NCBI GenBank assembly: GCA_012474735.1
Contig: GCA_012474735.1_4085.1
Length of the DNA stretch: 64,000 bases
Strand: one strand, 5' to 3'
Source of the DNA: a phage
A program made the position numbers and the translations under genes. The notes under the pieces were generated by a model. It had not been told where the DNA came from. It worked only from the letters and a program-made list of their open reading frames with translations, and did not search any database. Of the stretch, positions 1 through 64,000 are shown in pieces. Numbering within the stretch: the stretch's first letter is position 1; every line of letters begins with the position of its first letter.

Positions 1-201
1 GCAGTACTCCACGACATAGCACGATAGATATGGCCTTTAACTGGTTGCAATACTGGTAATGTTTTATGGTCTTCTACGTAGGCCATAGCTTGAGGATTTA
101 CCCGATATTGTGTGAACTGTTCCATTATGTTTCCCCTTGTAGTTAGTAAAGTTATTACATCAGTACTATCAAGCTATGTCAATAGTACTGAAATAAAACT
201 T

Positions 202-426
202 TTAGATTAGATTATTGATGCCGTTGATGGTAGACTCGCTTTCTTCTTTCTCCCATTGGCGGTAGTACTTCCATGCTTCATGATATGTGGCGATTAGTTC
301 ATCTTTTTGATCCTGAGTACATGCCAGTATTGAATCACGGTGAGCGGTGTTATAGATAGAATCGAATGATTTCTTCTCTTCTGCCAGGTTAGCTACTTCC
401 CGCATCAGTTCATCAAAGTTAGCCAT
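202..426 (-). CDS. hypothetical early protein (74 aa)
   Basis: ORF; SD AGGAG upstream; promoter unit 445..502. Confidence 0.55.
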   Translation of the reverse strand: MANFDELMREVANLAEEKKSFDSIYNTAHRDSILACTQDQKDELIATYHEAWKYYRQWEKEESESTINGINNLI

Positions 427-444
427 TTTATTACTCCTTTTAGT

Positions 445-502
445 GGGGGAGGATATCTCCCCCTATGCAAAACATTATACTTTGTTTTAGTTATTATGCA
501 AG
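445..502 (-). promoter_or_regulatory. sigma70-like early promoter plus 5' leader hairpin
   Basis: rc: CTTGCA-N17-TATAAT (497..502 / 474..479); hairpin GGGGGAG-N5-CTCCCCC 445..463. Confidence 0.6.
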
Positions 503-757
503 TACTTTTTTCATATAAAGATTATATTCTACACCGCCGTAACCTTCTACGATGATATGTTTTGCGTTATCACGTTTGCACATAGTGAAACCGTTGTTGA
601 TGTGTTCTGCATTTTCCAGGGCGACATCACCGATAGCGGCACATACGGCACTAATAACAGTATTCCGCAAAGTACTGGTATCATTAGCGGTCATAGTAGT
701 TTGCAGTACTACGTTGTCGTATACGTGTGCATTGATAGTGATTTCGATAGTGTTCAT
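494..757 (-). CDS. hypothetical early protein (87 aa)
   Basis: ORF; SD GGAG; promoter unit upstream. Confidence 0.55.
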   Translation of the reverse strand: MNTIEITINAHVYDNVVLQTTMTANDTSTLRNTVISAVCAAIGDVALENAEHINNGFTMCKRDNAKHIIVEGYGGVEYNLYMKKVLA

Positions 758-775
758 GGTGTATCTCCTGGACTG

Positions 776-837
776 GCGGGAGAACTATTCCCCCGATCTA
801 TGTAAAACATTATACGTTAATCTAACTACAATGCAAG
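776..837 (-). promoter_or_regulatory. sigma70-like early promoter plus leader hairpin
   Basis: rc CTTGCA 832..837, TATAAT 809..814, spacer 17; hairpin 776..795. Confidence 0.6.
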
Positions 838-843
838 TACTTT

Positions 844-1035
844 TTAAATTTTATTTCCGATATAGTCCGGTCTATTCTTTTCGGTCATACGCTTTGCTAA
901 TGTTTGCATATGGCTTATTGCGTTTAATGTGTCTTCCTCCAGGGATGAATCAACATAATCAGGATCATTCTTCACCTTGCAATGATTATGATAGCGTAGT
1001 ACTGCCAGTACTTTTTTAACTTCTTCTACTGTCAT
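844..1035 (-). CDS. hypothetical protein (63 aa)
   Basis: ORF; start overlaps stop of upstream gene (coupling). Confidence 0.5.
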   Translation of the reverse strand: MTVEEVKKVLAVLRYHNHCKVKNDPDYVDSSLEEDTLNAISHMQTLAKRMTEKNRPDYIGNKI

Positions 1036-1304
1036 AATAAGTACCCCACTTCGTTAGCTTTCAGGTTAGTATCAATCATCAGTGGATTTTTGTAGTTCAC
1101 AAAACGATTAGTTTTCTCGATAGCGAATCCCATATAATCCAGCTTACTAACAGTACATTCATTCTTAAAAACTTCTTTCGCTGCATCGATGGCTGATTGC
1201 ATGGATAACCGACCATCTAAATTAATGTTTCCAAATGATCCACCAGCAGAAGTAGGATTACCGTTCATATCTTTAATGATCATAGTAGCGGAGTAGCTGG
1301 ACAT
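1032..1304 (-). CDS. hypothetical protein (90 aa)
   Basis: ORF; promoter unit 1327..1385 upstream. Confidence 0.55.
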   Translation of the reverse strand: MSSYSATMIIKDMNGNPTSAGGSFGNINLDGRLSMQSAIDAAKEVFKNECTVSKLDYMGFAIEKTNRFVNYKNPLMIDTNLKANEVGYLL

Positions 1305-1326
1305 AATTTTGTTTCCTTTTAGTATC

Positions 1327-1385
1327 GGGGAGAACTATTCTCCCCTTGATGTAAACTATTATACAGTACTGATATACTTTGTCAA
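1327..1385 (-). promoter_or_regulatory. sigma70-like early promoter plus leader hairpin
   Basis: rc TTGACA 1380..1385, TATAAT 1358..1363; hairpin GGGGAGAA-N3-TTCTCCCC 1327..1345. Confidence 0.6.
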
Positions 1386-1388
1386 TAC

Positions 1389-1610
1389 TTAATTACGTTT
1401 AAAATGATATGTGCCTTTATCATCCTGTACGCCCCACACTGATTTACCATCAACACCAGTGAAACCGGATTGTAATTCAATATGGAAACCATTATTATCA
1501 ACTACAAAAACTTTTTTATTTTCATCCCGATAACATTGATATTCTGAATCAACATTAAAGGCCGCATCATTCAGAAGATTGGAAGCGTAAATGCAAGTCA
1601 TTGTAGTCAT
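1389..1610 (-). CDS. hypothetical protein (73 aa)
   Basis: track ORF trimmed to ATG at 1610; MFYIERGK extension is translated promoter/hairpin. Confidence 0.5.
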   Translation of the reverse strand: MTTMTCIYASNLLNDAAFNVDSEYQCYRDENKKVFVVDNNGFHIELQSGFTGVDGKSVWGVQDDKGTYHFKRN

Positions 1611-1628
1611 GATTTTATTCCTTATTGC

Positions 1629-1691
1629 CAGGGAGAACCATTTCCCCCTCTCGATATAAAACATTATACTTGATTCTAAGTACAATGCAAG
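1629..1691 (-). promoter_or_regulatory. sigma70-like early promoter plus leader hairpin
   Basis: rc CTTGCA 1686..1691, TATAAT 1663..1668, spacer 17. Confidence 0.6.
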
Positions 1692-1804
1692 TACTTTTTA
1701 TCAAATACTTTAAAATAGTTTTCAGTACTGAATACTTATATAATAGATACACTTATGCACCCTGTGGGTCAGTGAGTTATCTCTCAATGAATATATATTA
1801 GCAA

Positions 1805-1828
1805 AGGGACTGACCGGAGTCAATCCCT
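1805..1828 (-). terminator. intrinsic terminator hairpin
   Basis: AGGGACTGAC-CGGA-GTCAATCCCT inverted repeat with flanking T/A runs, downstream of 1842..2426. Confidence 0.5.
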
Positions 1829-1841
1829 TTTTTAATCTTTT

Positions 1842-2426
1842 TTATCGTGTTATAGTTACGGCTTTTACATCACGCTTTTTATAGTACTGATTCCAGATAT
1901 TGCGGGTTAAACCGTAATCAAGTACTTTAATAAGTCCATTACGATCCTGGCCGATATTCTGTTTTCTGATATCTCTTATCGTTAGTGTTGATAATGTATC
2001 ATCGACGTGTTGTAGTGCATCAGCAAAGCGGTGCTGGCGTTCAATGGCATTACGTTTAATATTGTACTTTAATTCGTTGCACGCGTTAACGTGCTTCACA
2101 CTGCCTTTACTTGCAGTACTCAACCGATCCATAACGATAAACATATTATCAGGATCGCATAAATGCATATGCACCTTTGCAAAGTACTGTTTCAATTGAG
2201 GGCGGTCATAGTCTAAAAAATTCCATACCTTACATTCAGTTTCATTTTGTTCTACACCCGCATCACAATTGGCGACCTTAATCACTAACCGATCATTTAA
2301 AGCGAATACGATACGGGAAGAACCCGCCCCGATGATCTCCAGGCCAGCTAACCGACAAGCTGAAAGGATCTCTTTGTTGGTTTCCATTTCTGACAGTGTA
2401 CGGATGAATTTAGTATAATTACGCAT
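1842..2426 (-). CDS. protein kinase-like protein
   Basis: VIKVA, DIRKQN and LDYG motifs resemble kinase beta3-Lys, catalytic loop and DFG; start set at ATG 2426 after AAGGAG. Confidence 0.45.
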   Translation of the reverse strand: MRNYTKFIRTLSEMETNKEILSACRLAGLEIIGAGSSRIVFALNDRLVIKVANCDAGVEQNETECKVWNFLDYDRPQLKQYFAKVHMHLCDPDNMFIVMDRLSTASKGSVKHVNACNELKYNIKRNAIERQHRFADALQHVDDTLSTLTIRDIRKQNIGQDRNGLIKVLDYGLTRNIWNQYYKKRDVKAVTITR

Positions 2427-2457
2427 TGCATGTTCTCCTTGAGTTAATGAAACTATC

Positions 2458-2700
2458 TTACAGTACTTTACTATCAATGGCAACCACTTTTTTCACACTA
2501 ACCGCGTGAATCACTTCCTTAGTGTTTTTAGTACTGAATACTTTCGCTGTTCCTTGTTCTACTGCAATGCGATAACGACCGTTAACATCAACCATATTAA
2601 TAAAGTCCGGTGTACTAAACCGAGTAGTACGGCATTTCAGTACTGTTAACAATTCCACCAGCGATGTAGTTTCTTTGATACGTTTTTCTAAAGTAATCAT
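2458..2700 (-). CDS. hypothetical protein (80 aa)
   Basis: ORF; TTGACA-containing promoter-like sequence upstream. Confidence 0.5.
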   Translation of the reverse strand: MITLEKRIKETTSLVELLTVLKCRTTRFSTPDFINMVDVNGRYRIAVEQGTAKVFSTKNTKEVIHAVSVKKVVAIDSKVL

Positions 2701-2758
2701 TTTGTTTTCCCCCGTGTTGGTATGTACATATAGTACTAAAACATTTGAGTACTGTCAA

Positions 2759-2978
2759 TTAGATAATTGCATATTTCTTTAAAGATAATGCGTCTTGGGT
2801 TGGCTGATACTCAATGCCGTTACCGTTATCTACTTTAACTAATAAACCTTTGTCAATTAGTTTTTTAATAGTCCTTTGGCCTTGTTGAAAATTGGTAAAA
2901 TGTGAATCATTACGAAAGGTATAACCGTGCTTAACTGCTTCATCAATAGTTTTCTTTTCGATTTTAGATAATTTCATT
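2759..2978 (-). CDS. hypothetical protein (73 aa)
   Basis: ORF trimmed to MKLSKIEKK start; SD GGGAGAAAC. Confidence 0.5.
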
Positions 2979-3030
2979 TTGTTTCTCCCGTGTTGGTATG
3001 TGTACATAATACTAAAACAATTGAGTACTG

Positions 3031-3285
3031 TCAACGTGATATTAGTTTTATTTTCTTATTATATTGTTGGTGTTCATATAGGTTTATCTTTCCTGTGTTC
3101 TCAATTACTATTCTGTTGTTAGTGTCTACATCGATTACACGCAGTTTTCCGTTGCTTAACTTCCTTGGTAATAGGTTACCATTAATAAACTCATTAGCAA
3201 GCTGTACGGCCTTTGTGATGATTCTCTGTGGTGCTTTATAGTGTACCCGCAAGATATTATCTTTAGATAGTTGTACCTTAATCAT
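3031..3285 (-). CDS. hypothetical protein (84 aa)
   Basis: ORF; SD AGGA. Confidence 0.5.
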   Translation of the reverse strand: MIKVQLSKDNILRVHYKAPQRIITKAVQLANEFINGNLLPRKLSNGKLRVIDVDTNNRIVIENTGKINLYEHQQYNKKIKLISR

Positions 3286-3306
3286 TTTAGTTTATCCTAT
3301 AAAAAA

Positions 3307-3325
3307 GGCGGGAACTGATCCCGCC
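3307..3325 (-). terminator. intrinsic terminator
   Basis: rc GGCGGGA-TCAGT-TCCCGCC followed by TTTTTT, just after stop of 3348..3743. Confidence 0.6.
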
Positions 3326-3347
3326 GTGTTGTTAGTACTGCAAGTTA

Positions 3348-3743
3348 TTAGATAACCTGGCGGCGTTTACTGTATACTGTTACACGATTACCCTTACGGT
3401 CGTGTCGGATCTCTTTCTGGTTGCGAACCAGTTCACTTGGACGCTTAAGGTTTGCCAGGTGATCCGCGTGAGTCCAAGCGGTATGGTTTGTCTGTACTTT
3501 GATATCAGAATCAGCGATAAATTCATCTTGTGCGTTAAGTACTGCCGCCAGTAAATCCGCTCGTTTTAGTTCTGCTGCTGTTAGTACTGGCTCCGGTGAA
3601 TTCACGATATCAGAGATTTCTTTGAACTGTACGGCCCAGCGTTGACCTTTCGGTGCATCTTTGCCCATGTCTTTAAATGCTGCTCCTTCCTCGCGTGCAA
3701 CAATACGGGCAGCTTCACGGGTAGCGTAGAATTTAGTAATCAT
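3348..3743 (-). CDS. hypothetical protein, paralog of 15779..16044
   Basis: shared FATRE-ARI-AR, FKDMG, DRKGNRVTVY motifs. Confidence 0.6.
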   Translation of the reverse strand: MITKFYATREAARIVAREEGAAFKDMGKDAPKGQRWAVQFKEISDIVNSPEPVLTAAELKRADLLAAVLNAQDEFIADSDIKVQTNHTAWTHADHLANLKRPSELVRNQKEIRHDRKGNRVTVYSKRRQVI

Positions 3744-3787
3744 GGTATACATCCTATTAGTTAAGTTAGTACTACAAGTTAGAGTCT

Positions 3788-3816
3788 ATTATAAAGTACT
3801 ATCTGGGCAATGTCAA
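3788..3816 (-). promoter_or_regulatory. sigma70 consensus promoter
   Basis: rc TTGACA-N17-TATAAT. Confidence 0.6.
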
Positions 3817-3838
3817 ATAGTACTTTAAATGGATTCTA

Positions 3839-4162
3839 TTACATGTCTTTCTTACGTTTTACATCGTAGTAGCGAACTGTTATTTCTTTGTTAATCTCTT
3901 TTTCGATGCGGTGAATAACTTTTTCTTTCGGGTTGAAACCTATAACGGTTTCTTTAATGATCTCCAAACCAGTGTATTCGCCTTGCGTACCGTAACCGTA
4001 TGTAAAGGTTTCATGTCCCAGGTCTTCCCAACGATCACCAATCAATGCAGACACGTAGCAAGAGTGGTAAGTATTGCCGTGTGAATCAGTCCACCGATTA
4101 ACTTTAATGTCAAAGGAGGTTACAATTTTCAGTTCTACTTTCTGGGTAAGGATCATAGCCAT
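3839..4162 (-). CDS. hypothetical protein, paralog of 10097..10420
   Basis: shared RWTDS-GNTYHSC and FTYGY motifs, both end VKRKKD; start trimmed. Confidence 0.6.
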   Translation of the reverse strand: MAMILTQKVELKIVTSFDIKVNRWTDSHGNTYHSCYVSALIGDRWEDLGHETFTYGYGTQGEYTGLEIIKETVIGFNPKEKVIHRIEKEINKEITVRYYDVKRKKDM

Positions 4163-4245
4163 TTTTATTTCTCTCTTTGTTAGGAGGGGAACCATTCCCC
4201 CCTTGATGTAAACTATTATACAGTACTAAGATACTTTGTCAATAC

Positions 4246-4521
4246 TTAATTATTATAAATGTCGTGAATAGTGATAAAGTTTTTACGACCGTAAACCTGC
4301 AAATCAATATCAATGTAGTGCTTATCAAGTACATCCTCGACGCTTAACGCGGTGTCGTGAATATCTTCGTAGAATTGAGGATCTACAATCTTGCTTAAGT
4401 CATCCGGCGTTAACTTATCGTTAAGCAGTTGAACCGCCTGGATATCTGCTTCACGTTTCCAGTCTTCCAGGTTAGTAGTCAGTACTTGTTCGATTTCGTT
4501 AGCTGTCAGTAGAATCCGCAT
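4246..4521 (-). CDS. hypothetical protein (91 aa)
   Basis: ORF behind tandem promoter/leader module. Confidence 0.55.
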   Translation of the reverse strand: MRILLTANEIEQVLTTNLEDWKREADIQAVQLLNDKLTPDDLSKIVDPQFYEDIHDTALSVEDVLDKHYIDIDLQVYGRKNFITIHDIYNN

Positions 4522-4554
4522 TTTAATGTTTCCTTATCAGTGGTTGATGTAAGT

Positions 4555-4699
4555 ATTATACTCGTTTACTTTCTATTGTCAAACTATTTTATCAGGGGAG
4601 TTTTTCGTATGTCTTACTCCTGGACTACTTAACGGGGTTACTTGTTTCGTTCCCCGTCCTGATGTAAAACATTATACTTGATTCTAAGTACAATGCAAG
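4555..4699 (-). promoter_or_regulatory. tandem sigma70-like promoters flanking a conserved structured leader
   Basis: P-a rc TTGACA-N16-TATAAT 4555..4582; P-b 4671..4699; 70-nt leader 4590..4660; near-identical copy at 15068..15214. Confidence 0.55.
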
Positions 4700-4807
4700 T
4701 ACTTTTTAAAAATAGTTTTCAGTACTTGATAGTACTAGCCACCAGCAAACAATAGATACATTTATGCACCCTGTGGGCTAGATTGTTTCAATGCATATAT
4801 AATAGCA

Positions 4808-4831
4808 AAGGGACTGACCGGAGTCAATCCC
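4808..4831 (-). terminator. terminator-like hairpin
   Basis: same AGGGACTGACCGGAGTCAATCCCT element as 1805..1828. Confidence 0.45.
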
Positions 4832-5271
4832 TTTTTCAATTATTTTTAAACTTGTTTTGGGTTGCGATATGTGATAGCGTTCGGGTACATTTGTTTAATG
4901 TTATTCCATGCCTGGTTAACATTGTAACCACTTGAGCGAATCAGTTGGTTACTACCGACACCTTGAAACACTACTTCGAATAAGAATTCTTTCATGCTTT
5001 CACCTCGCGATCTGCTTTACCTTTACGCCAGGACATTACTAATTGTTCGCGTTGCCATAAATCGAGTGATACAAAAAGTTTTGCGGTATCACTTTTAGGA
5101 TACTCGCCAGTAGTACCTAACCGATAAAACAGATCTTTCAGTACTGATAATTCTACTTGAATCATTTTATTACTCCTGATTGCGTTAATACTTCTACTAT
5201 TGCATGAATGATCATAAGTACAGCTAAAACAATAATCATCGGATTCATTTGCATAAGCTGTACTCCTTATA

Positions 5272-5484
5272 TTAATCTTTCAGCCAATGATCTTGAATGA
5301 ATTTTTCACAGAATCCCTGTTTCATGGATTCTAACAGGCGTTCACGGTGAGCGTTGGCAAATTGCTCAGTACTATGCGTTACGCCAGGCTGATAACGTGA
5401 TACCCCATCCGGTCCGATGTATTGTACATCCCACGGTTTTTCGTTAGTATCAGACCATTTACGAACGATTAGTTGACCTTGCAT
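5272..5484 (-). CDS. hypothetical protein (70 aa)
   Basis: ORF; promoter unit 5502..5561. Confidence 0.55.
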   Translation of the reverse strand: MQGQLIVRKWSDTNEKPWDVQYIGPDGVSRYQPGVTHSTEQFANAHRERLLESMKQGFCEKFIQDHWLKD

Positions 5485-5501
5485 TTTTCTTTCCTCTCAG
5501 T

Positions 5502-5561
5502 GGGGAGAATCATTTCTCCCCTTCATGTAACTTATTATACAGTACTAGATTACATTGTCAA
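5502..5561 (-). promoter_or_regulatory. sigma70-like early promoter plus leader hairpin
   Basis: rc TTGACA 5556..5561, TATAAT 5534..5539; hairpin GGGGAGAA-N4-TTCTCCCC 5502..5521. Confidence 0.6.
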
Positions 5562-5567
5562 TAGTTT

Positions 5568-5891
5568 TTATTCACCTTGTTTGAATTTAGTTTTCTCCAT
5601 TGATTCCATGATTGCAACCAATACGCCGTGGATCTCGCTTAACGCGGAATCACTAAAAGCATTAATGAATAGTCGATCATTCTCGCGAATATTTTTAATG
5701 TACTTTTCAGCAGTAGTTGCGAATTCATTCAACGGTAGATCAAATGCTTTATCCCATGATGGATGGCGTAATTGTAACAGTACTGGATTATCACGATCAC
5801 CAGGGGAAAACGTACCAGTGATGAAACATACGCCCGGAATACTTTCGAACTGGCAACGGACTTCCTTTGTGATAGTAGTATGAATGTACAT
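5568..5891 (-). CDS. hypothetical protein (107 aa)
   Basis: ORF; SD GAGGA. Confidence 0.5.
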   Translation of the reverse strand: MYIHTTITKEVRCQFESIPGVCFITGTFSPGDRDNPVLLQLRHPSWDKAFDLPLNEFATTAEKYIKNIRENDRLFINAFSDSALSEIHGVLVAIMESMEKTKFKQGE

Positions 5892-5918
5892 TTATTGTTA
5901 TCCTCTATTAAATTAATA

Positions 5919-6113
5919 TTACAGTTTATGAATCAATTCTTTATCTAAGCGATAGCGTACATTATTAATAGTAACGGCATTGTTTTTAATGCTACGCTGT
6001 ACAGGTCCACCAGCAATAACAAATGTTGCTTTATTACCCCGAACAATGATAGCACTTCCAGGATTACCGAAATCATCTTGTACTAAAATACTTGATAAGT
6101 TTTCCATTTTCAT
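5919..6113 (-). CDS. hypothetical protein (64 aa)
   Basis: ORF; hairpin/promoter-like unit 6120..6185. Confidence 0.5.
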   Translation of the reverse strand: MKMENLSSILVQDDFGNPGSAIIVRGNKATFVIAGGPVQRSIKNNAVTINNVRYRLDKELIHKL

Positions 6114-6185
6114 TTCCTCTTAGTAGGGGAAGATGTTTCCCCTTGATGTAAGTACTATAACAGTACTGAAAACTAAATGCAAGTA

Positions 6186-6542
6186 CTATGATAAAATCAT
6201 GATAGGATATTCACTATCGATCAGTACTTCGAATCCGAAACCTTCGTACCATTCTTTAAGATTGAAGGCGTTATCTTCTCCTGTATCGCATTCTAAAATG
6301 ATACAATCTGAATCATCGGCGGCATCAATAAAGGCATTCATTAATTCGTTACCTTCACCATTGCCCCGACTATCAGGATCAACATAAAGAGAATCAATAA
6401 ACGCTACACGGTCATAATCAAGATCCGGTGCAATGATTCCACGTTTAACAAACCAGTACTGCAATTGTGCTACTTTGCCCTGTACTTGATAGCCAGTGAT
6501 CTCGCCATTGTCAGTAGTACGCGTGATATGTTGTATTCCCAT
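6186..6542 (-). CDS. possible GNAT-family acetyltransferase
   Basis: RGNGEGNELMNAFI resembles GNAT motif A (R/Q-x-x-G-x-G/A). Confidence 0.35.
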   Translation of the reverse strand: MGIQHITRTTDNGEITGYQVQGKVAQLQYWFVKRGIIAPDLDYDRVAFIDSLYVDPDSRGNGEGNELMNAFIDAADDSDCIILECDTGEDNAFNLKEWYEGFGFEVLIDSEYPIMILS

Positions 6543-6605
6543 GATTTCTATCCTCAGTTAAGATATAAAACATTATACACTATCTTTCAGTACTGTCAAT
6601 ACTTT

Positions 6606-6863
6606 TTATCTCATAGATCTATGCCAACAATTACGCGGGGGACGTTTAAAAGTACTATCATGATCCTCCTGGCAAGTTATGCAGTACTTACATCCCTTAA
6701 CGGCCTGGCGTCGTTTCTCAGGGATTATATCGCCGCAGTCGAGGCAATGTATCAGTGATTCTATTTGTGCGTTAATTTGCTTTCTAGCGTGGTTAACGGC
6801 GGCCTGAATCACTGCGTTAATCTCGTCTTGCTCGGCCCCATCTTTCGCGAATCCAACAGCCAT
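6606..6863 (-). CDS. TraR/DksA-family C4 zinc-finger protein
   Basis: CLDCGDIIPEKRR...CKYCITCQ matches TraR/DksA CxxC-N17-CxxC finger. Confidence 0.55.
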   Translation of the reverse strand: MAVGFAKDGAEQDEINAVIQAAVNHARKQINAQIESLIHCLDCGDIIPEKRRQAVKGCKYCITCQEDHDSTFKRPPRNCWHRSMR

Positions 6864-7194
6864 TATTTTAACCTCATTATAAAAATACTATAGTACTGTA
6901 ATGCGACAATAATATTACTTGTTCTTACTTTTTCCAATCCACATGATACCACATATTCATCCCCATATGTGCGAAACGATACACCATGAAAATTTTTATA
7001 CACTTGCACTACTAATCATAACCTTTCGTCTAACCAACTGCATAGAATTATACTACTTTACGCAAATTGATCAAGTATTGATCAGATCATTTTTTGATCA
7101 ATATTATACAGTTACATTTGTGCACCCTATGGGTTAGTGACGTTCTCGTCTTGATGTAAGTATTATGCCAGTACTGGATGATATTGTCAATAGA

Positions 7195-7392
7195 TTATTT
7201 TAATTTTTTTCTGTCATTGATTAATGCTTTCAGTACTATACTAATGATTTGCAATGATTCATCAATGACTATAAAATTATTCTCTTTCATTAGATGATAG
7301 TTACCATTGATTGTATATTCTAAGGTGTACTGTTTACGTTTAATTTTTGATAATGTTTCTATTTGTTTTTGTACTGATTTCATGCTAATCAT
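7195..7392 (-). CDS. hypothetical protein (65 aa)
   Basis: ORF. Confidence 0.45.
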   Translation of the reverse strand: MISMKSVQKQIETLSKIKRKQYTLEYTINGNYHLMKENNFIVIDESLQIISIVLKALINDRKKLK

Positions 7393-7742
7393 TGTTAAAC
7401 GTCCTGTAACGCATTCTAACGAGATAAACGGTTTAGTACTGGCATTGTATAGGGTAATGAATTAAAGCCCACCAGCGTTAACCAGTGGGCTATAATCTTA
7501 CATCTTGCGGATAATCTTAACAGTATCTTTCACCGATTTACCGTCTTGCTGGCATTGCTCGATCATTGCGTATTGTTCTGCTGTAAGATCCTCGCCAGTT
7601 TTTGCCAGTACTGCGTCGATGAATGAATCCAGTGCGATCATTTTGTTTCTCTCTTAGGTTAAGTTAACTACTGTTTATAAAACTTATTATACAGTACTAT
7701 CAAACGTTGTCAATATCTTTAATAGTACTGGTAATATATTTT

Positions 7743-7922
7743 AGCGGTAATCGTCGTATGCTTTATTCACCTGGCGAATGTAACTTTCAAAGGCTTCGTC
7801 TACCGTTTCATACTCCCGAACATAATCACCATAGGAAACTACATACATACCTTTTTGATCTTCAAACGACATGATGATAGAATCCAGGCCGATGATTTCA
7901 GTTTTTGCGATGATAGCCATTT
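7743..7922 (-). CDS. small hypothetical protein (59 aa)
   Basis: ORF below 60-aa cutoff found by eye; MAIIAK start like 10512..10724; promoter upstream. Confidence 0.4.
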
Positions 7923-8002
7923 TTAATTCCTTAGTAGTGTAGTTGATAAAAGTTATTATGCCAGTACTATCAAACTATGTCAATAGTACTGTGATAATAT
8001 TT

Positions 8003-8215
8003 TTAGTTAATGATAGTCAGTGTAAAATTGTAATCCCCTGCCTGGTATAGTACTTTATCGCCGAACGTTCCAACATGTTTCATATTGCAATAGATACCCA
8101 TAACACTTTTTACATCTTTGATATTCCGAACGCCAGTAATATCCTTGTTTAAATGATCGTGATCAGAAAATAAAACTTGTTTTGCATTTTTCAGTACAGT
8201 GCAGATATTAGCCAT
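8003..8215 (-). CDS. hypothetical protein (70 aa)
   Basis: ORF; promoter unit 8236..8295. Confidence 0.55.
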   Translation of the reverse strand: MANICTVLKNAKQVLFSDHDHLNKDITGVRNIKDVKSVMGIYCNMKHVGTFGDKVLYQAGDYNFTLTIIN

Positions 8216-8235
8216 TTTGTTTTCTCTCTGTTAGT

Positions 8236-8295
8236 GGGGAGAATCATTTCTCCCCTTCATGTAACTTATTATACAGTACTATAATCTATTGTCAA
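8236..8295 (-). promoter_or_regulatory. sigma70-like early promoter plus leader hairpin
   Basis: near-identical to unit 5502..5561. Confidence 0.6.
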
Positions 8296-8311
8296 ACTAT
8301 TTTTTTTTATA

Positions 8312-8653
8312 TTATTCGAAATCTTCTGGACCGGACTGATAATCATCTTCACCGTATGCACTTTCTAACTTCTCGCCAGTGTGATCATCAGTTAGTGAAT
8401 CATCCTCATAATTCACGTCTACGCCTACAATGTAAAACTGGCTATCGTCTGGATCATTGAAATTAATTTTCTGAATGTTTACAATAACTGTATTGATGCC
8501 CAGGACACAGCCATCAGCCGTTACAAAGTACTGATAGTTTTCACAACCGCCTGAATTGAAACCGTAATTGATTTCGGCCCGACCATCATTTAAACGCAGT
8601 GCCTGGGCGATGATTTCGTTTTCAAAGTTAGATTGAGCAATTGAGATAGTCAT
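8312..8653 (-). CDS. hypothetical acidic protein (113 aa)
   Basis: ORF; promoter unit 8675..8734. Confidence 0.55.
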   Translation of the reverse strand: MTISIAQSNFENEIIAQALRLNDGRAEINYGFNSGGCENYQYFVTADGCVLGINTVIVNIQKINFNDPDDSQFYIVGVDVNYEDDSLTDDHTGEKLESAYGEDDYQSGPEDFE

Positions 8654-8674
8654 GATTCGTTTCCTTATTACTAG

Positions 8675-8734
8675 GGGAAACCGTTTCCCCTTGCGATGTA
8701 AAACATTATACGCTTATTGAGATAGTTTGCAAGT
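8675..8734 (-). promoter_or_regulatory. sigma70-like early promoter plus leader hairpin
   Basis: rc CTTGCA 8729..8734, TATAAT 8706..8711; hairpin GGGGAAA-CCG-TTTCCCC. Confidence 0.6.
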
Positions 8735-8848
8735 ACTTTTTATCAAATACTTTAAAATAGTTTTCAGTACTCAAACATTATACAATAGATACACTCCTGC
8801 ACCCTGTGGGCTAGTGAGCTATCTCTCAATGATTATATAATAACAAAA

Positions 8849-8868
8849 TGGCTGACCGAAGTCAACCA
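8849..8868 (-). terminator. terminator hairpin (possibly bidirectional)
   Basis: TGGCTGAC-CGAA-GTCAACCA with T-runs on both sides. Confidence 0.5.
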
Positions 8869-9099
8869 CTTTTTTCATTTATTTTTTAGCTTTAAGTACT
8901 GCGGCCTTTCGTGTCATGCCTTGCTTGATGTATTCCTGTACTTTCGCTTTACGTGCTTTAGCTTTATCTGCTTTAGTTTTAGGAGTACTGTAAACTATAC
9001 CGTTAGGATTCATTTAAATCACCATAAAGAATAGATAGGTTACTAACAACGCCGCGATCAATGCACCGACCAGGGCCGAACTGTAATAAGCTAATGATT

Positions 9100-9252
9100 T
9101 CATTTTTTAGCCTGAAAGTAATGTTTAATTTGTGCGGCGGTCAGTGCACAATTACGCAGGAAGTTTTCTGTATAACTGCGTCGAGTACTGAAAGAGAATT
9201 GACCTTTGCCGTTACCGATAGTAACATCAAACCGAGCGTTGTATTGTTTCAT
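9100..9252 (-). CDS. hypothetical protein (50 aa)
   Basis: track ORF trimmed to ATG 9252 after SD GGAG. Confidence 0.45.
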   Translation of the reverse strand: MKQYNARFDVTIGNGKGQFSFSTRRSYTENFLRNCALTAAQIKHYFQAKK

Positions 9253-9270
9253 TTTGTATCTCCTGTTATT

Positions 9271-9330
9271 GGGGAGAACCATTTCCCCCCTCTATGTAAA
9301 ACATTATACGCCTTTTTACAGTACTGTCAA
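9271..9330 (-). promoter_or_regulatory. sigma70-like early promoter plus leader hairpin
   Basis: rc TTGACA 9325..9330, TATAAT 9303..9308; hairpin 9271..9290. Confidence 0.6.
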
Positions 9331-9695
9331 ACTAAATCTAAATCTTTTAATGCTTTGTTAACCATATTTTCAATGATAGAATCAATAGGATCATTTTCAA
9401 TCATGCAATAGTTATAATAGTCTTGCTCAATACTACTATCATATACCATTACTTTTTCTTTATCGACATCAACTACATAGCCATTGAGCTTAAGGAGATC
9501 GATTTTATCCTGTACGGTTAAACCTGGGCCACCTTTAGCAGTACTACTAACCGGAAGGATACTAGCCATTGCCTGGACTTGTTCGACGCTGTAACGCTCA
9601 TAAAGGCGGCATTCTTCCGGTGTTAACATAGCATCAGTACGCTTCATCGGTTTAATGATGCTTTCGATCTCATTCAGTACTTGATTAACGTTCAT
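9327..9695 (-). CDS. hypothetical protein (122 aa)
   Basis: ORF. Confidence 0.5.
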   Translation of the reverse strand: MNVNQVLNEIESIIKPMKRTDAMLTPEECRLYERYSVEQVQAMASILPVSSTAKGGPGLTVQDKIDLLKLNGYVVDVDKEKVMVYDSSIEQDYYNYCMIENDPIDSIIENMVNKALKDLDLV

Positions 9696-9746
9696 GGTAT
9701 AATCCCCAATATAAGCGGCCTAAATCGACCACTGACGATGATTTGA

Positions 9747-10016
9747 TCAATAGGTGTATGGTTGACGCTCAAACAATGATTGCACGTTGTACGCCCCGCT
9801 AATGGGCTTCGCTGGCAAATCAATTTTATATTGTTCACGGCGAAAGATAATAAAACGGCAATTGTTTTTAACATCAAAATTGATTGAACGTTCCAGGAGT
9901 TTTCCATCGTGCACAAATACAAGATAACCGCTTGGTACTTGTTTTGTAGAACTGGTTGCAACCATAGACCGACGAACATGTGTACCTGCATCGATTAAAG
10001 TACTGATATTTTTCAT
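9747..10016 (-). CDS. hypothetical protein (89 aa)
   Basis: ORF; SD GAGGA. Confidence 0.5.
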   Translation of the reverse strand: MKNISTLIDAGTHVRRSMVATSSTKQVPSGYLVFVHDGKLLERSINFDVKNNCRFIIFRREQYKIDLPAKPISGAYNVQSLFERQPYTY

Positions 10017-10096
10017 TTTACTATCCTCTTAAGTTGATTTAATTTCTTTCTCCTATGCAGACACTATATCAAAGTATCTGCATAAAGTAAAGCTAA

Positions 10097-10420
10097 TTAA
10101 AGATCTTTTTTGCGTTTAACATTCTGTACAGTACAATGCAACGGGATATTAAGATCATTGCACAAACGATAGAGGGAGGTTTCAACAGTATCAAGCCCGT
10201 CTACTGATTCCTTTAAGAGTGATACCGCCGTTTGTTGATATGCATCCTCATAGCCATAAGTAAATGATTCAACCGCCAGATCATTCAAGCCGTTATCCAG
10301 TTCAACGCTTACATGACAAGAATGATAAGTATTGCCATATGAATCAGTCCAACGTTTACCGTCAACATTGATTGCATGGATTGCAGCCAGGGAAACGGTG
10401 TTGATGATAGTTTTAGCCAT
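10097..10420 (-). CDS. hypothetical protein, paralog of 3839..4162
   Basis: shared motifs; promoter rc TTGACA-N17-CATAAT upstream. Confidence 0.6.
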   Translation of the reverse strand: MAKTIINTVSLAAIHAINVDGKRWTDSYGNTYHSCHVSVELDNGLNDLAVESFTYGYEDAYQQTAVSLLKESVDGLDTVETSLYRLCNDLNIPLHCTVQNVKRKKDL

Positions 10421-10511
10421 TTTAGTATTCCTTAAATTAATATGTGTCGTCTTGATAAAATCTATTATGCCAGTACTATCAAACTATGTCAATAGTACTG
10501 TGATAATATTT

Positions 10512-10724
10512 TTACTTACTTTCTTTCGCTGCTTTATATGTTGCCACTGCCATAACCACATCAGCACGAACAAAGTTTTTAACCGTGTCACTGTAATAAT
10601 TGATCGCATCATCTATATCTGCGAACGTCCGATACATACCGCACCAAGATACTTTATAACCTTCTTTCACTTCTGCCAGTTTAACGATAGTCTTGTTAAC
10701 TTTGATTTTAGTAATGATAGCCAT
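10512..10724 (-). CDS. hypothetical protein (70 aa)
   Basis: ORF; promoter unit 10742..10802. Confidence 0.55.
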   Translation of the reverse strand: MAIITKIKVNKTIVKLAEVKEGYKVSWCGMYRTFADIDDAINYYSDTVKNFVRADVVMAVATYKAAKESK

Positions 10725-10741
10725 TTTAGTTTCCTTGTAGT

Positions 10742-10802
10742 GGGGAGAATCATTTCTCCCCTTGATGTAATGTATTATACTTTATTCGATTTACTTTGCA
10801 AG
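10742..10802 (-). promoter_or_regulatory. sigma70-like early promoter plus leader hairpin
   Basis: rc CTTGCA 10797..10802, TATAAT 10774..10779; hairpin 10742..10761. Confidence 0.6.
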
Positions 10803-10810
10803 TACTTTTT

Positions 10811-11038
10811 TTAATTTAATTCATCCAGGCAAAGGATACGTTCCACACCAAGATCCGTTAAACTAATGGTCGGCACTTGATAGGTTTCAATGTATGCTAC
10901 ACTTGCCCACTGACCGAACTCATTAACGGCCCAGGTATTCATTGCATTTTGCAATTCCGCACCTGCCTTGTTCGTAATGACTGCAACTACTTGTTCGTTG
11001 CCAGTAGTACCAGATACGCGAGTAATGATAATAGCCAT
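10811..11038 (-). CDS. hypothetical protein (75 aa)
   Basis: track ORF trimmed to MAIIITRV start. Confidence 0.5.
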   Translation of the reverse strand: MAIIITRVSGTTGNEQVVAVITNKAGAELQNAMNTWAVNEFGQWASVAYIETYQVPTISLTDLGVERILCLDELN

Positions 11039-11057
11039 TGTTTTGATTCCTTTGATT

Positions 11058-11122
11058 TGGAAGGAGAACCGTTTCCCCCTCTCGATGTAAAACATTATAC
11101 GCTAATCTCTTAATCGTGCAAG
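11058..11122 (-). promoter_or_regulatory. sigma70-like early promoter plus leader hairpin
   Basis: rc CTTGCA 11117..11122, TATAAT 11094..11099. Confidence 0.6.
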
Positions 11123-11164
11123 TACTTTTTATTACTTTTTGCAAAATACTTTAAACGCCCTCAA

Positions 11165-11265
11165 TCGCATTCTAACGACCTTAACGCCACCAGCTAGGGC
11201 GATGTATCAGATAATCAGTTTAATGCGTTAGAATCGATTCTAGGCGGTGCTGGTGGACTGGAATA
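11165..11265. repeat. long imperfect inverted repeat
   Basis: arms CGCATTCTAACG...CCACCAGC and GCTGGTGG...CGTTAGAATCG around a 20-bp centre. Confidence 0.45.
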
Positions 11266-11281
11266 CTATAGACACAAAAAA

Positions 11282-11301
11282 GCCCACTGTTTAAGGTGGG
11301 C
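11282..11301 (-). terminator. intrinsic terminator
   Basis: GCCCAC-N8-GTGGGC followed by T6 on minus strand; after stop of 11324..11806. Confidence 0.65.
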
Positions 11302-11323
11302 TAGTGATTCAGTACTTTAATTG

Positions 11324-11806
11324 TTATGCTTCAACTTTGCGATGAGCTTCGATCCATTCCTCGCGAGTCATACCGCTTTCTTTGATAGCGTCCAGTACTA
11401 CCGCAATGCAGTTACCGCGTACAGGAATCATATGTTCTTCCCCGTTATCAAGTACTACAGTAACACGTTCTTGAATCCATTTTTTAGGTTTAGATTCTGG
11501 CTTATCTTCACCATACTTAACCGCCAGGGCTTTATGTGCCATTTCTACAACTACTTCCAGATCCAATCCAGCCACCGCCGCCTGGATACTTTCGATTGTT
11601 GCTTGCAGTTCGGCTTCACGGGCTTTTTTCTGTTCTTCCAGTTCTGCTACCTTTTTGGCTTGCAGTTCTTTAGCTTCACTGTACGCAATGTTAAAATTGT
11701 TGCGTACTGCTTTCATGGTATCGTTATCCAGGTCAGCCAACAATTCAGCAGCAATAACAGTATCGTTTGAAATCAGTGCTTTCAGGAATGATTTTACATT
11801 AGCCAT
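11324..11806 (-). CDS. hypothetical coiled-coil-rich protein (160 aa)
   Basis: ORF trimmed to MANVKSF start; SD GAGGA. Confidence 0.5.
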   Translation of the reverse strand: MANVKSFLKALISNDTVIAAELLADLDNDTMKAVRNNFNIAYSEAKELQAKKVAELEEQKKAREAELQATIESIQAAVAGLDLEVVVEMAHKALAVKYGEDKPESKPKKWIQERVTVVLDNGEEHMIPVRGNCIAVVLDAIKESGMTREEWIEAHRKVEA

Positions 11807-11859
11807 TTTATAAATCCTCAATTAAAGTTTAGTTTACGTTTATTAGTGTATCAAAGTTT

Positions 11860-11975
11860 TATCGACGTGTCCAGTTTTTCGTTCGACTTACTGGCGGTCT
11901 ACTTAGTGCTCCCCGTCTTGATGTAATACATTCTACGCTTTTCTGCGGTAATGTCAACTACTTTTTTTAAAACTA
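11860..11975 (-). promoter_or_regulatory. diverged copy of structured leader plus promoter
   Basis: rc TTGACA-N17-TAGAAT; leader shares ACGAAAAACU loop hairpin with 4590..4660. Confidence 0.4.
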
Positions 11976-12009
11976 TTTTCAAAGTATGCAGTACTACAAA
12001 AACAAAAAA

Positions 12010-12029
12010 GCCCACTGTTTAAGGTGGGC
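12010..12029 (-). terminator. intrinsic terminator
   Basis: same GCCCACTGTTTAAGGTGGGC hairpin plus T-run. Confidence 0.65.
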
Positions 12030-12047
12030 TAGTGATTCAGTACTAGA

Positions 12048-12347
12048 TTATAAACAGTTAATTACTCCGGTGTGCGTTACTTTCTCAGTATCCATTACAG
12101 TGACCGAACCGCGTTTAGTACTTACATCGTAATAAATTGTCGTGCTACCTTTTTCGTCTTCTTCATGGAACGGGCCGCTTTTAAATGCTTCTGGCTGGAT
12201 CTCTAAATCCTTTAAAACAATCTCGCCAGTACTTTCATCTGTCATCGCAACAGTACACTGAATGAATTTTTCACTAGGTACATCTAACGACGCGTTAACA
12301 GCGAAAGAGGAAACAGATAAAGCCAGGGCGATGATTGCAATTTTCAT
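12048..12347 (-). CDS. secreted/periplasmic hypothetical protein
   Basis: N-terminal signal-peptide-like MKIAIIALALSVSSFAVNA. Confidence 0.55.
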   Translation of the reverse strand: MKIAIIALALSVSSFAVNASLDVPSEKFIQCTVAMTDESTGEIVLKDLEIQPEAFKSGPFHEEDEKGSTTIYYDVSTKRGSVTVMDTEKVTHTGVINCL

Positions 12348-12367
12348 TTGATTATCCTTAGTTACCA

Positions 12368-12427
12368 GGGGGGAACCGCTCCCCCTTGCGATGTAAAATA
12401 TTATACAGTACTAAAAACTATTATCAA
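12368..12427 (-). promoter_or_regulatory. early promoter plus leader hairpin
   Basis: rc TTGATA-N16-TATAAT; hairpin GGGGG-AACCGC-TCCCCC. Confidence 0.5.
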
Positions 12428-12432
12428 GTACT

Positions 12433-12669
12433 TTATGATTTTTTATAAAACATTTCAGCAGTGATATTTTTACCCGTTGGCTGTACTTTATCCAGAATTT
12501 TTTGATGTCCTGGCCGTCCAAATGAATATGATCCGTAAACAGTAAACCAGTAGTTACCCTCAGTGTTTACATGTACAGCACAATAGGGAACGCCCCGCGA
12601 TTCATCACTAGTAAAGTGTGCTACCGTTCCCGTTACATTCGAAGACGTTGATTTGATTTGTTCGACCAT
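12433..12669 (-). CDS. hypothetical protein (78 aa)
   Basis: ORF; promoter unit 12691..12745. Confidence 0.55.
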   Translation of the reverse strand: MVEQIKSTSSNVTGTVAHFTSDESRGVPYCAVHVNTEGNYWFTVYGSYSFGRPGHQKILDKVQPTGKNITAEMFYKKS

Positions 12670-12690
12670 TTTCTTATTCCTTAGTTACCA

Positions 12691-12745
12691 GGGGAACCGC
12701 TCCCCCTATGCAAAACATTATACGCGTTTAAAAACTAATTGCAAG
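12691..12745 (-). promoter_or_regulatory. sigma70-like early promoter plus leader hairpin
   Basis: rc CTTGCA 12740..12745, TATAAT 12717..12722. Confidence 0.6.
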
Positions 12746-12781
12746 TATTTTAATAAAAAGTATTTGAAAAATAGTTGTTGA

Positions 12782-12810
12782 CAAGTGCATCCAGTACTGG
12801 CATAATTACT
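12782..12810 (+). promoter_or_regulatory. plus-strand promoter-like element
   Basis: TTGACA-N17-CATAAT, spacer contains CCAGTACTGG; followed at about +25 by CCCACAGGGTGCA motif. Confidence 0.4.
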
Positions 12811-12888
12811 ACATAAAGACGATACAGTCACTAACCCACAGGGTGCATAGATCCGTCTATTAAATGATTCAGTACTGAAAAAGTAACG

Positions 12889-12909
12889 GGGAGTTATTAT
12901 CTCCCCGCG
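12889..12909 (-). terminator. terminator hairpin
   Basis: CGGGGAG-N7-CTCCCCG with T-rich flank, after stop of 12913..13134. Confidence 0.5.
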
Positions 12910-12912
12910 TTG

Positions 12913-13134
12913 TTATTTGGTAAGGTATAAACAGAAGTCACCTTTATTTGCTACGCCGCCAGTGTAACGCGATGAATAGTTAGAAATATCTTGTACTTCT
13001 GCTATTACCAGTGTATCATCATTCATTTCGTCGCAGAAGCAAACGGCTGGATCTTTTACGCCGATATTGTCGGCATGTTCCCGCATAGATTTAACCAGTG
13101 CTTCCAGTTGAGAAAGAGTAGTGATATTAGCCAT
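12913..13134 (-). CDS. hypothetical protein (73 aa)
   Basis: trimmed to MANITTLS start. Confidence 0.5.
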   Translation of the reverse strand: MANITTLSQLEALVKSMREHADNIGVKDPAVCFCDEMNDDTLVIAEVQDISNYSSRYTGGVANKGDFCLYLTK

Positions 13135-13153
13135 TGTATTTTCCTCATTACCA

Positions 13154-13213
13154 GGGAGAACCATTTCTCCCCTCTATGTAAACTATTATACAGTACTGAA
13201 AACTAATTGCAAG
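13154..13213 (-). promoter_or_regulatory. sigma70-like early promoter plus leader hairpin
   Basis: rc TTGCAA 13207..13212, TATAAT 13185..13190. Confidence 0.6.
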
Positions 13214-13219
13214 TACTTT

Positions 13220-13408
13220 TTAATTAAATTCCATAAAATCATTCTCAACGTGCACTACAATCTGATTATTTTTAAAGTCCGCAGCGAACTCAATGCAATC
13301 ATATACTGCTTTTTCTGTTACCATGCTATGAGTACCAATCGGATTAATAGGGGATTGAATTGTTTCAATCTCGTTACCTTGTTCATTAACAATTAAAATA
13401 TTAAACAT
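13220..13408 (-). CDS. hypothetical protein (62 aa)
   Basis: ORF. Confidence 0.5.
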   Translation of the reverse strand: MFNILIVNEQGNEIETIQSPINPIGTHSMVTEKAVYDCIEFAADFKNNQIVVHVENDFMEFN

Positions 13409-13456
13409 CGCTGTTACTCCTGATAGTGTTTACCTGATATAAAGTATTATACGCCT

Positions 13457-13705
13457 TTATTGCTTAGTGTCCAGTACTTTTAAAACATAATCAAAGACAC
13501 CACGCACATCATTGATCATCGCCTGGCGGTTAGCAGGTAACGCATCAGGATCGCCACTATCCCAGGCATTGATAAAACTCCCCAAATCATGATAGATTTT
13601 ATTCTGTAAGCCGATTAACTGTAATTCTTTTTCTTCAAGCTCTTTGATGCGGTCGATTAAATCACTCATTAGATAATCCTCAGTACTTAACTGTAAGATC
13701 CGCAA
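13457..13705 (-). CDS. hypothetical protein (82 aa)
   Basis: ORF; overlaps upstream gene end. Confidence 0.5.
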   Translation of the reverse strand: MRILQLSTEDYLMSDLIDRIKELEEKELQLIGLQNKIYHDLGSFINAWDSGDPDALPANRQAMINDVRGVFDYVLKVLDTKQ

Positions 13706-13971
13706 CGGTCGCAGTAGTGCCCGTCATCGTCATCGTCAACGAATTGACCGACGAAATGATCTACTTTCGCTTTCAGGTTATTATAATCGTTTTCTACTTC
13801 CTTTAAACGCTTCTGGTAGTATTCCAGGGCTTGTAAATACGCCGCCTCAGCAGTTTTCTCCCGCATAGCTAAATTCATTCCACGCGATTCATCATACAGC
13901 CAAAAACCATCGGTGCACTGGCTAATAGATAATGACTTGCTTAGTACTGTATAGTTAATTACTTTACCCAT
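13687..13971 (-). CDS. hypothetical protein (94 aa)
   Basis: ORF; promoter unit 13990..14050. Confidence 0.55.
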   Translation of the reverse strand: MGKVINYTVLSKSLSISQCTDGFWLYDESRGMNLAMREKTAEAAYLQALEYYQKRLKEVENDYNNLKAKVDHFVGQFVDDDDDGHYCDRCGSYS

Positions 13972-13989
13972 TAGATAATCCTCAGTAAA

Positions 13990-14050
13990 GGCGGGAACTA
14001 TTCCCCGCCTCGATATAAAGTATTATACGTTAATCTAACTACAATGCAAG
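13990..14050 (-). promoter_or_regulatory. sigma70-like early promoter plus leader hairpin
   Basis: rc CTTGCA 14045..14050, TATAAT 14022..14027; hairpin GGCGGGAA-N4-TCCCCGCC. Confidence 0.6.
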
Positions 14051-14063
14051 TACTTTTTAAATT

Positions 14064-14330
14064 TTATAATCCTTTTACTGCATCAGGTGCGACTACTCCA
14101 TCAATGTATTGAACATCGTTTTCAACTTCACGGGCGGCATCATTCAGCAGATCAAAATTAAATTCCATTTCTTCCAGATCATCGAAATCAGGCTCATAAC
14201 CATTAATTGTTGAATAAGTCCAAGTACCTTTTTCATAAGTTACGACACTTACATCAGGGAAGAAATCTTGCACATGATCCATCGCATCCCGAACCAATTG
14301 ATGTGCAGTTGTGATATTTAAAGTTTTCAT
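14064..14330 (-). CDS. hypothetical acidic protein (88 aa)
   Basis: ORF; promoter unit 14351..14411. Confidence 0.55.
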   Translation of the reverse strand: MKTLNITTAHQLVRDAMDHVQDFFPDVSVVTYEKGTWTYSTINGYEPDFDDLEEMEFNFDLLNDAAREVENDVQYIDGVVAPDAVKGL

Positions 14331-14350
14331 TTTGTTGCCCTTTTAGTGTG

Positions 14351-14411
14351 AGCGGGGAACCACTCCCCGCCTCGATGTAAAGTATTATACGCTTTTAAAC
14401 TTAGTTTGCAA
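14351..14411 (-). promoter_or_regulatory. sigma70-like early promoter plus leader hairpin
   Basis: rc CTTGCA 14406..14411, TATAAT 14383..14388; hairpin GCGGGGAA-N3-CTCCCCGC. Confidence 0.6.
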
Positions 14412-14423
14412 GTACTTTTTAAA

Positions 14424-15035
14424 TTAATATGCGATTGATTCTACTACGCCATCAATAACATTGAATTGATATTCGTTACCCTCAATCAGTGCCGTAATGT
14501 TTTCAGTAGTGAATTGATCCTCATATGCATTCTCTAAATCACGGTACAACTTGCGGGATAATTCACGAATAGTTTCAGTGAGTAGTTCCTCAAGCTCATT
14601 AACTAACGTTTCTTGTTTTGCGGTTAAATCAGTGTAAGCCGATTCAATGTACCCGCTTACAGTATTCTCATGCGAGTAGTGGGAGTGAGAACGCTTTACA
14701 CTCATCGCCAAATCATCTTCATTCAGCAAGTGACGGATTGAGCGATACTTAGTTAATGCTCTTACCTTGCGTAAAAACTTCACTGCGTCAACGTGGTCAG
14801 TACTGATTGATGCACCGTCACCCTGGGACCAAAAACCACTGAATTGTATTTCAGCGTCATTAATGCCATATTCCGGTAGTACTGTTTCTTTATAGTATTC
14901 AATTTCACTTTCAGAAAAATAATTGTCGTTTGAGTTTTTTTCACGTTCCCGAACCAGTTCGATAGCCGCCGCTTGTTGTTCTGCGTTCAGTTCAGAAAAA
15001 GCCATAACGAAAGTAGTAGTAGTGATAGTTTTCAT
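14424..15035 (-). CDS. hypothetical protein (203 aa)
   Basis: ORF behind tandem promoter/leader module. Confidence 0.55.
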   Translation of the reverse strand: MKTITTTTFVMAFSELNAEQQAAAIELVREREKNSNDNYFSESEIEYYKETVLPEYGINDAEIQFSGFWSQGDGASISTDHVDAVKFLRKVRALTKYRSIRHLLNEDDLAMSVKRSHSHYSHENTVSGYIESAYTDLTAKQETLVNELEELLTETIRELSRKLYRDLENAYEDQFTTENITALIEGNEYQFNVIDGVVESIAY

Positions 15036-15067
15036 TTTGTAACCCTCATTCAGTAGTTTATGTAAGT

Positions 15068-15214
15068 ATTATACGCTTTTAAAAACATTTGTCAAACTAT
15101 TTTATCAGGGGAGTTTTTCGTGTGCCTTACTCCTGGGCTACTTAACGGGGAGTTACTTATTTCGTTCCCCGTCCTGATGTAAAACATTATACGCCTTTAA
15201 ACATAGTTTGCAAG
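15068..15214 (-). promoter_or_regulatory. tandem promoters flanking structured leader (copy 2)
   Basis: near-identical to 4555..4699; P-a 15068..15095, leader 15103..15173, P-b 15186..15214. Confidence 0.55.
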
Positions 15215-15257
15215 TACTTTTTAAAAATAGTTTTCAGTACTGAATAGTAAAAAGGTA

Positions 15258-15286
15258 TTGACAGCACTATCCAGTACTGGCATAAT
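15258..15286 (+). promoter_or_regulatory. plus-strand promoter-like element
   Basis: TTGACA-N17-CATAAT; convergent with minus promoter 15392..15420. Confidence 0.4.
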
Positions 15287-15391
15287 ATACCCCATGACAA
15301 CAGCTAACCCACCGGGTGCACAATTGTAACTGTACTAAACTAATTTTTCTATAGATACACTTCCGCACCCTATGGGCCACGGCTTATCTGC

Positions 15392-15420
15392 CAATGAATA
15401 CATTATGCCAGTACTGACAT
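15392..15420 (-). promoter_or_regulatory. minus-strand promoter-like element
   Basis: rc TTGACT-N17-CATAAT; mirror of 15258..15286. Confidence 0.4.
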
Positions 15421-15460
15421 TTTAAGTCAATACCGGCAATTGTAAATATTTGTAAACTAC

Positions 15461-15691
15461 TTATACTGCAATCGCGTCCAGGCTATAATAATAATAAGTG
15501 CCGTATTGGTGTACTTTATTACCTTTTATTTCAGTACTGAATGAATCCGAACGGTTTGCATATGATGTTAATTTAAAGTACTTTGATTTGCTGATACGTT
15601 GCCATACACCACAGATCCGCTGTAAGTAAGTAGTTTTATTCGTGGTAGTATCTTTTACGGTTTTAACTTCAGTCATATACATATTAGTCAT
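15461..15691 (-). CDS. hypothetical protein (76 aa)
   Basis: ORF; promoter unit 15713..15772. Confidence 0.5.
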   Translation of the reverse strand: MTNMYMTEVKTVKDTTTNKTTYLQRICGVWQRISKSKYFKLTSYANRSDSFSTEIKGNKVHQYGTYYYYSLDAIAV

Positions 15692-15712
15692 TTTTATTAC
15701 TCCAGGTTATAG

Positions 15713-15772
15713 GCGGGAAGAGTTCCCGCTCTCGATGTAAAACATTATACGCCTTTAAACATAGTTTGCAAG
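15713..15772 (-). promoter_or_regulatory. sigma70-like early promoter plus leader hairpin
   Basis: rc CTTGCA 15767..15772, TATAAT 15744..15749; hairpin GCGGGAA-GAG-TTCCCGC. Confidence 0.6.
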
Positions 15773-15778
15773 TACTTT

Positions 15779-16044
15779 TTATTCAAGTACTGCAATCTTT
15801 TTAGTACGGTACACGGTCACGCGGTTGCCCTTTCGGTCGAGCTTTATTTCTACCACTCGACGCGATACACTATCGGGACTTTTTAAGGCCGCTAACCAGT
15901 ACTGTAATGATCTGGCGGTACTACGCTTTACAATGGCCCAACGTTTACCACGTTCCGATTGTACGCCCATATCTTTAAACGTTGCCCCGTCCTGGCGTGC
16001 GGCGATCCGAGCTTGTTCACGCGTCGCAAAATACTTAATATTCA
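15779..16044 (-). CDS. hypothetical protein, paralog of 3348..3743
   Basis: trimmed to MNIKYFATRE start; shared motifs. Confidence 0.6.
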
Positions 16045-16133
16045 TGCTGTTGCCCTTATCGTTGGTGTATGAATAAAACACTATTATAAAGTACTATCCC
16101 CGTGCAATAGTACTTTAAATAAATTCTATTCTA

Positions 16134-16373
16134 TTACATTCCAACCATTGCCGCACGGATCGCAGTAGTGCTATATTTGAATCCGTCCGGTGTTTTATCT
16201 TGTCCAGTCTGTTCTAAAAATAACATCATATGACGGGCCGCATCATTGCGATTAGTGCTATCGTTAATAAAGTCCTGGGCCAACCGGTATAATGATTCAT
16301 CGTTATTAATCCAAAGGCTTACATTCCAATGAGTTTTGTTTTTGTGACCTAAGAACATTTTTGATTTAGCCAT
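16134..16373 (-). CDS. hypothetical protein (79 aa)
   Basis: ORF; promoter unit 16394..16452. Confidence 0.55.
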   Translation of the reverse strand: MAKSKMFLGHKNKTHWNVSLWINNDESLYRLAQDFINDSTNRNDAARHMMLFLEQTGQDKTPDGFKYSTTAIRAAMVGM

Positions 16374-16393
16374 TTTTTAATCCTCTTATATAG

Positions 16394-16452
16394 TGGGGAA
16401 CTATTCCCCACCTGATAGAAAGTATTATACTTGTTTTAACTTAGTATGCAAG
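16394..16452 (-). promoter_or_regulatory. sigma70-like early promoter plus leader hairpin
   Basis: rc CTTGCA 16447..16452, TATAAT 16424..16429; hairpin GTGGGGAA-N3-TTCCCCAC. Confidence 0.6.
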
Positions 16453-16465
16453 TACTTTATTAAAC

Positions 16466-16828
16466 TTATTTGTAAATTTTGCCACTGTCAGCCCATACCA
16501 GGAAACGATGCATATTATCCCATGCATCTTGTTTTAAATTTAAACCGTGCAATTCCTCAGTAGTTGCCATCCCTGGTACTGGCTTACTACACACCGCGAA
16601 ATTTTCGCCCATGTACTGATAAACCATCGTTAAATCATTTGAGATCATTATATGGATCATTGAATCAAGCATCAAAGTAGCGGCGTATTGTTCACGCTTA
16701 AGCGGCAACATTGCAATAAGTTCCCGATAAGCTGCAATGTGAATTTTTACAGTTTCAGCCGGAAGACCTTTCATCTCTTCGCGGAAGTTTACCAGGTTAA
16801 GCATGATTTTAGTGATTTGAGTCGCCAT
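16466..16828 (-). CDS. hypothetical protein (120 aa)
   Basis: trimmed to MATQITKIM start. Confidence 0.5.
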   Translation of the reverse strand: MATQITKIMLNLVNFREEMKGLPAETVKIHIAAYRELIAMLPLKREQYAATLMLDSMIHIMISNDLTMVYQYMGENFAVCSKPVPGMATTEELHGLNLKQDAWDNMHRFLVWADSGKIYK

Positions 16829-16852
16829 CGTTTTAATCTCTCTTAATGTGTA

Positions 16853-16912
16853 GCGGGAAGTGTTCCCGCTCTCGATGTAAAACATTATACGCTTTTATCA
16901 GTACGGTGCAAG
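16853..16912 (-). promoter_or_regulatory. sigma70-like early promoter plus leader hairpin
   Basis: rc CTTGCA 16907..16912, TATAAT 16884..16889; hairpin GCGGGAA-GTG-TTCCCGC. Confidence 0.6.
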
Positions 16913-17191
16913 TACTTTCTACAAATACTTTTAAAATAGTTTTCTTTCTATATAGGGGAACTATTATTCAGTACTGCAACCATCCAGGGGAACTATCTTT
17001 CTATATAGGAGTACTATTATTCAGTACTGAATCAATCAACCAAATCACTACTACACCCCGTAAAACGGCCTCAGACGCATTCTAACGCATTAATACACCC
17101 AAGCTATACATTTGCACCATTCCAATCATTCCAGGGCTTTACAGGCCGTTTAAACGCGTTAAATTATTTTCAATTATTTTGTTTTTAGCTA

Positions 17192-17219
17192 TTGACTCAG
17201 TACTAAAAAAGCGTATAAT
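17192..17219 (+). promoter_or_regulatory. plus-strand promoter-like element
   Basis: TTGACT-N16-TATAAT followed by TACTACATAGACG...GATCCGTC, similar to region after 12810. Confidence 0.4.
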
Positions 17220-17406
17220 TACTACATAGACGCGAGAAAGCGGATACCCCAGGGGGTGGGAAGATCCGTCCAAAATTCAAGATATAAAAAAAGGATACAC
17301 TCCCGCACCCTAGCAGGTTAACGCACTTTCTCAGTACTGAATTATAGTACCATAGTCCGGCCCAGGATGGCAAGCAAATTAATTAAAACTTTTTTCATCC
17401 AGGGTA

Positions 17407-17434
17407 TTGCTTTATTTTTCCAGTACTGTATAAT
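17407..17434 (+). promoter_or_regulatory. plus-strand promoter-like element
   Basis: TTGCTT-N16-TATAAT followed by CCCACCGGGTGCA motif. Confidence 0.35.
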
Positions 17435-18779
17435 AGTTCCATCAAGTCGAGAAAGACTCAAGCCCACCGGGTGCATAGTTACGCCCAAAATTCAGTACTG
17501 AAAAAATTTTTAAAAATATCCGTCCAGGCCGTTGACATTGCCCCCAGTTTATAAGATAATGATTCCAGATTCAGAAAAATCTAACTCCAGATACTGCGGG
17601 GAAACTATCCCCACGCGGTAGGGGAACTATTGGAAAAAACAAAATAAAATTTTGATTTAGCCGTCTATACTTCCAGACGTGTAACCATCTAGCCGTTTAG
17701 CCGTCTAGATGGATAGCCATCTTTACTTCCAGACTTCTGGAGGGCTAGACATATCTACGCCCAAAATCCATCCAGGGTAACTACGCCCAAAATCCGTCAG
17801 TACTATACCATAGATCTATCTTTTGAAAGGGAGTATTCAGTACTGCCATCATAGCCCTCACTATGTTACCCTAGGAGGATGAAGACTATCATGTAGTACT
17901 GAATACTGTTAGAGGGAATCCACCAGCTTGTGCTGGTGGCATAATGCTTTAGATTAAAATCAGTACTGACACCATTCTGTTAATATCAGTACTGTTATTA
18001 CGATTTTCATATGAGGTTCAAAAAGATGTACCACCACAGGAGGAACTATCTTTTCTGTACTGTCTCACGACAGGAGGTAGAGTAAATGAATTGTTCGCAG
18101 CAACTCATCTCTCTATGTAGAACATTATACAGTACTGAATCATAATGTCAATAGCTTTCTTTCATTATTCAGTACTGATATTCTTGAGAACTACCCGACT
18201 ACAAACATCATTATATCCCACAAATCATAAACGTCCCAACGTAAATTTCAACTTTCGAAGATCCAACTTTTATTTCATAGGTACTCCAAAATTTTTAGGA
18301 TCGAGATTTAGGATGGAGTACTAACCAACTTTTTGCTGGAGCCTCAAGGGGTAATTGAATTTTACCCCGAAGGGTAAAGGGGTAATTGAAATTAAGGTGA
18401 AAGTAATAATTCAGTACTAATCATTGCGTGATTACTTTTGATTACATTTGATGTAATTTGAAAAATGGAAAAGGAGCTTGGAAACTACAAAGTACGGCAG
18501 ACTTCCTCTGCCTACTTAGTGGCATATCAGTACTGAATCCTTCCCTAGCATTCTTGAGCAATCTTGTCTATACTAATCAGTACTGAATCATATATAATCA
18601 TTCTGTGATTCTACGGTGCTCATATAAATGTTTATATATGATTACTTATGACTACCTATGATTACGGGGTTTAGCCTGGGGAGAATCCTAGTGATCGCAT
18701 TTGTCCAGGCTGAATTTTAACAATTCGCCTGTACATAAAGGTTGTTCACTAGGAGCTTCCCCTGTCTACTTGTGTTTAA

Positions 18780-18971
18780 TTACTTCCTATATATAAGCAT
18801 TAAGATATAGTAGTACTGATTATACTGTACATTCTCTTTAATATTATAAGGGTCTATAGCAATCTCGGTACATCTGTTAAATGCATATCTATTAAATGCC
18901 AGTGGAATTATAGATCTAATCCATACTTGTTCATTTTCTTTTAGTTTACTTATATAGAAGTTTTTATACAT
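18780..18971 (-). CDS. small paralog family protein (63 aa)
   Basis: array family: N-term MxKxFY, C-term LIYRK. Confidence 0.55.
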   Translation of the reverse strand: MYKNFYISKLKENEQVWIRSIIPLAFNRYAFNRCTEIAIDPYNIKENVQYNQYYYILMLIYRK

Positions 18972-18986
18972 AGTATTCTCTATTAA

Positions 18987-19169
18987 TTAATATGATAGTA
19001 CTAGTGTTAGTACTGAGCACAATTGTTCTTTGTAGTTCTTAGGGTATATAGAATCTTTTATGCACTCATTGAAGTGCCATAGGTATAATCTTGGGTCGCA
19101 TTCTTTATATATTCTTACGGGGACGAATGTTAGTTTTCGTATATAGAATTCTTTATGTTCTTTATTCAT
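18987..19169 (-). CDS. small paralog family protein (60 aa)
   Basis: MNKEHKEFY start; array member. Confidence 0.55.
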   Translation of the reverse strand: MNKEHKEFYIRKLTFVPVRIYKECDPRLYLWHFNECIKDSIYPKNYKEQLCSVLTLVLSY

Positions 19170-19170
19170 A

Positions 19171-19359
19171 TTAGTACCTGAATATAAGTAGGATTATGTT
19201 ATAGTACTGGTTAGTACTGCAATGATTCTCTATACATCGATTAACAGTTATGGAATAGCTATATCTGGCGTAAGCATTATCCAGCGGGATTTTACATTGA
19301 GCACTTAGAGAAAGTACAGTAGGTAGTGTATTCAAATAGAAGTCTTTGTAATTATTCAT
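19171..19359 (-). CDS. small paralog family protein (62 aa)
   Basis: MNNYKDFYLNTLP ... LLIFRY. Confidence 0.6.
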   Translation of the reverse strand: MNNYKDFYLNTLPTVLSLSAQCKIPLDNAYARYSYSITVNRCIENHCSTNQYYNIILLIFRY

Positions 19360-19561
19360 ACAGGAATAGTATACCTATGATACCTGAGTACAGGTTAGTA
19401 CTGTTACCATCTTCGTTTGCGTTTAAAGTCATTTGAATACAATTATTGTAGCATACTCTGCCGAAAAATGTATTAGTACTTAAAGGTGGAGTATTCCTTA
19501 GAAACATTTGTTCTGAGGGGCTTATGTATTTGGAGTAGAATTCTTTATGTTCTTTATTCAT
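19352..19561 (-). CDS. small paralog family protein (69 aa)
   Basis: MNKEHKEFY ... ILFLYE. Confidence 0.6.
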   Translation of the reverse strand: MNKEHKEFYSKYISPSEQMFLRNTPPLSTNTFFGRVCYNNCIQMTLNANEDGNSTNLYSGIIGILFLYE

Positions 19562-19566
19562 ATTAG

Positions 19567-19752
19567 TTAGTGTCTGTATATAAGTAATAGTAAGAATACG
19601 TACTGCACATCTTCATCTTTAGTATTGAGTACTGTACGTATTGCGTCATGGAACAAGAATATAGTACTTGGGTCATGAAAATTTAAAGGGGTTCTGGGTA
19701 CGGCATGTTTGTAGTTCCCTTTAACAAATTGTGTGTAGTATTCTCTATGCAT
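19567..19752 (-). CDS. small paralog family protein (61 aa)
   Basis: MHREYYTQF ... LLLIYRH. Confidence 0.6.
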   Translation of the reverse strand: MHREYYTQFVKGNYKHAVPRTPLNFHDPSTIFLFHDAIRTVLNTKDEDVQYVFLLLLIYRH

Positions 19753-19753
19753 A

Positions 19754-19939
19754 TTAGTACCTATATATTAGGGCGAGAATGTAGTACAATTCATATGGAA
19801 TGTAATTTGGGGTGATCGCACACTGTGTATGGTAAATGAATTGTTCGGTATTTTTCTTATCCTTGATATCTATTGGGATTTGTGGTATAAGCATTTGGGA
19901 GTTTAGATCGAGGTGGCTTAAGTAGAATTCTTTATGCAT
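19754..19939 (-). CDS. small paralog family protein (61 aa)
   Basis: MHKEFYLSHL ... LALIYRY. Confidence 0.6.
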   Translation of the reverse strand: MHKEFYLSHLDLNSQMLIPQIPIDIKDKKNTEQFIYHTQCAITPNYIPYELYYILALIYRY

Positions 19940-19948
19940 ATTGTTCTC

Positions 19949-20137
19949 TTAGAATACGAAAGCTAGGTACAGGGTATGATACAGTACTCGATGATAGCTG
20001 TCAAAATCTAGTATACATGCTTTAGTGCACATAGTAAAGTACACTTTCTCGTTTTGTGCATTGATACCGCGAGGTTTATCTAATAGATTAGTTCTGAGGT
20101 ACATTGGGAAATATTTTGTGTAGTATTCTTTATGCAT
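19949..20137 (-). CDS. small paralog family protein (62 aa)
   Basis: trimmed to MHKEYYTKYF start; LYLAFVF end. Confidence 0.55.
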   Translation of the reverse strand: MHKEYYTKYFPMYLRTNLLDKPRGINAQNEKVYFTMCTKACILDFDSYHRVLYHTLYLAFVF

Positions 20138-20138
20138 A

Positions 20139-20321
20139 TTAGTACCTGAATATAAGTAGGATAGTGTTATATAGCTGGTCATAACTACTACTATTTTCTA
20201 TACTTCGTTCTATGCAGTTATTGAATCCCAGTACTGCCAAATCGTTATCCATAGGGACTTTATATCTGGCGTAGTGTTCAAAAATGCTGGGGAGAAATTG
20301 TGTGTAGTATTCTTTGTGCAT
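20139..20321 (-). CDS. small paralog family protein (60 aa)
   Basis: MHKEYYTQFLP ... LLIFRY. Confidence 0.6.
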   Translation of the reverse strand: MHKEYYTQFLPSIFEHYARYKVPMDNDLAVLGFNNCIERSIENSSSYDQLYNTILLIFRY

Positions 20322-20322
20322 A

Positions 20323-20508
20323 TTAGTACCTATATATTAGTAAAAGGATGTGATACAGTACTCGATTATAGTCTTCAATATATATCGAGGATTTAGTGCA
20401 CTGAATGAAGTAGTCTTTTTCGTAGTTTTTTTCTATACCCAATGCAACGTTTGGTACAAGGTGTTGGAGATACATTGGGAGTTTCTCTATGTAGTATTCT
20501 TTATACAT
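20323..20508 (-). CDS. small paralog family protein (61 aa)
   Basis: MYKEYYIEKLP ... LLLIYRY. Confidence 0.6.
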   Translation of the reverse strand: MYKEYYIEKLPMYLQHLVPNVALGIEKNYEKDYFIQCTKSSIYIEDYNRVLYHILLLIYRY

Positions 20509-20517
20509 ATATTATCC

Positions 20518-20718
20518 TTAGTACTGGAACGCAAGGTACAGGGTGTGGTACAGTTGTACTTGATAATTGTTTTCATTAGCTTCTTCATTAAGTACTTGTT
20601 CAGTACATGTACGGAAGTAATCAGCTTCATATATACAGTCAATACCGCGAGGTTCATCTTCTAATAGATTTCCTTGTAGAAACTTTGGTAGTTCTTTTAT
20701 GTAGAATTCTTTATACAT
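20518..20718 (-). CDS. small paralog family protein (66 aa)
   Basis: trimmed to MYKEFYIKELP start; LYLAFQY end. Confidence 0.55.
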   Translation of the reverse strand: MYKEFYIKELPKFLQGNLLEDEPRGIDCIYEADYFRTCTEQVLNEEANENNYQVQLYHTLYLAFQY

Positions 20719-21382
20719 AGTTTGTAATATACGTAATGAGGTGATGCATTTTCTTATTAGTACTGATAATTTCCTGTACATGTTTTGTCAGATTGTACGC
20801 GTTTTTATAGAGTGCTGGATTATCGATTACAGTACTGTACATGAATAGTTCTTCCTCGGATAATTCTTTGCCTTGTAATTCTTTGAGGAATTGTAGTACT
20901 GTATCAGTTTCTTCTGTACGTTGTGCTTGCCAGAAGTGCATATTCTCGTGTACTTTTTCTGCATCAGTAGAGTATATGCCACCCATTTGGAATTGTGCTG
21001 TATTGACATCGTGGGAGGTGTTACAATTCCCGAAGAAGTATGTATTCCCGAAGTATAGCATTAAAGTGCACGGGGTATTATCCAACTGCATATTGATGAT
21101 GAAGGATGCGTTCTTTAGTACCTTTGTGCTCGTATTAGTACTCAATACTTTTAAATCAGTATTATAGATATTCATATAATGAACAGCTATATTATTTTTC
21201 TTCATGTACAATTCAAGGTTCTTTGATACGTTAACTCCATTTGTACTGGATTTTTCCTTTTTATTTCGTTTCTTTAGTACATTCGGGTGATACGTATATG
21301 CAGATGTAACTGATTCTGCCTGAATACTATTGAGGTACTTAAAGTGCTTAAGGTATTGTTTGCTGTGTGCATTAAGTTTCAT
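20711..21382 (-). CDS. hypothetical protein (223 aa) embedded in small-gene array
   Basis: ORF; no recognisable domain. Confidence 0.5.
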   Translation of the reverse strand: MKLNAHSKQYLKHFKYLNSIQAESVTSAYTYHPNVLKKRNKKEKSSTNGVNVSKNLELYMKKNNIAVHYMNIYNTDLKVLSTNTSTKVLKNASFIINMQLDNTPCTLMLYFGNTYFFGNCNTSHDVNTAQFQMGGIYSTDAEKVHENMHFWQAQRTEETDTVLQFLKELQGKELSEEELFMYSTVIDNPALYKNAYNLTKHVQEIISTNKKMHHLITYITNYV

Positions 21383-21392
21383 TTGGTTTCCT

Positions 21393-21572
21393 TTATATAG
21401 ATGCCAGGGCGAGGATTTCCCTGTAGGGATTATCTTGTGTTAGTACAGCATAAATGCAGCTATTGAGATTAATATTTTTAGTACTTTTTGTTCCTAGTTT
21501 GTAGTACTTCACGAAGGTGTCGTACATGAAACGGTCTTTTATGGTTATACGTTCTCTATAGAATTGTTGCAT
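21393..21572 (-). CDS. small paralog family protein (59 aa)
   Basis: found by eye below cutoff; MQQFYRERIT start. Confidence 0.4.
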   Translation of the reverse strand: MQQFYRERITIKDRFMYDTFVKYYKLGTKSTKNINLNSCIYAVLTQDNPYREILALASI

Positions 21573-21580
21573 AGTATTCC

Positions 21581-21763
21581 TTAAATAGCGATTAGTTTCA
21601 TTACTTCTCTGTATGTGTACTTTTCGTTTTGTGCATCTCTTGTGACGACATATAGGAAGGTGTGTTTATCTTTTTTGTTCCCGCAATTGTAGAAAATATT
21701 GAACTTATTGAAGTTGAATCTTTCGGCGTGTTGTAGTTTAGTTAAATAGAATTCTATGTTCAT
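21581..21763 (-). CDS. small paralog family protein (60 aa)
   Basis: MNIEFYLTKL ... MKLIAI. Confidence 0.55.
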   Translation of the reverse strand: MNIEFYLTKLQHAERFNFNKFNIFYNCGNKKDKHTFLYVVTRDAQNEKYTYREVMKLIAI

Positions 21764-21771
21764 TTTCTTCC

Positions 21772-21957
21772 TTACATTTCAATAAGTTTCAGTACTGCTC
21801 GGTACGTGTACTTAGTTGTCAGTGCTTCTTTAATAGAAATACAGAAGTAATGTTGTTTGTCTCTTATACTGCCGCGTTTGTAGTACCACACATGGGAGTT
21901 GTGACTGTACTTGTCTCTGTCGGATAGTTGTTGGTAGTAGTAGCTTATATGATTCAT
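21772..21957 (-). CDS. small paralog family protein (61 aa)
   Basis: MNHISYYYQQL ... LKLIEM. Confidence 0.55.
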   Translation of the reverse strand: MNHISYYYQQLSDRDKYSHNSHVWYYKRGSIRDKQHYFCISIKEALTTKYTYRAVLKLIEM

Positions 21958-22004
21958 TGTAATTAGCCTTACTATGTTAAAGTACTCGGTCCCTGGTGTA
22001 CCTT

Positions 22005-22199
22005 TTAGAACTTAAAGATGAGGTTCAGGATAGAGCGGTACTTAGTTGCAGGGAACGTATGTTCTATTGCATAACGTGTCACCATCCTGAAATCGTAATT
22101 ATAATACAGATTATCCTTTCTCATAGGTGGTGCTAAAGAGAATGATAGCTGTTCTTGTTTGGGTAGTTTACTACAATAGAAATCTTTATGATTATTCAT
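22005..22199 (-). CDS. small paralog family protein (64 aa)
   Basis: MNNHKDFYCSKLP ... LNLIFKF. Confidence 0.6.
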   Translation of the reverse strand: MNNHKDFYCSKLPKQEQLSFSLAPPMRKDNLYYNYDFRMVTRYAIEHTFPATKYRSILNLIFKF

Positions 22200-22401
22200 A
22201 GAAATATATTAGTCCTATTAAACCTGAGTACATAATATTTTTGTTATTACATTCGATTGCTTCTATAGTACTACGTATACAATTATTAAAGCAATCTCTG
22301 GCGTGTGGTGTATCTATACTTAAAGGTGATACACTCCTTAGAAACAATTGTTCTTCGTTGCTAAGGTATTTGGTGTAGAATTCTTTATGTTCAGTATTCA
22401 T
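22192..22401 (-). CDS. small paralog family protein (69 aa)
   Basis: MNTEHKEFYTKYL ... LIYFYE. Confidence 0.6.
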   Translation of the reverse strand: MNTEHKEFYTKYLSNEEQLFLRSVSPLSIDTPHARDCFNNCIRSTIEAIECNNKNIMYSGLIGLIYFYE

Positions 22402-22402
22402 A

Positions 22403-22606
22403 TTAGTACTCGATTAAAAGGGCAAGGATATAATAGTATTGCATACTTTCTGCCCCTTGTAAAGCATTTCTTATGATATTACTCCTGTACGAGTTCAGGA
22501 GTTTAGGACAACGTTTGTAGTGTATAAAAGTATTTTGTGTATACAGTAGGCTTTCTCGTAGACCTTTTGTTGGTAGTGCATCGATGTAGTACTGTTCAAT
22601 GTTCAT
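22403..22606 (-). CDS. small paralog family protein (67 aa)
   Basis: MNIEQYYIDALP ... LALLIEY. Confidence 0.55.
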   Translation of the reverse strand: MNIEQYYIDALPTKGLRESLLYTQNTFIHYKRCPKLLNSYRSNIIRNALQGAESMQYYYILALLIEY

Positions 22607-22830
22607 ATAGATAGCAGTACTAAGATTTTTGATAATTGTTTATTGCTATCCCCGCAGATGTTGCTGTGTAAAATACTCACAATGAGGGTATCAATTGCAT
22701 TGTTCATCATAAGGGTGCATCCTGGACTATTATAATTTTTTAGCTCAATTAGCCACGAACTATCCGCGAGAAATTCCCCGTACTCTAGTTCATTTAGAGT
22801 ATTGAGGTAGTACTTAAGAGTATTTGTCAT
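22603..22830 (-). CDS. small paralog family protein (75 aa)
   Basis: MTNTLKYYLNTL ... array member. Confidence 0.5.
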   Translation of the reverse strand: MTNTLKYYLNTLNELEYGEFLADSSWLIELKNYNSPGCTLMMNNAIDTLIVSILHSNICGDSNKQLSKILVLLSI

Positions 22831-22932
22831 GTGTAGTTCTCCTTATATTCCTTCTATAGTACACCAGTACTGAAAGGATGTCAAGGGTTTTCTTTATGGG
22901 GTAAATATGATATAATGAATAAGGAGGGAAAT

Positions 22933-24135
22933 ATGTTACCTTTTGGAAGAATGGTTAAGTACGCAAATATTGCACCAGGTCCAGAACCTGTAGAGTTCTC
23001 AGATGTTTTACAACAACATTATACAAACTGTATGTATCTACATAACCCAACTAATACTTTATATGGTTATGGTAGTAATAACATGTATCAATTTGGTCTT
23101 GGGAATTCAGCAGCAGTTTCGTCATTTACAGTACTTGCAAGGAACTGTGCAGCCTTTTGGCTTGGTGTTCAAGGTTCGTTGATGATTGATTTGGATAATA
23201 AAATATACTACACTGGGTCTGTGGCTGCATTTTCTGATTATGGAGATGCAACACCTGTTAATGGTTATTTGACAACATGGACTGATGTTACTGTTGCATT
23301 TAATAAAATAGGTGTTATGGCTAATATGATCAAGAGTGTATATATAGGTGAAAGTACTAGAATATTATTAACCGATGGTAGAGTAATTGCGTGTGGAAGA
23401 AATACCAATGGTGAATGTGGCTCTGGTAATAAAAATTCCATCCCTACACTCACAGTTATGACTAATATGGGTGAAGTTACACATATGGCATGTTCATTAC
23501 AAGGAACGCACTATATCAAATCAAATAAAGATGCATGGTTTTGTGGTAAGGATAACTTTGGTGAAAGTGGATGTGGTGGTAGTTCTGTTGTATATTTGAA
23601 CAAATTCGTGATTAGTAATGTAGAACATATTAGTACTACATACGATGTTACTTGGTGGTTTACTACTGGTGGGTCTGTATATTATAGCGGGGCTAACAGT
23701 ACTGGACAAGCGGGTAATGGTACGACTACATCGGTAAATCAGCTAACACCAATTAGGAACACATCGGTCACGGTTGATGTAAGTAAGTACAGTACTTTTA
23801 TTTGTCCAAGTAATATGGGAAATGCATCAATTGGTGCACCTATGGCACAATACGCACCATATGTTAGAAGTAGTGGTGCTAACTCATATGGTCAAGAAGG
23901 TAATGGAACTAATACATTAGTTAGAACTTGGAATATTTTTAATCTTAGTGCAATAAGTGGTGGTTATGAAAATGTTCTTATGGCATCTAAAGATTGGAGC
24001 AGAACCATAATAATTACTAAAGATTATAAATTATATGCATGTGGTGGCTGGAATGGAAATGGTGGTAGATTGCCAGATGGCACTTATAGTATTACTACAC
24101 TAACATTAATGCCAACGCAGTTATGGCAACAATAG
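22933..24135 (+). CDS. RCC1-like beta-propeller repeat protein, array member 1
   Basis: start MLPFGRMVKYANIAPG after AAGGAGGG; repeated G-x-N-x-x-G-Q-x-G-x-G blades. Confidence 0.7.
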   Translation: MLPFGRMVKYANIAPGPEPVEFSDVLQQHYTNCMYLHNPTNTLYGYGSNNMYQFGLGNSAAVSSFTVLARNCAAFWLGVQGSLMIDLDNKIYYTGSVAAFSDYGDATPVNGYLTTWTDVTVAFNKIGVMANMIKSVYIGESTRILLTDGRVIACGRNTNGECGSGNKNSIPTLTVMTNMGEVTHMACSLQGTHYIKSNKDAWFCGKDNFGESGCGGSSVVYLNKFVISNVEHISTTYDVTWWFTTGGSVYYSGANSTGQAGNGTTTSVNQLTPIRNTSVTVDVSKYSTFICPSNMGNASIGAPMAQYAPYVRSSGANSYGQEGNGTNTLVRTWNIFNLSAISGGYENVLMASKDWSRTIIITKDYKLYACGGWNGNGGRLPDGTYSITTLTLMPTQLWQQ

Positions 24136-24143
24136 GAGGGAAT

Positions 24144-25253
24144 ATGTTACCTTTTGGAAGAATAATTAGGTATGGAAATATTGTCCCTGGTCCTAAAAAA
24201 ATAATTAAAGTTGGTGCTTCTACACAAGGTCAATTCTTATTGACTGATTCACATGATTTATATTACATAGGTAGAAATCAAGGTGGTGAATCTGGAAATG
24301 GTAATACCAACACGGTGTCTTCGTGGACATTAGTAAGTGCAGATGTTTCTAATTTTTTCGTGGGTGATCGTACACTTGTTATTATTAAAAATGATAATAC
24401 TATATGGACATCAGGTCAAACGTACTGGTTCTCATCTTCTACAACTACTTCTTACAGTACTGTATTAGTTGAAAGGACTAGTTGGTTTACCAATGCTATA
24501 CCAGTCAGTGAAATTGCTAATATTGTATGCACAAATGGTTTAATATTTGTACTTAGCACTAATTCAGTACTCTATGGTGCAGGAGATAATGGATATCGTG
24601 GTTCTTTGGGTATTGGTTCATCATCAATTTACACATTAACTCAATGTGCTACGAACGTTCGTAAAGTAATGACCAATGCGAATGATAGTATGTATCTTAC
24701 ATTAGATAATAAGCTATATAGTTCTGGATGGAATAGTAGTGGGCAGCATGGTACGGGGAACCAAACACAAATTAACACTTGGGGATTGCGTAGTTCTGGT
24801 GTAATCGATGCAGCCATTGGTGGTAATGCATTAAATTACTATAATGGTACATCATATTTCGTATGTGGTCAAACTCCAAACTTTCTTAGTTCAGGTACGA
24901 CTACATTCCGTGCAGTTCCTTTAAGTACTTTGCCTAATAGTTCTCCGTTGTTTATGACGAATTCACCTGCCTTAAATACTGCTACACAAATGGTAATTAC
25001 TAGTACATATCAGAAGGGTGTTGGGGCGAACCGTGGTTTGGGATTAAACAATTCTCAAACTGGTGCTATATATAGTGCTACCAATTTACAATTACCCGTT
25101 GAAGTTAGTGAGATTAGGGATGTTCTTTTTAGTGATGGTTTGACATCGATATTAACCAAAAATGGAGACGTGTATAGTACTGGATCGTATTACGCCATTC
25201 CAGGTGCAATCGAGGATGTTGCAGTCTTTACTAAAATTGATTTACCAAAATAA
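24144..25253 (+). CDS. RCC1-like repeat protein, array member 2
   Basis: MLPFGRIIRYGNIVPG; 8 nt after member 1 stop; RCC1-like motifs. Confidence 0.7.
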   Translation: MLPFGRIIRYGNIVPGPKKIIKVGASTQGQFLLTDSHDLYYIGRNQGGESGNGNTNTVSSWTLVSADVSNFFVGDRTLVIIKNDNTIWTSGQTYWFSSSTTTSYSTVLVERTSWFTNAIPVSEIANIVCTNGLIFVLSTNSVLYGAGDNGYRGSLGIGSSSIYTLTQCATNVRKVMTNANDSMYLTLDNKLYSSGWNSSGQHGTGNQTQINTWGLRSSGVIDAAIGGNALNYYNGTSYFVCGQTPNFLSSGTTTFRAVPLSTLPNSSPLFMTNSPALNTATQMVITSTYQKGVGANRGLGLNNSQTGAIYSATNLQLPVEVSEIRDVLFSDGLTSILTKNGDVYSTGSYYAIPGAIEDVAVFTKIDLPK

Positions 25254-25259
25254 CATAAT

Positions 25260-25278
25260 GCCAGTACTCTGTACTGGC
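25260..25278 (+). terminator. intrinsic terminator of array cassette
   Basis: GCCAGTAC-TCT-GTACTGGC then TTTCTTATTT; followed by AT-rich TATAA(T/C) box and AAAGGAGGG SD. Confidence 0.65.
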
Positions 25279-25322
25279 TTTCTTATTTGTATTAAATATA
25301 GTATAACAAATAAAGGAGGGAA

Positions 25323-26463
25323 TATGTTACCTTTTGCAAGAATGGTTAAGTACGGGAATATCGCACCTGAACTGATTCTACCTAAAAACAGGTTACAATG
25401 TTCTGCTGATGCCAAATTTTATTTACACACAAATGGTAATCTATATTGGTTTGGTTCTTCAGCATATGGACAAAGTGGTAATGGTTCATTGGACTCTTCA
25501 ACTGAATGGACTCTTGTCAACTCAAATGTTACACGATATTGGGGTGGGGTACAAGGAACAATTGCTATAAAGAAAGATGGTACTATTTGGTACACTGGTA
25601 GACGTACTGTTATTCCAATACTATCTTCAAACACTAACGGCGTTTGGGTTGATATAACACAGAACTTTACTGATTTCGGTGTCAGTGCAGATGATATTGA
25701 TAGTGTTGTGATATCTTCGTGTATGCGTGTATTTTTAAAAAATGGAAAGTGGTTCTACTGTGGTGCTGGTACTGGTGGTGTTTTTGGGAATGGATCAACT
25801 TCAAGCGTTTCACGATTCACCTATAGTACAATAGAAAATGTTATCAGTGCTGGTTGTGCAATATATAGTACTGGATTAGTACTAAATGATGGTTCATATT
25901 GGTATGCAGGTAGAACGTTTGTATCAGGAACGACGACACAAAACTTGCTCACATTTACACAAGATACTTCGATTAGTAATGCAATTAAAGCAGTCAATAC
26001 AAATGAAACTTCTTATATATTTCTTAATGATGGTAATGTTAAAGTTGCATCTATTAACGACTATGGACAAGCAGGTACAGGAAATAGGTCAGTAGCCCCA
26101 ATGAGTACATTAATTCCAAATTTATCATTCCAAGGAGAAGTGGAGTTGGTGGGTGAGCTTGGGACAAACCTTACCGGACCATCCTGTATAATTAATAATA
26201 ATAATAAGTTATTTTCATGTGGCCTTAATTCAAATGGTCAATGTGGTATTGGTACAACTGATATGTATATAACATCATTCGCTGAAATGGATCTTACTGC
26301 ATTAGAAGGTAGTAATCTTAGTAGTTTTTGTAAGAGCTATTCTTATACGATGTTAGTTGACGAATATAATAATTTATACACATGTGGTGTACCCAATCTT
26401 ACTGGAATGTCTTCAACTACTGTACCAACAAGGGTTCCTGATTCACTTCTACCGTGGAAATAA
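25323..26463 (+). CDS. RCC1-like repeat protein, array member 3
   Basis: MLPFARMVKYGNIAPE; RCC1-like motifs. Confidence 0.7.
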
Positions 26464-26469
26464 TATAAT

Positions 26470-26488
26470 GCCAGTACACTGTACTGGC
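26470..26488 (+). terminator. intrinsic terminator of array cassette
   Basis: GCCAGTAC-ACT-GTACTGGC plus T-rich tail. Confidence 0.65.
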
Positions 26489-26534
26489 TTTCTTATTTGT
26501 ATTAAATATAGTATAATGAATAAAGGAGGGAAAT

Positions 26535-36964: not shown

Positions 36965-37278
36965 TACATCCCTCGTTTACGCTTTTGATTGCGTCTAAAT
37001 TCTGTTAGTCCACGGCTAATCGGCGGCATCAGACTACATAAAAAAGTAACAGTTGTTGGTAGTAACATCAAGTCAATCATTGCAGTGTTATCTGGTGGAT
37101 CAAAAACCAAAAAATACACACAAGAAACACTAATAATGGTTGAACCGATAAAAGGAATACAAAATTCTTTTATCTGTTTTTCAACATAATCAAACATCTT
37201 GAGTACAAATAAAAATCCAACCCAACACATAATGAAATAGAATGAATACAACGTGTAAATCAATGTTACTATATCCAT
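36964..37278 (-). CDS. small multi-TM membrane protein
   Basis: hydrophobic; ends NQKRKRGM. Confidence 0.55.
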   Translation of the reverse strand: MDIVTLIYTLYSFYFIMCWVGFLFVLKMFDYVEKQIKEFCIPFIGSTIISVSCVYFLVFDPPDNTAMIDLMLLPTTVTFLCSLMPPISRGLTEFRRNQKRKRGM

Positions 37279-37616
37279 TAGTACCTCGCATCAGGAACTT
37301 TAGCACGTAACTTATGAACGACTGGGAACAACAACAAACTTACATATGCAATAGTTGAACCCCAATAGAATACTAATACAATTGGTTCACCATTAGAACG
37401 GAAACCTCTACTAATCATTGAGTAGTGAATAATAGGCATAATCATCGCCAGACCAAACCATGCGTGTAATTTTAATTGCAGCATGTTATCAGCGATGAAT
37501 ACTGAAATTGGTCGTTTAAAGAACCACATCAGAAAGTAGAATCCAGCACTAATAATATAGTACATGGTACTAACTTTCATATACCACGGCAGTAAATCAA
37601 TAAAGTACTCCATCAT
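37278..37616 (-). CDS. small multi-TM membrane protein
   Basis: hydrophobic; C-term RAKVPDARY. Confidence 0.55.
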   Translation of the reverse strand: MMEYFIDLLPWYMKVSTMYYIISAGFYFLMWFFKRPISVFIADNMLQLKLHAWFGLAMIMPIIHYSMISRGFRSNGEPIVLVFYWGSTIAYVSLLLFPVVHKLRAKVPDARY

Positions 37617-37960
37617 TCCTCCGGTATCTTATTTCGAAGTTCAATCATAACACAACAAATTTTAATGGTCAATATAAAAGTTAAACATATCATCCCAAGT
37701 GTGCCGTAAACTGCGGAAAAAGCTGGTAGTACCTTTCCTGTGAGTGTTGCTACAATACATGCAATCAATGTTGATGCAAACAACGATTGATTAATGACAG
37801 AATTCATAAAATCTTCACCATTACGTTTATAGAATTGTCGTTTAAAATACCATCCTAGAAACATAACTACCCAAAATGATACATAAGTTGTTAGAATAAT
37901 CCCTGCAAGTGAATGTGCAACTGGACTACTCCTTAAAAACTCAAGATAAGCTTCAAACAT
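37613..37960 (-). CDS. small multi-TM membrane protein
   Basis: hydrophobic; C-term RNKIPEE. Confidence 0.55.
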   Translation of the reverse strand: MFEAYLEFLRSSPVAHSLAGIILTTYVSFWVVMFLGWYFKRQFYKRNGEDFMNSVINQSLFASTLIACIVATLTGKVLPAFSAVYGTLGMICLTFILTIKICCVMIELRNKIPEE

Positions 37961-38298
37961 TAGAAGTCTCCGCGAATTTTATCTCTACCATGAATAATGA
38001 GATGGATTAAGTATACACCTAACCAAATGAACAACCCAAAGAATACAATATATTGTGAGATTGAGTTCAAGTGAGGATTAGCACAATAAATTAAGTGTGC
38101 CATAAGACCAACAATTGCAAACAAACCTTGAACAATTGTGTAAAGAACTAGTGATGAATTCCTCACTGGATACAGTTTAAAAACAATTTTCTTTTTAAAA
38201 TACCATAGTACTACAACTAGTGCATGATAAAAGAAAAAACCAAACAGATAAATCAAAGTAATACTAATCATTGTATCTGATTTAAAAAATTCTAACAT
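37960..38298 (-). CDS. small multi-TM membrane protein, paralog of 38298..38639
   Basis: MLEFFKSDT start; TAATG overlap with upstream stop. Confidence 0.6.
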   Translation of the reverse strand: MLEFFKSDTMISITLIYLFGFFFYHALVVVLWYFKKKIVFKLYPVRNSSLVLYTIVQGLFAIVGLMAHLIYCANPHLNSISQYIVFFGLFIWLGVYLIHLIIHGRDKIRGDF

Positions 38299-38639
38299 TA
38301 GAATCCCCATTTAAAGTTATCACGAGCATTAATAATAAAATACATAGTACACACCAATAACCAGACGATTAGTCCTGAAAACACAACATATTGTGTAATG
38401 TGTGGTGTGTTATCAATTTGTAACATGTAAATCACATATGTCATCACACCAAATAAAATAAACCCACCTTGTATAATGCTATATACTACTAAGAGTACAT
38501 TATCATACGAATACAATTTAAAAACAACTTTCCTTTTAAAATACCAAAGACTAATTACAATTGAATGATAAAACAAGAATACAAACATGTAAATTAGCGT
38601 GATACCAAGCATTGTATCTGAATTAAAAAACTCAAGCAT
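38298..38639 (-). CDS. small multi-TM membrane protein
   Basis: MLEFFNSDT; clear paralog of the preceding gene. Confidence 0.6.
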   Translation of the reverse strand: MLEFFNSDTMLGITLIYMFVFLFYHSIVISLWYFKRKVVFKLYSYDNVLLVVYSIIQGGFILFGVMTYVIYMLQIDNTPHITQYVVFSGLIVWLLVCTMYFIINARDNFKWGF

Positions 38640-38706
38640 ATCGTATCTCCGGTGGTGAATATTAAGTTATAGTACTACCATAGTGTAGTACTGTCAACAT
38701 ATGTAA

Positions 38707-39477
38707 TTAGATTTTCTCAAGGAACAAGTTTTCACATTGTTCTTCCCAATCATACGGATTGTTGTTATATACTGCTGAAATCAACAAAGGCATACGCAGG
38801 GATGGTGCACGAAGATTATCTTCATGTTTTAACATCCAGTTCAGAATTGCTTTACTACCGTTACTGTTAACACCTTTAGATGCAAGGATATTAGTCTTAG
38901 TCATTACATTTTCAATATGAATCATGATATCACTTTTAGTCTGAATCTGTAAATCCACGTACACAGAACGAGACATAAGAGCAGCATAATGAGCAGACAT
39001 TTTAGTTTTAGCTTTAGCATCTAACGCTAAATCTTTGTTAGTAATGAATACGATGCGACCATTAAAATCAAAGCTATTAGGAATGCCGTTAGTGCTCAAG
39101 TACTTAGAGCTAGTCATATAAGATACAGTACGCTTACCACTATCCAAAACAGCTTTGAGTAGGTTCATACCATCTTCTGATTCAAAGATGCTGTCCATAT
39201 CATCCAGTACTAACACGTTGGTGCTGTGACGATTCTTGTACAGAACTTCGTACAGAGCCAGTGTAGTCATCTTACCACTGATAGTAGCTACGTTCCATTC
39301 TGCTGCGTCATGAGCCTTCTGGAGACGTTGGGACAAGGTGTAAGTCTTACCAACACCAGGAGCACCACTGACAACCATACTTTTTACAGTACTGCTATCA
39401 TCGAGCAAACACTCAAGAGCAACCATCATGGAGTTGAAGTTTTTCTGAATTTGAATGCTGCGTGCTTCTCTGGTCAT
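38707..39477 (-). CDS. P-loop NTPase (AAA-like ATPase)
   Basis: Walker A GAPGVGKT and Walker B-like VLVLDDMD. Confidence 0.6.
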   Translation of the reverse strand: MTREARSIQIQKNFNSMMVALECLLDDSSTVKSMVVSGAPGVGKTYTLSQRLQKAHDAAEWNVATISGKMTTLALYEVLYKNRHSTNVLVLDDMDSIFESEDGMNLLKAVLDSGKRTVSYMTSSKYLSTNGIPNSFDFNGRIVFITNKDLALDAKAKTKMSAHYAALMSRSVYVDLQIQTKSDIMIHIENVMTKTNILASKGVNSNGSKAILNWMLKHEDNLRAPSLRMPLLISAVYNNNPYDWEEQCENLFLEKI

Positions 39478-39505
39478 TTCTTTACCCTCTTCAGTTGATG
39501 AAATG

Positions 39506-39539
39506 ATTATAGCAAAAAGGGCTGACCGAAGTCAACCCT
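39506..39539 (-). promoter_or_regulatory. terminator-promoter cassette
   Basis: hairpin AGGGTTGAC-UUCG-GUCAGCCCU plus T5 on minus strand (39513..39539); stem holds TTGACT -35, 18 bp before TATAAT 39506..39511. Confidence 0.6.
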
Positions 39540-39545
39540 TTTGTT

Positions 39546-40664
39546 TTAGATAATTTGTACTTCACCATAGATCTGCACGATTTGCTTTCCTGGATTCTCT
39601 TCAATGAGTTTAAGGAAAGATTTCAATGCTCCAATATGGTCTTCATAATACGCAATACGAATGAAGTTATATCCATTTTTTATTGCGTATTCTGTTTTGA
39701 TTTTATCGTGTTTTTTCCTCATAAGTCCGTTTCCCCATCCTGATTCACGTTCTTCAAAGTGATTACTACCATCATATTCAAATAACGTATTAATATCACG
39801 AATATAAAAATCATATGGAAGTTTTGATTTATTTTTTAAATCAGGAAATGTTTTCTCTCTTTCAGTAACAAACATTCCTCTCAAAAACTCTTTACAATCA
39901 TTATGACCAAATGAGTGTGTTTCTAATTGGGAACAGCATCCACACTTTTGTGCTTGTTTACTAGTAAACGCATAATAGTCTTGATTACACTCGTGTCCTT
40001 TATCACATATATATTTTACATAATAACGACCATTTGATTTCTTGTAAACTTCTTTTAATGTATATCCTAGTTCATTACAGCGTGTGTTAGCAATTGTTTC
40101 ACGCATTTCAGGTGTTATAAAATATCTAACGTTCATTGATGTTTTTGTAATTATATCATTTATTCTTCGTGGTTGTGTAAATCCATCGGAATATGTGAAT
40201 TTAATATATGACATTATCCCATTGTCTAAATGTTCATTTTCATATATATAGCATCCTCTTTCCTCAAGAGAACCCAATTTGGTTACATAGTAATAATAAT
40301 TTTCATCTGTATAGGTAAATGATGGCTTGAATTTATTGTTTGTTATTTTTTCAAGCTTTGTTTTTAAACCAGTTATTTTATAATTATCATACAATACCCC
40401 ATTATACATAATCAGTAAATTGTTATTACTATTTCCGTTTTTACCAAACTCACGTGATGATTTAACTGATAATCCAATAATAGTAATATTGTCAATATCT
40501 TTGTTTTTTAATTTTGCTTCTATGTCATCAACATGATCCTTAGCAGTGAGTCCTTTTGAAACCCTTTTTATATCTTCAGGCTTCATCCATTCAAAACGCA
40601 TACCAAGTTCTTCATGAAAATAAACTTTTTCACCATCTTCATTTAAATAATACTGTTCAAACAT
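39546..40664 (-). CDS. putative endonuclease-like protein
   Basis: C-terminal PYDFYI...FEYDGxxHF resembles PD-(D/E)xK nuclease domains seen in phage homing-endonuclease-like ORFs; Cys cluster. Confidence 0.35.
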   Translation of the reverse strand: MFEQYYLNEDGEKVYFHEELGMRFEWMKPEDIKRVSKGLTAKDHVDDIEAKLKNKDIDNITIIGLSVKSSREFGKNGNSNNNLLIMYNGVLYDNYKITGLKTKLEKITNNKFKPSFTYTDENYYYYVTKLGSLEERGCYIYENEHLDNGIMSYIKFTYSDGFTQPRRINDIITKTSMNVRYFITPEMRETIANTRCNELGYTLKEVYKKSNGRYYVKYICDKGHECNQDYYAFTSKQAQKCGCCSQLETHSFGHNDCKEFLRGMFVTEREKTFPDLKNKSKLPYDFYIRDINTLFEYDGSNHFEERESGWGNGLMRKKHDKIKTEYAIKNGYNFIRIAYYEDHIGALKSFLKLIEENPGKQIVQIYGEVQII

Positions 40665-40893
40665 TACTTAATACTCCTTTCCAGTACTGAACCCGTCCAG
40701 CACCATTAATTTTAGCTTGAATCTTATCTTTTTCGACAAGACCTTCTTTGTAATCGATGGAAGTATTATCGCACTGAATTACATCTAAATCAAGTACTTC
40801 TTGTGTAGTTAATGATGTATTATCTGCGATTTGTTGTAGAGTAATTACATCAGTACCAAAGAATTCAGCCAATCGTATAAAAGATAGTTTCAT
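40657..40893 (-). CDS. hypothetical protein (78 aa)
   Basis: ORF; terminator-promoter cassette upstream. Confidence 0.5.
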   Translation of the reverse strand: MKLSFIRLAEFFGTDVITLQQIADNTSLTTQEVLDLDVIQCDNTSIDYKEGLVEKDKIQAKINGAGRVQYWKGVLSNV

Positions 40894-40919
40894 GTGTTGC
40901 CTCTTGAGTTGATGAAATG

Positions 40920-40953
40920 ATTATAGCAAAAAGGGCTGACCGAAGTCAACCCT
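40920..40953 (-). promoter_or_regulatory. terminator-promoter cassette
   Basis: same GGCTGACCGAAGTCAACC hairpin with TTGACT -35 and TATAAT 40920..40925. Confidence 0.6.
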
Positions 40954-40958
40954 TTATG

Positions 40959-41318
40959 TTATTCTAACTCACTCATAGTACTAATAGTTAATCCCATTTC
41001 TTCTGCAATGTTGCATAACATACCAACTGCATTACGAAGAATATCAGTGTTGTCCACCGATAATGATGAGTTTTCATTTACAGTTGAAGACTCAATGTAG
41101 TACTCAAAATAACGAGAAGTTGAACGCACAACTTTAACACCTTCATACTTCTGTAGTTCAGAGTTGATACGCTCGATTAGTGAATCTTCCAGTACTCGAT
41201 AGTCACCATTCATTCCACGTTTCCATCCATCAGCAGGACGGAAATAAAAAGTTTTTGTACGTTGAATTGTTGAGATTGTTAGTGGGTTGTATTCTGCGAT
41301 TTCACTTAAAGATGCCAT
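40959..41318 (-). CDS. hypothetical protein (119 aa)
   Basis: ORF. Confidence 0.5.
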   Translation of the reverse strand: MASLSEIAEYNPLTISTIQRTKTFYFRPADGWKRGMNGDYRVLEDSLIERINSELQKYEGVKVVRSTSRYFEYYIESSTVNENSSLSVDNTDILRNAVGMLCNIAEEMGLTISTMSELE

Positions 41319-41424
41319 GTTGTATTCCTCATTTGGTGATGTACATAATACAGAAAGATAGAACAGGTGTCCATGTTTATATCTAAAATATCCAAATACT
41401 TTGGTGTAGCAAATACTACATCAA

Positions 41425-41619
41425 CTAATCCTCGCTGAAGACAACAATAAGGAATGACACGAACAATGCCGCATAACAAGGAGCTATCTTCATGTACCAC
41501 GGAACTTCATAATACCATGTACCCAATTCATCCCACGAAAAGATTATACTCACACCGAAGCCGATTAGCGAAAGTACAATGAAAGAAATCCAGAAACGCT
41601 TTGAATATACTAATAACAT
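41425..41619 (-). CDS. small membrane protein (64 aa)
   Basis: two hydrophobic segments; preferred over overlapping 41306..41500. Confidence 0.4.
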   Translation of the reverse strand: MLLVYSKRFWISFIVLSLIGFGVSIIFSWDELGTWYYEVPWYMKIAPCYAALFVSFLIVVFSED

Positions 41620-41657
41620 GTTATGTTCCTTTATGTGACCGAAGTCAATCCTTTCCT

Positions 41658-42173
41658 TTAATAATTATTCATTTCATCTTTGATTTGTTCTTCAATTTCG
41701 TCGAACATATCAGTACTAGATTCGTTCTTACTACTTACGTTCTGCATATCTTTAACGTACTGTGGACATTCAACATCAGTAAACTTATACCACTTAGGCT
41801 TCATCTGGAGCTTATCAATCAAACGATCACGAGACATTTTAATCTCTGACTCCGATGGTACGTAGTCATTACAAAACTCAGCAGGGAATCCGCTAATGTC
41901 GTTTACTTCAGTGTTTTGAATCTTCATACCACGACGCAAACATTCGTTAACAATATCAATATGACGCTTCTGTAAGTACAATAACTTGTTGTAGAAGAAT
42001 GTTACATGACCTGAACCCAACAGGTAAGTACTGTTAATTTTGAAATCACGTACACGCTTACGTGCTTGAACGTGTTTTTGTACAGCACCAAATACACGTG
42101 GGAGTTCACGATATTCAGCCATCAGATGTTGGTCAGCAAGTTCTTTAACGTGTACTAAGTTAATGCGTGTCAT
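41658..42173 (-). CDS. denV: endonuclease V / pyrimidine-dimer DNA glycosylase
   Basis: N-terminal MTRINL...[21 protein letters not shown]...KRVRDFKI...GHVTFFY closely matches recalled T4 endonuclease V. Confidence 0.85.
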
Positions 42174-42200
42174 GTATTCATCCTCTCGTTTCGATGAAAT

Positions 42201-42234
42201 GATTATAGCAAAAAGGGCTGACCGAAGTCAACCC
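42201..42234 (-). promoter_or_regulatory. terminator-promoter cassette upstream of denV
   Basis: hairpin 42213..42234 with TTGACT -35 (42225..42230) and TATAAT (42201..42206). Confidence 0.6.
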
Positions 42235-42641
42235 TTTTTTCTTTCAATCAAACATAGTCTACCAGAATGTACCATGCGATGGTGATTAGAACAAAGAATC
42301 ATACACTTTCGAATTTCATCTTTGATAGCATCTCGACTTTTACTGAACATAGAACTTGGTGTATGTTCTTTGGTATTAGGGTCAAGATGGTGAAAGTCTA
42401 AACATTCTGGATACTTCATCATACAAATACTACAACCATAAAATGATTTAACTCTGGTCATGAAATCTTTATTTTTTCTTTTGATTTCTTCAAGTTTTTT
42501 GACATCAGTTTTTTTATTTCTGGTTTTCTTACTGGTAATATTACTACAACCTTTGCATGTATTTCTATGTTTCCCAGTATCTTTTCTTATACCAAATTCA
42601 CTAATGTCTTTTTCAATATTACACGTGATACACTTCTTCAT
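42228..42641 (-). CDS. HNH endonuclease
   Basis: Cys-rich N-term; HNH motif LDFHHLDPNTKE...CSNHH. Confidence 0.65.
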   Translation of the reverse strand: MKKCITCNIEKDISEFGIRKDTGKHRNTCKGCSNITSKKTRNKKTDVKKLEEIKRKNKDFMTRVKSFYGCSICMMKYPECLDFHHLDPNTKEHTPSSMFSKSRDAIKDEIRKCMILCSNHHRMVHSGRLCLIERKKG

Positions 42642-42653
42642 TGTTTAATCCAT

Positions 42654-42941
42654 TTATTCAACAATCCCCAACTTCACAATCTCATACCCGTCCAGATAGC
42701 CGTAGGAACACTCAGGTGTTTCATAAGATGAACCATCATGGATGCCCTGGCATTGACTTTTGGAATTCTCAAGCAATCGTTGTAGTACTGATACGTCATC
42801 AAGAACGTAATACAAGTTAGCATATAGGTCAGTTACAATACAGTACTCCAACATATCAAATGTATCAATCGAAATTTCAACCTTAGCAAATCGTTTCTTT
42901 TCTTTATTATACAGTGCGTACATATTAATCTCCATAATCAA
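42654..42941 (-). CDS. hypothetical protein (95 aa)
   Basis: ORF; may be C-terminal part of upstream kinase-like ORF. Confidence 0.4.
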   Translation of the reverse strand: MIMEINMYALYNKEKKRFAKVEISIDTFDMLEYCIVTDLYANLYYVLDDVSVLQRLLENSKSQCQGIHDGSSYETPECSYGYLDGYEIVKLGIVE

Positions 42942-43341
42942 GTTTAACTAACTTACCATTCAGATAACCAAAGTTTTCTGGCTTCGCATCTGAATAAAAG
43001 AAGTCAGTACTTAACTCTGAATTCAATGCTAAAGCACACAACTCCACCCAAAATAAACCCCTATGTTGAACTGGCTTACAACGTTTCTGTACAGTTACTA
43101 GTCCAGTACATGATGACCACAAAGTAGGACAGATACCAGTATCACTACGATTGGAGTACTGCATCCACGAACGTTCATTGAGGTTAGCTATCATCCCTGT
43201 TAAGAATAGCTTCCAACTTTTAAAGGTTGGAATCTTGATAGCATATTCCCCAATGAGGATAACAGTTCGTGTTGCACCTTTAAAATCTATATTCATATTT
43301 TTAATTAGAAGAACACAAACCAAGTCAAGAATAAATTCCAC
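42925..43341 (-). CDS. protein kinase-like protein (possibly truncated)
   Basis: GEYAIKIP, DAKPENFG and KLDYGD motifs resemble kinase beta3-Lys, catalytic loop and DFG. Confidence 0.4.
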   Translation of the reverse strand: MEFILDLVCVLLIKNMNIDFKGATRTVILIGEYAIKIPTFKSWKLFLTGMIANLNERSWMQYSNRSDTGICPTLWSSCTGLVTVQKRCKPVQHRGLFWVELCALALNSELSTDFFYSDAKPENFGYLNGKLVKLDYGD

Positions 43342-43556
43342 ATTACAAATAAAGACATAGTGGTTTTATGTACAATATCAGCAGTACTGGTCCATCCTCC
43401 ACCGTGTCCTATTCCATTTATGAATAGAACTAAGAACAAGATACCATTTACTACAATAGTACATACTAAGTACACAAATACATTCCATGCAAGTCCAGGG
43501 GATACTAAAGTAAATGGTAAAACTATTAGTAGTATTAGAACTAATAATATTTTCAT
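43305..43556 (-). CDS. small membrane protein (83 aa)
   Basis: highly hydrophobic. Confidence 0.45.
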   Translation of the reverse strand: MKILLVLILLIVLPFTLVSPGLAWNVFVYLVCTIVVNGILFLVLFINGIGHGGGWTSTADIVHKTTMSLFVMWNLFLTWFVFF

Positions 43557-43783
43557 TTATCGCCTCACTTAATTAACGTGACATATCACGTAATATTAGT
43601 ACGAATCAGATTCCCAGTACTCGATTGCTTCTTTCAGCAATTCTTTAGCACGTTGTTTTGCAATGCGAGCGGGAAACTGATATGTGTACATTAACTGACG
43701 CTTCACTTCATTCAGTTAAAGCTGTTCATGGTACAGTGCATCCATCAGTCGATTACGAGTACGTAGTTTCATATAAGTTATCC

Positions 43784-44338
43784 TTATTTCAAAGAATCAT
43801 AGTAAGCAGTGTCAAAGATTGGAGTCATAATAACATAGTCAATACGGTCAATGTAAGTTGAACTCCACATTTCTGGTTTGTCATATAACTGACGCTCGCG
43901 TTCATTCATACGAGTCAGTACTTCTTCCAATTTACTACGTGAATCCATCAATGTATTACTCGAACCATAAGTGAAGTACTCAGTCCAATGATATTCATAT
44001 TCAGTACTGATAGATTGAATAGTACCATCTTTGAAATGAGCTAAGGCATAACCTTTCTCTACAAAGTTATCAGGTGGAAGAACACCATCTGGATTAGTTT
44101 TCAAGGCTTGTGCTAACTTTTCTTTAATTTCAGTTAACGTGCATACTGAACGAATGTTCTTCAGGTTTGATACTTGAAAATCACTGTACTTTCCAAAGAA
44201 AAAGACACGCCAATCTTTAGGTTCATTATCAGATACGGTAGCATTAGGATGATGGGCGAGTAAACGAAGAAGGCCAGCTTTATGACCGTTAATGTAGATT
44301 TCATGGATGTGGTTAGCAGTTTTCTTAAAAGTAATCAT
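43784..44338 (-). CDS. hypothetical protein (184 aa)
   Basis: ORF. Confidence 0.5.
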   Translation of the reverse strand: MITFKKTANHIHEIYINGHKAGLLRLLAHHPNATVSDNEPKDWRVFFFGKYSDFQVSNLKNIRSVCTLTEIKEKLAQALKTNPDGVLPPDNFVEKGYALAHFKDGTIQSISTEYEYHWTEYFTYGSSNTLMDSRSKLEEVLTRMNERERQLYDKPEMWSSTYIDRIDYVIMTPIFDTAYYDSLK

Positions 44339-44414
44339 GGTAGTTCCTCGATTGTAGGGATGAGAAGTTCATCCCATTGATAAGCATTATACAGTACTGA
44401 ATGTGTTTGTCAAC

Positions 44415-44810
44415 TCAAAATAAATTCATTTCATGTGCGTATTGTGGTTCAAGATAAGATAAGTTTTTGAAACTGTCTTTCAATTCTGCATCATCTACGT
44501 ACACAGTACCAGGTACATTCCCCATAGTGAAGCCAACCCAAACAGTCATGTTTCCAGTTCCTAAGCGGGGCATTGATAGCGTCCCATCAGGTGAAACATC
44601 AAACGCTACACTAAAGTCATCCGTTACAACTTCCGAACCATTTTCCAGAATAATACAACCACGTTCTTTAAGCTTCTGAATGTGGATAGCAGCCTCTACA
44701 GCACGTTTAAAGTTATAGTAAGACTCTTTATCCTCAAACATAGATTGTTTAACCAGACGCTTGTTTAGCTCGGTTACTTTGTACATTTGTCGCATTATTT
44801 CAACACCCAT
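44415..44810 (-). CDS. hypothetical protein (131 aa)
   Basis: ORF. Confidence 0.5.
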   Translation of the reverse strand: MGVEIMRQMYKVTELNKRLVKQSMFEDKESYYNFKRAVEAAIHIQKLKERGCIILENGSEVVTDDFSVAFDVSPDGTLSMPRLGTGNMTVWVGFTMGNVPGTVYVDDAELKDSFKNLSYLEPQYAHEMNLF

Positions 44811-45049
44811 AGTGGTAGGATTTCATATGAACCTGGAGGTGCTGGATTGATAATCTCAGGGTATTCAGTACTGTTAGGATTACCACCAGCATTGAACTCA
44901 GCAAGTAATAATTCGAGTTCATTCCTATCATGTACAACAAACACGCAATATCCAGTTCCTTCTTCAAGAACTGTAGTTGACCCCGCACAATCCCATACGG
45001 TATCAATACATAATAATTCTTTAGTGTTTTTATTACGCAACGCAAACAT
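44795..45049 (-). CDS. hypothetical protein (84 aa)
   Basis: ORF; preferred over overlapping 44800..45213. Confidence 0.4.
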   Translation of the reverse strand: MFALRNKNTKELLCIDTVWDCAGSTTVLEEGTGYCVFVVHDRNELELLLAEFNAGGNPNSTEYPEIINPAPPGSYEILPLWVLK

Positions 45050-45058
45050 ATATGTCTC

Positions 45059-45427
45059 CTATCGATTCGGCATATTCTTTCGTAGTCGCAAGAGAAATTC
45101 AACCACTGACCATGTTGTAATGAAGGCAATATAAGTTGCAAGGAATCCAGTAAGAATAAATGCAACCAACGTACTACCATTTGGGGAATCAGTTTTAATG
45201 CCGATGACACCATCGGCTACAGTGAAACATGTAGCCATTAATGTGTAACCTACGTACAACACAAAGAAAAACTCATTCTCCATTGAAGGATAGAAACGGT
45301 TAAACACTTTATAAAATTTAAAGTACAGTAGGATTATACCAACAAAGGCATAGAATGTAAACAGTGTTGTTATAATATATGAGATTAGGTTCAAATTATA
45401 CATATCAACGCTCCGGTAGATTATCAC
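45059..45427 (-). CDS. small multi-TM membrane protein (family B)
   Basis: hydrophobic; C-term RKNMPNR shared with neighbours. Confidence 0.55.
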   Translation of the reverse strand: MIIYRSVDMYNLNLISYIITTLFTFYAFVGIILLYFKFYKVFNRFYPSMENEFFFVLYVGYTLMATCFTVADGVIGIKTDSPNGSTLVAFILTGFLATYIAFITTWSVVEFLLRLRKNMPNR

Positions 45428-45752
45428 GTAATGTTTTAATTCGATGATACATTTTCATACCAATATTACCAAAGATACCATATCCAAGTACTAAAATGTA
45501 TGCGATAAGCATAGTAATAATTACTATAGTACCAAAACTATAATGTACACTACTGATACCCATTGTAGTTTCAACGATTATTTGAGAAACTGAAAGAATC
45601 AAAAGTACAACTACAATTGGATGATTTGGGTACATTCGGTTGAACAACGTTTTGTACTTAAAGAAGCACAGTACTCCACCAAATAAGAAGTAAACAATGT
45701 AAATGCAAGCAACAGCATAGGCAAACATGTTAGTGTAATAAATCATTACCAA
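45405..45752 (-). CDS. small multi-TM membrane protein (family B)
   Basis: C-term RDNLPER. Confidence 0.55.
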   Translation of the reverse strand: MVMIYYTNMFAYAVACIYIVYFLFGGVLCFFKYKTLFNRMYPNHPIVVVLLILSVSQIIVETTMGISSVHYSFGTIVIITMLIAYILVLGYGIFGNIGMKMYHRIKTLRDNLPER

Positions 45753-45755
45753 TCC

Positions 45756-46094
45756 TTACTTTTCAGGGATATTAGAACGCCATATATCAATGCGATGAAC
45801 TAGTCCAAAGAACAACCATACTGGAACGGCAGCTATCATAACAACAAATGAAAACCCAGTCAAGACCGATACCAGATTTAATTCATCAGTACTATACCCA
45901 CATATCAGTACTTCTAATATTCCCCACGTACATGCACAAAACATCAAGAATGAAATTGGGGCATCATAGTAGATACGTTCATATAAAGTAGTGTATCGGA
46001 AGAATGCAATAATGTAGCAAAACATATAATACACCCAAACCAAAGATACTACATAAAATGATACTTTGTTTATTAATTCAAAATATTGTTCCAT
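45756..46094 (-). CDS. small multi-TM membrane protein (family B)
   Basis: C-term RSNIPEK. Confidence 0.55.
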   Translation of the reverse strand: MEQYFELINKVSFYVVSLVWVYYMFCYIIAFFRYTTLYERIYYDAPISFLMFCACTWGILEVLICGYSTDELNLVSVLTGFSFVVMIAAVPVWLFFGLVHRIDIWRSNIPEK

Positions 46095-46096
46095 TT

Positions 46097-46378
46097 TTAC
46101 CCCAATATATATTCAGAGAGTAATGTATTAGCTTCATCTTTGTTCTTAAGGTAATACATGTAATATAGATTCGGTTCACCATCTTTAGCACTCAAATCGA
46201 AGTACTTTAAACTATGTACTTTCATAGTAAAAACAAATAATGACTTAAAACCAATCTCACCGTACTTAATAAACAGTTCATCCAAATGAATGTAACTTTT
46301 TGATTTGGATAATTCTTTAACGTCTGCATCAATTTCAGATAAAAGATGCTTACCTATTAAGTTTTCAAATGAACGCAT
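46097..46378 (-). CDS. hypothetical protein (93 aa)
   Basis: ORF. Confidence 0.5.
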   Translation of the reverse strand: MRSFENLIGKHLLSEIDADVKELSKSKSYIHLDELFIKYGEIGFKSLFVFTMKVHSLKYFDLSAKDGEPNLYYMYYLKNKDEANTLLSEYILG

Positions 46379-46439
46379 GATTTTATCCTTTACCGCAATT
46401 TTTATGGTTTATTAAGAATACATCAGAACATCAGTTCTG

Positions 46440-47114
46440 TCAATAAAAAACTGGATCTTCTTCAGTAATTGGTATTTCTCTACGCACATCACACGAAAGA
46501 GGATCAGTAATGAATACATTCCCATCTTTATCCATCATCACATTACTTGAATGAATGTCTGGTACAAAACGCCCGTGAAACTCTTTCATGATGTTAGCAG
46601 CGACCGTTGCAATAGCAATCTCTTCAGAATTTCCACGCATATCATTCACTGAAGTTGCGTACTGACCAGCATGTGCATACGAATACAAATCTCCAATTTT
46701 AGTACTAACAAAGTCATCATAATTATTTTTTTGTTTAATTATAGGATAGTACTTGTCCATCTCATACCATCCAAAGTTTCCTTGTTCGTTTGCACTGTAG
46801 ATCACAGGAAGAAACTTGGTTCCTGCGTTTTCAATGCAGTACTTTGCATAAGCACGAAAACCATCCCAGCGTGAAGTGGTTACTTTAAATGCACGTCCAG
46901 AATAGTTTTTATGTTCAACTACTACAGAGTACATCCCCATTCCAAGCAAAGTAAGTCCAGCAGCTTTAACTTGTGGAAAGATTACGCGTTCAGCATAAGG
47001 AATATCAAACTCCATCGCACAACGAGTTTTTGATGGACGCAAAATGTCAATTAAAGTTTTGAATATTTCTTGCTTAGTCATTACTTTATCCTCTGTAGTT
47101 AATACCAACATCAT
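46440..47114 (-). CDS. protein kinase-like protein
   Basis: Gly-rich LLGMGMYSVV, AFKV, and DIHSSNVMMDKDGNVFITDP catalytic-loop-like segment. Confidence 0.4.
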   Translation of the reverse strand: MMLVLTTEDKVMTKQEIFKTLIDILRPSKTRCAMEFDIPYAERVIFPQVKAAGLTLLGMGMYSVVVEHKNYSGRAFKVTTSRWDGFRAYAKYCIENAGTKFLPVIYSANEQGNFGWYEMDKYYPIIKQKNNYDDFVSTKIGDLYSYAHAGQYATSVNDMRGNSEEIAIATVAANIMKEFHGRFVPDIHSSNVMMDKDGNVFITDPLSCDVRREIPITEEDPVFY

Positions 47115-47122
47115 AACAAAAA

Positions 47123-47143
47123 AGGCTGACCGAAGTCAACCCT
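47123..47143 (-). terminator. terminator hairpin (cassette family)
   Basis: GGCTGACCGAAGTCAACC with flanking A/T runs. Confidence 0.55.
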
Positions 47144-47150
47144 TTTATTA

Positions 47151-47570
47151 TCATTTACAGTTTTCTATAACTATTGCACGTTTTAGTATTTTACTTTCAT
47201 AAACATACTTAAGATGACCTTCTTCACGAATACGATTGAACACATATCCTAGTTTATCTTTTAGTACTGAAGCGGTATCAATGTCAAGATTAACTTCAAC
47301 CCCTCCTGTTAATTTAACTTTATATGTAAAGCTAAAAGCATCACCAGATTCAACCAATGGGACTACTTGTTCATACGTATTCAACATAACTCGTTCATCA
47401 TTAACTAAATTATATATTACTATATCACAAGTTTTTACCCCAATTTCCTCTAAGGTAGGAGCATTGTCTACTATAACATCTTTTACTGTATTAGCAACCT
47501 GTTTAGCATCTGCTGCATATACATTAAAACTAAAAAGTACTAAAATAATACTTAAAAAAATCTTTTTCAT
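47151..47570 (-). CDS. secreted hypothetical protein
   Basis: signal peptide MKKIFLSIILVLFSFNVYA. Confidence 0.55.
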   Translation of the reverse strand: MKKIFLSIILVLFSFNVYAADAKQVANTVKDVIVDNAPTLEEIGVKTCDIVIYNLVNDERVMLNTYEQVVPLVESGDAFSFTYKVKLTGGVEVNLDIDTASVLKDKLGYVFNRIREEGHLKYVYESKILKRAIVIENCK

Positions 47571-47579
47571 TATATATCC

Positions 47580-47909
47580 TTATTTTATTTTACACGTCAT
47601 ATCGGGTTGTGCTGGTTTATTATTTTTAAACGGATTAGGTTTTTTATCTTTCTTTTTATCTTTTAAAGGTTTTTTGTCTTCTTTTTTATCTTTATCTTTG
47701 TCTTTTTTATTTTTATCAGGTTCAGAGGGAGTATTACATTGTGCTGGGGGTTGATTAGTTGGAGTACAGCTATTGTCTGATGGGAGTATTACTTCGTTAC
47801 AATTGTAAAATAGTAAACTTTTATTTGTGGTTAAATTATGAAAACGATAGTTACGTTCATTATTATAATAAATTGTTTTAGTACTTTCAATGTCATTACA
47901 CATTGCCAC
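47580..47909 (-). CDS. Lys/Asp-rich low-complexity protein
   Basis: KDKDKDKKEDKKPLKDKKKDKK tract. Confidence 0.45.
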   Translation of the reverse strand: MAMCNDIESTKTIYYNNERNYRFHNLTTNKSLLFYNCNEVILPSDNSCTPTNQPPAQCNTPSEPDKNKKDKDKDKKEDKKPLKDKKKDKKPNPFKNNKPAQPDMTCKIK

Positions 47910-47913
47910 GGAA

Positions 47914-48165
47914 TCACCGAAACTCTTTTTCTATTCCCATTACATCAGTCTTACGCTCAGATAGTATACCTGAAGTATATGAATCTTTGTTGTCAAACGC
48001 ATTAAATCCAATAGTTCTGTCGGTGTCGTGTATTATTCCTTTTGTGTATGAGGTAGTATAGAACTCCCCATTTCTGAAATCCTGCCTTGCTACGGAGCAA
48101 TGATAATCTGCACCATAAGCAGTACTGGAAAATAATACAATTCCAAATATAATATATTTTTTCAT
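47914..48165 (-). CDS. secreted hypothetical protein
   Basis: trimmed to MKKYIIFGIVLFSSTAYG signal-peptide start. Confidence 0.5.
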   Translation of the reverse strand: MKKYIIFGIVLFSSTAYGADYHCSVARQDFRNGEFYTTSYTKGIIHDTDRTIGFNAFDNKDSYTSGILSERKTDVMGIEKEFR

Positions 48166-48208
48166 TGTAATCCCTCTTCTTAATTCCTCTTTTGTATTTA
48201 CAAAAAAA

Positions 48209-48228
48209 AGGCTGACCGAAGTCAACCT
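48209..48228 (-). terminator. terminator hairpin (cassette family)
   Basis: AGGCTGACCGAAGTCAACCT after stop of 48238..49782. Confidence 0.55.
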
Positions 48229-48237
48229 TTAGTTTTA

Positions 48238-49782
48238 TCATTTACCGTATTTGCTCATGATGTCCTTTTCCCAATGAGTTACGTTACCGTTATCGTAATC
48301 TTTAAAGGAATTATCAAGAGTAGTTAATGCATATTCGTATGCTTCAGGTGATTCAATGTCAACATCATCAGCACCATTTACTAAATCAGTCCATGCTTTT
48401 TGTAGTTTACGAGCATTTTTACCAACATTACTTTTAATCCAACTAATGTTTTTGTTGATACTCTTATTATCAGCACCAGCTTTTTTACCAATATCGGATA
48501 TCCACATCATTAGCTTTTGGAGTTCATGAATGGAGTTGTCGTTCATTTCACGATCTTTAGCCAATTCTGCTTCCATGCCATCAGTATCAGTACCATCTTT
48601 AGAACCTACATCAATTCCATGTTTAGCTAATAGTTTACCAAGTTCAAAGAATGCTGCCTCAGCAGGGAAGTCATAACCTTTGTCTTTGTAGTTGTTCCAT
48701 GCACTATCAAACTCATCTACAAATCGGTTGGCATAATCTGGATTGTCCACGAGAGCTTTGTACACTGCCATTGCATGTTCAAATCCTTCTTTGTCAGAAC
48801 CAAACTCTCCCATTTCTGGACGATGAATGTAACCATCCATATCAACAGTATCAGGTAAATCATCATGAGATGTTTCAGCATCTTTCTGGTCAACTGCACC
48901 TTCTTCATCTGCACGAACTAAGTAACCATCTTTTGATACTTTCTCACCATGTTCAGCTTCATACTTTTTCATAGTATTGAATGCAGAATTCATAACAGTG
49001 ATGAATCGAGACTTCTCACCTGGTGAGTAAGAATCTAATGCTGCTTTAATAGCATCATGTACTAATTGAATCTTATCATCTTTGCCTTCAAGACGATTTT
49101 CTAACTTAGCAAGAACATTCTTAACTTGCTGGGCGTTAGCACGGTCTTCTTTACCTATACGGTTAACAGTATGGAGGATGCTTTCAAGACTTGCTTCTTC
49201 AGCAGTCGCTTCTTCTTGACCTTCAAGTGCACGCATGATAGTACTGAATACTTCAGTTGGTTCAGTACTGGTATTTCCACTCATTGCATCAAGTACAGCT
49301 TGTGCTTTGACTTTTAATTCTTCTTTAGGTACAGATTGCAATTCTTTCACAATACCTTGGATAAGTTGTGGTTTATTAGCAAAAATCTTACCTAACTTAT
49401 CAGACAATTCTTTGACAGGGTTAACCGCCTTTGGTGCTTCTTGTTTTGGTTCTTCTTTCGCAGGAGAAGACTTTTCTTTTTCTTCACGTTCCATATCAGC
49501 TAGGCGTTGTTTTTGTGTAGCATTAAGAAGTCCCAATGAATTAACATAACGTAGCTTTTCTAGCTCAGTCATGTTCTCAGTACTCTTAACTTCACCTGCT
49601 TCTGCGTTTGCTTTACCAGCTAGACCAGTTCCTTGGTTACGTGATCCACGTGAACCTTGACCTGCTTGATAACTATTTGGTCGGCGGTTGCGTTCACTCC
49701 ATTTATCAGAGTGACCAGCCATGTTACCACCATTTTTATCAGTAAAATTACTTGGCATTTGATTTCTCTCCATAGATTTCAT
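48238..49782 (-). CDS. large hypothetical protein (514 aa)
   Basis: Gly/Ser/Asn-rich N-term then charged helical body; TATAAATA (T4 late-promoter-like) in upstream region. Confidence 0.55.
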   Translation of the reverse strand: MKSMERNQMPSNFTDKNGGNMAGHSDKWSERNRRPNSYQAGQGSRGSRNQGTGLAGKANAEAGEVKSTENMTELEKLRYVNSLGLLNATQKQRLADMEREEKEKSSPAKEEPKQEAPKAVNPVKELSDKLGKIFANKPQLIQGIVKELQSVPKEELKVKAQAVLDAMSGNTSTEPTEVFSTIMRALEGQEEATAEEASLESILHTVNRIGKEDRANAQQVKNVLAKLENRLEGKDDKIQLVHDAIKAALDSYSPGEKSRFITVMNSAFNTMKKYEAEHGEKVSKDGYLVRADEEGAVDQKDAETSHDDLPDTVDMDGYIHRPEMGEFGSDKEGFEHAMAVYKALVDNPDYANRFVDEFDSAWNNYKDKGYDFPAEAAFFELGKLLAKHGIDVGSKDGTDTDGMEAELAKDREMNDNSIHELQKLMMWISDIGKKAGADNKSINKNISWIKSNVGKNARKLQKAWTDLVNGADDVDIESPEAYEYALTTLDNSFKDYDNGNVTHWEKDIMSKYGK

Positions 49783-49818
49783 TTTTTTCTCTATGTCTAT
49801 ATTTATAGTATAAAGAAA

Positions 49819-49838
49819 AGGCTGACCGAAGTCAACCT
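49819..49838 (-). terminator. terminator hairpin (cassette family)
   Basis: AGGCTGACCGAAGTCAACCT. Confidence 0.55.
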
Positions 49839-49845
49839 TATTTTG

Positions 49846-49959
49846 TTACTTAGATTGTTCTTGTGCAGGTGGATTTACTTTTTGATCCACTACATAGAAT
49901 ACACCACCAACCAGTACTGCGGCGATGAGTGCAGCAACTACAAATTTTAAACCTTGCAT
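49846..49959 (-). CDS. small membrane peptide (37 aa)
   Basis: found by eye; MQGLKFVVAALIAAVLVGGVFYVV. Confidence 0.3.
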   Translation of the reverse strand: MQGLKFVVAALIAAVLVGGVFYVVDQKVNPPAQEQSK

Positions 49960-50000
49960 ATATGATACCTCAGTTATATTGAGAAGTTATGATACAACAA

Positions 50001-50022
50001 AGGGCTGACCTTAGTCAACCCT
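50001..50022 (-). terminator. terminator hairpin (cassette family)
   Basis: AGGGCTGAC-CTTA-GTCAACCCT plus T-run. Confidence 0.55.
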
Positions 50023-50027
50023 TTTTA

Positions 50028-50411
50028 TTACTTCTTGAACTTATGTTTTTCACTTTCGATTGCATTCACGATTTCATCATGAATTTTACGAAGATTGTGA
50101 GTTTTCTTTAGAGATTCATGTAATGCACGGAATGCAGAGTGTACAGTTGCTTTAAAGTGCTCTTTAGGAGTTACTTTAAGTTTCTCGATAATATCACGTA
50201 CATAGATTGGGTGATCCTCAAACACACGATTAAGCTCATGACCTAGTGATTCTAGGCTAAATGCTTTTTCACGGGATGGACGATCATGTGCAAGACTTTG
50301 GTCTGGTTTTAGAAGACCTAGTGAATCTAGATACTTGTGCTTATGTGCATTGTCTAGACCAGAAATATCAACATCATGTGATGGATCTTTCTTATTCCAT
50401 TTATCAACCAT
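50028..50411 (-). CDS. hypothetical protein (127 aa)
   Basis: shares Y-x-x-SLGLL motif with N-terminal region of 48238..49782. Confidence 0.5.
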   Translation of the reverse strand: MVDKWNKKDPSHDVDISGLDNAHKHKYLDSLGLLKPDQSLAHDRPSREKAFSLESLGHELNRVFEDHPIYVRDIIEKLKVTPKEHFKATVHSAFRALHESLKKTHNLRKIHDEIVNAIESEKHKFKK

Positions 50412-50526
50412 TTTTATAACTCCTATAAGAGATAAATTTTACTATAATATTTATAGTTCCGTTGTCATTTATATCGAATGACATAAAACATTATATCATA
50501 ATAAGAATGGTTGTCCCAAAGTTAAA

Positions 50527-50970
50527 TTAGTACTGATCAAGTTCAGATGTAAAAATGAATGCATCCATGTCTTCCAACGTAAGTTTTAAGTCTGGTACAT
50601 ACTTAAGAATAACGCACTCTGGCTTCTTAATAGCAGCTTGATAAGCAGCAATGGCAAGGGATTCCAATTGCTGTGCTGTATAATTTTTACGTTCTGCATT
50701 AAAAACTTTGTTTTTGATATCACCACCTGGGAGTTTTTCAAACTCACGCATAACTGCGGTAAGAACATCGTCAGCAGTGTTACTATATACCCATTGGGGT
50801 AATTGCATTACATTATAAATCACACCACTATCATCCATCAAAGAGATCCATTTGTACCCATCACTAGCACTGAACAAACGCCCTTTTAGTACTGTGTTAT
50901 TAGTTAAATTTACAAATGCAAAAATATCTTGTTCGTTAAGTTCAATACTATTAACATTTACCCAACTCAT
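50527..50970 (-). CDS. hypothetical protein (147 aa)
   Basis: trimmed to MSWVNVN start. Confidence 0.5.
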   Translation of the reverse strand: MSWVNVNSIELNEQDIFAFVNLTNNTVLKGRLFSASDGYKWISLMDDSGVIYNVMQLPQWVYSNTADDVLTAVMREFEKLPGGDIKNKVFNAERKNYTAQQLESLAIAAYQAAIKKPECVILKYVPDLKLTLEDMDAFIFTSELDQY

Positions 50971-50983
50971 TACGATTCCCCAT

Positions 50984-51580
50984 TCATAAATCACGAACAA
51001 TATTCATTAAACACAATTTAGGTTTTATAGCATTCAACACCCATATGCATTCTTTGTAAGTAGCTATTATATCATCTAAATGCTCAGTTACAATGCTTTC
51101 TTGAAAATATTCTTCATCATTGAGCTTTGCTAATTTAGTAACATCACACGTAGGCACTATAGGTCTGGATTGTACACCCATTCCATTATTGATATTAGTG
51201 AAATGTACAAAATGGTACTTCACAACACCTTTATCTAGATTTATTATACATGACAAATTTTCCAACTCAGTTAGTTTTTTATTACAAGTAACATTAATGA
51301 AACCAGCATTATAGGCTCTATAATCATCTACTGATATCTCAAAATCATTACGTTCAAATATAAGTGAAATGAGTTGGTCCAGTGGTTTGACATTCATATA
51401 TTTTAATGAATTTACGTATGATACTTCAATCTTAGATGAAATTATCTTTTTACTAAGTGCAGTTAAATCTTTGTTAGATTTAACTGTTAAAACAATAGGT
51501 TTAAACCTAGAACTTTTGTTCTTTTTTGATACTTTAAAACGACCTTTACGATTCATAATTTCCTCAATTAATAATTTCAC
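50984..51580 (-). CDS. hypothetical protein (198 aa)
   Basis: ORF. Confidence 0.5.
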   Translation of the reverse strand: MKLLIEEIMNRKGRFKVSKKNKSSRFKPIVLTVKSNKDLTALSKKIISSKIEVSYVNSLKYMNVKPLDQLISLIFERNDFEISVDDYRAYNAGFINVTCNKKLTELENLSCIINLDKGVVKYHFVHFTNINNGMGVQSRPIVPTCDVTKLAKLNDEEYFQESIVTEHLDDIIATYKECIWVLNAIKPKLCLMNIVRDL

Positions 51581-51785
51581 ATTTAACGTGTGGTTTATAT
51601 AGCATAATTAACCCATTTTTAAGTACAATGATTGTTGCTCTGTTAGTAATCGAAACGTTTTTAATTATACTTTTTTTATATGTTTCAACATATTTCTCTT
51701 CATAATTTATACATTTAACATATTCTTTTTGTTTAGCACTTACAACAGTACTGAATAATATCAGTACAAGTACTATATATTTCAT
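51564..51785 (-). CDS. secreted small protein
   Basis: signal peptide MKYIVLVLILFSTVVSA. Confidence 0.5.
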   Translation of the reverse strand: MKYIVLVLILFSTVVSAKQKEYVKCINYEEKYVETYKKSIIKNVSITNRATIIVLKNGLIMLYKPHVKCEIIN

Positions 51786-51837
51786 TACTATACCTTATAA
51801 ACAAAAAGGAATTCATTTAAGAATTCCTATTTTACAA

Positions 51838-52131
51838 TCATTTATCTAACATACCATTGTGCAAACGTTCATATACTTCAGTTCGACGCAAATTAACAAT
51901 ATCTTCTGCGTATTTTAATGTAAATGCCCATGCTTTTGGATGTACGTTAAGCTTCATACGAATTCGATTTTTCATCAACTCTCCACTTAAACGAATAAAT
52001 TCGTGTACACCACGACTACCGTATTCAGTAATTAAATCATTAATGTACATATCACGAAGAGTTTCATCTGCACATTCTTTAACCATTTCTACGTCAGCGA
52101 CGATGCTTTCATTAACTGAAGTACTGATCAT
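51838..52131 (-). CDS. hypothetical protein (97 aa)
   Basis: ORF. Confidence 0.5.
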   Translation of the reverse strand: MISTSVNESIVADVEMVKECADETLRDMYINDLITEYGSRGVHEFIRLSGELMKNRIRMKLNVHPKAWAFTLKYAEDIVNLRRTEVYERLHNGMLDK

Positions 52132-52143
52132 TTTTAATTTACC

Positions 52144-52410
52144 TTATTTAAATTCGACTGTAATTTTATCACCTTCAACTACGAACTTACAGTTGTAGCG
52201 ACGTGCCATATCCATGTACATATGCTCAGAGTACCAAGGAACATCAATAATCGGATGCTCTGCATATTGTAGAACTTCACGGTCGCCCACTGTAGTAATG
52301 ATGAAAGGAATGTTCATCTCTCGTAAAAACAGTTCAGCACCAGGAGAACGATTAATAAATTCAGTATCATTACGTAAAGTAAATCCATTATATTGTAATT
52401 TAAGCTTCAT
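52144..52410 (-). CDS. hypothetical protein (88 aa)
   Basis: ORF. Confidence 0.5.
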   Translation of the reverse strand: MKLKLQYNGFTLRNDTEFINRSPGAELFLREMNIPFIITTVGDREVLQYAEHPIIDVPWYSEHMYMDMARRYNCKFVVEGDKITVEFK

Positions 52411-52424
52411 ATGTTATCCTCTAT

Positions 52425-52769
52425 TCAATACCATTCTTTAAAACCATTAAGTTCGGCTACGTGAGTGATTATAACACATATAACATTCAGGTCAAGTATA
52501 ATTTGATCATAATTTAATTTTATACGATCATCATTATATGCTCTAAAAACTACATCGTAATCAAAGAAATTTGCGTTTTCATCATTCATTGAAACGATTC
52601 GGTATCTACGTCTTCCATCTGTATTGAATATAGTTAAACACTGTTGAAACTTTCTCATTAACTGTTTAGATAGGATATTATAATATTCAATATCTTTTTG
52701 TGAATTACGTGGGTCATCAGGAAGATAGAATGAAACAAATTTCTTTAATTCTATTTGAGTTTTATCCAT
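52425..52769 (-). CDS. hypothetical protein (114 aa)
   Basis: ORF. Confidence 0.5.
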   Translation of the reverse strand: MDKTQIELKKFVSFYLPDDPRNSQKDIEYYNILSKQLMRKFQQCLTIFNTDGRRRYRIVSMNDENANFFDYDVVFRAYNDDRIKLNYDQIILDLNVICVIITHVAELNGFKEWY

Positions 52770-53202
52770 ATATTACCTCATGTGTTTCTCTTTTACTTTG
52801 TCGGAACTCATCCTTTGCTTCCTTAACTGACATGATACGAACTAATTTAGCACTACCGCAATAGTACTGAACCTGATTACGACCAATGTCTACATGGTGG
52901 TCTGGAACTTCATATACAGATATAGCAAACCCAGCACGATGCAATTTACCCAAGTCCATAGTGAAGAATCTGAACAAATCTTTCAAACTTTGACAGCCAA
53001 ATACCCATCCACTTTTGATTGAATAGATCCCATCCTCAGTTGGTTCAGGTTGGAATTGAGAAGGTGTAGTCATAAGCAAACGGTCAAATCCATTTTTAGT
53101 ACTGTATCTGGTTGAATACCGTGCAAACGGACCTACAGTTCGTGCAGGATCTAAGTTAGGTTCAATGTAACTAAATTTAAGTTCAAAACGATATACATAC
53201 AT
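52762..53202 (-). CDS. hypothetical protein (146 aa)
   Basis: ORF; cassette promoter upstream. Confidence 0.5.
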   Translation of the reverse strand: MYVYRFELKFSYIEPNLDPARTVGPFARYSTRYSTKNGFDRLLMTTPSQFQPEPTEDGIYSIKSGWVFGCQSLKDLFRFFTMDLGKLHRAGFAISVYEVPDHHVDIGRNQVQYYCGSAKLVRIMSVKEAKDEFRQSKRETHEVIYG

Positions 53203-53230
53203 AATTAAAATCCTCTAATTTATTAAGAGA

Positions 53231-53263
53231 ATTATAACAAAAAAGGCTGACCGAAGTCAACCT
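53231..53263 (-). promoter_or_regulatory. terminator-promoter cassette
   Basis: hairpin 53244..53263 with TTGACT -35 (53255..53260), 18-bp spacer, TATAAT (53231..53236). Confidence 0.6.
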
Positions 53264-53502
53264 TTGTTTTGAAGTTCTTGAACTAATTGTCGTACTTCGT
53301 TAATATTTTTACACTGCTTTACAGTGAAGTAATCATACTTACGACCATAGGTTCTTGGGTCATCACCTTCCATATACTGCTGCACATCAAAGATTTGTAA
53401 GTAGGGATGCTGCATAACACGAATATTATCACTTTGATAAATCAACATAATATCAATCCTTATATTTACACAAGCCACCAAAACTAGTTTCTTTAGCACC
53501 AC
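53257..53502 (-). CDS. hypothetical protein (81 aa)
   Basis: ORF. Confidence 0.45.
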   Translation of the reverse strand: MVLKKLVLVACVNIRIDIMLIYQSDNIRVMQHPYLQIFDVQQYMEGDDPRTYGRKYDYFTVKQCKNINEVRQLVQELQNKG

Positions 53503-53803
53503 GACGCATCATAACTAATTTAGCATATTGTGTGCCATTACTATCTTCATATACATCTACTTCAATAAACGCTAAGAAGTTAGGGTCTGTGTCGTTAGAA
53601 AACTCAGTGAAGCTAATGTCGCCTACTGTATGCTCTTTAACAAACGTATATGATTGTCCATCAATATATACAATATCTCGATCGTCACTATCACCTTGAT
53701 AGATATGTTTAATATTACCATCGGTACAAACTAAACCTTCCAATGGTTCAGCATATGACAATCCACACATTAACATACATACAAAAAATAAAATAATTTT
53801 CAT
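53453..53803 (-). CDS. secreted hypothetical protein
   Basis: signal peptide MKIILFFVCMLMCGLSYA. Confidence 0.5.
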   Translation of the reverse strand: MKIILFFVCMLMCGLSYAEPLEGLVCTDGNIKHIYQGDSDDRDIVYIDGQSYTFVKEHTVGDISFTEFSNDTDPNFLAFIEVDVYEDSNGTQYAKLVMMRRGAKETSFGGLCKYKD

Positions 53804-53805
53804 GA

Positions 53806-54183
53806 TTATTTTCCTCCAACGTTAAGTGATTTCTTGTACTGATATTCTTTATAAGTACTATACCATATATCACCAACGTAAATCAAGTACCACGTAGCAG
53901 GATAAAGAGCCAATCCAGTACTGATGTATACGAACTTTTGGTCAAGGACATCAAATACATACAGAAGGAAAGTTACTCCCATAATGCAAGAACAAATTAA
54001 CCACAAGTTATAAGCAATCGAATCGCAAGCAAAAATAGAATCAAGCTTAGAAATTAGGACATATTTGTTTGTTAAAATGAAATGAATTACTGCAACTAAA
54101 CAATATCCTGCCATAAAAATAGAAATTAAAAAAGACAGAATAATTGGAATATTCAACAACAAAAGTAAAATAGTGTTTACCAT
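53806..54183 (-). CDS. multi-TM membrane protein (125 aa)
   Basis: hydrophobic segments. Confidence 0.5.
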   Translation of the reverse strand: MVNTILLLLLNIPIILSFLISIFMAGYCLVAVIHFILTNKYVLISKLDSIFACDSIAYNLWLICSCIMGVTFLLYVFDVLDQKFVYISTGLALYPATWYLIYVGDIWYSTYKEYQYKKSLNVGGK

Positions 54184-54193
54184 TTTTTAAGTC

Positions 54194-54553
54194 CTATATT
54201 TCACAGTGTAAGTTCAATTTATCTATATCTAGGTCACGGCGTACCGATGAGTCCAAGTAAATTACTATATAGATATCACCATTACCAGTTCTTGGGTCTA
54301 CAATTAATATTACGTTTGCTAATGTACCAGAATCATCTCTATAAGTCGAGATTTTTTTATTACCGATAATACTTTCTACTTTAAAACGATAAATCACACC
54401 ATCAACAACTATATTTTTACCATTTCTAGGGTCGTTAGTCAATACATGCCACGTTCCCTTAGTACTACGACAATATGTTTCTGCTGCTGCACCATAACTA
54501 AAACATGAAAATAATGCACACACAAGTGCTATTAATTTTATATAACTCTTCAT
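54194..54553 (-). CDS. secreted hypothetical protein
   Basis: signal peptide MKSYIKLIALVCALFSCFSYGAAA. Confidence 0.5.
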   Translation of the reverse strand: MKSYIKLIALVCALFSCFSYGAAAETYCRSTKGTWHVLTNDPRNGKNIVVDGVIYRFKVESIIGNKKISTYRDDSGTLANVILIVDPRTGNGDIYIVIYLDSSVRRDLDIDKLNLHCEI

Positions 54554-54631
54554 AACAAACCTCTAACGAGAAATACTTCTGTACTATATATATGTACAGA
54601 AGTATTTAATACTATAGAGATATTTTCACTG

Positions 54632-54958
54632 TTACATCTTATTCGTGAACTTGAATTTGATAATATCAATCCAAATTTTAACATTTCCTGCAAATAGTGC
54701 TTTGATTAGCCACATAATTGCAACAAAGTTCTCAACTAAATCCAAAGTTTTAACTACTGCACCGAGTGGGAAGATAAAACTCAAAACCCATACAATTACT
54801 GAAACCACAACGACTGCATAGAAAATACGCACAATCGGTGAATCAAGCATAAACAACTCAGAGAACTCTTTTTTATCATTATCATCAGTAATGAAGCATT
54901 CGTAAACCAGAAGCCAAATCAGAATTAAAGACGGAATTGAAATTAGTACTGATAGCAT
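54632..54958 (-). CDS. multi-TM membrane protein (108 aa)
   Basis: hydrophobic segments. Confidence 0.5.
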   Translation of the reverse strand: MLSVLISIPSLILIWLLVYECFITDDNDKKEFSELFMLDSPIVRIFYAVVVVSVIVWVLSFIFPLGAVVKTLDLVENFVAIMWLIKALFAGNVKIWIDIIKFKFTNKM

Positions 54959-55015
54959 ATTTTTTACCTCAAGTTTAAGTGTTAAGTTTCAGACTACAGG
55001 AACCATTATACAGTA

Positions 55016-55258
55016 CTACGAACGTTTGTCAACATTTGTTTCTTCAATAAGCATAAGATAACTTAACACGAAGAGTAATACCGAAATAATATCAATAACT
55101 GTAAAGCTCACTGGAATGATAATAGAAACCAGTACTAATGCCACGTTTAGCAAGAATACAGTAGTGAGATCTACCATCGTTCGTCTAGTGGCTAATGCCA
55201 CTAGTGTAGGATAGAACATAAACAATAGTGCAACAACAAAACTTAGTACTAGATACAT
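55016..55258 (-). CDS. small membrane protein (80 aa)
   Basis: hydrophobic. Confidence 0.45.
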   Translation of the reverse strand: MYLVLSFVVALLFMFYPTLVALATRRTMVDLTTVFLLNVALVLVSIIIPVSFTVIDIISVLLFVLSYLMLIEETNVDKRS

Positions 55259-55929
55259 TTCTTTTTCACCTTAATAAAATTATAACACAAAACCACATCA
55301 ACATCTGGCTCATCATACAAGTACTCAAAACGTTCTTTACTTCGTTTAGTACCGATATACTCACCATTCTTATGCCAACGCCATCCACCATCCTTTGGTT
55401 GTTCAGACTTCAGTACTGGGTGATAGCACAGGACAATTTCTTCTGGACCTTCAATTAGGTTCTTGTACTTATTCATAATCTGTTCAAGCGTATCTGCTAC
55501 ACCATAAGATGGATGCATAAGATAAGACTCAGGACGTGGACGTCCACTTGGTAGAATATCATCAGTACTATTAAAGATAGCACGGAAGTCTTCAGATGTG
55601 TATAGACTTCCATCTTCATGGATCATTGGGTATTCATCCACGACATCGTAATCAGTGAAGTGTTCAATTGCATGTGCAGGTCGATAACCTGCAAGGATAC
55701 CTGCATGTTTAGTCTGGACAATAGTCATAACAGATGTATTGTTGTTTACATTTGGATCATGAATTTCAGCCCAAAACGGATGATTTGGATCAAAAGTTGC
55801 ATTTACCAATGTACACTCACCAATGTAGTCAAACATAGTTTCCTTGAAGTTTAAAGAAACTCCACGTAATGCCCAGTCAGGTGAAGTGATGAAATTAAGA
55901 TTAACTAACATAAGTATCCTCAGATGCAA
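55249..55929 (-). CDS. hypothetical protein (226 aa)
   Basis: ORF. Confidence 0.5.
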   Translation of the reverse strand: MHLRILMLVNLNFITSPDWALRGVSLNFKETMFDYIGECTLVNATFDPNHPFWAEIHDPNVNNNTSVMTIVQTKHAGILAGYRPAHAIEHFTDYDVVDEYPMIHEDGSLYTSEDFRAIFNSTDDILPSGRPRPESYLMHPSYGVADTLEQIMNKYKNLIEGPEEIVLCYHPVLKSEQPKDGGWRWHKNGEYIGTKRSKERFEYLYDEPDVDVVLCYNFIKVKKKCI

Positions 55930-55943
55930 TTTTTTTGATGTGG

Positions 55944-56159
55944 TTATTGTATCAAAGATGTATCGATTTGTACAACATTTATTGTAACTATTTCGTACAT
56001 ATAGTCAGGTGCATTGAACTCAGCATACCACTCAATGATCTCACAAGCAGCATCAACTTGGTTGTTCGCATTAACACGTCTTGCATAGGTACTAGACATT
56101 TTATATCTACCATTTACATACACGTTATATACACCATGACACCACCACATCTTAGTCAT
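55944..56159 (-). CDS. hypothetical protein (71 aa)
   Basis: ORF. Confidence 0.45.
   Translation of the reverse strand: MTKMWWCHGVYNVYVNGRYKMSSTYARRVNANNQVDAACEIIEWYAEFNAPDYMYEIVTINVVQIDTSLIQ

Positions 56160-64000: not shown

What the first reader, a model, noticed from the sequence alone, without database searches (positions are those of the whole stretch)
16920..18780. 1.8 kb non-coding region rich in iterons and hairpins
No ORF of 60 aa or more lies here, in an otherwise coding-dense genome. It holds several direct-repeat families (ACGCCCAAAAT(T/C)C four times, GGGGAACTAT four to five times, CTTTCTATATAGG twice, GGGGTAATTGAA twice), strong hairpins, and promoter-like elements on both strands. 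That architecture fits a replication origin, packaging site, or cluster of small RNAs.
Basis: seen in the sequence. Interest (0 to 1): 0.7.

Follow-up and report, generated by a model that had tools for sequence, protein, structure and literature searches.

The report
Jumbo-phage genome end and early leader
This gene-free stretch is where the linear chromosome of a giant E. coli virus starts and is cut for packaging; it holds host-type promoters, RecBCD 'Chi' signals and small structured RNA elements, and I found no published description of most of these.

Summary
The window comes from an Asteriusvirus (Rak2-like jumbo coliphage; relatives include G17, 121Q, PBECO4 and fEgEco12). The gene-free stretch is real and runs from about 16829 to 18779. 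It is not a tRNA cluster, not a gene, and not any Rfam family.

It contains the physical left end of the genome. Base 1 of fEgEco12 (ends set by PhageTerm and restriction digests) and the last base of G17 (ends set by coverage) both map to window 18516. Positions 1-18516 are therefore the ~21-kb direct terminal repeat, and 18517 onward is unique DNA. All seven known cut sites in three genera read inside-NNT^TAGY-outside (CT^ at six).

Between the end and the first early gene lies an architecture shared across at least six genus-level lineages:
- an inverted-repeat element;
- a back-to-back Chi pair;
- consensus sigma-70 promoters on both strands, carrying a CAGTACTG palindrome;
- an 8-bp-period repeat array;
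- three copies of a promoter-coupled two-hairpin RNA motif.

The RNA motif has 10 copies in this repeat and 22 more in two other genera. Every copy lies inside the terminal repeat, and the first helix covaries.

Its packaging-site reading is supported, its small-RNA reading is plausible, and its replication-origin reading is unsupported.

The parts
16466..16828 (-). First early gene of the terminal repeat (g01 homologue, 120 aa). The longer 139-aa ORF reaching 16885 is probably over-extended.
   Evidence: Aligns to fEgEco12 g01. 121Q and CRJP21 annotate the 363-nt form. ATG 16885 lies within the -10 box. No Pfam match.
16884..16911 (-). g01 promoter (TTGCAC-16-TATAAT), followed by a 5' UTR hairpin GCGGGAA-cac-TTCCCGC.
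   Evidence: Read from the sequence, with coordinates. Conserved across relatives.
16943..17048 (-). Two tandem ~53-bp repeats. Each carries CAGTACTG-AATAAT-AGTTCCCC-TATATAGAAAGA on the - strand (a -35-less promoter or operator module).
   Evidence: Repeat family D5. Copy number varies among relatives: deletion in G17 and A4, extra copy in JNE01.
17192..17267 (+). Unit L-A: promoter TTGACT-16-TATAAT (17192-17219) plus the two-hairpin RNA motif (17225-17267). It points toward the genome end.
   Evidence: (42.5 bits). Conserved in Klebsiella, Xanthomonas-, Cronobacter-, Erwinia- and Yersinia-phage relatives.
17285..17373 (-). Unit R-A, convergent with L-A: promoter TTGCCA-18-TACTAT (17373-17344), RNA motif (17340-17297), and a terminator-like hairpin with a T7 run (17311-17285).
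   Evidence: The convergent pair is conserved in at least six lineages.
17407..17500 (+). Unit B: promoter TTGCTT-16-TATAAT with CAGTACTG in the spacer, RNA motif (17440-17482), tail ACGCCCAAAATTC, and a trailing CAGTACTG.
17532..17612 (+). Promoter TTGACA-17-GATAAT (17532-17560) and the start of a structured candidate transcript that includes hairpin GGGGAAACTATCCCC (17598-17612).
   Evidence: The fold of 17567-17760 has z = -4.4.
17655..17745 (.). Array of 8-bp-period repeats (AGCCRTYY / NNNCRTCT). Copy number is variable.
   Evidence: (D7). All nine relatives carry 32-56 extra nt at 17686. Homologous arrays occur in XbC2, pEa_SNUABM_12, GAP32 and fHe-Yen9-04.
17752..17798 (+). Two tandem 26-nt copies of the unit-B tail (TAnCTACGCCCAAAATCC). 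Function unknown.
   Evidence: (D6).
17920..17939 (.). Back-to-back Chi pair CCACCAGC-TTGT-GCTGGTGG, which also forms a hairpin. The + strand Chi (17932) is correctly oriented for RecBCD entering at the left genome end.
   Evidence: 11 Chi in the window, 0.52 expected. Conserved in most Asteriusvirus relatives, with the loop flipped from TTGT to ACAA, and in Munch and fENko-Kae01 at 484-503 from their left end.
17955..18151 (-). Leftmost perfect-consensus sigma-70 promoter of the genome (TTGACA-16-TATAAT, 18151-18124) and a ~160-nt structured candidate RNA. The RNA ends at a 14-bp hairpin built from two CAGTACTG palindromes (17994-17961).
   Evidence: Fold z = -4.9.
18280..18322 (.). Inverted-repeat element GGTACTCCA-N25-TGGAGTACT containing TTTAGGAT twice. 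Over the genus-level lineages sampled, no other block of the leader kept as high an identity.
   Evidence: About 92% identical in Salmonella phage Munch and Klebsiella phage fENko-Kae01, and present in XbC2.
18348..18390 (.). GGGGTAATTGAA twice, including hairpin GGGGTAA-ttgaatt-TTACCCC.
18429..18462 (.). TGATTAC-type repeats phased at 10 bp, 55-88 bp inside the terminus. A second set lies at 18629-18665 outside it.
   Evidence: Repeat family D3. Conserved within the genus.
18496..18512 (.). Terminal hairpin GGCAGA-cttcc-TCTGCC. GACTTC (= GAAGTC at +12..+17 counted from the end) is conserved in position.
   Evidence: GAAGTC lies at +12..+17 in fEgEco12, XbC2 and pEa_SNUABM_12, and AAAGTC in Muenster.
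18516..18517 (.). Physical left end of the genome, which is also the left boundary of the ~21-kb direct terminal repeat. This is the terminase cut ...CTGCCTACT^TAGTGG...
   Evidence: fEgEco12 base 1 and G17 last base both align to 18516. The fEgEco12 ends come from PhageTerm plus restriction digests (PMC13070987). The G17 repeats come from sequence coverage (PMC6563267).
18517..18538 (.). Outer flank of the cut, TAGTGGCATATCAGTACTGAAT. It is identical (22 of 22) in Klebsiella phage Muenster and is a likely terminase recognition sequence.
18672..18768 (-). Long imperfect inverted repeat (23-nt arms). It is a terminator-like structure downstream of the last gene of the unique region.
   Evidence: Inverted repeat I10. 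Conserved.

Best explanation
The region is the left-terminal non-coding leader of a Rak2-like jumbo phage genome (genus Asteriusvirus). In this window it is joined to the right end of the unique DNA.

SHOWN
- The terminus determined in close relatives maps to 18516|18517. Window 1-18516 is the direct terminal repeat, read right to left, and 18517 onward is unique.
- All seven known repeat-boundary cuts in three genera carry ^TAG(C/T) just outside the genome, and six carry CT^ just inside.
- Perfect sigma-70 consensus promoters, Chi sites and a promoter-coupled two-hairpin RNA motif are all confined to, or strongly enriched in, the repeat.
- The order of elements is conserved in at least six genus-level lineages: end, inverted-repeat element, Chi pair, 8-bp array, convergent RNA-unit pair, first gene.

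INFERRED
- Terminase recognises the conserved flank TAGTGGCATATCAGTACTGAAT and cuts at CT^TAG in concatemers.
- After DNA entry, host RNA polymerase fires from the consensus promoters on both strands, producing short structured RNAs and the early mRNAs.
- The CAGTACTG palindrome abutting the -10 box is an operator or regulatory site for a phage factor.
- The outward-facing Chi pair converts RecBCD entering at the left end from a destructive to a recombinogenic mode within about 600 bp.
- The 8-bp array and the 10-bp-phased TGATTAC repeats bind a protein, for example the small terminase subunit.
- The two-hairpin motif acts at the RNA level on early transcripts, through stabilisation, protein binding or modification of RNA polymerase.
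For: Identity
- The region is 90-98% identical to 27 Asteriusvirus records across the whole query.

Terminus
- fEgEco12 base 1 and G17 base 370817 both map to 18516.
- The first bases of G17 equal the reverse complement of the fEgEco12 right cut.
- fEgEco12 has 20,993-bp repeats, established by PhageTerm and restriction digests. G17 has ~20-kb redundancy by coverage.
- Cut motif.
- Distant relatives place homologous pieces 0.04-1.4 kb from record position 1, inside annotated terminal repeats.

Promoters
- There are eleven 12-of-12 sigma-70 matches in 1-18516, all in gene sense, and none in 18517-38000.

Chi
- 11 sites against 0.52 expected, with 9 in the repeat.
- The same enrichment and strand bias hold in fENko-Kae01 (12 top, 2 bottom in the repeat; 1 and 1 outside) and in Muenster (7 and 1; 0 and 0 outside).

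RNA motif
- 10 copies in the window, all in the repeat, and 22 more in two other genera, all in their repeats.
- Helix 1 covaries: score 0.408 against 0.146 for shuffles, and 0.347 against 0.147 in the second set, with 0 of 500 shuffles as high in each case.
- 31 of 32 copies sit no more than 5 nt downstream of a sigma-70-like promoter scoring at least 9 of 12, against 6% of random positions.

Conservation
- The leader is as conserved as the flanking genes.
Against: - No read-level data exist for this particular genome, so the terminus is transferred by homology. The cut motif itself is 100% conserved here.
- No transcript, protein-binding or RecBCD data are available. Every functional role beyond the position of the end is inference.
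- The short stems of the RNA motif (3-5 bp) are thermodynamically weak, and RNAalifold does not recover helix 1. The covariation counts were made on model-fitted alignments.
- A generic 9-of-12 promoter scan is not enriched within the region itself.
- One of the seven cuts (fENko-Kae01, left) reads TA^TAG rather than CT^TAG.
- Chi orientation is also co-directional with transcription, so the strand bias could partly reflect coding-strand composition.
Confidence: 0.85

Rival explanations
1. Replication origin: the short repeat array acts as iterons, flanked by promoters that activate or prime initiation, and the GC-skew flip marks the origin.
For: - There is an 8-bp-period array with variable copy number.
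- Strong promoters point both ways.
- GC skew changes sign, and GC content drops from 0.39 to 0.33, at 18.0-18.7 kb.
- The non-coding DNA is highly conserved.
Against: - There are no DnaA boxes with one mismatch or fewer, and no 30-nt stretch of at least 28 A/T.
- An 8-bp period does not place sites on one helical face.
- No initiator-like gene is adjacent, and the flanking ORFs have no Pfam match.
- The skew flip coincides exactly with the repeat boundary, and the genes from 22.9 to 35.2 kb lie on the other strand.
- In T5, similar terminal repeat regions are not the origin (bioRxiv 10.1101/866236).
- This reading is not mutually exclusive with the best explanation.
Confidence: 0.12
2. The region's primary role is as a locus of small regulatory or decoy RNAs. 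The promoter-coupled two-hairpin units and the longer structured transcripts would be trans-acting RNAs that reprogramme the host or counter a defence system, and their position next to the genome end would be incidental.
For: - At least five short promoter-driven units lie here. Three carry the covarying motif.
- Unit R-A ends in a hairpin with a U7 run.
- The 168-nt and 194-nt candidates fold with z = -4.9 and -4.4.
- 13 of 32 motif copies are antisense to genes and so cannot be mRNA leaders.
Against: - Most units lack a recognisable terminator.
- 19 of 32 copies are sense and lie upstream of genes, as leaders would.
- No Rfam family matches.
- No expression data are available.
- This reading does not explain the terminus, the Chi pair, the arrays or the inverted-repeat element, all of which are conserved in position relative to the end.
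Confidence: 0.35
3. A DNA-entry control or end-protection signal, analogous to the T5 injection-stop region. The repeats and palindromes would bind host or phage proteins that pause genome transfer or shield the entering end.
For: - Like the T5 LTR untranslated repeat regions, it is a ~1-2 kb, highly conserved, repeat- and palindrome-rich non-coding block. It lies within a long terminal repeat and overruns into unique DNA (compared).
- A Chi pair lies near the end.
Against: - It lies at the outer left end of the repeat, not at the inner boundary where T5 transfer stops.
- The paired DnaA boxes that define the T5 signal are absent.
- Two-step transfer has not been reported for these phages in the papers I read.
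Confidence: 0.1
4. A decayed coding region or an assembly artefact at a collapsed repeat.
For: - Some GenBank records annotate many short hypothetical proteins here.
- The window runs straight through the repeat junction.
Against: - The ORFs are not conserved and have no family match.
- The same sequence and order recur in more than 35 independent records.
- The junction sequence equals the internal unique/right-repeat junction of fEgEco12.
Confidence: 0.02

Closest known systems
Left-end non-coding leader of phage T7 (terminal repeat, short-repeat arrays, strong host promoters A1-A3 ahead of gene 0.3). From my own knowledge of Dunn & Studier 1983; not checked here.
   Same: A gene-free leader at the end that carries the early genes. 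It contains the terminase cut or concatemer junction, arrays of short direct repeats, and strong sigma-70 promoters used immediately after entry.
   Different: - This one is ten times the scale: a ~21-kb repeat against 160 bp, and a 1.7-kb leader.
- Its promoters fire in both directions.
- It carries a Chi pair, promoter-coupled RNA hairpin units and a CAGTACTG spacer palindrome.
- There is no sequence similarity, and the phage RNA-polymerase promoters involved in T7 packaging are absent.
T5 left-terminal-repeat 'untranslated repeat regions' / injection stop signal (bioRxiv 10.1101/866236)
   Same: - A long (~10-20 kb) direct terminal repeat carrying small pre-early genes.
- A 1.2-kb conserved non-coding block crowded with direct repeats, inverted repeats and palindromes.
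- The block overruns the repeat boundary by about 270 bp. The figure here is 263 bp.
   Different: - The T5 block is at the inner (right) boundary of the left repeat, while this one is at the physical left end.
- The T5 block is defined by eight paired DnaA boxes, and none occur here.
- Promoters, Chi and RNA units are not features of the T5 block.
Terminally clustered, oriented Chi sites in phages P1 and LLS (PMC12315714)
   Same: The exact GCTGGTGG sequence is strongly over-represented near the genome ends or terminal repeats, with a strand bias that makes the sites active for RecBCD entering from an end.
   Different: - This is a virulent jumbo myovirus.
- The cluster fills a 20-kb exact repeat.
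- The left end is guarded by a single back-to-back pair that forms a hairpin about 0.5-0.6 kb from the end, and this pair is conserved across genera.
- RecBCD dependence has not been tested.
Promoter-proximal antitermination RNAs: lambda nut (boxA + boxB) and HK022 put. From my own knowledge.
   Same: A short hairpin with a purine-rich loop, or two adjacent hairpins, is encoded immediately downstream of early promoters. The stem sequence is free to vary while the loop or box is conserved.
   Different: - There is no boxA near any unit.
- The hairpin starts only about 5 nt from the transcript start.
- About 40% of copies are antisense to genes.
- There are about ten copies per repeat, not two per genome.
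- No similarity to any Rfam model.
- Function untested.

Membership tests
Direct-terminal-repeat boundary / terminase cut site of Rak2-like jumbo phages | Maps to an experimentally determined physical end in a close relative | tested here: met
   fEgEco12 base 1 (PhageTerm plus digests) and G17 last base (coverage) both align to window 18516.
Direct-terminal-repeat boundary / terminase cut site of Rak2-like jumbo phages | The same short motif at both repeat boundaries and across relatives | tested here: met
   Seven cuts in fEgEco12/window, G17, fENko-Kae01 and Muenster all have ^TAG(C/T) outside. Six of the seven have CT^ inside.
Direct-terminal-repeat boundary / terminase cut site of Rak2-like jumbo phages | Read-start pile-up or two-fold coverage step at this position in this genome | not testable with these tools
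   No sequencing reads are available for the window's source.
Sigma-70 early promoters | -35 TTGACA and -10 TATAAT with 16-18 bp spacing | tested here: met
   In the region: a 12-of-12 match at 18151-18124(-) and 11-of-12 matches at 17192-17219(+) and 17532-17560(+). Across the repeat there are eleven 12-of-12 sites, against none in the next 19.5 kb.
Sigma-70 early promoters | Mapped transcription start sites, early timing | not testable with these tools
   I found no transcriptome for this genus among the 29 papers that mention it.
Iteron or DnaA-type replication origin | DnaA boxes and an AT-rich unwinding element | tested here: not met
   No TTATCCACA with one mismatch or fewer, and no 30-mer with at least 28 A/T, in 16886-18779.
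Iteron or DnaA-type replication origin | Iterons phased with the helix, next to an initiator gene | tested here: not met
   The array period is 8 bp. The flanking ORFs have no Pfam match.
T5 injection-stop / LTR untranslated repeat region | Conserved repeat- and palindrome-rich non-coding block inside a long terminal repeat | tested here: met
   compared with the description.
T5 injection-stop / LTR untranslated repeat region | Paired DnaA boxes, and a position at the inner repeat boundary (~8% of the genome) | tested here: not met
   No DnaA boxes. The block sits at the outer left end.
Chi (RecBCD) hotspot cluster at phage ends | Exact GCTGGTGG, enriched over chance and concentrated at the ends | tested here: met
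   11 sites against 0.52 expected, with 9 in the repeat. Replicated in two other genera.
Chi (RecBCD) hotspot cluster at phage ends | Orientation active for RecBCD entering from the end | tested here: met
   The Chi at 17932(+) faces the left end. In the repeats, 7, 12 and 7 genome-top-strand sites face the right end, against 2, 2 and 1 on the other strand. The orientation rule follows PMC12315714.
Chi (RecBCD) hotspot cluster at phage ends | RecBCD-dependent effect on growth or recombination | not testable with these tools
   This needs genetics.
lambda-type nut site | boxA (CGCUCUUA) adjacent to a boxB hairpin | tested here: not met
   No boxA-like sequence within 60 nt of any of the 10 units.
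HK022 put-like cis-acting antiterminator RNA | Two adjacent stem-loops directly downstream of an early promoter | tested here: met
   Model R1 copies start no more than 5 nt after the -10 box in 31 of 32 cases. Helix 1 covaries, and helix 2 is conserved in sequence.
HK022 put-like cis-acting antiterminator RNA | Terminator read-through conferred in cis; sequence or structure homology to put | not testable with these tools
   No put model was available. No Rfam match of any kind.
tRNA cluster / known RNA family | ARAGORN or Rfam match | tested here: not met
   No tRNA or tmRNA. No Rfam hits at gathering score or at E<=1.

The most novel reading that the evidence does not exclude
The terminal repeat of Rak2-like jumbo phages carries a new RNA family that is absent from Rfam. 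It is a ~40-nt two-hairpin element: a covarying 3-5-bp stem with a GNGAAA-type loop, followed by a conserved RCCC-N3-4-GGGUGC box. Each copy is fused to the transcription start of a strong sigma-70 promoter. There are about ten copies per repeat, in both orientations, and three of them lie in this leader. On the most novel reading, this is a previously unknown RNA-based immediate-early system. It could be a protein-independent or small-protein-dependent modifier of host RNA polymerase (put- or nut-like), or a set of abundant decoy RNAs. That system would be coupled to a genome end protected by an outward-facing Chi pair.
Probability: 0.3. Interest if true: 0.75.

Novelty: new variant of a known kind. 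Interest (0 to 1): 0.55.

Why it matters
Rak2-like jumbo phages are widely isolated for therapy, yet about 80% of their genes, and essentially all of their cis-acting DNA, are uncharacterised.

Placing the packaging cut, and a motif shared by both repeat boundaries, gives a concrete terminase substrate. It also gives a rule for orienting and correctly opening the many circularly deposited records.

The repeat emerges as a self-contained immediate-early module: consensus host promoters, oriented Chi sites and a repeated 5' RNA element. This suggests how a 350-kb genome survives RecBCD and takes over transcription in the first minutes of infection. It also yields directly testable elements: the Chi pair, the CAGTACTG operator and the RNA motif.

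Tried and rejected
- tRNA or tmRNA cluster: none found.
- Known RNA families: none found at gathering score or at E<=1.
- Hidden protein genes: six ORFs of 44-79 aa have no Pfam or PHROG match, and most are broken in relatives. The two that stay open lie in near-invariant DNA, and their frame is lost in Klebsiella homologues through an 11-nt length difference.
- DnaA boxes or an AT-rich unwinding element: absent.
- Fur boxes: I noticed them in the Klebsiella phage Muenster leader, but none scoring at least 14 of 19 occur in the window's leader.
- lambda boxA next to the hairpins: absent.
- Type III toxin-antitoxin (ToxI-like) antitoxin mimic, suggested by the ...AAAATTC tails: rejected. There is no tandem array of ~36-nt units, and each unit has its own promoter.
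- CRISPR-repeat mimic: considered by eye for the terminal hairpin plus CTTAG. I did not pursue it, because the resemblance to type I-F repeats is superficial and the site is a DNA cut.
- A third conserved helix or pseudoknot in the RNA motif: pairings differ between copies, and RNAalifold finds almost nothing.
- A literature search for CAGTACTG in phage papers returned only primer hits.
- GC skew as an origin signal: judged uninformative, because it coincides with the repeat boundary and with changes in gene orientation.
Full report
**What the window is.** The region and its flanks are 90-98% identical over their full length to 27 jumbo coliphage records of the genus Asteriusvirus, including CRJP21, JP4, PBECO4, phAPEC6, G17, Sharanji, 121Q and fEgEco12. 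Most careful annotations leave this stretch empty. No tRNA or tmRNA is present in the window. No Rfam family matches, either at gathering score over the window or at E<=1 over 16700-19000.

**Checking the observation.**
- The gene-free character is real. Six ORFs of 44-79 aa in the region have no Pfam or PHROG match. Most are interrupted by stops or frameshifts in nine aligned relatives.
- The statement 'no ORF >=60 aa' is mechanically wrong. A 79-aa ORF lies at 16846-17085 (+), but it is broken in 8 of 9 relatives.
- The left neighbour g01 is listed as 139 aa starting at 16885. That ATG lies inside the gene's own -10 box. The ATG at 16828, preceded by AAGAGAG, gives the 120-aa form annotated in 121Q and CRJP21. 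The gene-free stretch is therefore 16829-18779.
The palindrome CAGTACTG occurs 12 times in the region and 58 times in the window, against about 1 expected.

**The physical genome end lies inside the finding.**
- fEgEco12 is a 374,733-bp linear record with 20,993-bp direct terminal repeats, established by PhageTerm and confirmed by restriction digests (PMC13070987). G17 is a 370,817-bp record whose ~20-kb terminal redundancy was inferred from coverage (PMC6563267).
- Base 1 of fEgEco12 and the last base of G17 both align to window position 18516. The first bases of G17 are the exact reverse complement of the fEgEco12 right-hand cut. Two independent determinations therefore agree to the nucleotide at both ends.
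- Window 1-18516 is thus the terminal repeat, read in reverse, with its early genes on the - strand. Positions 18517 onward are the right end of the unique region.
- In more distant Rak2-like phages, the homologous pieces of this region lie 0.04-1.4 kb from record position 1. In Muenster and fENko-Kae01 they lie inside repeats annotated from PhageTerm. In XbC2, Munch, fHe-Yen9-04, pEa_SNUABM_12 and GAP32 they lie in a 1-1.9 kb gene-free leader.

**A shared cut-site motif.** Written with the packaged genome on the left, the known cuts are:
- fEgEco12/G17 right: ...GGTAACCT^TAGCGAC
- fEgEco12/G17/window left: ...CTGCCTACT^TAGTGGCATATCAGTACTGAAT
- fENko-Kae01 right: ...CATGCCT^TAGCCAC
- fENko-Kae01 left: ...GAAGATA^TAGCGGAAG
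- Muenster right: ...TTAGGCT^TAGCACT
- Muenster left: ...AACGGACT^TAGTGGCATATCAGTACTGAAT

All have TAG(C/T) immediately outside, and all but one have CT inside, so the two boundaries of the repeat carry the motif in inverted orientation. The 22-nt outer flank of the left cut is identical in the Escherichia and Klebsiella phages, although the inner sequence differs. Inside the end, GAAGTC sits at +12 to +17 in fEgEco12, XbC2 and pEa_SNUABM_12, and AAAGTC in Muenster. In the window this hexamer forms part of the hairpin GGCAGA-cttcc-TCTGCC (18496-18512). That terminase recognises these sequences is my inference.

**A conserved leader architecture.** Within the genus the leader is as conserved as the coding flanks. 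Conservation dips only just outside the cut, at 18540-18620. Scanning the left ends of fEgEco12, fENko-Kae01, Munch, XbC2, pEa_SNUABM_12, GAP32, fHe-Yen9-04 and Muenster shows the same order of elements:
- **Inverted-repeat element.** GTACTCCA...TGGAGTAC (window 18280-18322) is about 92% identical in Munch and fENko-Kae01.
- **Back-to-back Chi pair.** It lies at window 17920-17939, and at 484-503 in Munch and fENko-Kae01.
- **8-bp-period array.** It lies at window 17655-17745. Every relative has 32-56 more nucleotides here, so copy number varies.
- **Convergent pair of promoter-plus-hairpin units.**
- **First gene.**

fHe-Yen9-04 shows the same order shifted by about 700 bp, so its record start is probably not the true end.

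**Promoters.**
- The terminal repeat holds eleven perfect TTGACA-16/17-TATAAT matches, all on the gene-sense strand. The adjacent 19.5 kb holds none.
- The promoter closest to the end lies in the finding at 18151-18124 (-). Others lie at 17192-17219 (+), 17407-17435 (+), 17532-17560 (+), 17373-17344 (-) and 16911-16884 (-).
- In most of them CAGTACTG fills the spacer and abuts the -10 box.
CTTTCTATATAGG belongs to a 53-bp tandem repeat of a -35-less copy of this module (16943-17048), whose copy number varies among relatives.
- The CBB paper had already noted RpoD-like promoters with UP elements in the early and terminal-repeat regions of this phage group (PMC5259590). It did not mention the palindrome or the leader.

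**A promoter-coupled RNA motif.**
- Two + strand units in the finding (17225-17267 and 17440-17482) and one - strand unit (17340-17297) share a plan. Each has a short hairpin with a purine-rich loop (GAGAAA, AGAUAA or GCGAAA). A 1-4-nt linker follows, then a conserved RCCC-N3-4-GGGU hairpin followed by GC.
- A covariance model built from 21 copies finds ten copies in the window, all within 1-18516. With filters off, nothing credible appears in the other 45 kb.
- Out of sample, it finds 10 copies in the first 45 kb of fENko-Kae01 and 12 in Muenster. Every one lies inside the annotated terminal repeat.
- Helix 1 covaries. All four pairs change on both sides. The covariation score is 0.408 against 0.146 for shuffles (0 of 500 as high) and at most 0.10 for slid partners. 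The second set gives 0.347 against 0.147.
- By eye, at least 15 different stems are used, among them CGC/GCG, AGUC/GACU, UGAG/CUCA, AUUG/CAAU, GACG/CGUC, AGCA/UGCU, UCCA/UGGA, ACAAA/UUUGU, GCCA/UGGC and GGAG/CUCC.
- 31 of 32 copies begin no more than 5 nt after the -10 box of a sigma-70-like promoter scoring at least 9 of 12, against 6% of random positions. 19 are sense and 13 antisense to the early genes.
- Caveats: the stems are only 3-5 bp, RNAalifold does not recover helix 1, the counted alignments were fitted to the model, and helix 2 is conserved in sequence with a single compensatory variant (ACGC/GCGU in Muenster and RaK2).
- The motif is therefore the 5' end of many early transcripts. 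What it does is unknown. The plan resembles lambda nut or HK022 put, but no boxA is nearby.
- Two longer promoter-driven candidates fold with z = -4.9 (18117 to 17950, -) and z = -4.4 (17567-17760, +).

**Chi.**
- GCTGGTGG occurs 11 times in the window against 0.52 expected, and nine of these are in the repeat.
- The orientation rule restated in PMC12315714 is that Chi is active on the strand whose 3' end is at the entry point. By that rule, seven sites face RecBCD entering from the right genome end. Two, at 17932 and 11249, face the left end.
- The first of these two is the + strand half of the pair in the finding, about 580 bp from the end. The pair is arranged so that an enzyme coming from either side meets its active Chi first.
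- The pair is kept in most Asteriusvirus relatives, with the 4-nt loop flipped between TTGT and ACAA. It is also kept in Munch and fENko-Kae01, in otherwise diverged DNA.
- The enrichment and strand bias recur in the repeats of fENko-Kae01 (12 and 2 inside; 1 and 1 outside) and Muenster (7 and 1 inside; 0 and 0 outside).
- Terminal Chi clusters are already known in P1 and in lambdoid phage LLS. I found no report of them for jumbo phages, though this rests on a single four-term literature search.

**Rivals.**
- A replication origin is not supported. There are no DnaA boxes and no AT-rich stretch. The repeats have an 8-bp period and no initiator gene is nearby. The GC-skew flip and GC drop at 18.0-18.7 kb coincide with the repeat boundary and with a block of + strand genes.
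- A T5-like injection-stop signal shares the general look but lacks the defining DnaA boxes and sits at the wrong boundary.
- A pure small-RNA locus does not explain the end-anchored conserved order.
- These roles are not mutually exclusive with the main reading.

**Novelty.**
- Already published: the ~20-kb terminal repeats and their coordinates in the fEgEco12, G17, Muenster and fENko-Kae01 records (CBB is reported with a 22.5-kb repeat), and the presence of RpoD-like promoters in early regions.
- Apparently undescribed: I found nothing on the terminal leader, the cut-site motif, the Chi pair and its orientation pattern, the CAGTACTG/AGTACT over-representation, the 8-bp array or the RNA motif.
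- I therefore file the region as a new variant of a known kind of element: a phage genome-end leader with its packaging site and early promoters. It contains one component, the RNA motif, that may be new in kind.

Noticed in passing
window 1-64000: The hexamer AGTACT (ScaI palindrome) occurs 274 times against 21 expected, in coding and non-coding DNA. It also forms the stems of terminators (GCCAGTAC-nnn-GTACTGGC) after each gene at 22.9-35 kb. It is enriched in fENko-Kae01 and Muenster too, especially inside their terminal repeats.
   Followed up: partly
window 1-18516; L029 and L030 (first 45 kb of fENko-Kae01 and Muenster): The whole terminal repeat is Chi-rich, at about one site per 2 kb. 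It has a strong strand bias (7:2, 12:2 and 7:1), and the adjacent unique DNA has almost none. A second back-to-back pair flanks a 228-bp intergenic gap at 11187(-)/11249(+).
   Followed up: partly
window 17.5-19.5 kb: GC skew flips from about -0.1 to +0.1..+0.3, and GC falls from 0.39 to 0.33, exactly at the repeat boundary. Yet the small ORFs on both sides (to 22.8 kb) are on the same strand.
   Followed up: no
window 22915-35174 (+): There are about ten tandem paralogous genes of ~360-430 aa. The two I tested match RCC1-like beta-propeller domains (PF25390, PF00415).
   Followed up: partly
window 18780-22800 (-): A long run of tandem ~60-aa ORFs lies here. Many are 60-63 aa and back-to-back, and they have no Pfam match. 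This is probably a paralogous small-protein family just outside the right-hand repeat.
   Followed up: no
L003 6060-6600 (Muenster leader); L017 ~345, L019 ~1045, L004/L029 ~1045: Fur-box-like sequences (for example AATGAGAATCATTATCATT, 14-16 of 19 to the consensus) occur at least six times in the Klebsiella phage Muenster leader. One copy sits between the convergent RNA units in the Erwinia, Yersinia and fENko-Kae01 phages. The Escherichia phages have GAATTTTGGAC at that position instead.
   Followed up: partly
window 16829-16885: The 139-aa form of g01 annotated in fEgEco12 and G17 starts at an ATG inside the gene's own -10 box. The 120-aa form (ATG 16828), used in 121Q and CRJP21, fits the promoter, the 5' UTR hairpin and the ribosome-binding site better.
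   Followed up: partly
L017 1-150 (Yersinia phage fHe-Yen9-04): The record starts inside the 8-bp-period array. All leader landmarks are shifted by about 700 bp relative to the other genera, which suggests the deposited start is not the physical end.
   Followed up: no
window 17040-17190: This 150-bp stretch is 94-100% conserved and has no assigned role. It contains inverted repeat AAACGGCC...GGCCGTTT (17063/17144), ACGCATT twice, and the palindrome AACGCGTT. ATTCTAACGCATTAA recurs beside the second Chi pair at ~11.2 kb.
   Followed up: no
window 15258-15430: A second convergent pair of promoter-plus-RNA-motif units (15284-15327 + and 15398-15357 -) lies inside the repeat. It mirrors the pair in the finding.
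   Followed up: partly

What the first reader, a model, noticed from the sequence alone, without database searches (positions are those of the whole stretch)
18780..22830. Array of 18 small paralogous proteins with conserved N- and C-termini
Seventeen 59-75 aa minus-strand ORFs, mostly abutting or separated by a few bases, share an N-terminus M-x-(K/N)-E-(H/Y)-(K)-(E/D)-F-Y-x-x-x-L-P and a hydrophobic C-terminus Y-x-x-(I/V)-L-(L/A)-L-I-(F/Y)-R-Y, with variable middles; an 18th ORF of 223 aa with no family signature is embedded. The segment is more AT-rich than the early-gene block. Conserved ends with a variable core resemble a diversified effector or precursor family.
Basis: seen in the sequence. 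Interest (0 to 1): 0.8.

Follow-up and report, generated by a model that had tools for sequence, protein, structure and literature searches.

The report
Tandem small-protein gene family, jumbo coliphage
A giant E. coli phage carries a back-to-back row of about 16 related genes for tiny helical proteins with a shared core and variable surfaces; the family is real and confined to this phage genus, but its function is unknown and such gene expansions are a known feature of large phages.

Summary
The window is an Asteriusvirus jumbo coliphage, 99.7% identical to PBECO4. At 18780-22830 the minus strand carries 17 tightly packed ORFs of 59-75 aa, plus one embedded 223-aa ORF.

Twelve ORFs form a robust family (phrog_11711, unknown function). 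Three more (21393-21957) are a divergent subgroup, one (22403-22606) is a probable member, and the first (22603-22830) is not shown to be homologous.

The genes look real:
- intact copies in 14 related loci, 14-21 per phage;
- ortholog dN/dS about 0.43;
- conserved residues encoded by different synonymous codons.

AlphaFold2 gives a confident small helical domain (pLDDT 91.6). The conserved N-terminus, mid-helix motif and C-terminal helix probably form its core. No PDB or viral structure resembles it.

A conserved sigma70-type promoter and Shine-Dalgarno site precede the array. It abuts the boundary of the roughly 21-kb direct terminal repeat.

The family occurs only in Asteriusvirus and there are no expression or functional data. 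My best inference is an early-expressed, accordion-like family of soluble binders aimed at host factors or defences. The precursor reading is not supported: the HExxH motif in the 223-aa ORF is not conserved. This is a new member of a known kind, of moderate interest.

The parts
22856..22884 (-). Sigma70-type promoter-like site, TTGACA-17 nt-TACTAT, with the palindrome CAGTACTG (22865-22872) in its spacer. It lies 26 nt upstream of the first array ATG, and an AAGGAG Shine-Dalgarno follows at about 22838-22843.
   Evidence: Promoter scan. The -35, -10 and SD elements are conserved in 12 Asteriusvirus loci, including the divergent JNE01. Function is inferred, not shown.
22603..22830 (-). First gene of the operon, 75 aa (121Q gp249 orthologue). 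Same size class and position as the family, but homology is not demonstrated.
   Evidence: hhalign against the core family gives 1.8% probability; no phrog_11711 hit. It is conserved in 9 of the 10 loci clustered, and its orthologue dN/dS is 0.42.
22403..22606 (-). 67-aa probable divergent family member. It overlaps the previous gene by 4 nt.
   Evidence: hhalign 47.6%, E 1.9e-4, C-terminal helix region only; dN/dS 0.43.
22192..22401 (-). 69-aa core family member. It is the first gene of a duplicated two-gene unit.
   Evidence: HMM E 7e-25. It clusters at 60% identity or more with 19352-19561.
22005..22199 (-). 64-aa core family member, overlapping the previous gene by 8 nt.
   Evidence: phrog_11711 E 1.4e-25; HMM.
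21772..21957 (-). 61-aa member of the divergent subgroup (C-terminus ...YTYRxVLKLI..).
   Evidence: Subgroup versus core by hhalign: 90.5%, E 1.4e-6, 56 columns; dN/dS 0.16.
21581..21763 (-). 60-aa member of the divergent subgroup.
   Evidence: BLASTP links it to 21772-21957.
21393..21572 (-). 59-aa member of the divergent subgroup.
20711..21382 (-). Embedded 223-aa gene (phrog_29152, unknown function), not related to the small family. It always sits between the divergent subgroup and the core block.
   Evidence: phrog_29152 E 8.6e-156. hhalign against the family is negative. Homologues are confined to the same phage clade, apart from one 250-kb JGI contig whose origin I did not check, and HExxH is not conserved. 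The AF2 model is unusable at pLDDT 38. Its position is conserved in every locus.
20518..20718 (-). 66-aa core family member. Its true ATG lies inside the 87-aa ORF, and it overlaps the 223-aa gene by 8 nt.
20323..20508 (-). 61-aa core family member, and the sequence used for structure prediction.
   Evidence: phrog_11711 E 3e-25. AF2 pLDDT 91.6, pTM 0.75, with helices at 3-7, 12-15, 28-43 and 47-60.
20139..20321 (-). 60-aa core family member.
   Evidence: phrog_11711 E 2e-24.
19949..20137 (-). 62-aa core family member. Its true ATG lies inside the 77-aa ORF.
19754..19939 (-). 61-aa core family member.
   Evidence: phrog_11711 E 2.8e-12.
19567..19752 (-). 61-aa core family member.
   Evidence: HMM E 3e-22.
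19352..19561 (-). 69-aa core family member, the second copy of the duplicated two-gene unit.
   Evidence: phrog_11711 E 5e-9; same 60% identity cluster as 22192-22401.
19171..19359 (-). 62-aa core family member, overlapping the previous gene by 8 nt.
   Evidence: HMM E 5e-19.
18987..19169 (-). 60-aa core family member.
   Evidence: HMM E 1.4e-20.
18780..18971 (-). 63-aa core family member and last gene of the array.
   Evidence: phrog_11711 E 7e-24; orthologue dN/dS 0.08.
18496..18516 (-). Hairpin GGCAGAGGAAGTCTGCC, 264 nt downstream of the array. It coincides with the inner boundary of the direct terminal repeat, which is a physical genome end by homology.
   Evidence: Terminator-like hit. 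Position 1 of fEgEco12 aligns to window 18516 at 98% identity, and that phage's 20,993-bp terminal repeats were confirmed by PhageTerm and restriction digests (PMC13070987). A role as terminator is uncertain.

Best explanation
The segment is a genus-specific multigene family made by repeated tandem and segmental duplication.

**What it is.** About 15-16 paralogous genes, plus one unrelated 75-aa gene at the head and one embedded 223-aa gene, each encode a soluble helical protein of about 60 aa. In the predicted fold, the conserved N-terminal KE(F/Y)Y..L, the mid-helix F..C(I/T)...L and the C-terminal helix (Y/L)..(I/V)L.LI(F/Y).Y supply the hydrophobic core. The 20-residue stretch between them and the exposed helix faces vary freely.

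**How it is expressed (inferred).** The genes are read as one tightly packed, translationally coupled operon from a conserved host-sigma70-type promoter, so most likely early in infection. The array sits at the edge of the unique genome, next to the terminal-repeat boundary, in a region of small early-type genes.

**What it most likely does (inferred).** It is a repertoire of small protein binders on one scaffold, each paralogue contacting a different host protein or a different variant of one. That would serve host takeover or counter-defence, with copy number expanding and contracting between strains like a 'gene accordion'.

**Status of each step.**
- Shown: real coding genes, homology, purifying but relaxed selection, copy-number variation, genus restriction, conserved promoter motif.
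- Inferred: early expression, operon structure, binder function, nature of the targets.
For: **Coding and homology.**
- 17 intact ORFs on one strand.
- The core family is recovered at HMM E 1e-19 to 1e-27 and independently by phrog_11711. The divergent subgroup is linked by hhalign at 90.5%.
- Every family ORF found is intact and on one strand in 14 loci, at 14-21 copies per locus.
- Pooled orthologue dN/dS is 0.43 and substitutions favour the third codon position, 1205:1058:1700.
- Conserved residues use different synonymous codons in different paralogues, for example Y6 as TAC in 11 and TAT in 6, and L58 with four different Leu codons.

**Fold.**
- AF2 pLDDT 91.6 and pTM 0.75, all-helical.
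- Conserved positions follow an i, i+3/4, i+7 spacing on helices 3 and 4.
- No transmembrane segment: the highest 19-residue Kyte-Doolittle mean is 1.18. The pI ranges from 4.4 to 9.7, so surfaces differ.

**Diversification.**
- 26 subgroups at 60% identity; the two-gene unit 22192-22401/22005-22199 is paralogous to 19352-19561/19171-19359.
- Recent substitutions concentrate in columns 12-34.

**Expression signals.**
- TTGACA-17-TACTAT plus AAGGAG is conserved in 12 phages.
- Gene spacing is -8 to +15 nt, with SD-like AGG/AAGG before most starts.
- In the related phage CBB, RpoD-like promoters cluster in a region of short ORFs adjoining the terminal repeat, which its authors interpret as early host-takeover genes (PMC5259590).

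**Not structural.** None of these proteins is among the 62 virion proteins of phAPEC6, whereas the neighbouring RCC1-like proteins are (PMC7247149).
Against: - There is no expression, interaction or phenotype data for any member. I found no transcriptome or infected-cell proteome for any Asteriusvirus.
- No similarity to any known anti-defence, host-takeover or other characterised protein by sequence or fold.
- dN/dS of 0.43 shows relaxed purifying selection, not positive selection.
- The palindrome in the promoter spacer could mean regulated rather than simple early expression.
- Which genome end enters the cell first is unknown.
- The model is a monomer prediction from only 17 paralogues.
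Confidence: 0.45

Rival explanations
1. Near-neutral filler. The copies arose by tandem duplication and persist mainly because a large capsid with fixed terminal repeats tolerates or needs extra DNA, which is the 'ratchet' idea for jumbo-phage genome growth. The individual paralogues would have little or redundant function.
For: - Hua et al. 2017 propose tandem duplication as a route to jumbo genome growth and mention a tandem array in 121Q (PMC5646251).
- Copy number varies freely from 14 to 21.
- Some orthogroups have dN/dS near 1 or above (W9 1.05, W4 0.76, x4 2.67, on few substitutions).
Against: - Pooled dN/dS is 0.43 and several orthogroups are below 0.25.
- No pseudogenised copy was seen in 14 loci.
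- Paralogues are old and divergent (mean 29% column identity) yet keep the scaffold residues.
- The promoter and SD are conserved.
Confidence: 0.15
2. Partners of the adjacent RCC1-like beta-propeller virion proteins. The small proteins would act as chaperones, assembly factors, inhibitors or adaptors for the roughly 10 tandem RCC1-like paralogues transcribed divergently from the same intergenic region.
For: - The two expanded families are always adjacent and divergent.
- The RCC1-like proteins are virion components (PMC7247149).
Against: - The Yersinia phage fHe-Yen9-04 has an RCC1-like array near its genome end with no copy of the small family.
- The small genes carry an early-type sigma70 promoter, whereas the RCC1-like proteins are virion proteins and so presumably late.
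- I could not count paralogues across genomes to test co-variation.
Confidence: 0.08
3. Injected internal proteins of the T4 IPI/IPII/IPIII type. The conserved N-terminus would be a capsid-targeting sequence removed by the prohead protease, and the variable bodies would be delivered with the DNA to disarm host defences.
For: - A conserved N-terminal stretch of about 10 residues, M.KE(F/Y)Y, superficially recalls the T4 signal MKTYQEFIAE (from my own knowledge).
- The locus is hypervariable and polymorphic.
- The proteins are small.
Against: - No conserved (L/I)-x-E cleavage site at a fixed position.
- The C-terminus is equally conserved, and the N-terminus is modelled as part of the fold with pLDDT 89.
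- None was detected in the phAPEC6 virion proteome, although a 4.7-kDa protein was.
- The promoter is an early sigma70 type rather than late.
Confidence: 0.06
4. Small DNA-binding or regulatory proteins. For example, they might recognise the highly over-represented palindrome CAGTACTG or terminal-repeat boundary sequences, and so control early promoters or genome ends.
For: - CAGTACTG occurs 58 times against about 1 expected, lies in the spacer of 12 promoter-like sites including the array's own, and is dense next to the array.
- The family's median pI is 8.5.
Against: - Charge varies from strongly acidic to basic.
- There is no reason for about 16 diverged copies to recognise one invariant site.
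Confidence: 0.05
5. Precursor peptides (RiPP-like) or membrane-active small proteins, processed by the embedded 223-aa protein.
For: - Many similar small ORFs sit around one larger gene.
- The window copy of the 223-aa protein contains HENMH, an HExxH motif.
- The C-terminus is hydrophobic.
Against: - HExxH is not conserved in orthologues.
- The 223-aa protein matches no enzyme family.
- The small proteins are predicted as folded domains, with no leader/core asymmetry.
- The hydrophobic stretch is only about 11 residues and the highest 19-residue hydropathy is 1.18, so no transmembrane helix is expected.
Confidence: 0.03

Closest known systems
[quoted passage not shown]
   Same: Many small paralogous genes on one strand in a jumbo phage, arisen by tandem duplication, with function unknown. 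The 121Q remark may refer to this very region, since the small genes plus the adjacent RCC1-like genes total nearly 30.
   Different: This family has no zinc-ribbon or other recognisable domain. The earlier papers give no coordinates, family definition, structure or comparative analysis.
T4-type internal proteins (IPI, IPII, IPIII) and the hyperplastic regions of T4-like phages
   Same: Small, fast-evolving accessory proteins with a conserved N-terminal stretch, in a locus whose gene content differs between close relatives. Both belong to T4-related myoviruses.
   Different: There is no conserved protease site. The C-terminus is also conserved, none was found in virions, and the promoter is an early type. 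Membership is not supported.
Multigene families and 'gene accordions' of large eukaryotic DNA viruses (poxvirus K3L amplification, ASFV MGF110/360/505); this comparison rests on my own knowledge
   Same: Tandem paralogue arrays near the genome termini and terminal repeats, copy-number variation between strains, and a presumed host-interaction role.
   Different: The virus lineage and host are different. No adaptive amplification has been demonstrated here, and the proteins are far smaller.
Early region of short ORFs with RpoD-like promoters next to the terminal repeat in the related phage vB_PcaM_CBB (PMC5259590)
   Same: Related (Rak2-like) jumbo phage, with clusters of short hypothetical genes driven by sigma70-type promoters adjoining a terminal repeat of about 22 kb, interpreted as host-takeover genes.
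   Different: The CBB genes are not homologous to this family. An exhaustive HMM search found the family only in Asteriusvirus phages and metagenome contigs, and the four contigs I inspected carry the same Asteriusvirus gene order.
phrog_11711 (PHROGs v4, unknown function)
   Same: This is the same family. Six of the nine small proteins I submitted match it at E 5e-9 to 1e-25.
   Different: The PHROG covers only the core. The divergent subgroup (21393-21957) and the first two genes are outside it.

Membership tests
phrog_11711 / Asteriusvirus 60-aa family (defined here) | Significant match to the family profile | tested here: met
   Of the nine small proteins I submitted, six hit phrog_11711 at E 5e-9 to 1e-25. 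An HMM that omits the divergent members recovers the 12 core ORFs at E 1e-19 to 1e-27. The three ORFs at 21393-21957 are linked by hhalign at 90.5%.
phrog_11711 / Asteriusvirus 60-aa family (defined here) | Membership of the two leading genes (22403-22606 and 22603-22830) | tested here: inconclusive
   hhalign gives 47.6% (C-terminal half only) and 1.8% respectively. Neither has a PHROG hit.
Tandem multigene family / gene accordion | Same-strand contiguous paralogues with copy-number variation among close relatives | tested here: met
   14-21 copies in 14 loci, always between the RCC1-like array and the terminal-repeat boundary. There are 26 subgroups and one duplicated two-gene unit.
Tandem multigene family / gene accordion | Adaptive amplification under selection (positive selection or an experimentally induced copy change) | not testable with these tools
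   Only pooled dN/dS of 0.43 was obtained. Divergence is too low for site models, and no experimental evolution data exist.
T4-type internal proteins | N-terminal capsid-targeting sequence ending in a conserved (L/I)-x-E prohead-protease site | tested here: not met
   The alignment shows no conserved Glu at a fixed position after the N-terminal motif.
T4-type internal proteins | Presence in the mature virion | tested here: not met
   None is among the 62 proteins of the phAPEC6 virion proteome (PMC7247149 Table 1). This is literature evidence and limited by sensitivity.
RiPP precursor peptides | Leader/core layout with an adjacent modifying or processing enzyme | tested here: not met
   Both termini and a mid-helix are conserved, and the protein is predicted as a folded domain. 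The neighbouring 223-aa ORF matches no enzyme family and its HExxH motif is not conserved.
Zincin metalloprotease (for the 223-aa ORF) | Conserved HExxH zinc-binding motif | tested here: not met
   Orthologues read HDNMH, HDKMY and HNNMY. There is no Pfam, NCBIfam or PDB match.
Small membrane proteins (holin, superinfection exclusion or tail-anchored) | A hydrophobic segment long enough to span a membrane | tested here: not met
   The highest 19-residue Kyte-Doolittle mean is 1.18 or less in all window members, and GRAVY is mostly negative.
HTH / ribbon-helix-helix DNA-binding proteins | Structural similarity to a DNA-binding fold | tested here: not met
Known anti-defence proteins (anti-CRISPR, anti-restriction and similar) | Homology to a characterised inhibitor, or demonstrated inhibition of a defence system | not testable with these tools
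   No anti-defence library is available here. Pfam, PADLOC, NCBIfam and PDB give nothing. A functional assay is needed.

The most novel reading that the evidence does not exclude
The array is a phage-encoded 'binder library'. On this reading, an accordion-like repertoire of at least 26 subfamilies is built on a previously unseen 60-residue helical scaffold. Each paralogue neutralises a different host defence or host factor. The array sits next to the genome terminus under an early promoter so that it acts at the very start of infection. It would be a bacterial-virus counterpart of the terminal multigene families of poxviruses and ASFV.
Probability: 0.25. Interest if true: 0.7.

Novelty: new member of a known kind. 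Interest (0 to 1): 0.4.

Why it matters
If the paralogues prove to be specific inhibitors of host factors or defences, this one locus would supply more than 20 natural mini-binders on a common, compact scaffold.

- It would give a tractable case for studying how phages use gene duplication and loss to track host diversity.
- It would help explain host-range differences among jumbo coliphages that are being considered for therapy.
- It shows that most deposited Asteriusvirus annotations under-call these genes. PBECO4 annotates only five of the 17 small genes, plus the 223-aa ORF.

If the genes are near-neutral duplicates, the locus instead supports the idea that jumbo genomes grow by tandem duplication.

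Tried and rejected
**Metalloprotease idea for the 223-aa ORF.** Rejected, because HExxH is not conserved.

**Relation between the 223-aa ORF and the small family.** hhalign is negative.

**Structure of the 223-aa ORF.** AF2 reached only pLDDT 38, so I ran no fold search on it.

**Fold relatives of the small protein.**
- Foldseek against BFVD returns only family members.
- The afdb50 library was not available.

**Sequence relatives.**
- Pfam, NCBIfam, PADLOC and PDB sequence searches found nothing.
- An exhaustive HMM search of 1.84 billion representatives found 35 hits. All were 57-75 aa apart from one 3829-aa secreted repeat protein.
- That large protein matches only 22 columns around helix 3 (hhalign 74%), so I do not accept it as homologous.

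**DNA-level constraint on the C-terminus.** Five junctions read AGG TAC TAA T ATG, so the R-Y-stop codons could double as the next gene's ribosome-binding site. Synonymous variation in the last four codons (0.068) is no lower than elsewhere (0.044-0.089), so protein-level constraint is enough to explain the conservation.

**Repeat-spacer or purely DNA-level repeat array.** Rejected, because synonymous codons differ at conserved residues.

**Co-variation of RCC1-like and small-gene copy numbers.** The tblastn 'places' output did not give usable paralogue counts.

**tRNA and Rfam scans of the window.** Nothing found.

**Literature.** I found no transcriptome, infected-cell proteome or genetic data for any Asteriusvirus.

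Full report
**Identity of the window.** The region 18000-24000 is 99.7% identical to Escherichia phage PBECO4 (KC295538, 152926-158926). It matches 37 phage records in all, every one of them an Escherichia or Salmonella phage; those I opened are classified in, or closely match, the genus Asteriusvirus, the roughly 350-kb '121Q/PBECO4' jumbo myoviruses. PBECO4 annotates only five of the 17 small ORFs plus the 223-aa ORF. The 121Q, E9.1 and fEgEco12 records annotate almost all of them, always as 'hypothetical protein'.

**Check of the observation.** The ORF list shows 17 minus-strand ORFs of 59-75 aa between 18780 and 22830, plus a 223-aa ORF at 20711-21382.

- Two listed ORFs have N-terminal extensions that overlap the upstream gene. 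Their family-type start codons give 19949-20137 and 20518-20718.
- Gene spacing is -8 to +15 nt, with one 47-nt gap. Most starts are preceded by AGG, AAGG or AAGGAG.
- An alignment of the 17 gives an invariant Tyr6, a near-invariant Leu57 and a mean column identity of 29%.

**Is it one family?** Six of the nine small proteins I submitted match phrog_11711 (unknown function) at E 5e-9 to 1e-25. None matches Pfam.

- An HMM built without the divergent members recovers the 12 core ORFs at E 1e-19 to 1e-27. The other five score only E 0.005-0.9, but they still rank above almost every unrelated ORF of the window.
- Profile-profile comparison settles three of those five. The subgroup at 21393-21957 aligns to the core over its full length (hhalign 90.5%, E 1.4e-6).
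- The ORF at 22403-22606 aligns only over the C-terminal helix (47.6%). The first gene, 22603-22830, does not align (1.8%).
- So the array holds 15 demonstrable members, one probable member and one unrelated small gene, rather than 17 or 18.
- No other ORF of the 64-kb window belongs to the family.

**Are these real genes?** Four lines of evidence say yes.

- In ten loci (the window and nine relatives), every family ORF is intact and on the same strand. Copy number is 14-21, and the copies fall into 26 subgroups at 60% identity. Four further loci (fEgEco12, JNE01 and two metagenome contigs) have 14-21 copies.
- Pooled orthologue dN/dS is 0.43, ranging from 0.08 to about 1 between orthogroups with enough substitutions, and one small group (x4) reaches 2.67 on very few changes. 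Substitutions by codon position are 1205:1058:1700.
- Among the paralogues, conserved residues are encoded by different synonymous codons. Y6 is TAC in 11 and TAT in 6, and L58 uses four Leu codons. The conservation therefore acts on protein, not DNA, which excludes a DNA repeat-spacer reading.
- The coding strand has more C than G, unlike the window's other minus-strand genes. Amino-acid composition explains this: Tyr is 11% against 5.5% in other window proteins, Gly 1.9% against 7.4%, and Val, Ala and Asp are also low.

**Structure.** AlphaFold2, run on the 17-sequence alignment, models 20323-20508 with pLDDT 91.6 and pTM 0.75. The helices lie at residues 3-7, 12-15, 28-43 and 47-60.

- A weighted profile of 174 distinct family sequences puts the information-rich positions at K3, E4, F/Y5, Y6 and L10; at F34, C37, I/T38 and L/I42; and at Y/L51, I/V54, L55, L57, I58, F/Y59 and Y61.
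- Those positions sit on one face of each long helix plus the N-terminal turn. Residues 12-33 and 43-50 are variable.
This is an inference from the secondary structure and the spacing, because I could not inspect the coordinates.
- Within orthogroups, recent amino-acid changes concentrate in columns 12-34 (7.8 per column) against 2.9 per column in the C-terminal helix.
- There is no transmembrane segment, and pI ranges from 4.4 to 9.7.

**Distribution.** The word-indexed search found 41 close relatives. An exhaustive HMM search of 1.84 billion cluster representatives found only 35 at E 1e-3 or better, nearly all 57-75 aa.

- The most distant representative maps by tblastn only to Escherichia and Salmonella Asteriusvirus genomes.
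- Metagenome contigs carrying members show the same gene order: RCC1-like array, small genes, a 219-aa gene, more small genes, a gap of about 2 kb, then the small genes of the terminal repeat.
- The Yersinia phage fHe-Yen9-04, from a neighbouring genus, has an RCC1-like array near its genome end but no copy of the family.
- One 3829-aa secreted repeat protein scored E 1.7e-5. The similarity covers only 22 columns around helix 3, so I do not accept it as homologous.

**Context and expression signals.** The array is transcribed divergently from about 10 tandem RCC1-like genes on the plus strand (22915-35174). In phAPEC6 these are virion proteins, whereas no small array protein is among that phage's 62 virion proteins (PMC7247149).

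- The 84-nt divergent intergenic region contains TTGACA-17 nt-TACTAT (22884 to 22856) followed by AAGGAG. All of these elements are conserved in 12 phages.
- In the related phage CBB, RpoD-like promoters cluster in a block of short ORFs next to the terminal repeat, and its authors regard that block as the early host-takeover region (PMC5259590).
- Position 1 of fEgEco12 aligns to window 18516. That phage's 20,993-bp direct terminal repeats were confirmed by PhageTerm and restriction digests (PMC13070987). So window 1-18516 is terminal repeat, and the array is the last gene block of the unique region, ending 264 nt from the boundary.

**The embedded 223-aa gene.** It belongs to phrog_29152 (unknown function) and is as clade-restricted as the small family.

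- It always sits between the divergent subgroup and the core block.
- Its HENMH motif is not conserved in orthologues.
- It is unrelated to the small family.
- AlphaFold2 does not model it (pLDDT 38), and nothing is found in NCBIfam or PDB.

**Interpretation.** What is shown is a genus-specific, tandemly expanded family of small soluble helical proteins. It is under relaxed purifying selection, has a conserved core with variable surfaces, varies in copy number, and has a conserved sigma70-type promoter next to the terminal-repeat boundary.

What is inferred is early expression as a translationally coupled operon, and a role as diversified binders of host factors or defences. I put about 0.45 on that full mechanism and more than 0.9 on 'real paralogous protein-coding array'.

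The rivals are:
- near-neutral duplication filler (0.15);
- partners of the RCC1-like virion proteins (0.08);
- T4-style injected internal proteins (0.06);
- DNA-binding regulators (0.05);
- precursor or membrane peptides (0.03).

**Comparison with what is known.** Tandem lineage-specific expansions are a recognised feature of jumbo phages. Hua et al. 2017 mention, without giving details, a tandem array of very similar genes in 121Q, and the family already has a PHROG number. The finding is therefore a new, uncharacterised member of a known kind. What this analysis adds is a definition of the family and its subgroups, a confident fold with no known relative, the comparative dynamics, the regulatory context and the rejection of the precursor idea.

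**Scores.** Interest is 0.4. The most novel reading that the evidence still allows is a terminal 'binder library' analogous to the multigene families of poxviruses and ASFV, with probability about 0.25 and interest 0.7 if true.

Noticed in passing
whole window; densest at 16969-18585: The 8-bp palindrome CAGTACTG (core of TCAGTACTGA, which contains a ScaI site) occurs 58 times in 64 kb against 0.98 expected from shuffles. Twelve copies lie in the 1.6 kb just beyond the array. Twelve of the 58 sit in the spacer of sigma70-like promoters of the form TTGACA-N8/9-CAGTACTG-TATAAT, including the array's own promoter (22865-22872). The other 46 are not in a promoter context, and many lie inside genes. 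This looks like the site of a dimeric DNA-binding protein or a phage-specific promoter element.
   Followed up: partly
window 16886-18779: A stretch of about 1.9 kb has no ORF above 60 aa on either strand. It is unannotated in PBECO4 and 121Q, though some other records (E9.1, SD-15_S21, fEgEco12) call short ORFs there. No tRNA or Rfam match was found. It holds several near-consensus promoters on both strands (18151 to 18124 at 12/12; 17192-17219 and 17532-17560 at 11/12), a 14-pair hairpin (17994-17961) and many palindrome copies. The GC-skew sign changes here.
   Followed up: partly
window 18516 (minus strand): By homology, this is a physical genome end and the inner boundary of the direct terminal repeat. 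Position 1 of fEgEco12, whose 20,993-bp terminal repeats were confirmed experimentally, aligns here at 98% identity. The end sequence begins AGTAGGCAGAGGAAGTCTGCC, a hairpin. Window 1-18516 is therefore terminal-repeat DNA.
   Followed up: yes
window 22915-35174, plus strand: About 10 full-length tandem RCC1-like (beta-propeller) paralogues of 298-433 aa, plus fragments, are transcribed divergently from the small-gene array. In phAPEC6 at least eight such proteins are virion-associated. Their role in a phage is unknown.
   Followed up: partly
window 16134-16373, minus strand: A 79-aa gene, whose counterpart in a related contig is marked DUF7249, shares 83-90% nucleotide identity with genes in unrelated coliphage groups (Phapecoctavirus, Vequintavirinae and 'Campylobacter phage' records of about 146 kb). 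This suggests recent horizontal exchange of a small gene.
   Followed up: partly
window 1-18000: The terminal-repeat part of the window is packed with short genes; only five ORFs are 150 aa or longer. Its GC content is slightly higher (0.36-0.40) than the rest of the window (about 0.34). A few paralogue pairs occur, for example 3348-3752 with 15779-16045, and 3839-4195 with 10097-10420.
   Followed up: no
window 20711-21382, minus strand: The embedded 223-aa protein (phrog_29152) is confined to the same phage clade, apart from one 250-kb JGI contig whose origin I did not check, and keeps a fixed position in the array. AlphaFold2 cannot model it (pLDDT 38) and no library matches it, so it is an orphan whose link to the small family is unexplained.
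   Followed up: partly

Follow-up and report, generated by a model that had tools for sequence, protein, structure and literature searches.

Eleven intact copies of one short element, about 45 bases each, are spread over the 64,000-nucleotide stretch of phage DNA analysed here (the window; GenBank assembly GCA_012474735.1, contig GCA_012474735.1_4085.1). We consider it probable that they are composite regulatory cassettes of the PeSL (promoter-early stem-loop) type, serving as terminator, promoter and recombination substrate at once. Their anatomy, copy number, strand specificity, covariation and positional conservation, and the indels that they bound, were computed here. The cassettes are real and they are no new kind of element, as PeSLs have already been described in T4-like phages; in RaK2-like phages, such elements have so far been annotated as terminators only.

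Copies, placement and source phage

The window comes from an Asteriusvirus (121Q/JP4-like), a jumbo E. coli phage; its identity is 97.9% to Escherichia phage JP4 and 96-99% to 121Q, G17 and others. The lineage that hosts the cassettes is that of the RaK2/121Q-like jumbo myoviruses (Asteriusvirus), outside the Straboviridae. Each copy follows the pattern A-tract/GGGTTGAC-UUCG-GUCAGCCC/U-tract. All eleven lie on the minus strand, the same as the flanking genes, and every one sits between a stop codon and the ribosome-binding site and ATG of the next gene (Table 1).

How many copies are there, and where? A search with the 22-mer AGGGTTGACTTCGGTCAGCCCT, allowing up to three mismatches, returned nine minus-strand matches in the window against 0.00 expected from shuffles, and the core TTGACTYCGGTCAG retrieved two more copies (at 1810 and 4814, with a UCCG loop and an extra A-U pair) together with a truncated one at 41635. 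From the copies we built a covariance model, and its unfiltered search of the entire window gave exactly eleven full cassettes, every one on the minus strand and scoring 60-78 bits; next in score came antisense readings of cassette sites (at most 32 bits) and a variant at 61677-61731. The preliminary description had counted at least ten copies between 39506 and 53263. This number is right for the window as a whole and too high for that span, which holds eight intact cassettes and a truncated remnant, the other three lying at 1.8-8.9 kb. The hairpin had been described as having a UUCG loop, a G-U wobble and a U-tract; the wobble (TTGAC opposite GTCAG) and the U-tract (3-8 U) recur in all eleven copies, and the loop is UUCG in only eight, UAAG in one and UCCG in two.

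Table 1. Cassettes, related elements and associated gene modules in the window
Feature	Coordinates	Strand	Hairpin position	Sequence and promoter part	Fold (kcal/mol)	Score (bits)	Neighbourhood
Cassette 1	39506..39544	-	39518-39539	A-tract, GGGTTGAC-TTCG-GTCAGCCC, T5, TGC, TATAAT (39511-39506); predicted start site near 39499	-17.6	77.7	Upstream of 256-aa P-loop ATPase-like ORF (38707-39477); directly downstream of homing-endonuclease ORF (39546-40664)
Cassette 2	40920..40958	-	40932	Sequence as cassette 1; TTGACT-18-TATAAT, TGn	-18.3	76.4	Upstream of 78-aa ORF, then homing endonuclease
Cassette 3	42202..42240	-	42214	TTGACT-18-TATAAT, TGn	-19.0		Upstream of denV (pyrimidine-dimer glycosylase, 41658-42173); stop codon of HNH ORF 42228-42641 is the TGA within TTGAC
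Cassette 4	47110..47148	-	47122	TTGACT-18-TATGAT, TGn	-14.8		Upstream of ORF 46440-47114 (protein kinase by relatives' annotation; no Pfam match)
Cassette 5	48200..48234	-	48208	Hairpin, T8	-13.6	60.4	Directly 3' of 514-aa gene annotated in relatives as virion structural protein
Cassette 6	49807..49844	-	49818	TTGACT-17-TATACT, overlapping T4-late-like TATAAATA	-12.4		Upstream of 514-aa structural-protein gene (48238-49782)
Cassette 7	49989..50027	-	50001	TAAG loop; TTGACT-18-TATCAT	-17.3		Upstream of 37-aa ORF
Cassette 8	53231..53269	-	53243	Outer stem AAGG/CCTT (compensated change); TTGACT-18-TATAAT, TGn	-13.9		Upstream of 146-aa ORF (52762-53202); preceding ORF ends at TGA within TTGAC
Cassette 9	8837..8874	-		Outer stem GTGG/CCAT (compensated); TTGACT-17-TATTAT, TGn	-15.9		Followed by conserved structured leader
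Cassette 10	4799..4837	-	4814	GGGATTGAC-TCCG-GTCAGTCCC, one extra A-U pair; 17-bp spacer, TATTAT, TGn	-19.5		
Cassette 11	1795..1833	-	1810	Variant as cassette 10; TAATAT, TGn	-19.5		
Truncated remnant ("half PeSL")	41630..41660	-		AAAGGATTGACTTCGGTCAC joined to unrelated sequence; no 3' arm past GTCA, T-tract or -10	-3.2	Missed by model	
Terminator-only variant	61701..61724	-		AAGGGTTGGC-TTAT-GCCAACCTTT, then T8; outer stem as in cassettes, inner stem different; no -10	-16.4	23	
Module, homing endonuclease and 78-aa ORF	39549..40899	-					Between cassettes 1 and 2; missing in UE-S1 (single hybrid cassette)
Three-ORF module	47159..48203	-					Between cassettes 4 and 5; missing in UE-S1 (single cassette)
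Mini-module, 37-aa ORF	49852..49991	-					Between cassettes 6 and 7; missing in UE-S1
HNH endonuclease gene	42249..42652	-					Inserted exactly between upstream stop codon and cassette 3 A-tract

The proposed promoter half

A -10 hexamer lies 17-18 bp downstream of the stem TTGACT in ten of the eleven window copies, and eight of these ten have a TGn extended -10. The exact TTGACT-18 bp-TATAAT arrangement that had been noticed in several copies is indeed present in four (39535, 40949, 42231 and 53260); the 18-bp spacer also occurs with TATGAT (cassette 4) and TATCAT (cassette 7), and the 17-bp spacer with TATACT (once), TATTAT (twice) and TAATAT (once). For sigma-70, a spacer of 18 bp is less than optimal. 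Some copies may not be sigma-70 promoters: no convincing -10 was found in cassette 5, which makes it effectively terminator-only, and cassette 6 overlaps a late-type motif. A second, separate promoter class in the window, perfect TTGACA-16-TATAAT, counts 14 copies. The palindrome CAGTACTG is heavily over-represented in the window (58 copies against about 1 expected), and some of its copies sit in promoter spacers.

Which polymerase would read the promoter half? Asteriusvirus and CBB-like phages have an RpoD-family sigma factor of their own, which might make the cassettes a middle class instead of an early one, and the 14 perfect promoters could then be the true immediate-early set. This is very unlikely, given that the same element occurs in KVP40-like, Aeromonas 65-like, CR3-like and Brochothrix A9 phages, which represent unrelated lineages and hosts. 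Moreover, its parts keep close to the rules of host sigma-70 and extended -10 promoters, and the genes downstream (denV, the kinase-annotated ORF) have typical prereplicative functions. In KVP40, GAAAAGGGTTGACTGCGGTCAGCCCTTTCGCGTATTAT lies ahead of an ORF, and its hairpin, GGGTTGAC-N4-GTCAGCCC, has the same spacing to the -10.

Is there a promoter at all? The cassettes could be ordinary intrinsic terminators in which a TTGAC that fell in the stem by chance, and AT-rich DNA past the T-tract, mimic one. The annotations found for the phage group (ARNold terminators in G17, terminators in UE-S1, Torf515/518/520 in the CBB supplement) all say terminator only, the identical hairpin is occasionally a plain terminator in bacteria, and cassette 5 would agree with this reading as well. 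Against it, of 123 distinct TTGAC-N4-GTCA[AG] contexts found in the window or at related loci, 90 (73%) show, at a 17-18-bp spacer, a -10 with five or six of six positions matching, compared with a roughly estimated chance rate of ~6% in AT-rich DNA; the spacer is 17 or 18 bp in 103 of the contexts and TGn is present in 84. None of the antisense readings of palindromic copies in this set has a -10. The invariance of TTGAC/GTCA across phages is partly by construction, as those bases were the search key; independent support for a fixed TTGAC comes from the unfiltered covariance-model search and from selection by the outer stem alone. Hairpins picked in the latter way (n=79) have TTGAC in 74 cases and TTGAT in one, and 57 of these 75 have a -10, against none of the four with other inner stems. 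If only structure were constrained, the inner stem would be free to covary like the outer one. If termination is efficient, the genes between successive cassettes, where no further strong promoter was found, would be left without one. We regard chance resemblance to a promoter as highly improbable.

The 18-mer seldom occurs in bacteria (50 copies in 596 Gb; our own estimate of the expectation is roughly 17), mostly as a plain terminator or within coding sequence and with no -10; E. coli genomes (28 Gb) have 0 copies. The searchable literature contained no 5'/3'-end mapping, RNA-seq or reporter studies on phages with the exact cassette.

The hairpin half

The sense-strand RNA hairpins of the cassettes fold at -12.4 to -19.5 kcal/mol. 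Their antisense folds are weaker by 4-9 kcal/mol because U.G turns into C.A, so the G.U wobble renders the hairpin strand-specific. Among 76 distinct copies, 96.7% of stem cells are paired and the outer pairs show compensated changes (GC 54, AU 11, GU 8, UA 2); 0 of 500 shuffles reached the observed pairing and covariation values. In 72 of 86 distinct hairpin sequences, the U.G wobble at the final base of the 3' arm is retained. The loop sequence varies, and the commonest loop (46 of the 86) is UUCG, an RNA-specific stabiliser. With a U-tract of just 3 U, cassettes 10 and 11 may only attenuate.

The cassette precedes denV in phage CBB too, and a kinase-gene homologue in a 360-kb relative. At these loci every base of the hairpin is conserved (100% identity), against 66-68% identity in adjacent coding sequence, and the flanks on the upstream side bear no relation to each other; hairpin identity above coding identity at orthologous sites indicates purifying selection. 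The outer stem covaries and TTGAC/GTCAG stays fixed, which, together with the identity of distant hairpins, bears out the earlier argument that conservation at the level of sequence supports a dual role. Every computational test favoured a combined terminator and promoter, and the proposed dual role is thus supported at the sequence level.

A promoter whose TTGAC-N4-GTCA is a DNA operator, bound over the -35 by a dimeric phage regulator (for example, to shut off early transcription) with no RNA terminator involved, would suit a repeat centred on the -35, a sequence-level conservation typical of protein-binding sites and the abundance of CAGTACTG, partly in promoter spacers, which makes palindrome-binding regulators plausible in this phage, but it is exceedingly improbable: the wobble spoils the DNA palindrome but can pair in RNA, and there only on the sense strand, pairing runs well past the palindrome into the covarying outer stem, a U-tract always comes next, the UUCG loop dominates, and the element also occurs in phages from unrelated lineages with unrelated hosts, Brochothrix phage A9 among them, which favours universal host machinery over a phage-specific protein.

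A probable mode of action

How would a PeSL-type cassette serve both neighbours? In the upstream RNA, A(n)GGGUUGAC-UUCG-GUCAGCCC-U(n) is predicted to form a hairpin of 8-13 bp that is closed by a stable cUUCGg tetraloop and has the U-tract behind it. We infer that this acts as an intrinsic terminator or attenuator, which would insulate the upstream unit and leave a protective 3' hairpin on its mRNA. Transcripts are expected to end in the U-tract, which is part of the next promoter's spacer. At the DNA level, the 5' arm and first loop base would be read as the -35 TTGACT, the 3' arm and T-tract would fill the 17-18-bp spacer, and TGn and TATAAT would follow. This spacer is slightly over the ideal promoter length, for which the extended -10 may compensate, and the 5' A-tract is located where a proximal UP subsite would be. 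Host sigma-70 RNA polymerase would presumably start, with early timing, ~7 nt past the -10 in a conserved CATC(A/G)A motif. The resulting short leader would have a GAGG ribosome-binding site, and the hairpin would be absent from the new transcript.

Gene gain and loss at cassettes

Alignment of the window with six relatives gave 21 distinct breakpoints, eight of them at cassettes (binomial p = 7e-7, which overstates the enrichment because gene-sized indels end in intergenic DNA anyway). UE-S1 differs by three clean indels, in which two cassettes plus a module correspond to one hybrid cassette, whose upstream flank matches one copy and whose downstream flank matches the other. Ec-M-J and UB have 0.7-0.85 kb of other genes in place of the mini-module, the HNH gene at cassette 3 is missing in G17, 121Q and UE-S1, and JP4 and Ec-M-J have an extra gene at cassette 2. 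With ~45-65 bp of near-identity from copy to copy, the cassettes would serve as portable homology. Recombination of neighbouring copies would delete or insert the intervening gene module, each module bringing its own promoter and terminator.

Comparison with known systems

Arbiol et al. 2010 (PMC2839356) distinguished five PeSL subclasses, a "stem-loop overlapping the -35 box" among them, and demonstrated promoter and terminator activity for the RB49/phi1 PeSLs. Comeau et al. 2014 (PMC4122927) described PST/T4 and nt-1/KVP40 PeSLs; the nt-1/KVP40 stem, A3-4G3-loop-C3T3-4, agrees with the KVP40 sequence given above. The likeness to PeSLs suggested in the preliminary description is upheld: those of their defining features that can be checked in silico are found in the cassettes, including indels with crossovers inside the element, and KVP40 has the same layout. 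Like PeSLs, the cassettes have an AT-rich 5' part, a sigma-70-like -35/-10 and a stable stem-loop over the promoter, occur as numerous near-identical copies among small accessory ORFs alongside degraded half-elements, and bound indels and replacements between close relatives. In contrast to the PeSLs of phi1/RB49, with their five positional subclasses, the window cassettes are almost exclusively of one architecture (the 5' arm includes the -35, the spacer includes the T-tract, and the -10 is extended by TGn). Experimental proof of promoter and terminator activity, and of mini-circles, comes from RB49/phi1 only.

The cassettes also resemble canonical intrinsic (Rho-independent) cUUCGg terminators in their GC-rich 8-13-bp stem, 4-nt loop, U-tract and position just past a stop codon, and ARNold predicts their hairpins as terminators. 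Ordinary terminators conserve structure and not sequence, while here TTGAC/GTCAG is fixed and tied to a -10 at a fixed distance. The TGnTATAAT-type element in 8 of 11 window copies (84 of 123 overall) recalls extended -10 sigma-70 promoters. These usually tolerate a poor -35, but the window cassettes also keep a near-consensus one, apparently because the hairpin and T-tract force a suboptimal 18-bp spacer. Finally, accessory genes that move with their own promoter and terminator are reminiscent of lambdoid "morons". Moron boundaries do not consist of conserved repeats, nor are they believed to mediate mobility (discussion in PMC2839356); unlike these, the boundary element of the window modules is the very repeat where exchange seems to occur.

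Cassette copies and their setting

The element is a minus-strand cassette of ~45 bp in which an A-tract, a hairpin (TTGAC in the 5′ arm, GTCAG in the 3′ arm), a U-tract, a TGn and a −10 follow one another. How many copies does the window hold? The 22-mer AGGGTTGACTTCGGTCAGCCCT gave nine minus-strand matches at ≤3 mismatches against 0.00 expected, and a search with the core TTGACTYCGGTCAG added two copies (1810 and 4814, whose loop is UCCG and whose stem has one more A-U pair) and a truncated one at 41635. A covariance model built from the copies and run unfiltered on both strands returned exactly 11 full cassettes (60–78 bits), followed by antisense readings of cassette sites (≤32 bits) and a variant at 61677-61731 (23 bits). 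The preliminary description had put at least ten copies between 39506 and 53263, a count that stands for the whole window (11) and fails for that span, which has eight.

All 11 copies lie on the minus strand, like the ORFs that flank them. Each is placed between a stop codon, shortly before the A-rich tract, and the next start codon, a short way past the −10; most copies have a GAGG-type RBS ahead of this start. Window bases 39000-54000 are 97.9% identical to Escherichia phage JP4 over 96% of their length, and 96–99% identical to 121Q, G17, slurp01, PBECO4 and other Asteriusvirus jumbo phages (350–380 kb). Genes run on the minus strand at 1–18 kb and 36–64 kb and on the plus strand at 19–36 kb; the cassettes fall in the two minus-strand blocks, where ORFs are small and mostly hypothetical, and the covariance-model scan of the window found none in the plus-strand block. 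The readings as a tRNA-like element or as a chance palindrome were also weighed and rejected. Across the whole window there was no Rfam family at gathering thresholds and, with ARAGORN, no tRNA or tmRNA.

Located features of the window, with cassettes numbered as in the text
Feature	Position	Strand	Remark
Cassette 1	39518	−	
Cassette 2	40932	−	
Cassette 3	42214	−	precedes denV
Cassette 4	47122	−	
Cassette 5	48208 (48212)	−	
Cassette 6	49818	−	
Cassette 7	50001	−	
Cassette 8	53243	−	
Cassette 9	8837-8874	−	
Cassette 10	4799-4837	−	
Cassette 11	1795-1833	−	
Endonuclease gene	39546-40664	−	annotated homing endonuclease in JP4; free-standing, directly 5′ of a cassette
HNH endonuclease gene	42228-42641	−	annotated in JP4; free-standing, directly 5′ of a cassette
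Hairpin-free promoters	1-19000, 44386-44413, 55005-55032, 59319-59346	−	14 perfect sites
Leader element	12835, 15308, 17248, 17463	+	nine copies over both strands
Leader element	15376, 8810, 7133, 4777, 1768	−	
Tandem paralogous ORFs	22915-33950	+	~ten ORFs, 358–433 aa
Paralogue hairpins	25260-35854		~1.22-kb period
T4-late-like sequence	49800-49815	−	at cassette 6
Repeated terminator-like hairpin	11281-11302, 12009-12030	−	~730 bp apart

The predicted terminator side

The sense-strand RNA of the copies folds into hairpins of 8–13 bp (−12.4 to −19.5 kcal/mol); those of the antisense strand are weaker by 4–9 kcal/mol because a U·G wobble turns into a C·A mismatch. The stem is GC-rich, the loop short, the hairpin follows a stop codon and is strand-specific, and a U-tract lies 3′ of it (merely 3–4 nt in three copies), as in intrinsic terminators. 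The same hairpins appear as ARNold terminators in the GenBank record of G17 and as terminators in UE-S1 too. The supplement of the paper on Pectobacterium phage CBB has the motif as Torf515, Torf518 and Torf520, among terminators only, and that paper gives RpoD-like promoters and terminators as separate lists. An alignment of 76 distinct copies, taken from this phage and others, has 96.7% of its stem cells paired, and the outer pairs carry compensated changes (one pair is GC in 54, AU in 11, GU in 8 and UA in 2), a degree of pairing and covariation reached by 0 of 500 shuffles; the invariance of the inner TTGAC/GTCA in this alignment is by construction, as it was the search key.

The predicted promoter side

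The −35 hexamer consists of the last five nucleotides of the 5′ arm and the first loop base, so that the stem-loop overlaps the −35. As first described, TTGACT of the stem would sit 18 bp upstream of TATAAT in several copies, and this is exact in four; two more have 18 bp to TATGAT or TATCAT, and four have a 17-bp spacer to TATACT, TATTAT (twice) or TAATAT. The copy at 48212 is without a −10, leaving 10 of the 11 window copies with one at 17–18 bp; TGn is present in eight. Over 123 distinct TTGAC-N4-GTCA[AG] contexts from the window and related phage loci, a −10 matching at ≥5 of 6 positions occurs in 90, a 17- or 18-bp spacer in 103 and TGn in 84. Where a copy is a perfect palindrome (GTCAA), its antisense reading contains no −10 at the same threshold.

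Is the −35 in the stem a product of how the copies were picked? To take out the search-key bias, a further selection used the outer stem only (AA[AGT]GG-N5-N4-N5'-CC[CTA]TT, N5 complementary). Of 79 hairpins obtained in this way, one has TTGAT and 57 of the 75 with TTGAC or TTGAT are followed by a −10, compared with none of the four whose inner stem is different. Scanning the window for any hairpin plus T-tract agrees with this picture: the one hairpin that combines the cassette outer stem with TTGGC in the inner stem (61701-61724), a terminator-only variant, has no −10. The claim that conservation lies in the sequence, and not just in the structure, is borne out by the remaining 74 of the 79, all with TTGAC, and by two distant comparisons. 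denV is preceded by a cassette both in the window phage and in CBB, and a cassette lies upstream of an ORF annotated as a protein kinase and of its homologue in a 360-kb relative; at these loci the hairpin is 100% identical against 66–68% for the adjacent downstream coding sequence, and the upstream flanks are unrelated. This comparative evidence supports the proposed dual role, in which each cassette would end one transcript and start the next.

Other bases can be given a probable role. The 5′ A-tract followed by GGG lies where, going by the Estrem et al. consensus, the proximal UP subsite would lie. The last base of the 3′ arm is G in 72 of 86 distinct hairpin sequences; G rather than A at this position probably avoids a second TTGAC on the opposite strand. 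The minus strand also carries a hairpin-free promoter class, TTGACA-N16-TATAAT, whose perfect copies have a 16-bp spacer and no TGn (14/14); in most, [CT]AGTACTG ends the spacer directly before the −10 (TTGACA-N8-[CT]AGTACTG-TATAAT), and a leader hairpin of GGGGAGAAATGATTCTCCCC type lies downstream of several. Comparison with this class suggests that the cassette spacer of 17–18 bp is forced, because the 3′ arm and the U-tract must fit into it, and we infer that TGn makes up for its length.

Probable recombination at cassettes

Local BLAST of window 36–57 kb against G17, UE-S1, JP4, 121Q, Ec-M-J and UB gave ~21 distinct internal breakpoints, eight of them at cassettes (binomial p = 7e-7, cassettes being ~4% of the region); the null is generous, since indels the size of genes often end in intergenic DNA in any case. 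The junction details carry more weight. Window segments 39549-40899, 47159-48203 and 49852-49991 are missing from UE-S1, three events in which two cassettes flank a module in the window while UE-S1 has one cassette, and at all three the single UE-S1 cassette has the upstream flank of the upstream window copy and the downstream flank of the downstream copy. JP4 and Ec-M-J have an extra gene at cassette 40932, Ec-M-J and UB have other genes between cassettes 49818 and 50001, and a replacement in 121Q begins at 39542. The half-element at 41635 looks like a scar. The HNH gene, missing from G17, 121Q and UE-S1, is placed exactly between the preceding stop codon and the cassette A-tract, its own stop being the TGA inside TTGAC. 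Could the cassette be a transposable repeat of the MITE or REP kind? This was rejected, as orientation always follows the genes, the sites run from stop codon to RBS/start and no flanking duplications were seen at the indel junctions.

Distribution across phages and bacteria

The 18-mer GGTTGACTTCGGTCAGCC was found at 39 loci in IMG/VR. All seven exact matches in 121Q lie within three loci, two of which (L012, L028) hold copies whose flanks match those of window copies. A 39-mer was present in 174 phage records (Vibrio 48, Escherichia 35, Aeromonas 19, Klebsiella 12, Pectobacterium 10, Cronobacter 10 and others), including KVP40, VH7D, Aeromonas phage 65, CR3/CR9, Xanthomonas XbC2, Stenotrophomonas phages and Brochothrix phage A9, and in most phage copies a T-tract, TGn and a −10 come next. 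The same 30–39 bases (A-tract, GGTTGAC, UUCG, GUCAGCC, T-tract, TGn, −10) are shared by several lineages, among them RaK2-like jumbo phages from six host genera, T4 relatives of the KVP40 and Aeromonas 65 types, 150-kb phages resembling CR3/CR9, jumbo phages of Xanthomonas and Stenotrophomonas, and the Gram-positive Brochothrix phage A9; cellular genomes essentially lack them. The idea of a general bacterial element was rejected: 596 Gb of bacterial genomes gave only 50 matches for the 18-mer, close to the ~17 expected on our own rough estimate and mainly in coding sequence of GC-rich genomes or in plain terminators. A search of 28 Gb of E. coli genomes for the 39-mer found nothing, and therefore the cassette was not borrowed from the host.

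Near-identity across unrelated phage lineages is the least ordinary aspect of the cassette. Horizontal spread could account for it, as could convergence on a 45-bp design that is constrained at nearly every base. What might the overlap of terminator and promoter do? Once it has terminated at an intrinsic site, E. coli RNA polymerase often remains on the DNA and can initiate again close by (PMC6978380); with termination inside the next promoter, direct re-use of the polymerase becomes possible. The overlap could then pass the same polymerase from one gene unit to the next, with transcription reset at each cassette. Such re-use is speculative, and we consider rather unlikely the reading that combines it with a pan-phage, horizontally exchanged 'plug' in place of a lineage-specific repeat. 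A new mechanistic category would follow only if polymerase hand-off or cross-family transfer were true.

Other elements in the window

At cassette 6 a T4-late-like TATAAATA overlaps the −10, and early and late machinery may therefore both read the site; the 514-aa gene downstream is annotated as a virion structural protein in relatives. The 8-bp palindrome CAGTACTG occurs 58 times in the whole window against ~1 expected, most densely at 15–18.6 kb, in promoter spacers, beside promoters and inside plus-strand terminator stems; a phage DNA-binding factor or nuclease may act at it. A conserved leader element of 55–65 nt lies ~25–30 nt downstream of a −10, with some copies forming convergent overlapping pairs. 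In most, a small hairpin of variable sequence precedes an ACUAA-type linker and an invariant CCCA-N(1-3)-GGGUG. It recurs in 121Q and three other phage contigs and has no Rfam match. MAFFT with RNAalifold recovered the CCC/GGG stem only and left unaligned the upstream hairpin, which seems by eye to covary. This element could be a promoter-proximal regulatory RNA, either nut/put-like in antitermination or a small RNA.

Within the plus-strand block, a conserved terminator-like hairpin, GCCAGTAC-NNN-GTACTGGC, with a T-rich tail comes after most of the tandem paralogues; the single paralogue tested (26535-27683) has RCC1-like repeats. The two identical terminator-like hairpins AGCCCAC-CTTAAACA-GTGGGCT, each followed by T6, are another small repeated terminator family.

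Significance and comparison with PeSL cassettes

In RaK2/121Q-like jumbo phages the cassette sites are on record only as terminators, with the putative restart promoters missing. A literature search for the literal motif found no paper, and the RaK2, Sharanji and fEgEco12 papers discuss no promoters, terminators or stem-loops. Corrected annotation would yield a concrete operon map of a region with ~50 small genes whose function is unknown. The cassettes probably account for much of the gene-content difference in this region among Asteriusvirus genomes that are otherwise 97–99% identical. With a role assignable to almost every one of ~45 bp, the cassette is also an unusually compact natural part, of possible interest to designers of insulated expression units.

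Promoter-early stem-loop (PeSL) cassettes are known from T4-like phages. Arbiol et al. 2010 (PMC2839356) described five positional subclasses, one overlapping the −35; for RB49/phi1 PeSLs, promoter and terminator activity was shown, and recombination between copies yields indels and mini-circles, the methods being reporter fusions, in vitro transcription and inverse PCR (PMC2839356). Comeau et al. 2014 widened the family to PST/T4 and nt-1/KVP40, with A3-4G3-loop-C3T3-4 as the nt-1 stem (PMC4122927). The cassettes here share every feature of this family that sequence analysis can address, which agrees with the resemblance noted in the preliminary description. They are intergenic, co-oriented with flanking genes and ordered from stop codon through an AT-rich tract to SD/start codon. 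σ70-like −35 and −10 boxes lie 17–18 bp apart in 10/11 window copies (~17 bp in the family), and the stable stem-loop overlaps the promoter as in the −35-overlap subclass. Many copies cluster in plastic regions with numerous small genes of unknown function, and indels and replacements between close relatives are bounded by the element, with the crossover inside it. In KVP40, GAAAAGGGTTGACTGCGGTCAGCCCTTTCGCGTATTAT lies ahead of an ORF at 21.1 kb and, judged by sequence, is the same element as the window cassette; the same sequence is also found in the T4-like VH7D and Aeromonas phage 65. Two differences stand out. Whereas the family is known from T4-like myoviruses (Straboviridae), the window belongs to Asteriusvirus (RaK2-like jumbo phages), a matter of taxonomic scope and not of mechanism, and the cassettes here use one architecture near-exclusively. 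The comparison thus supports their placement as putative PeSL-type elements, a known category with RaK2-like jumbo phages as a further host lineage, and would extend the PeSL idea, regulatory cassettes doubling as recombination handles, beyond the T4 family.
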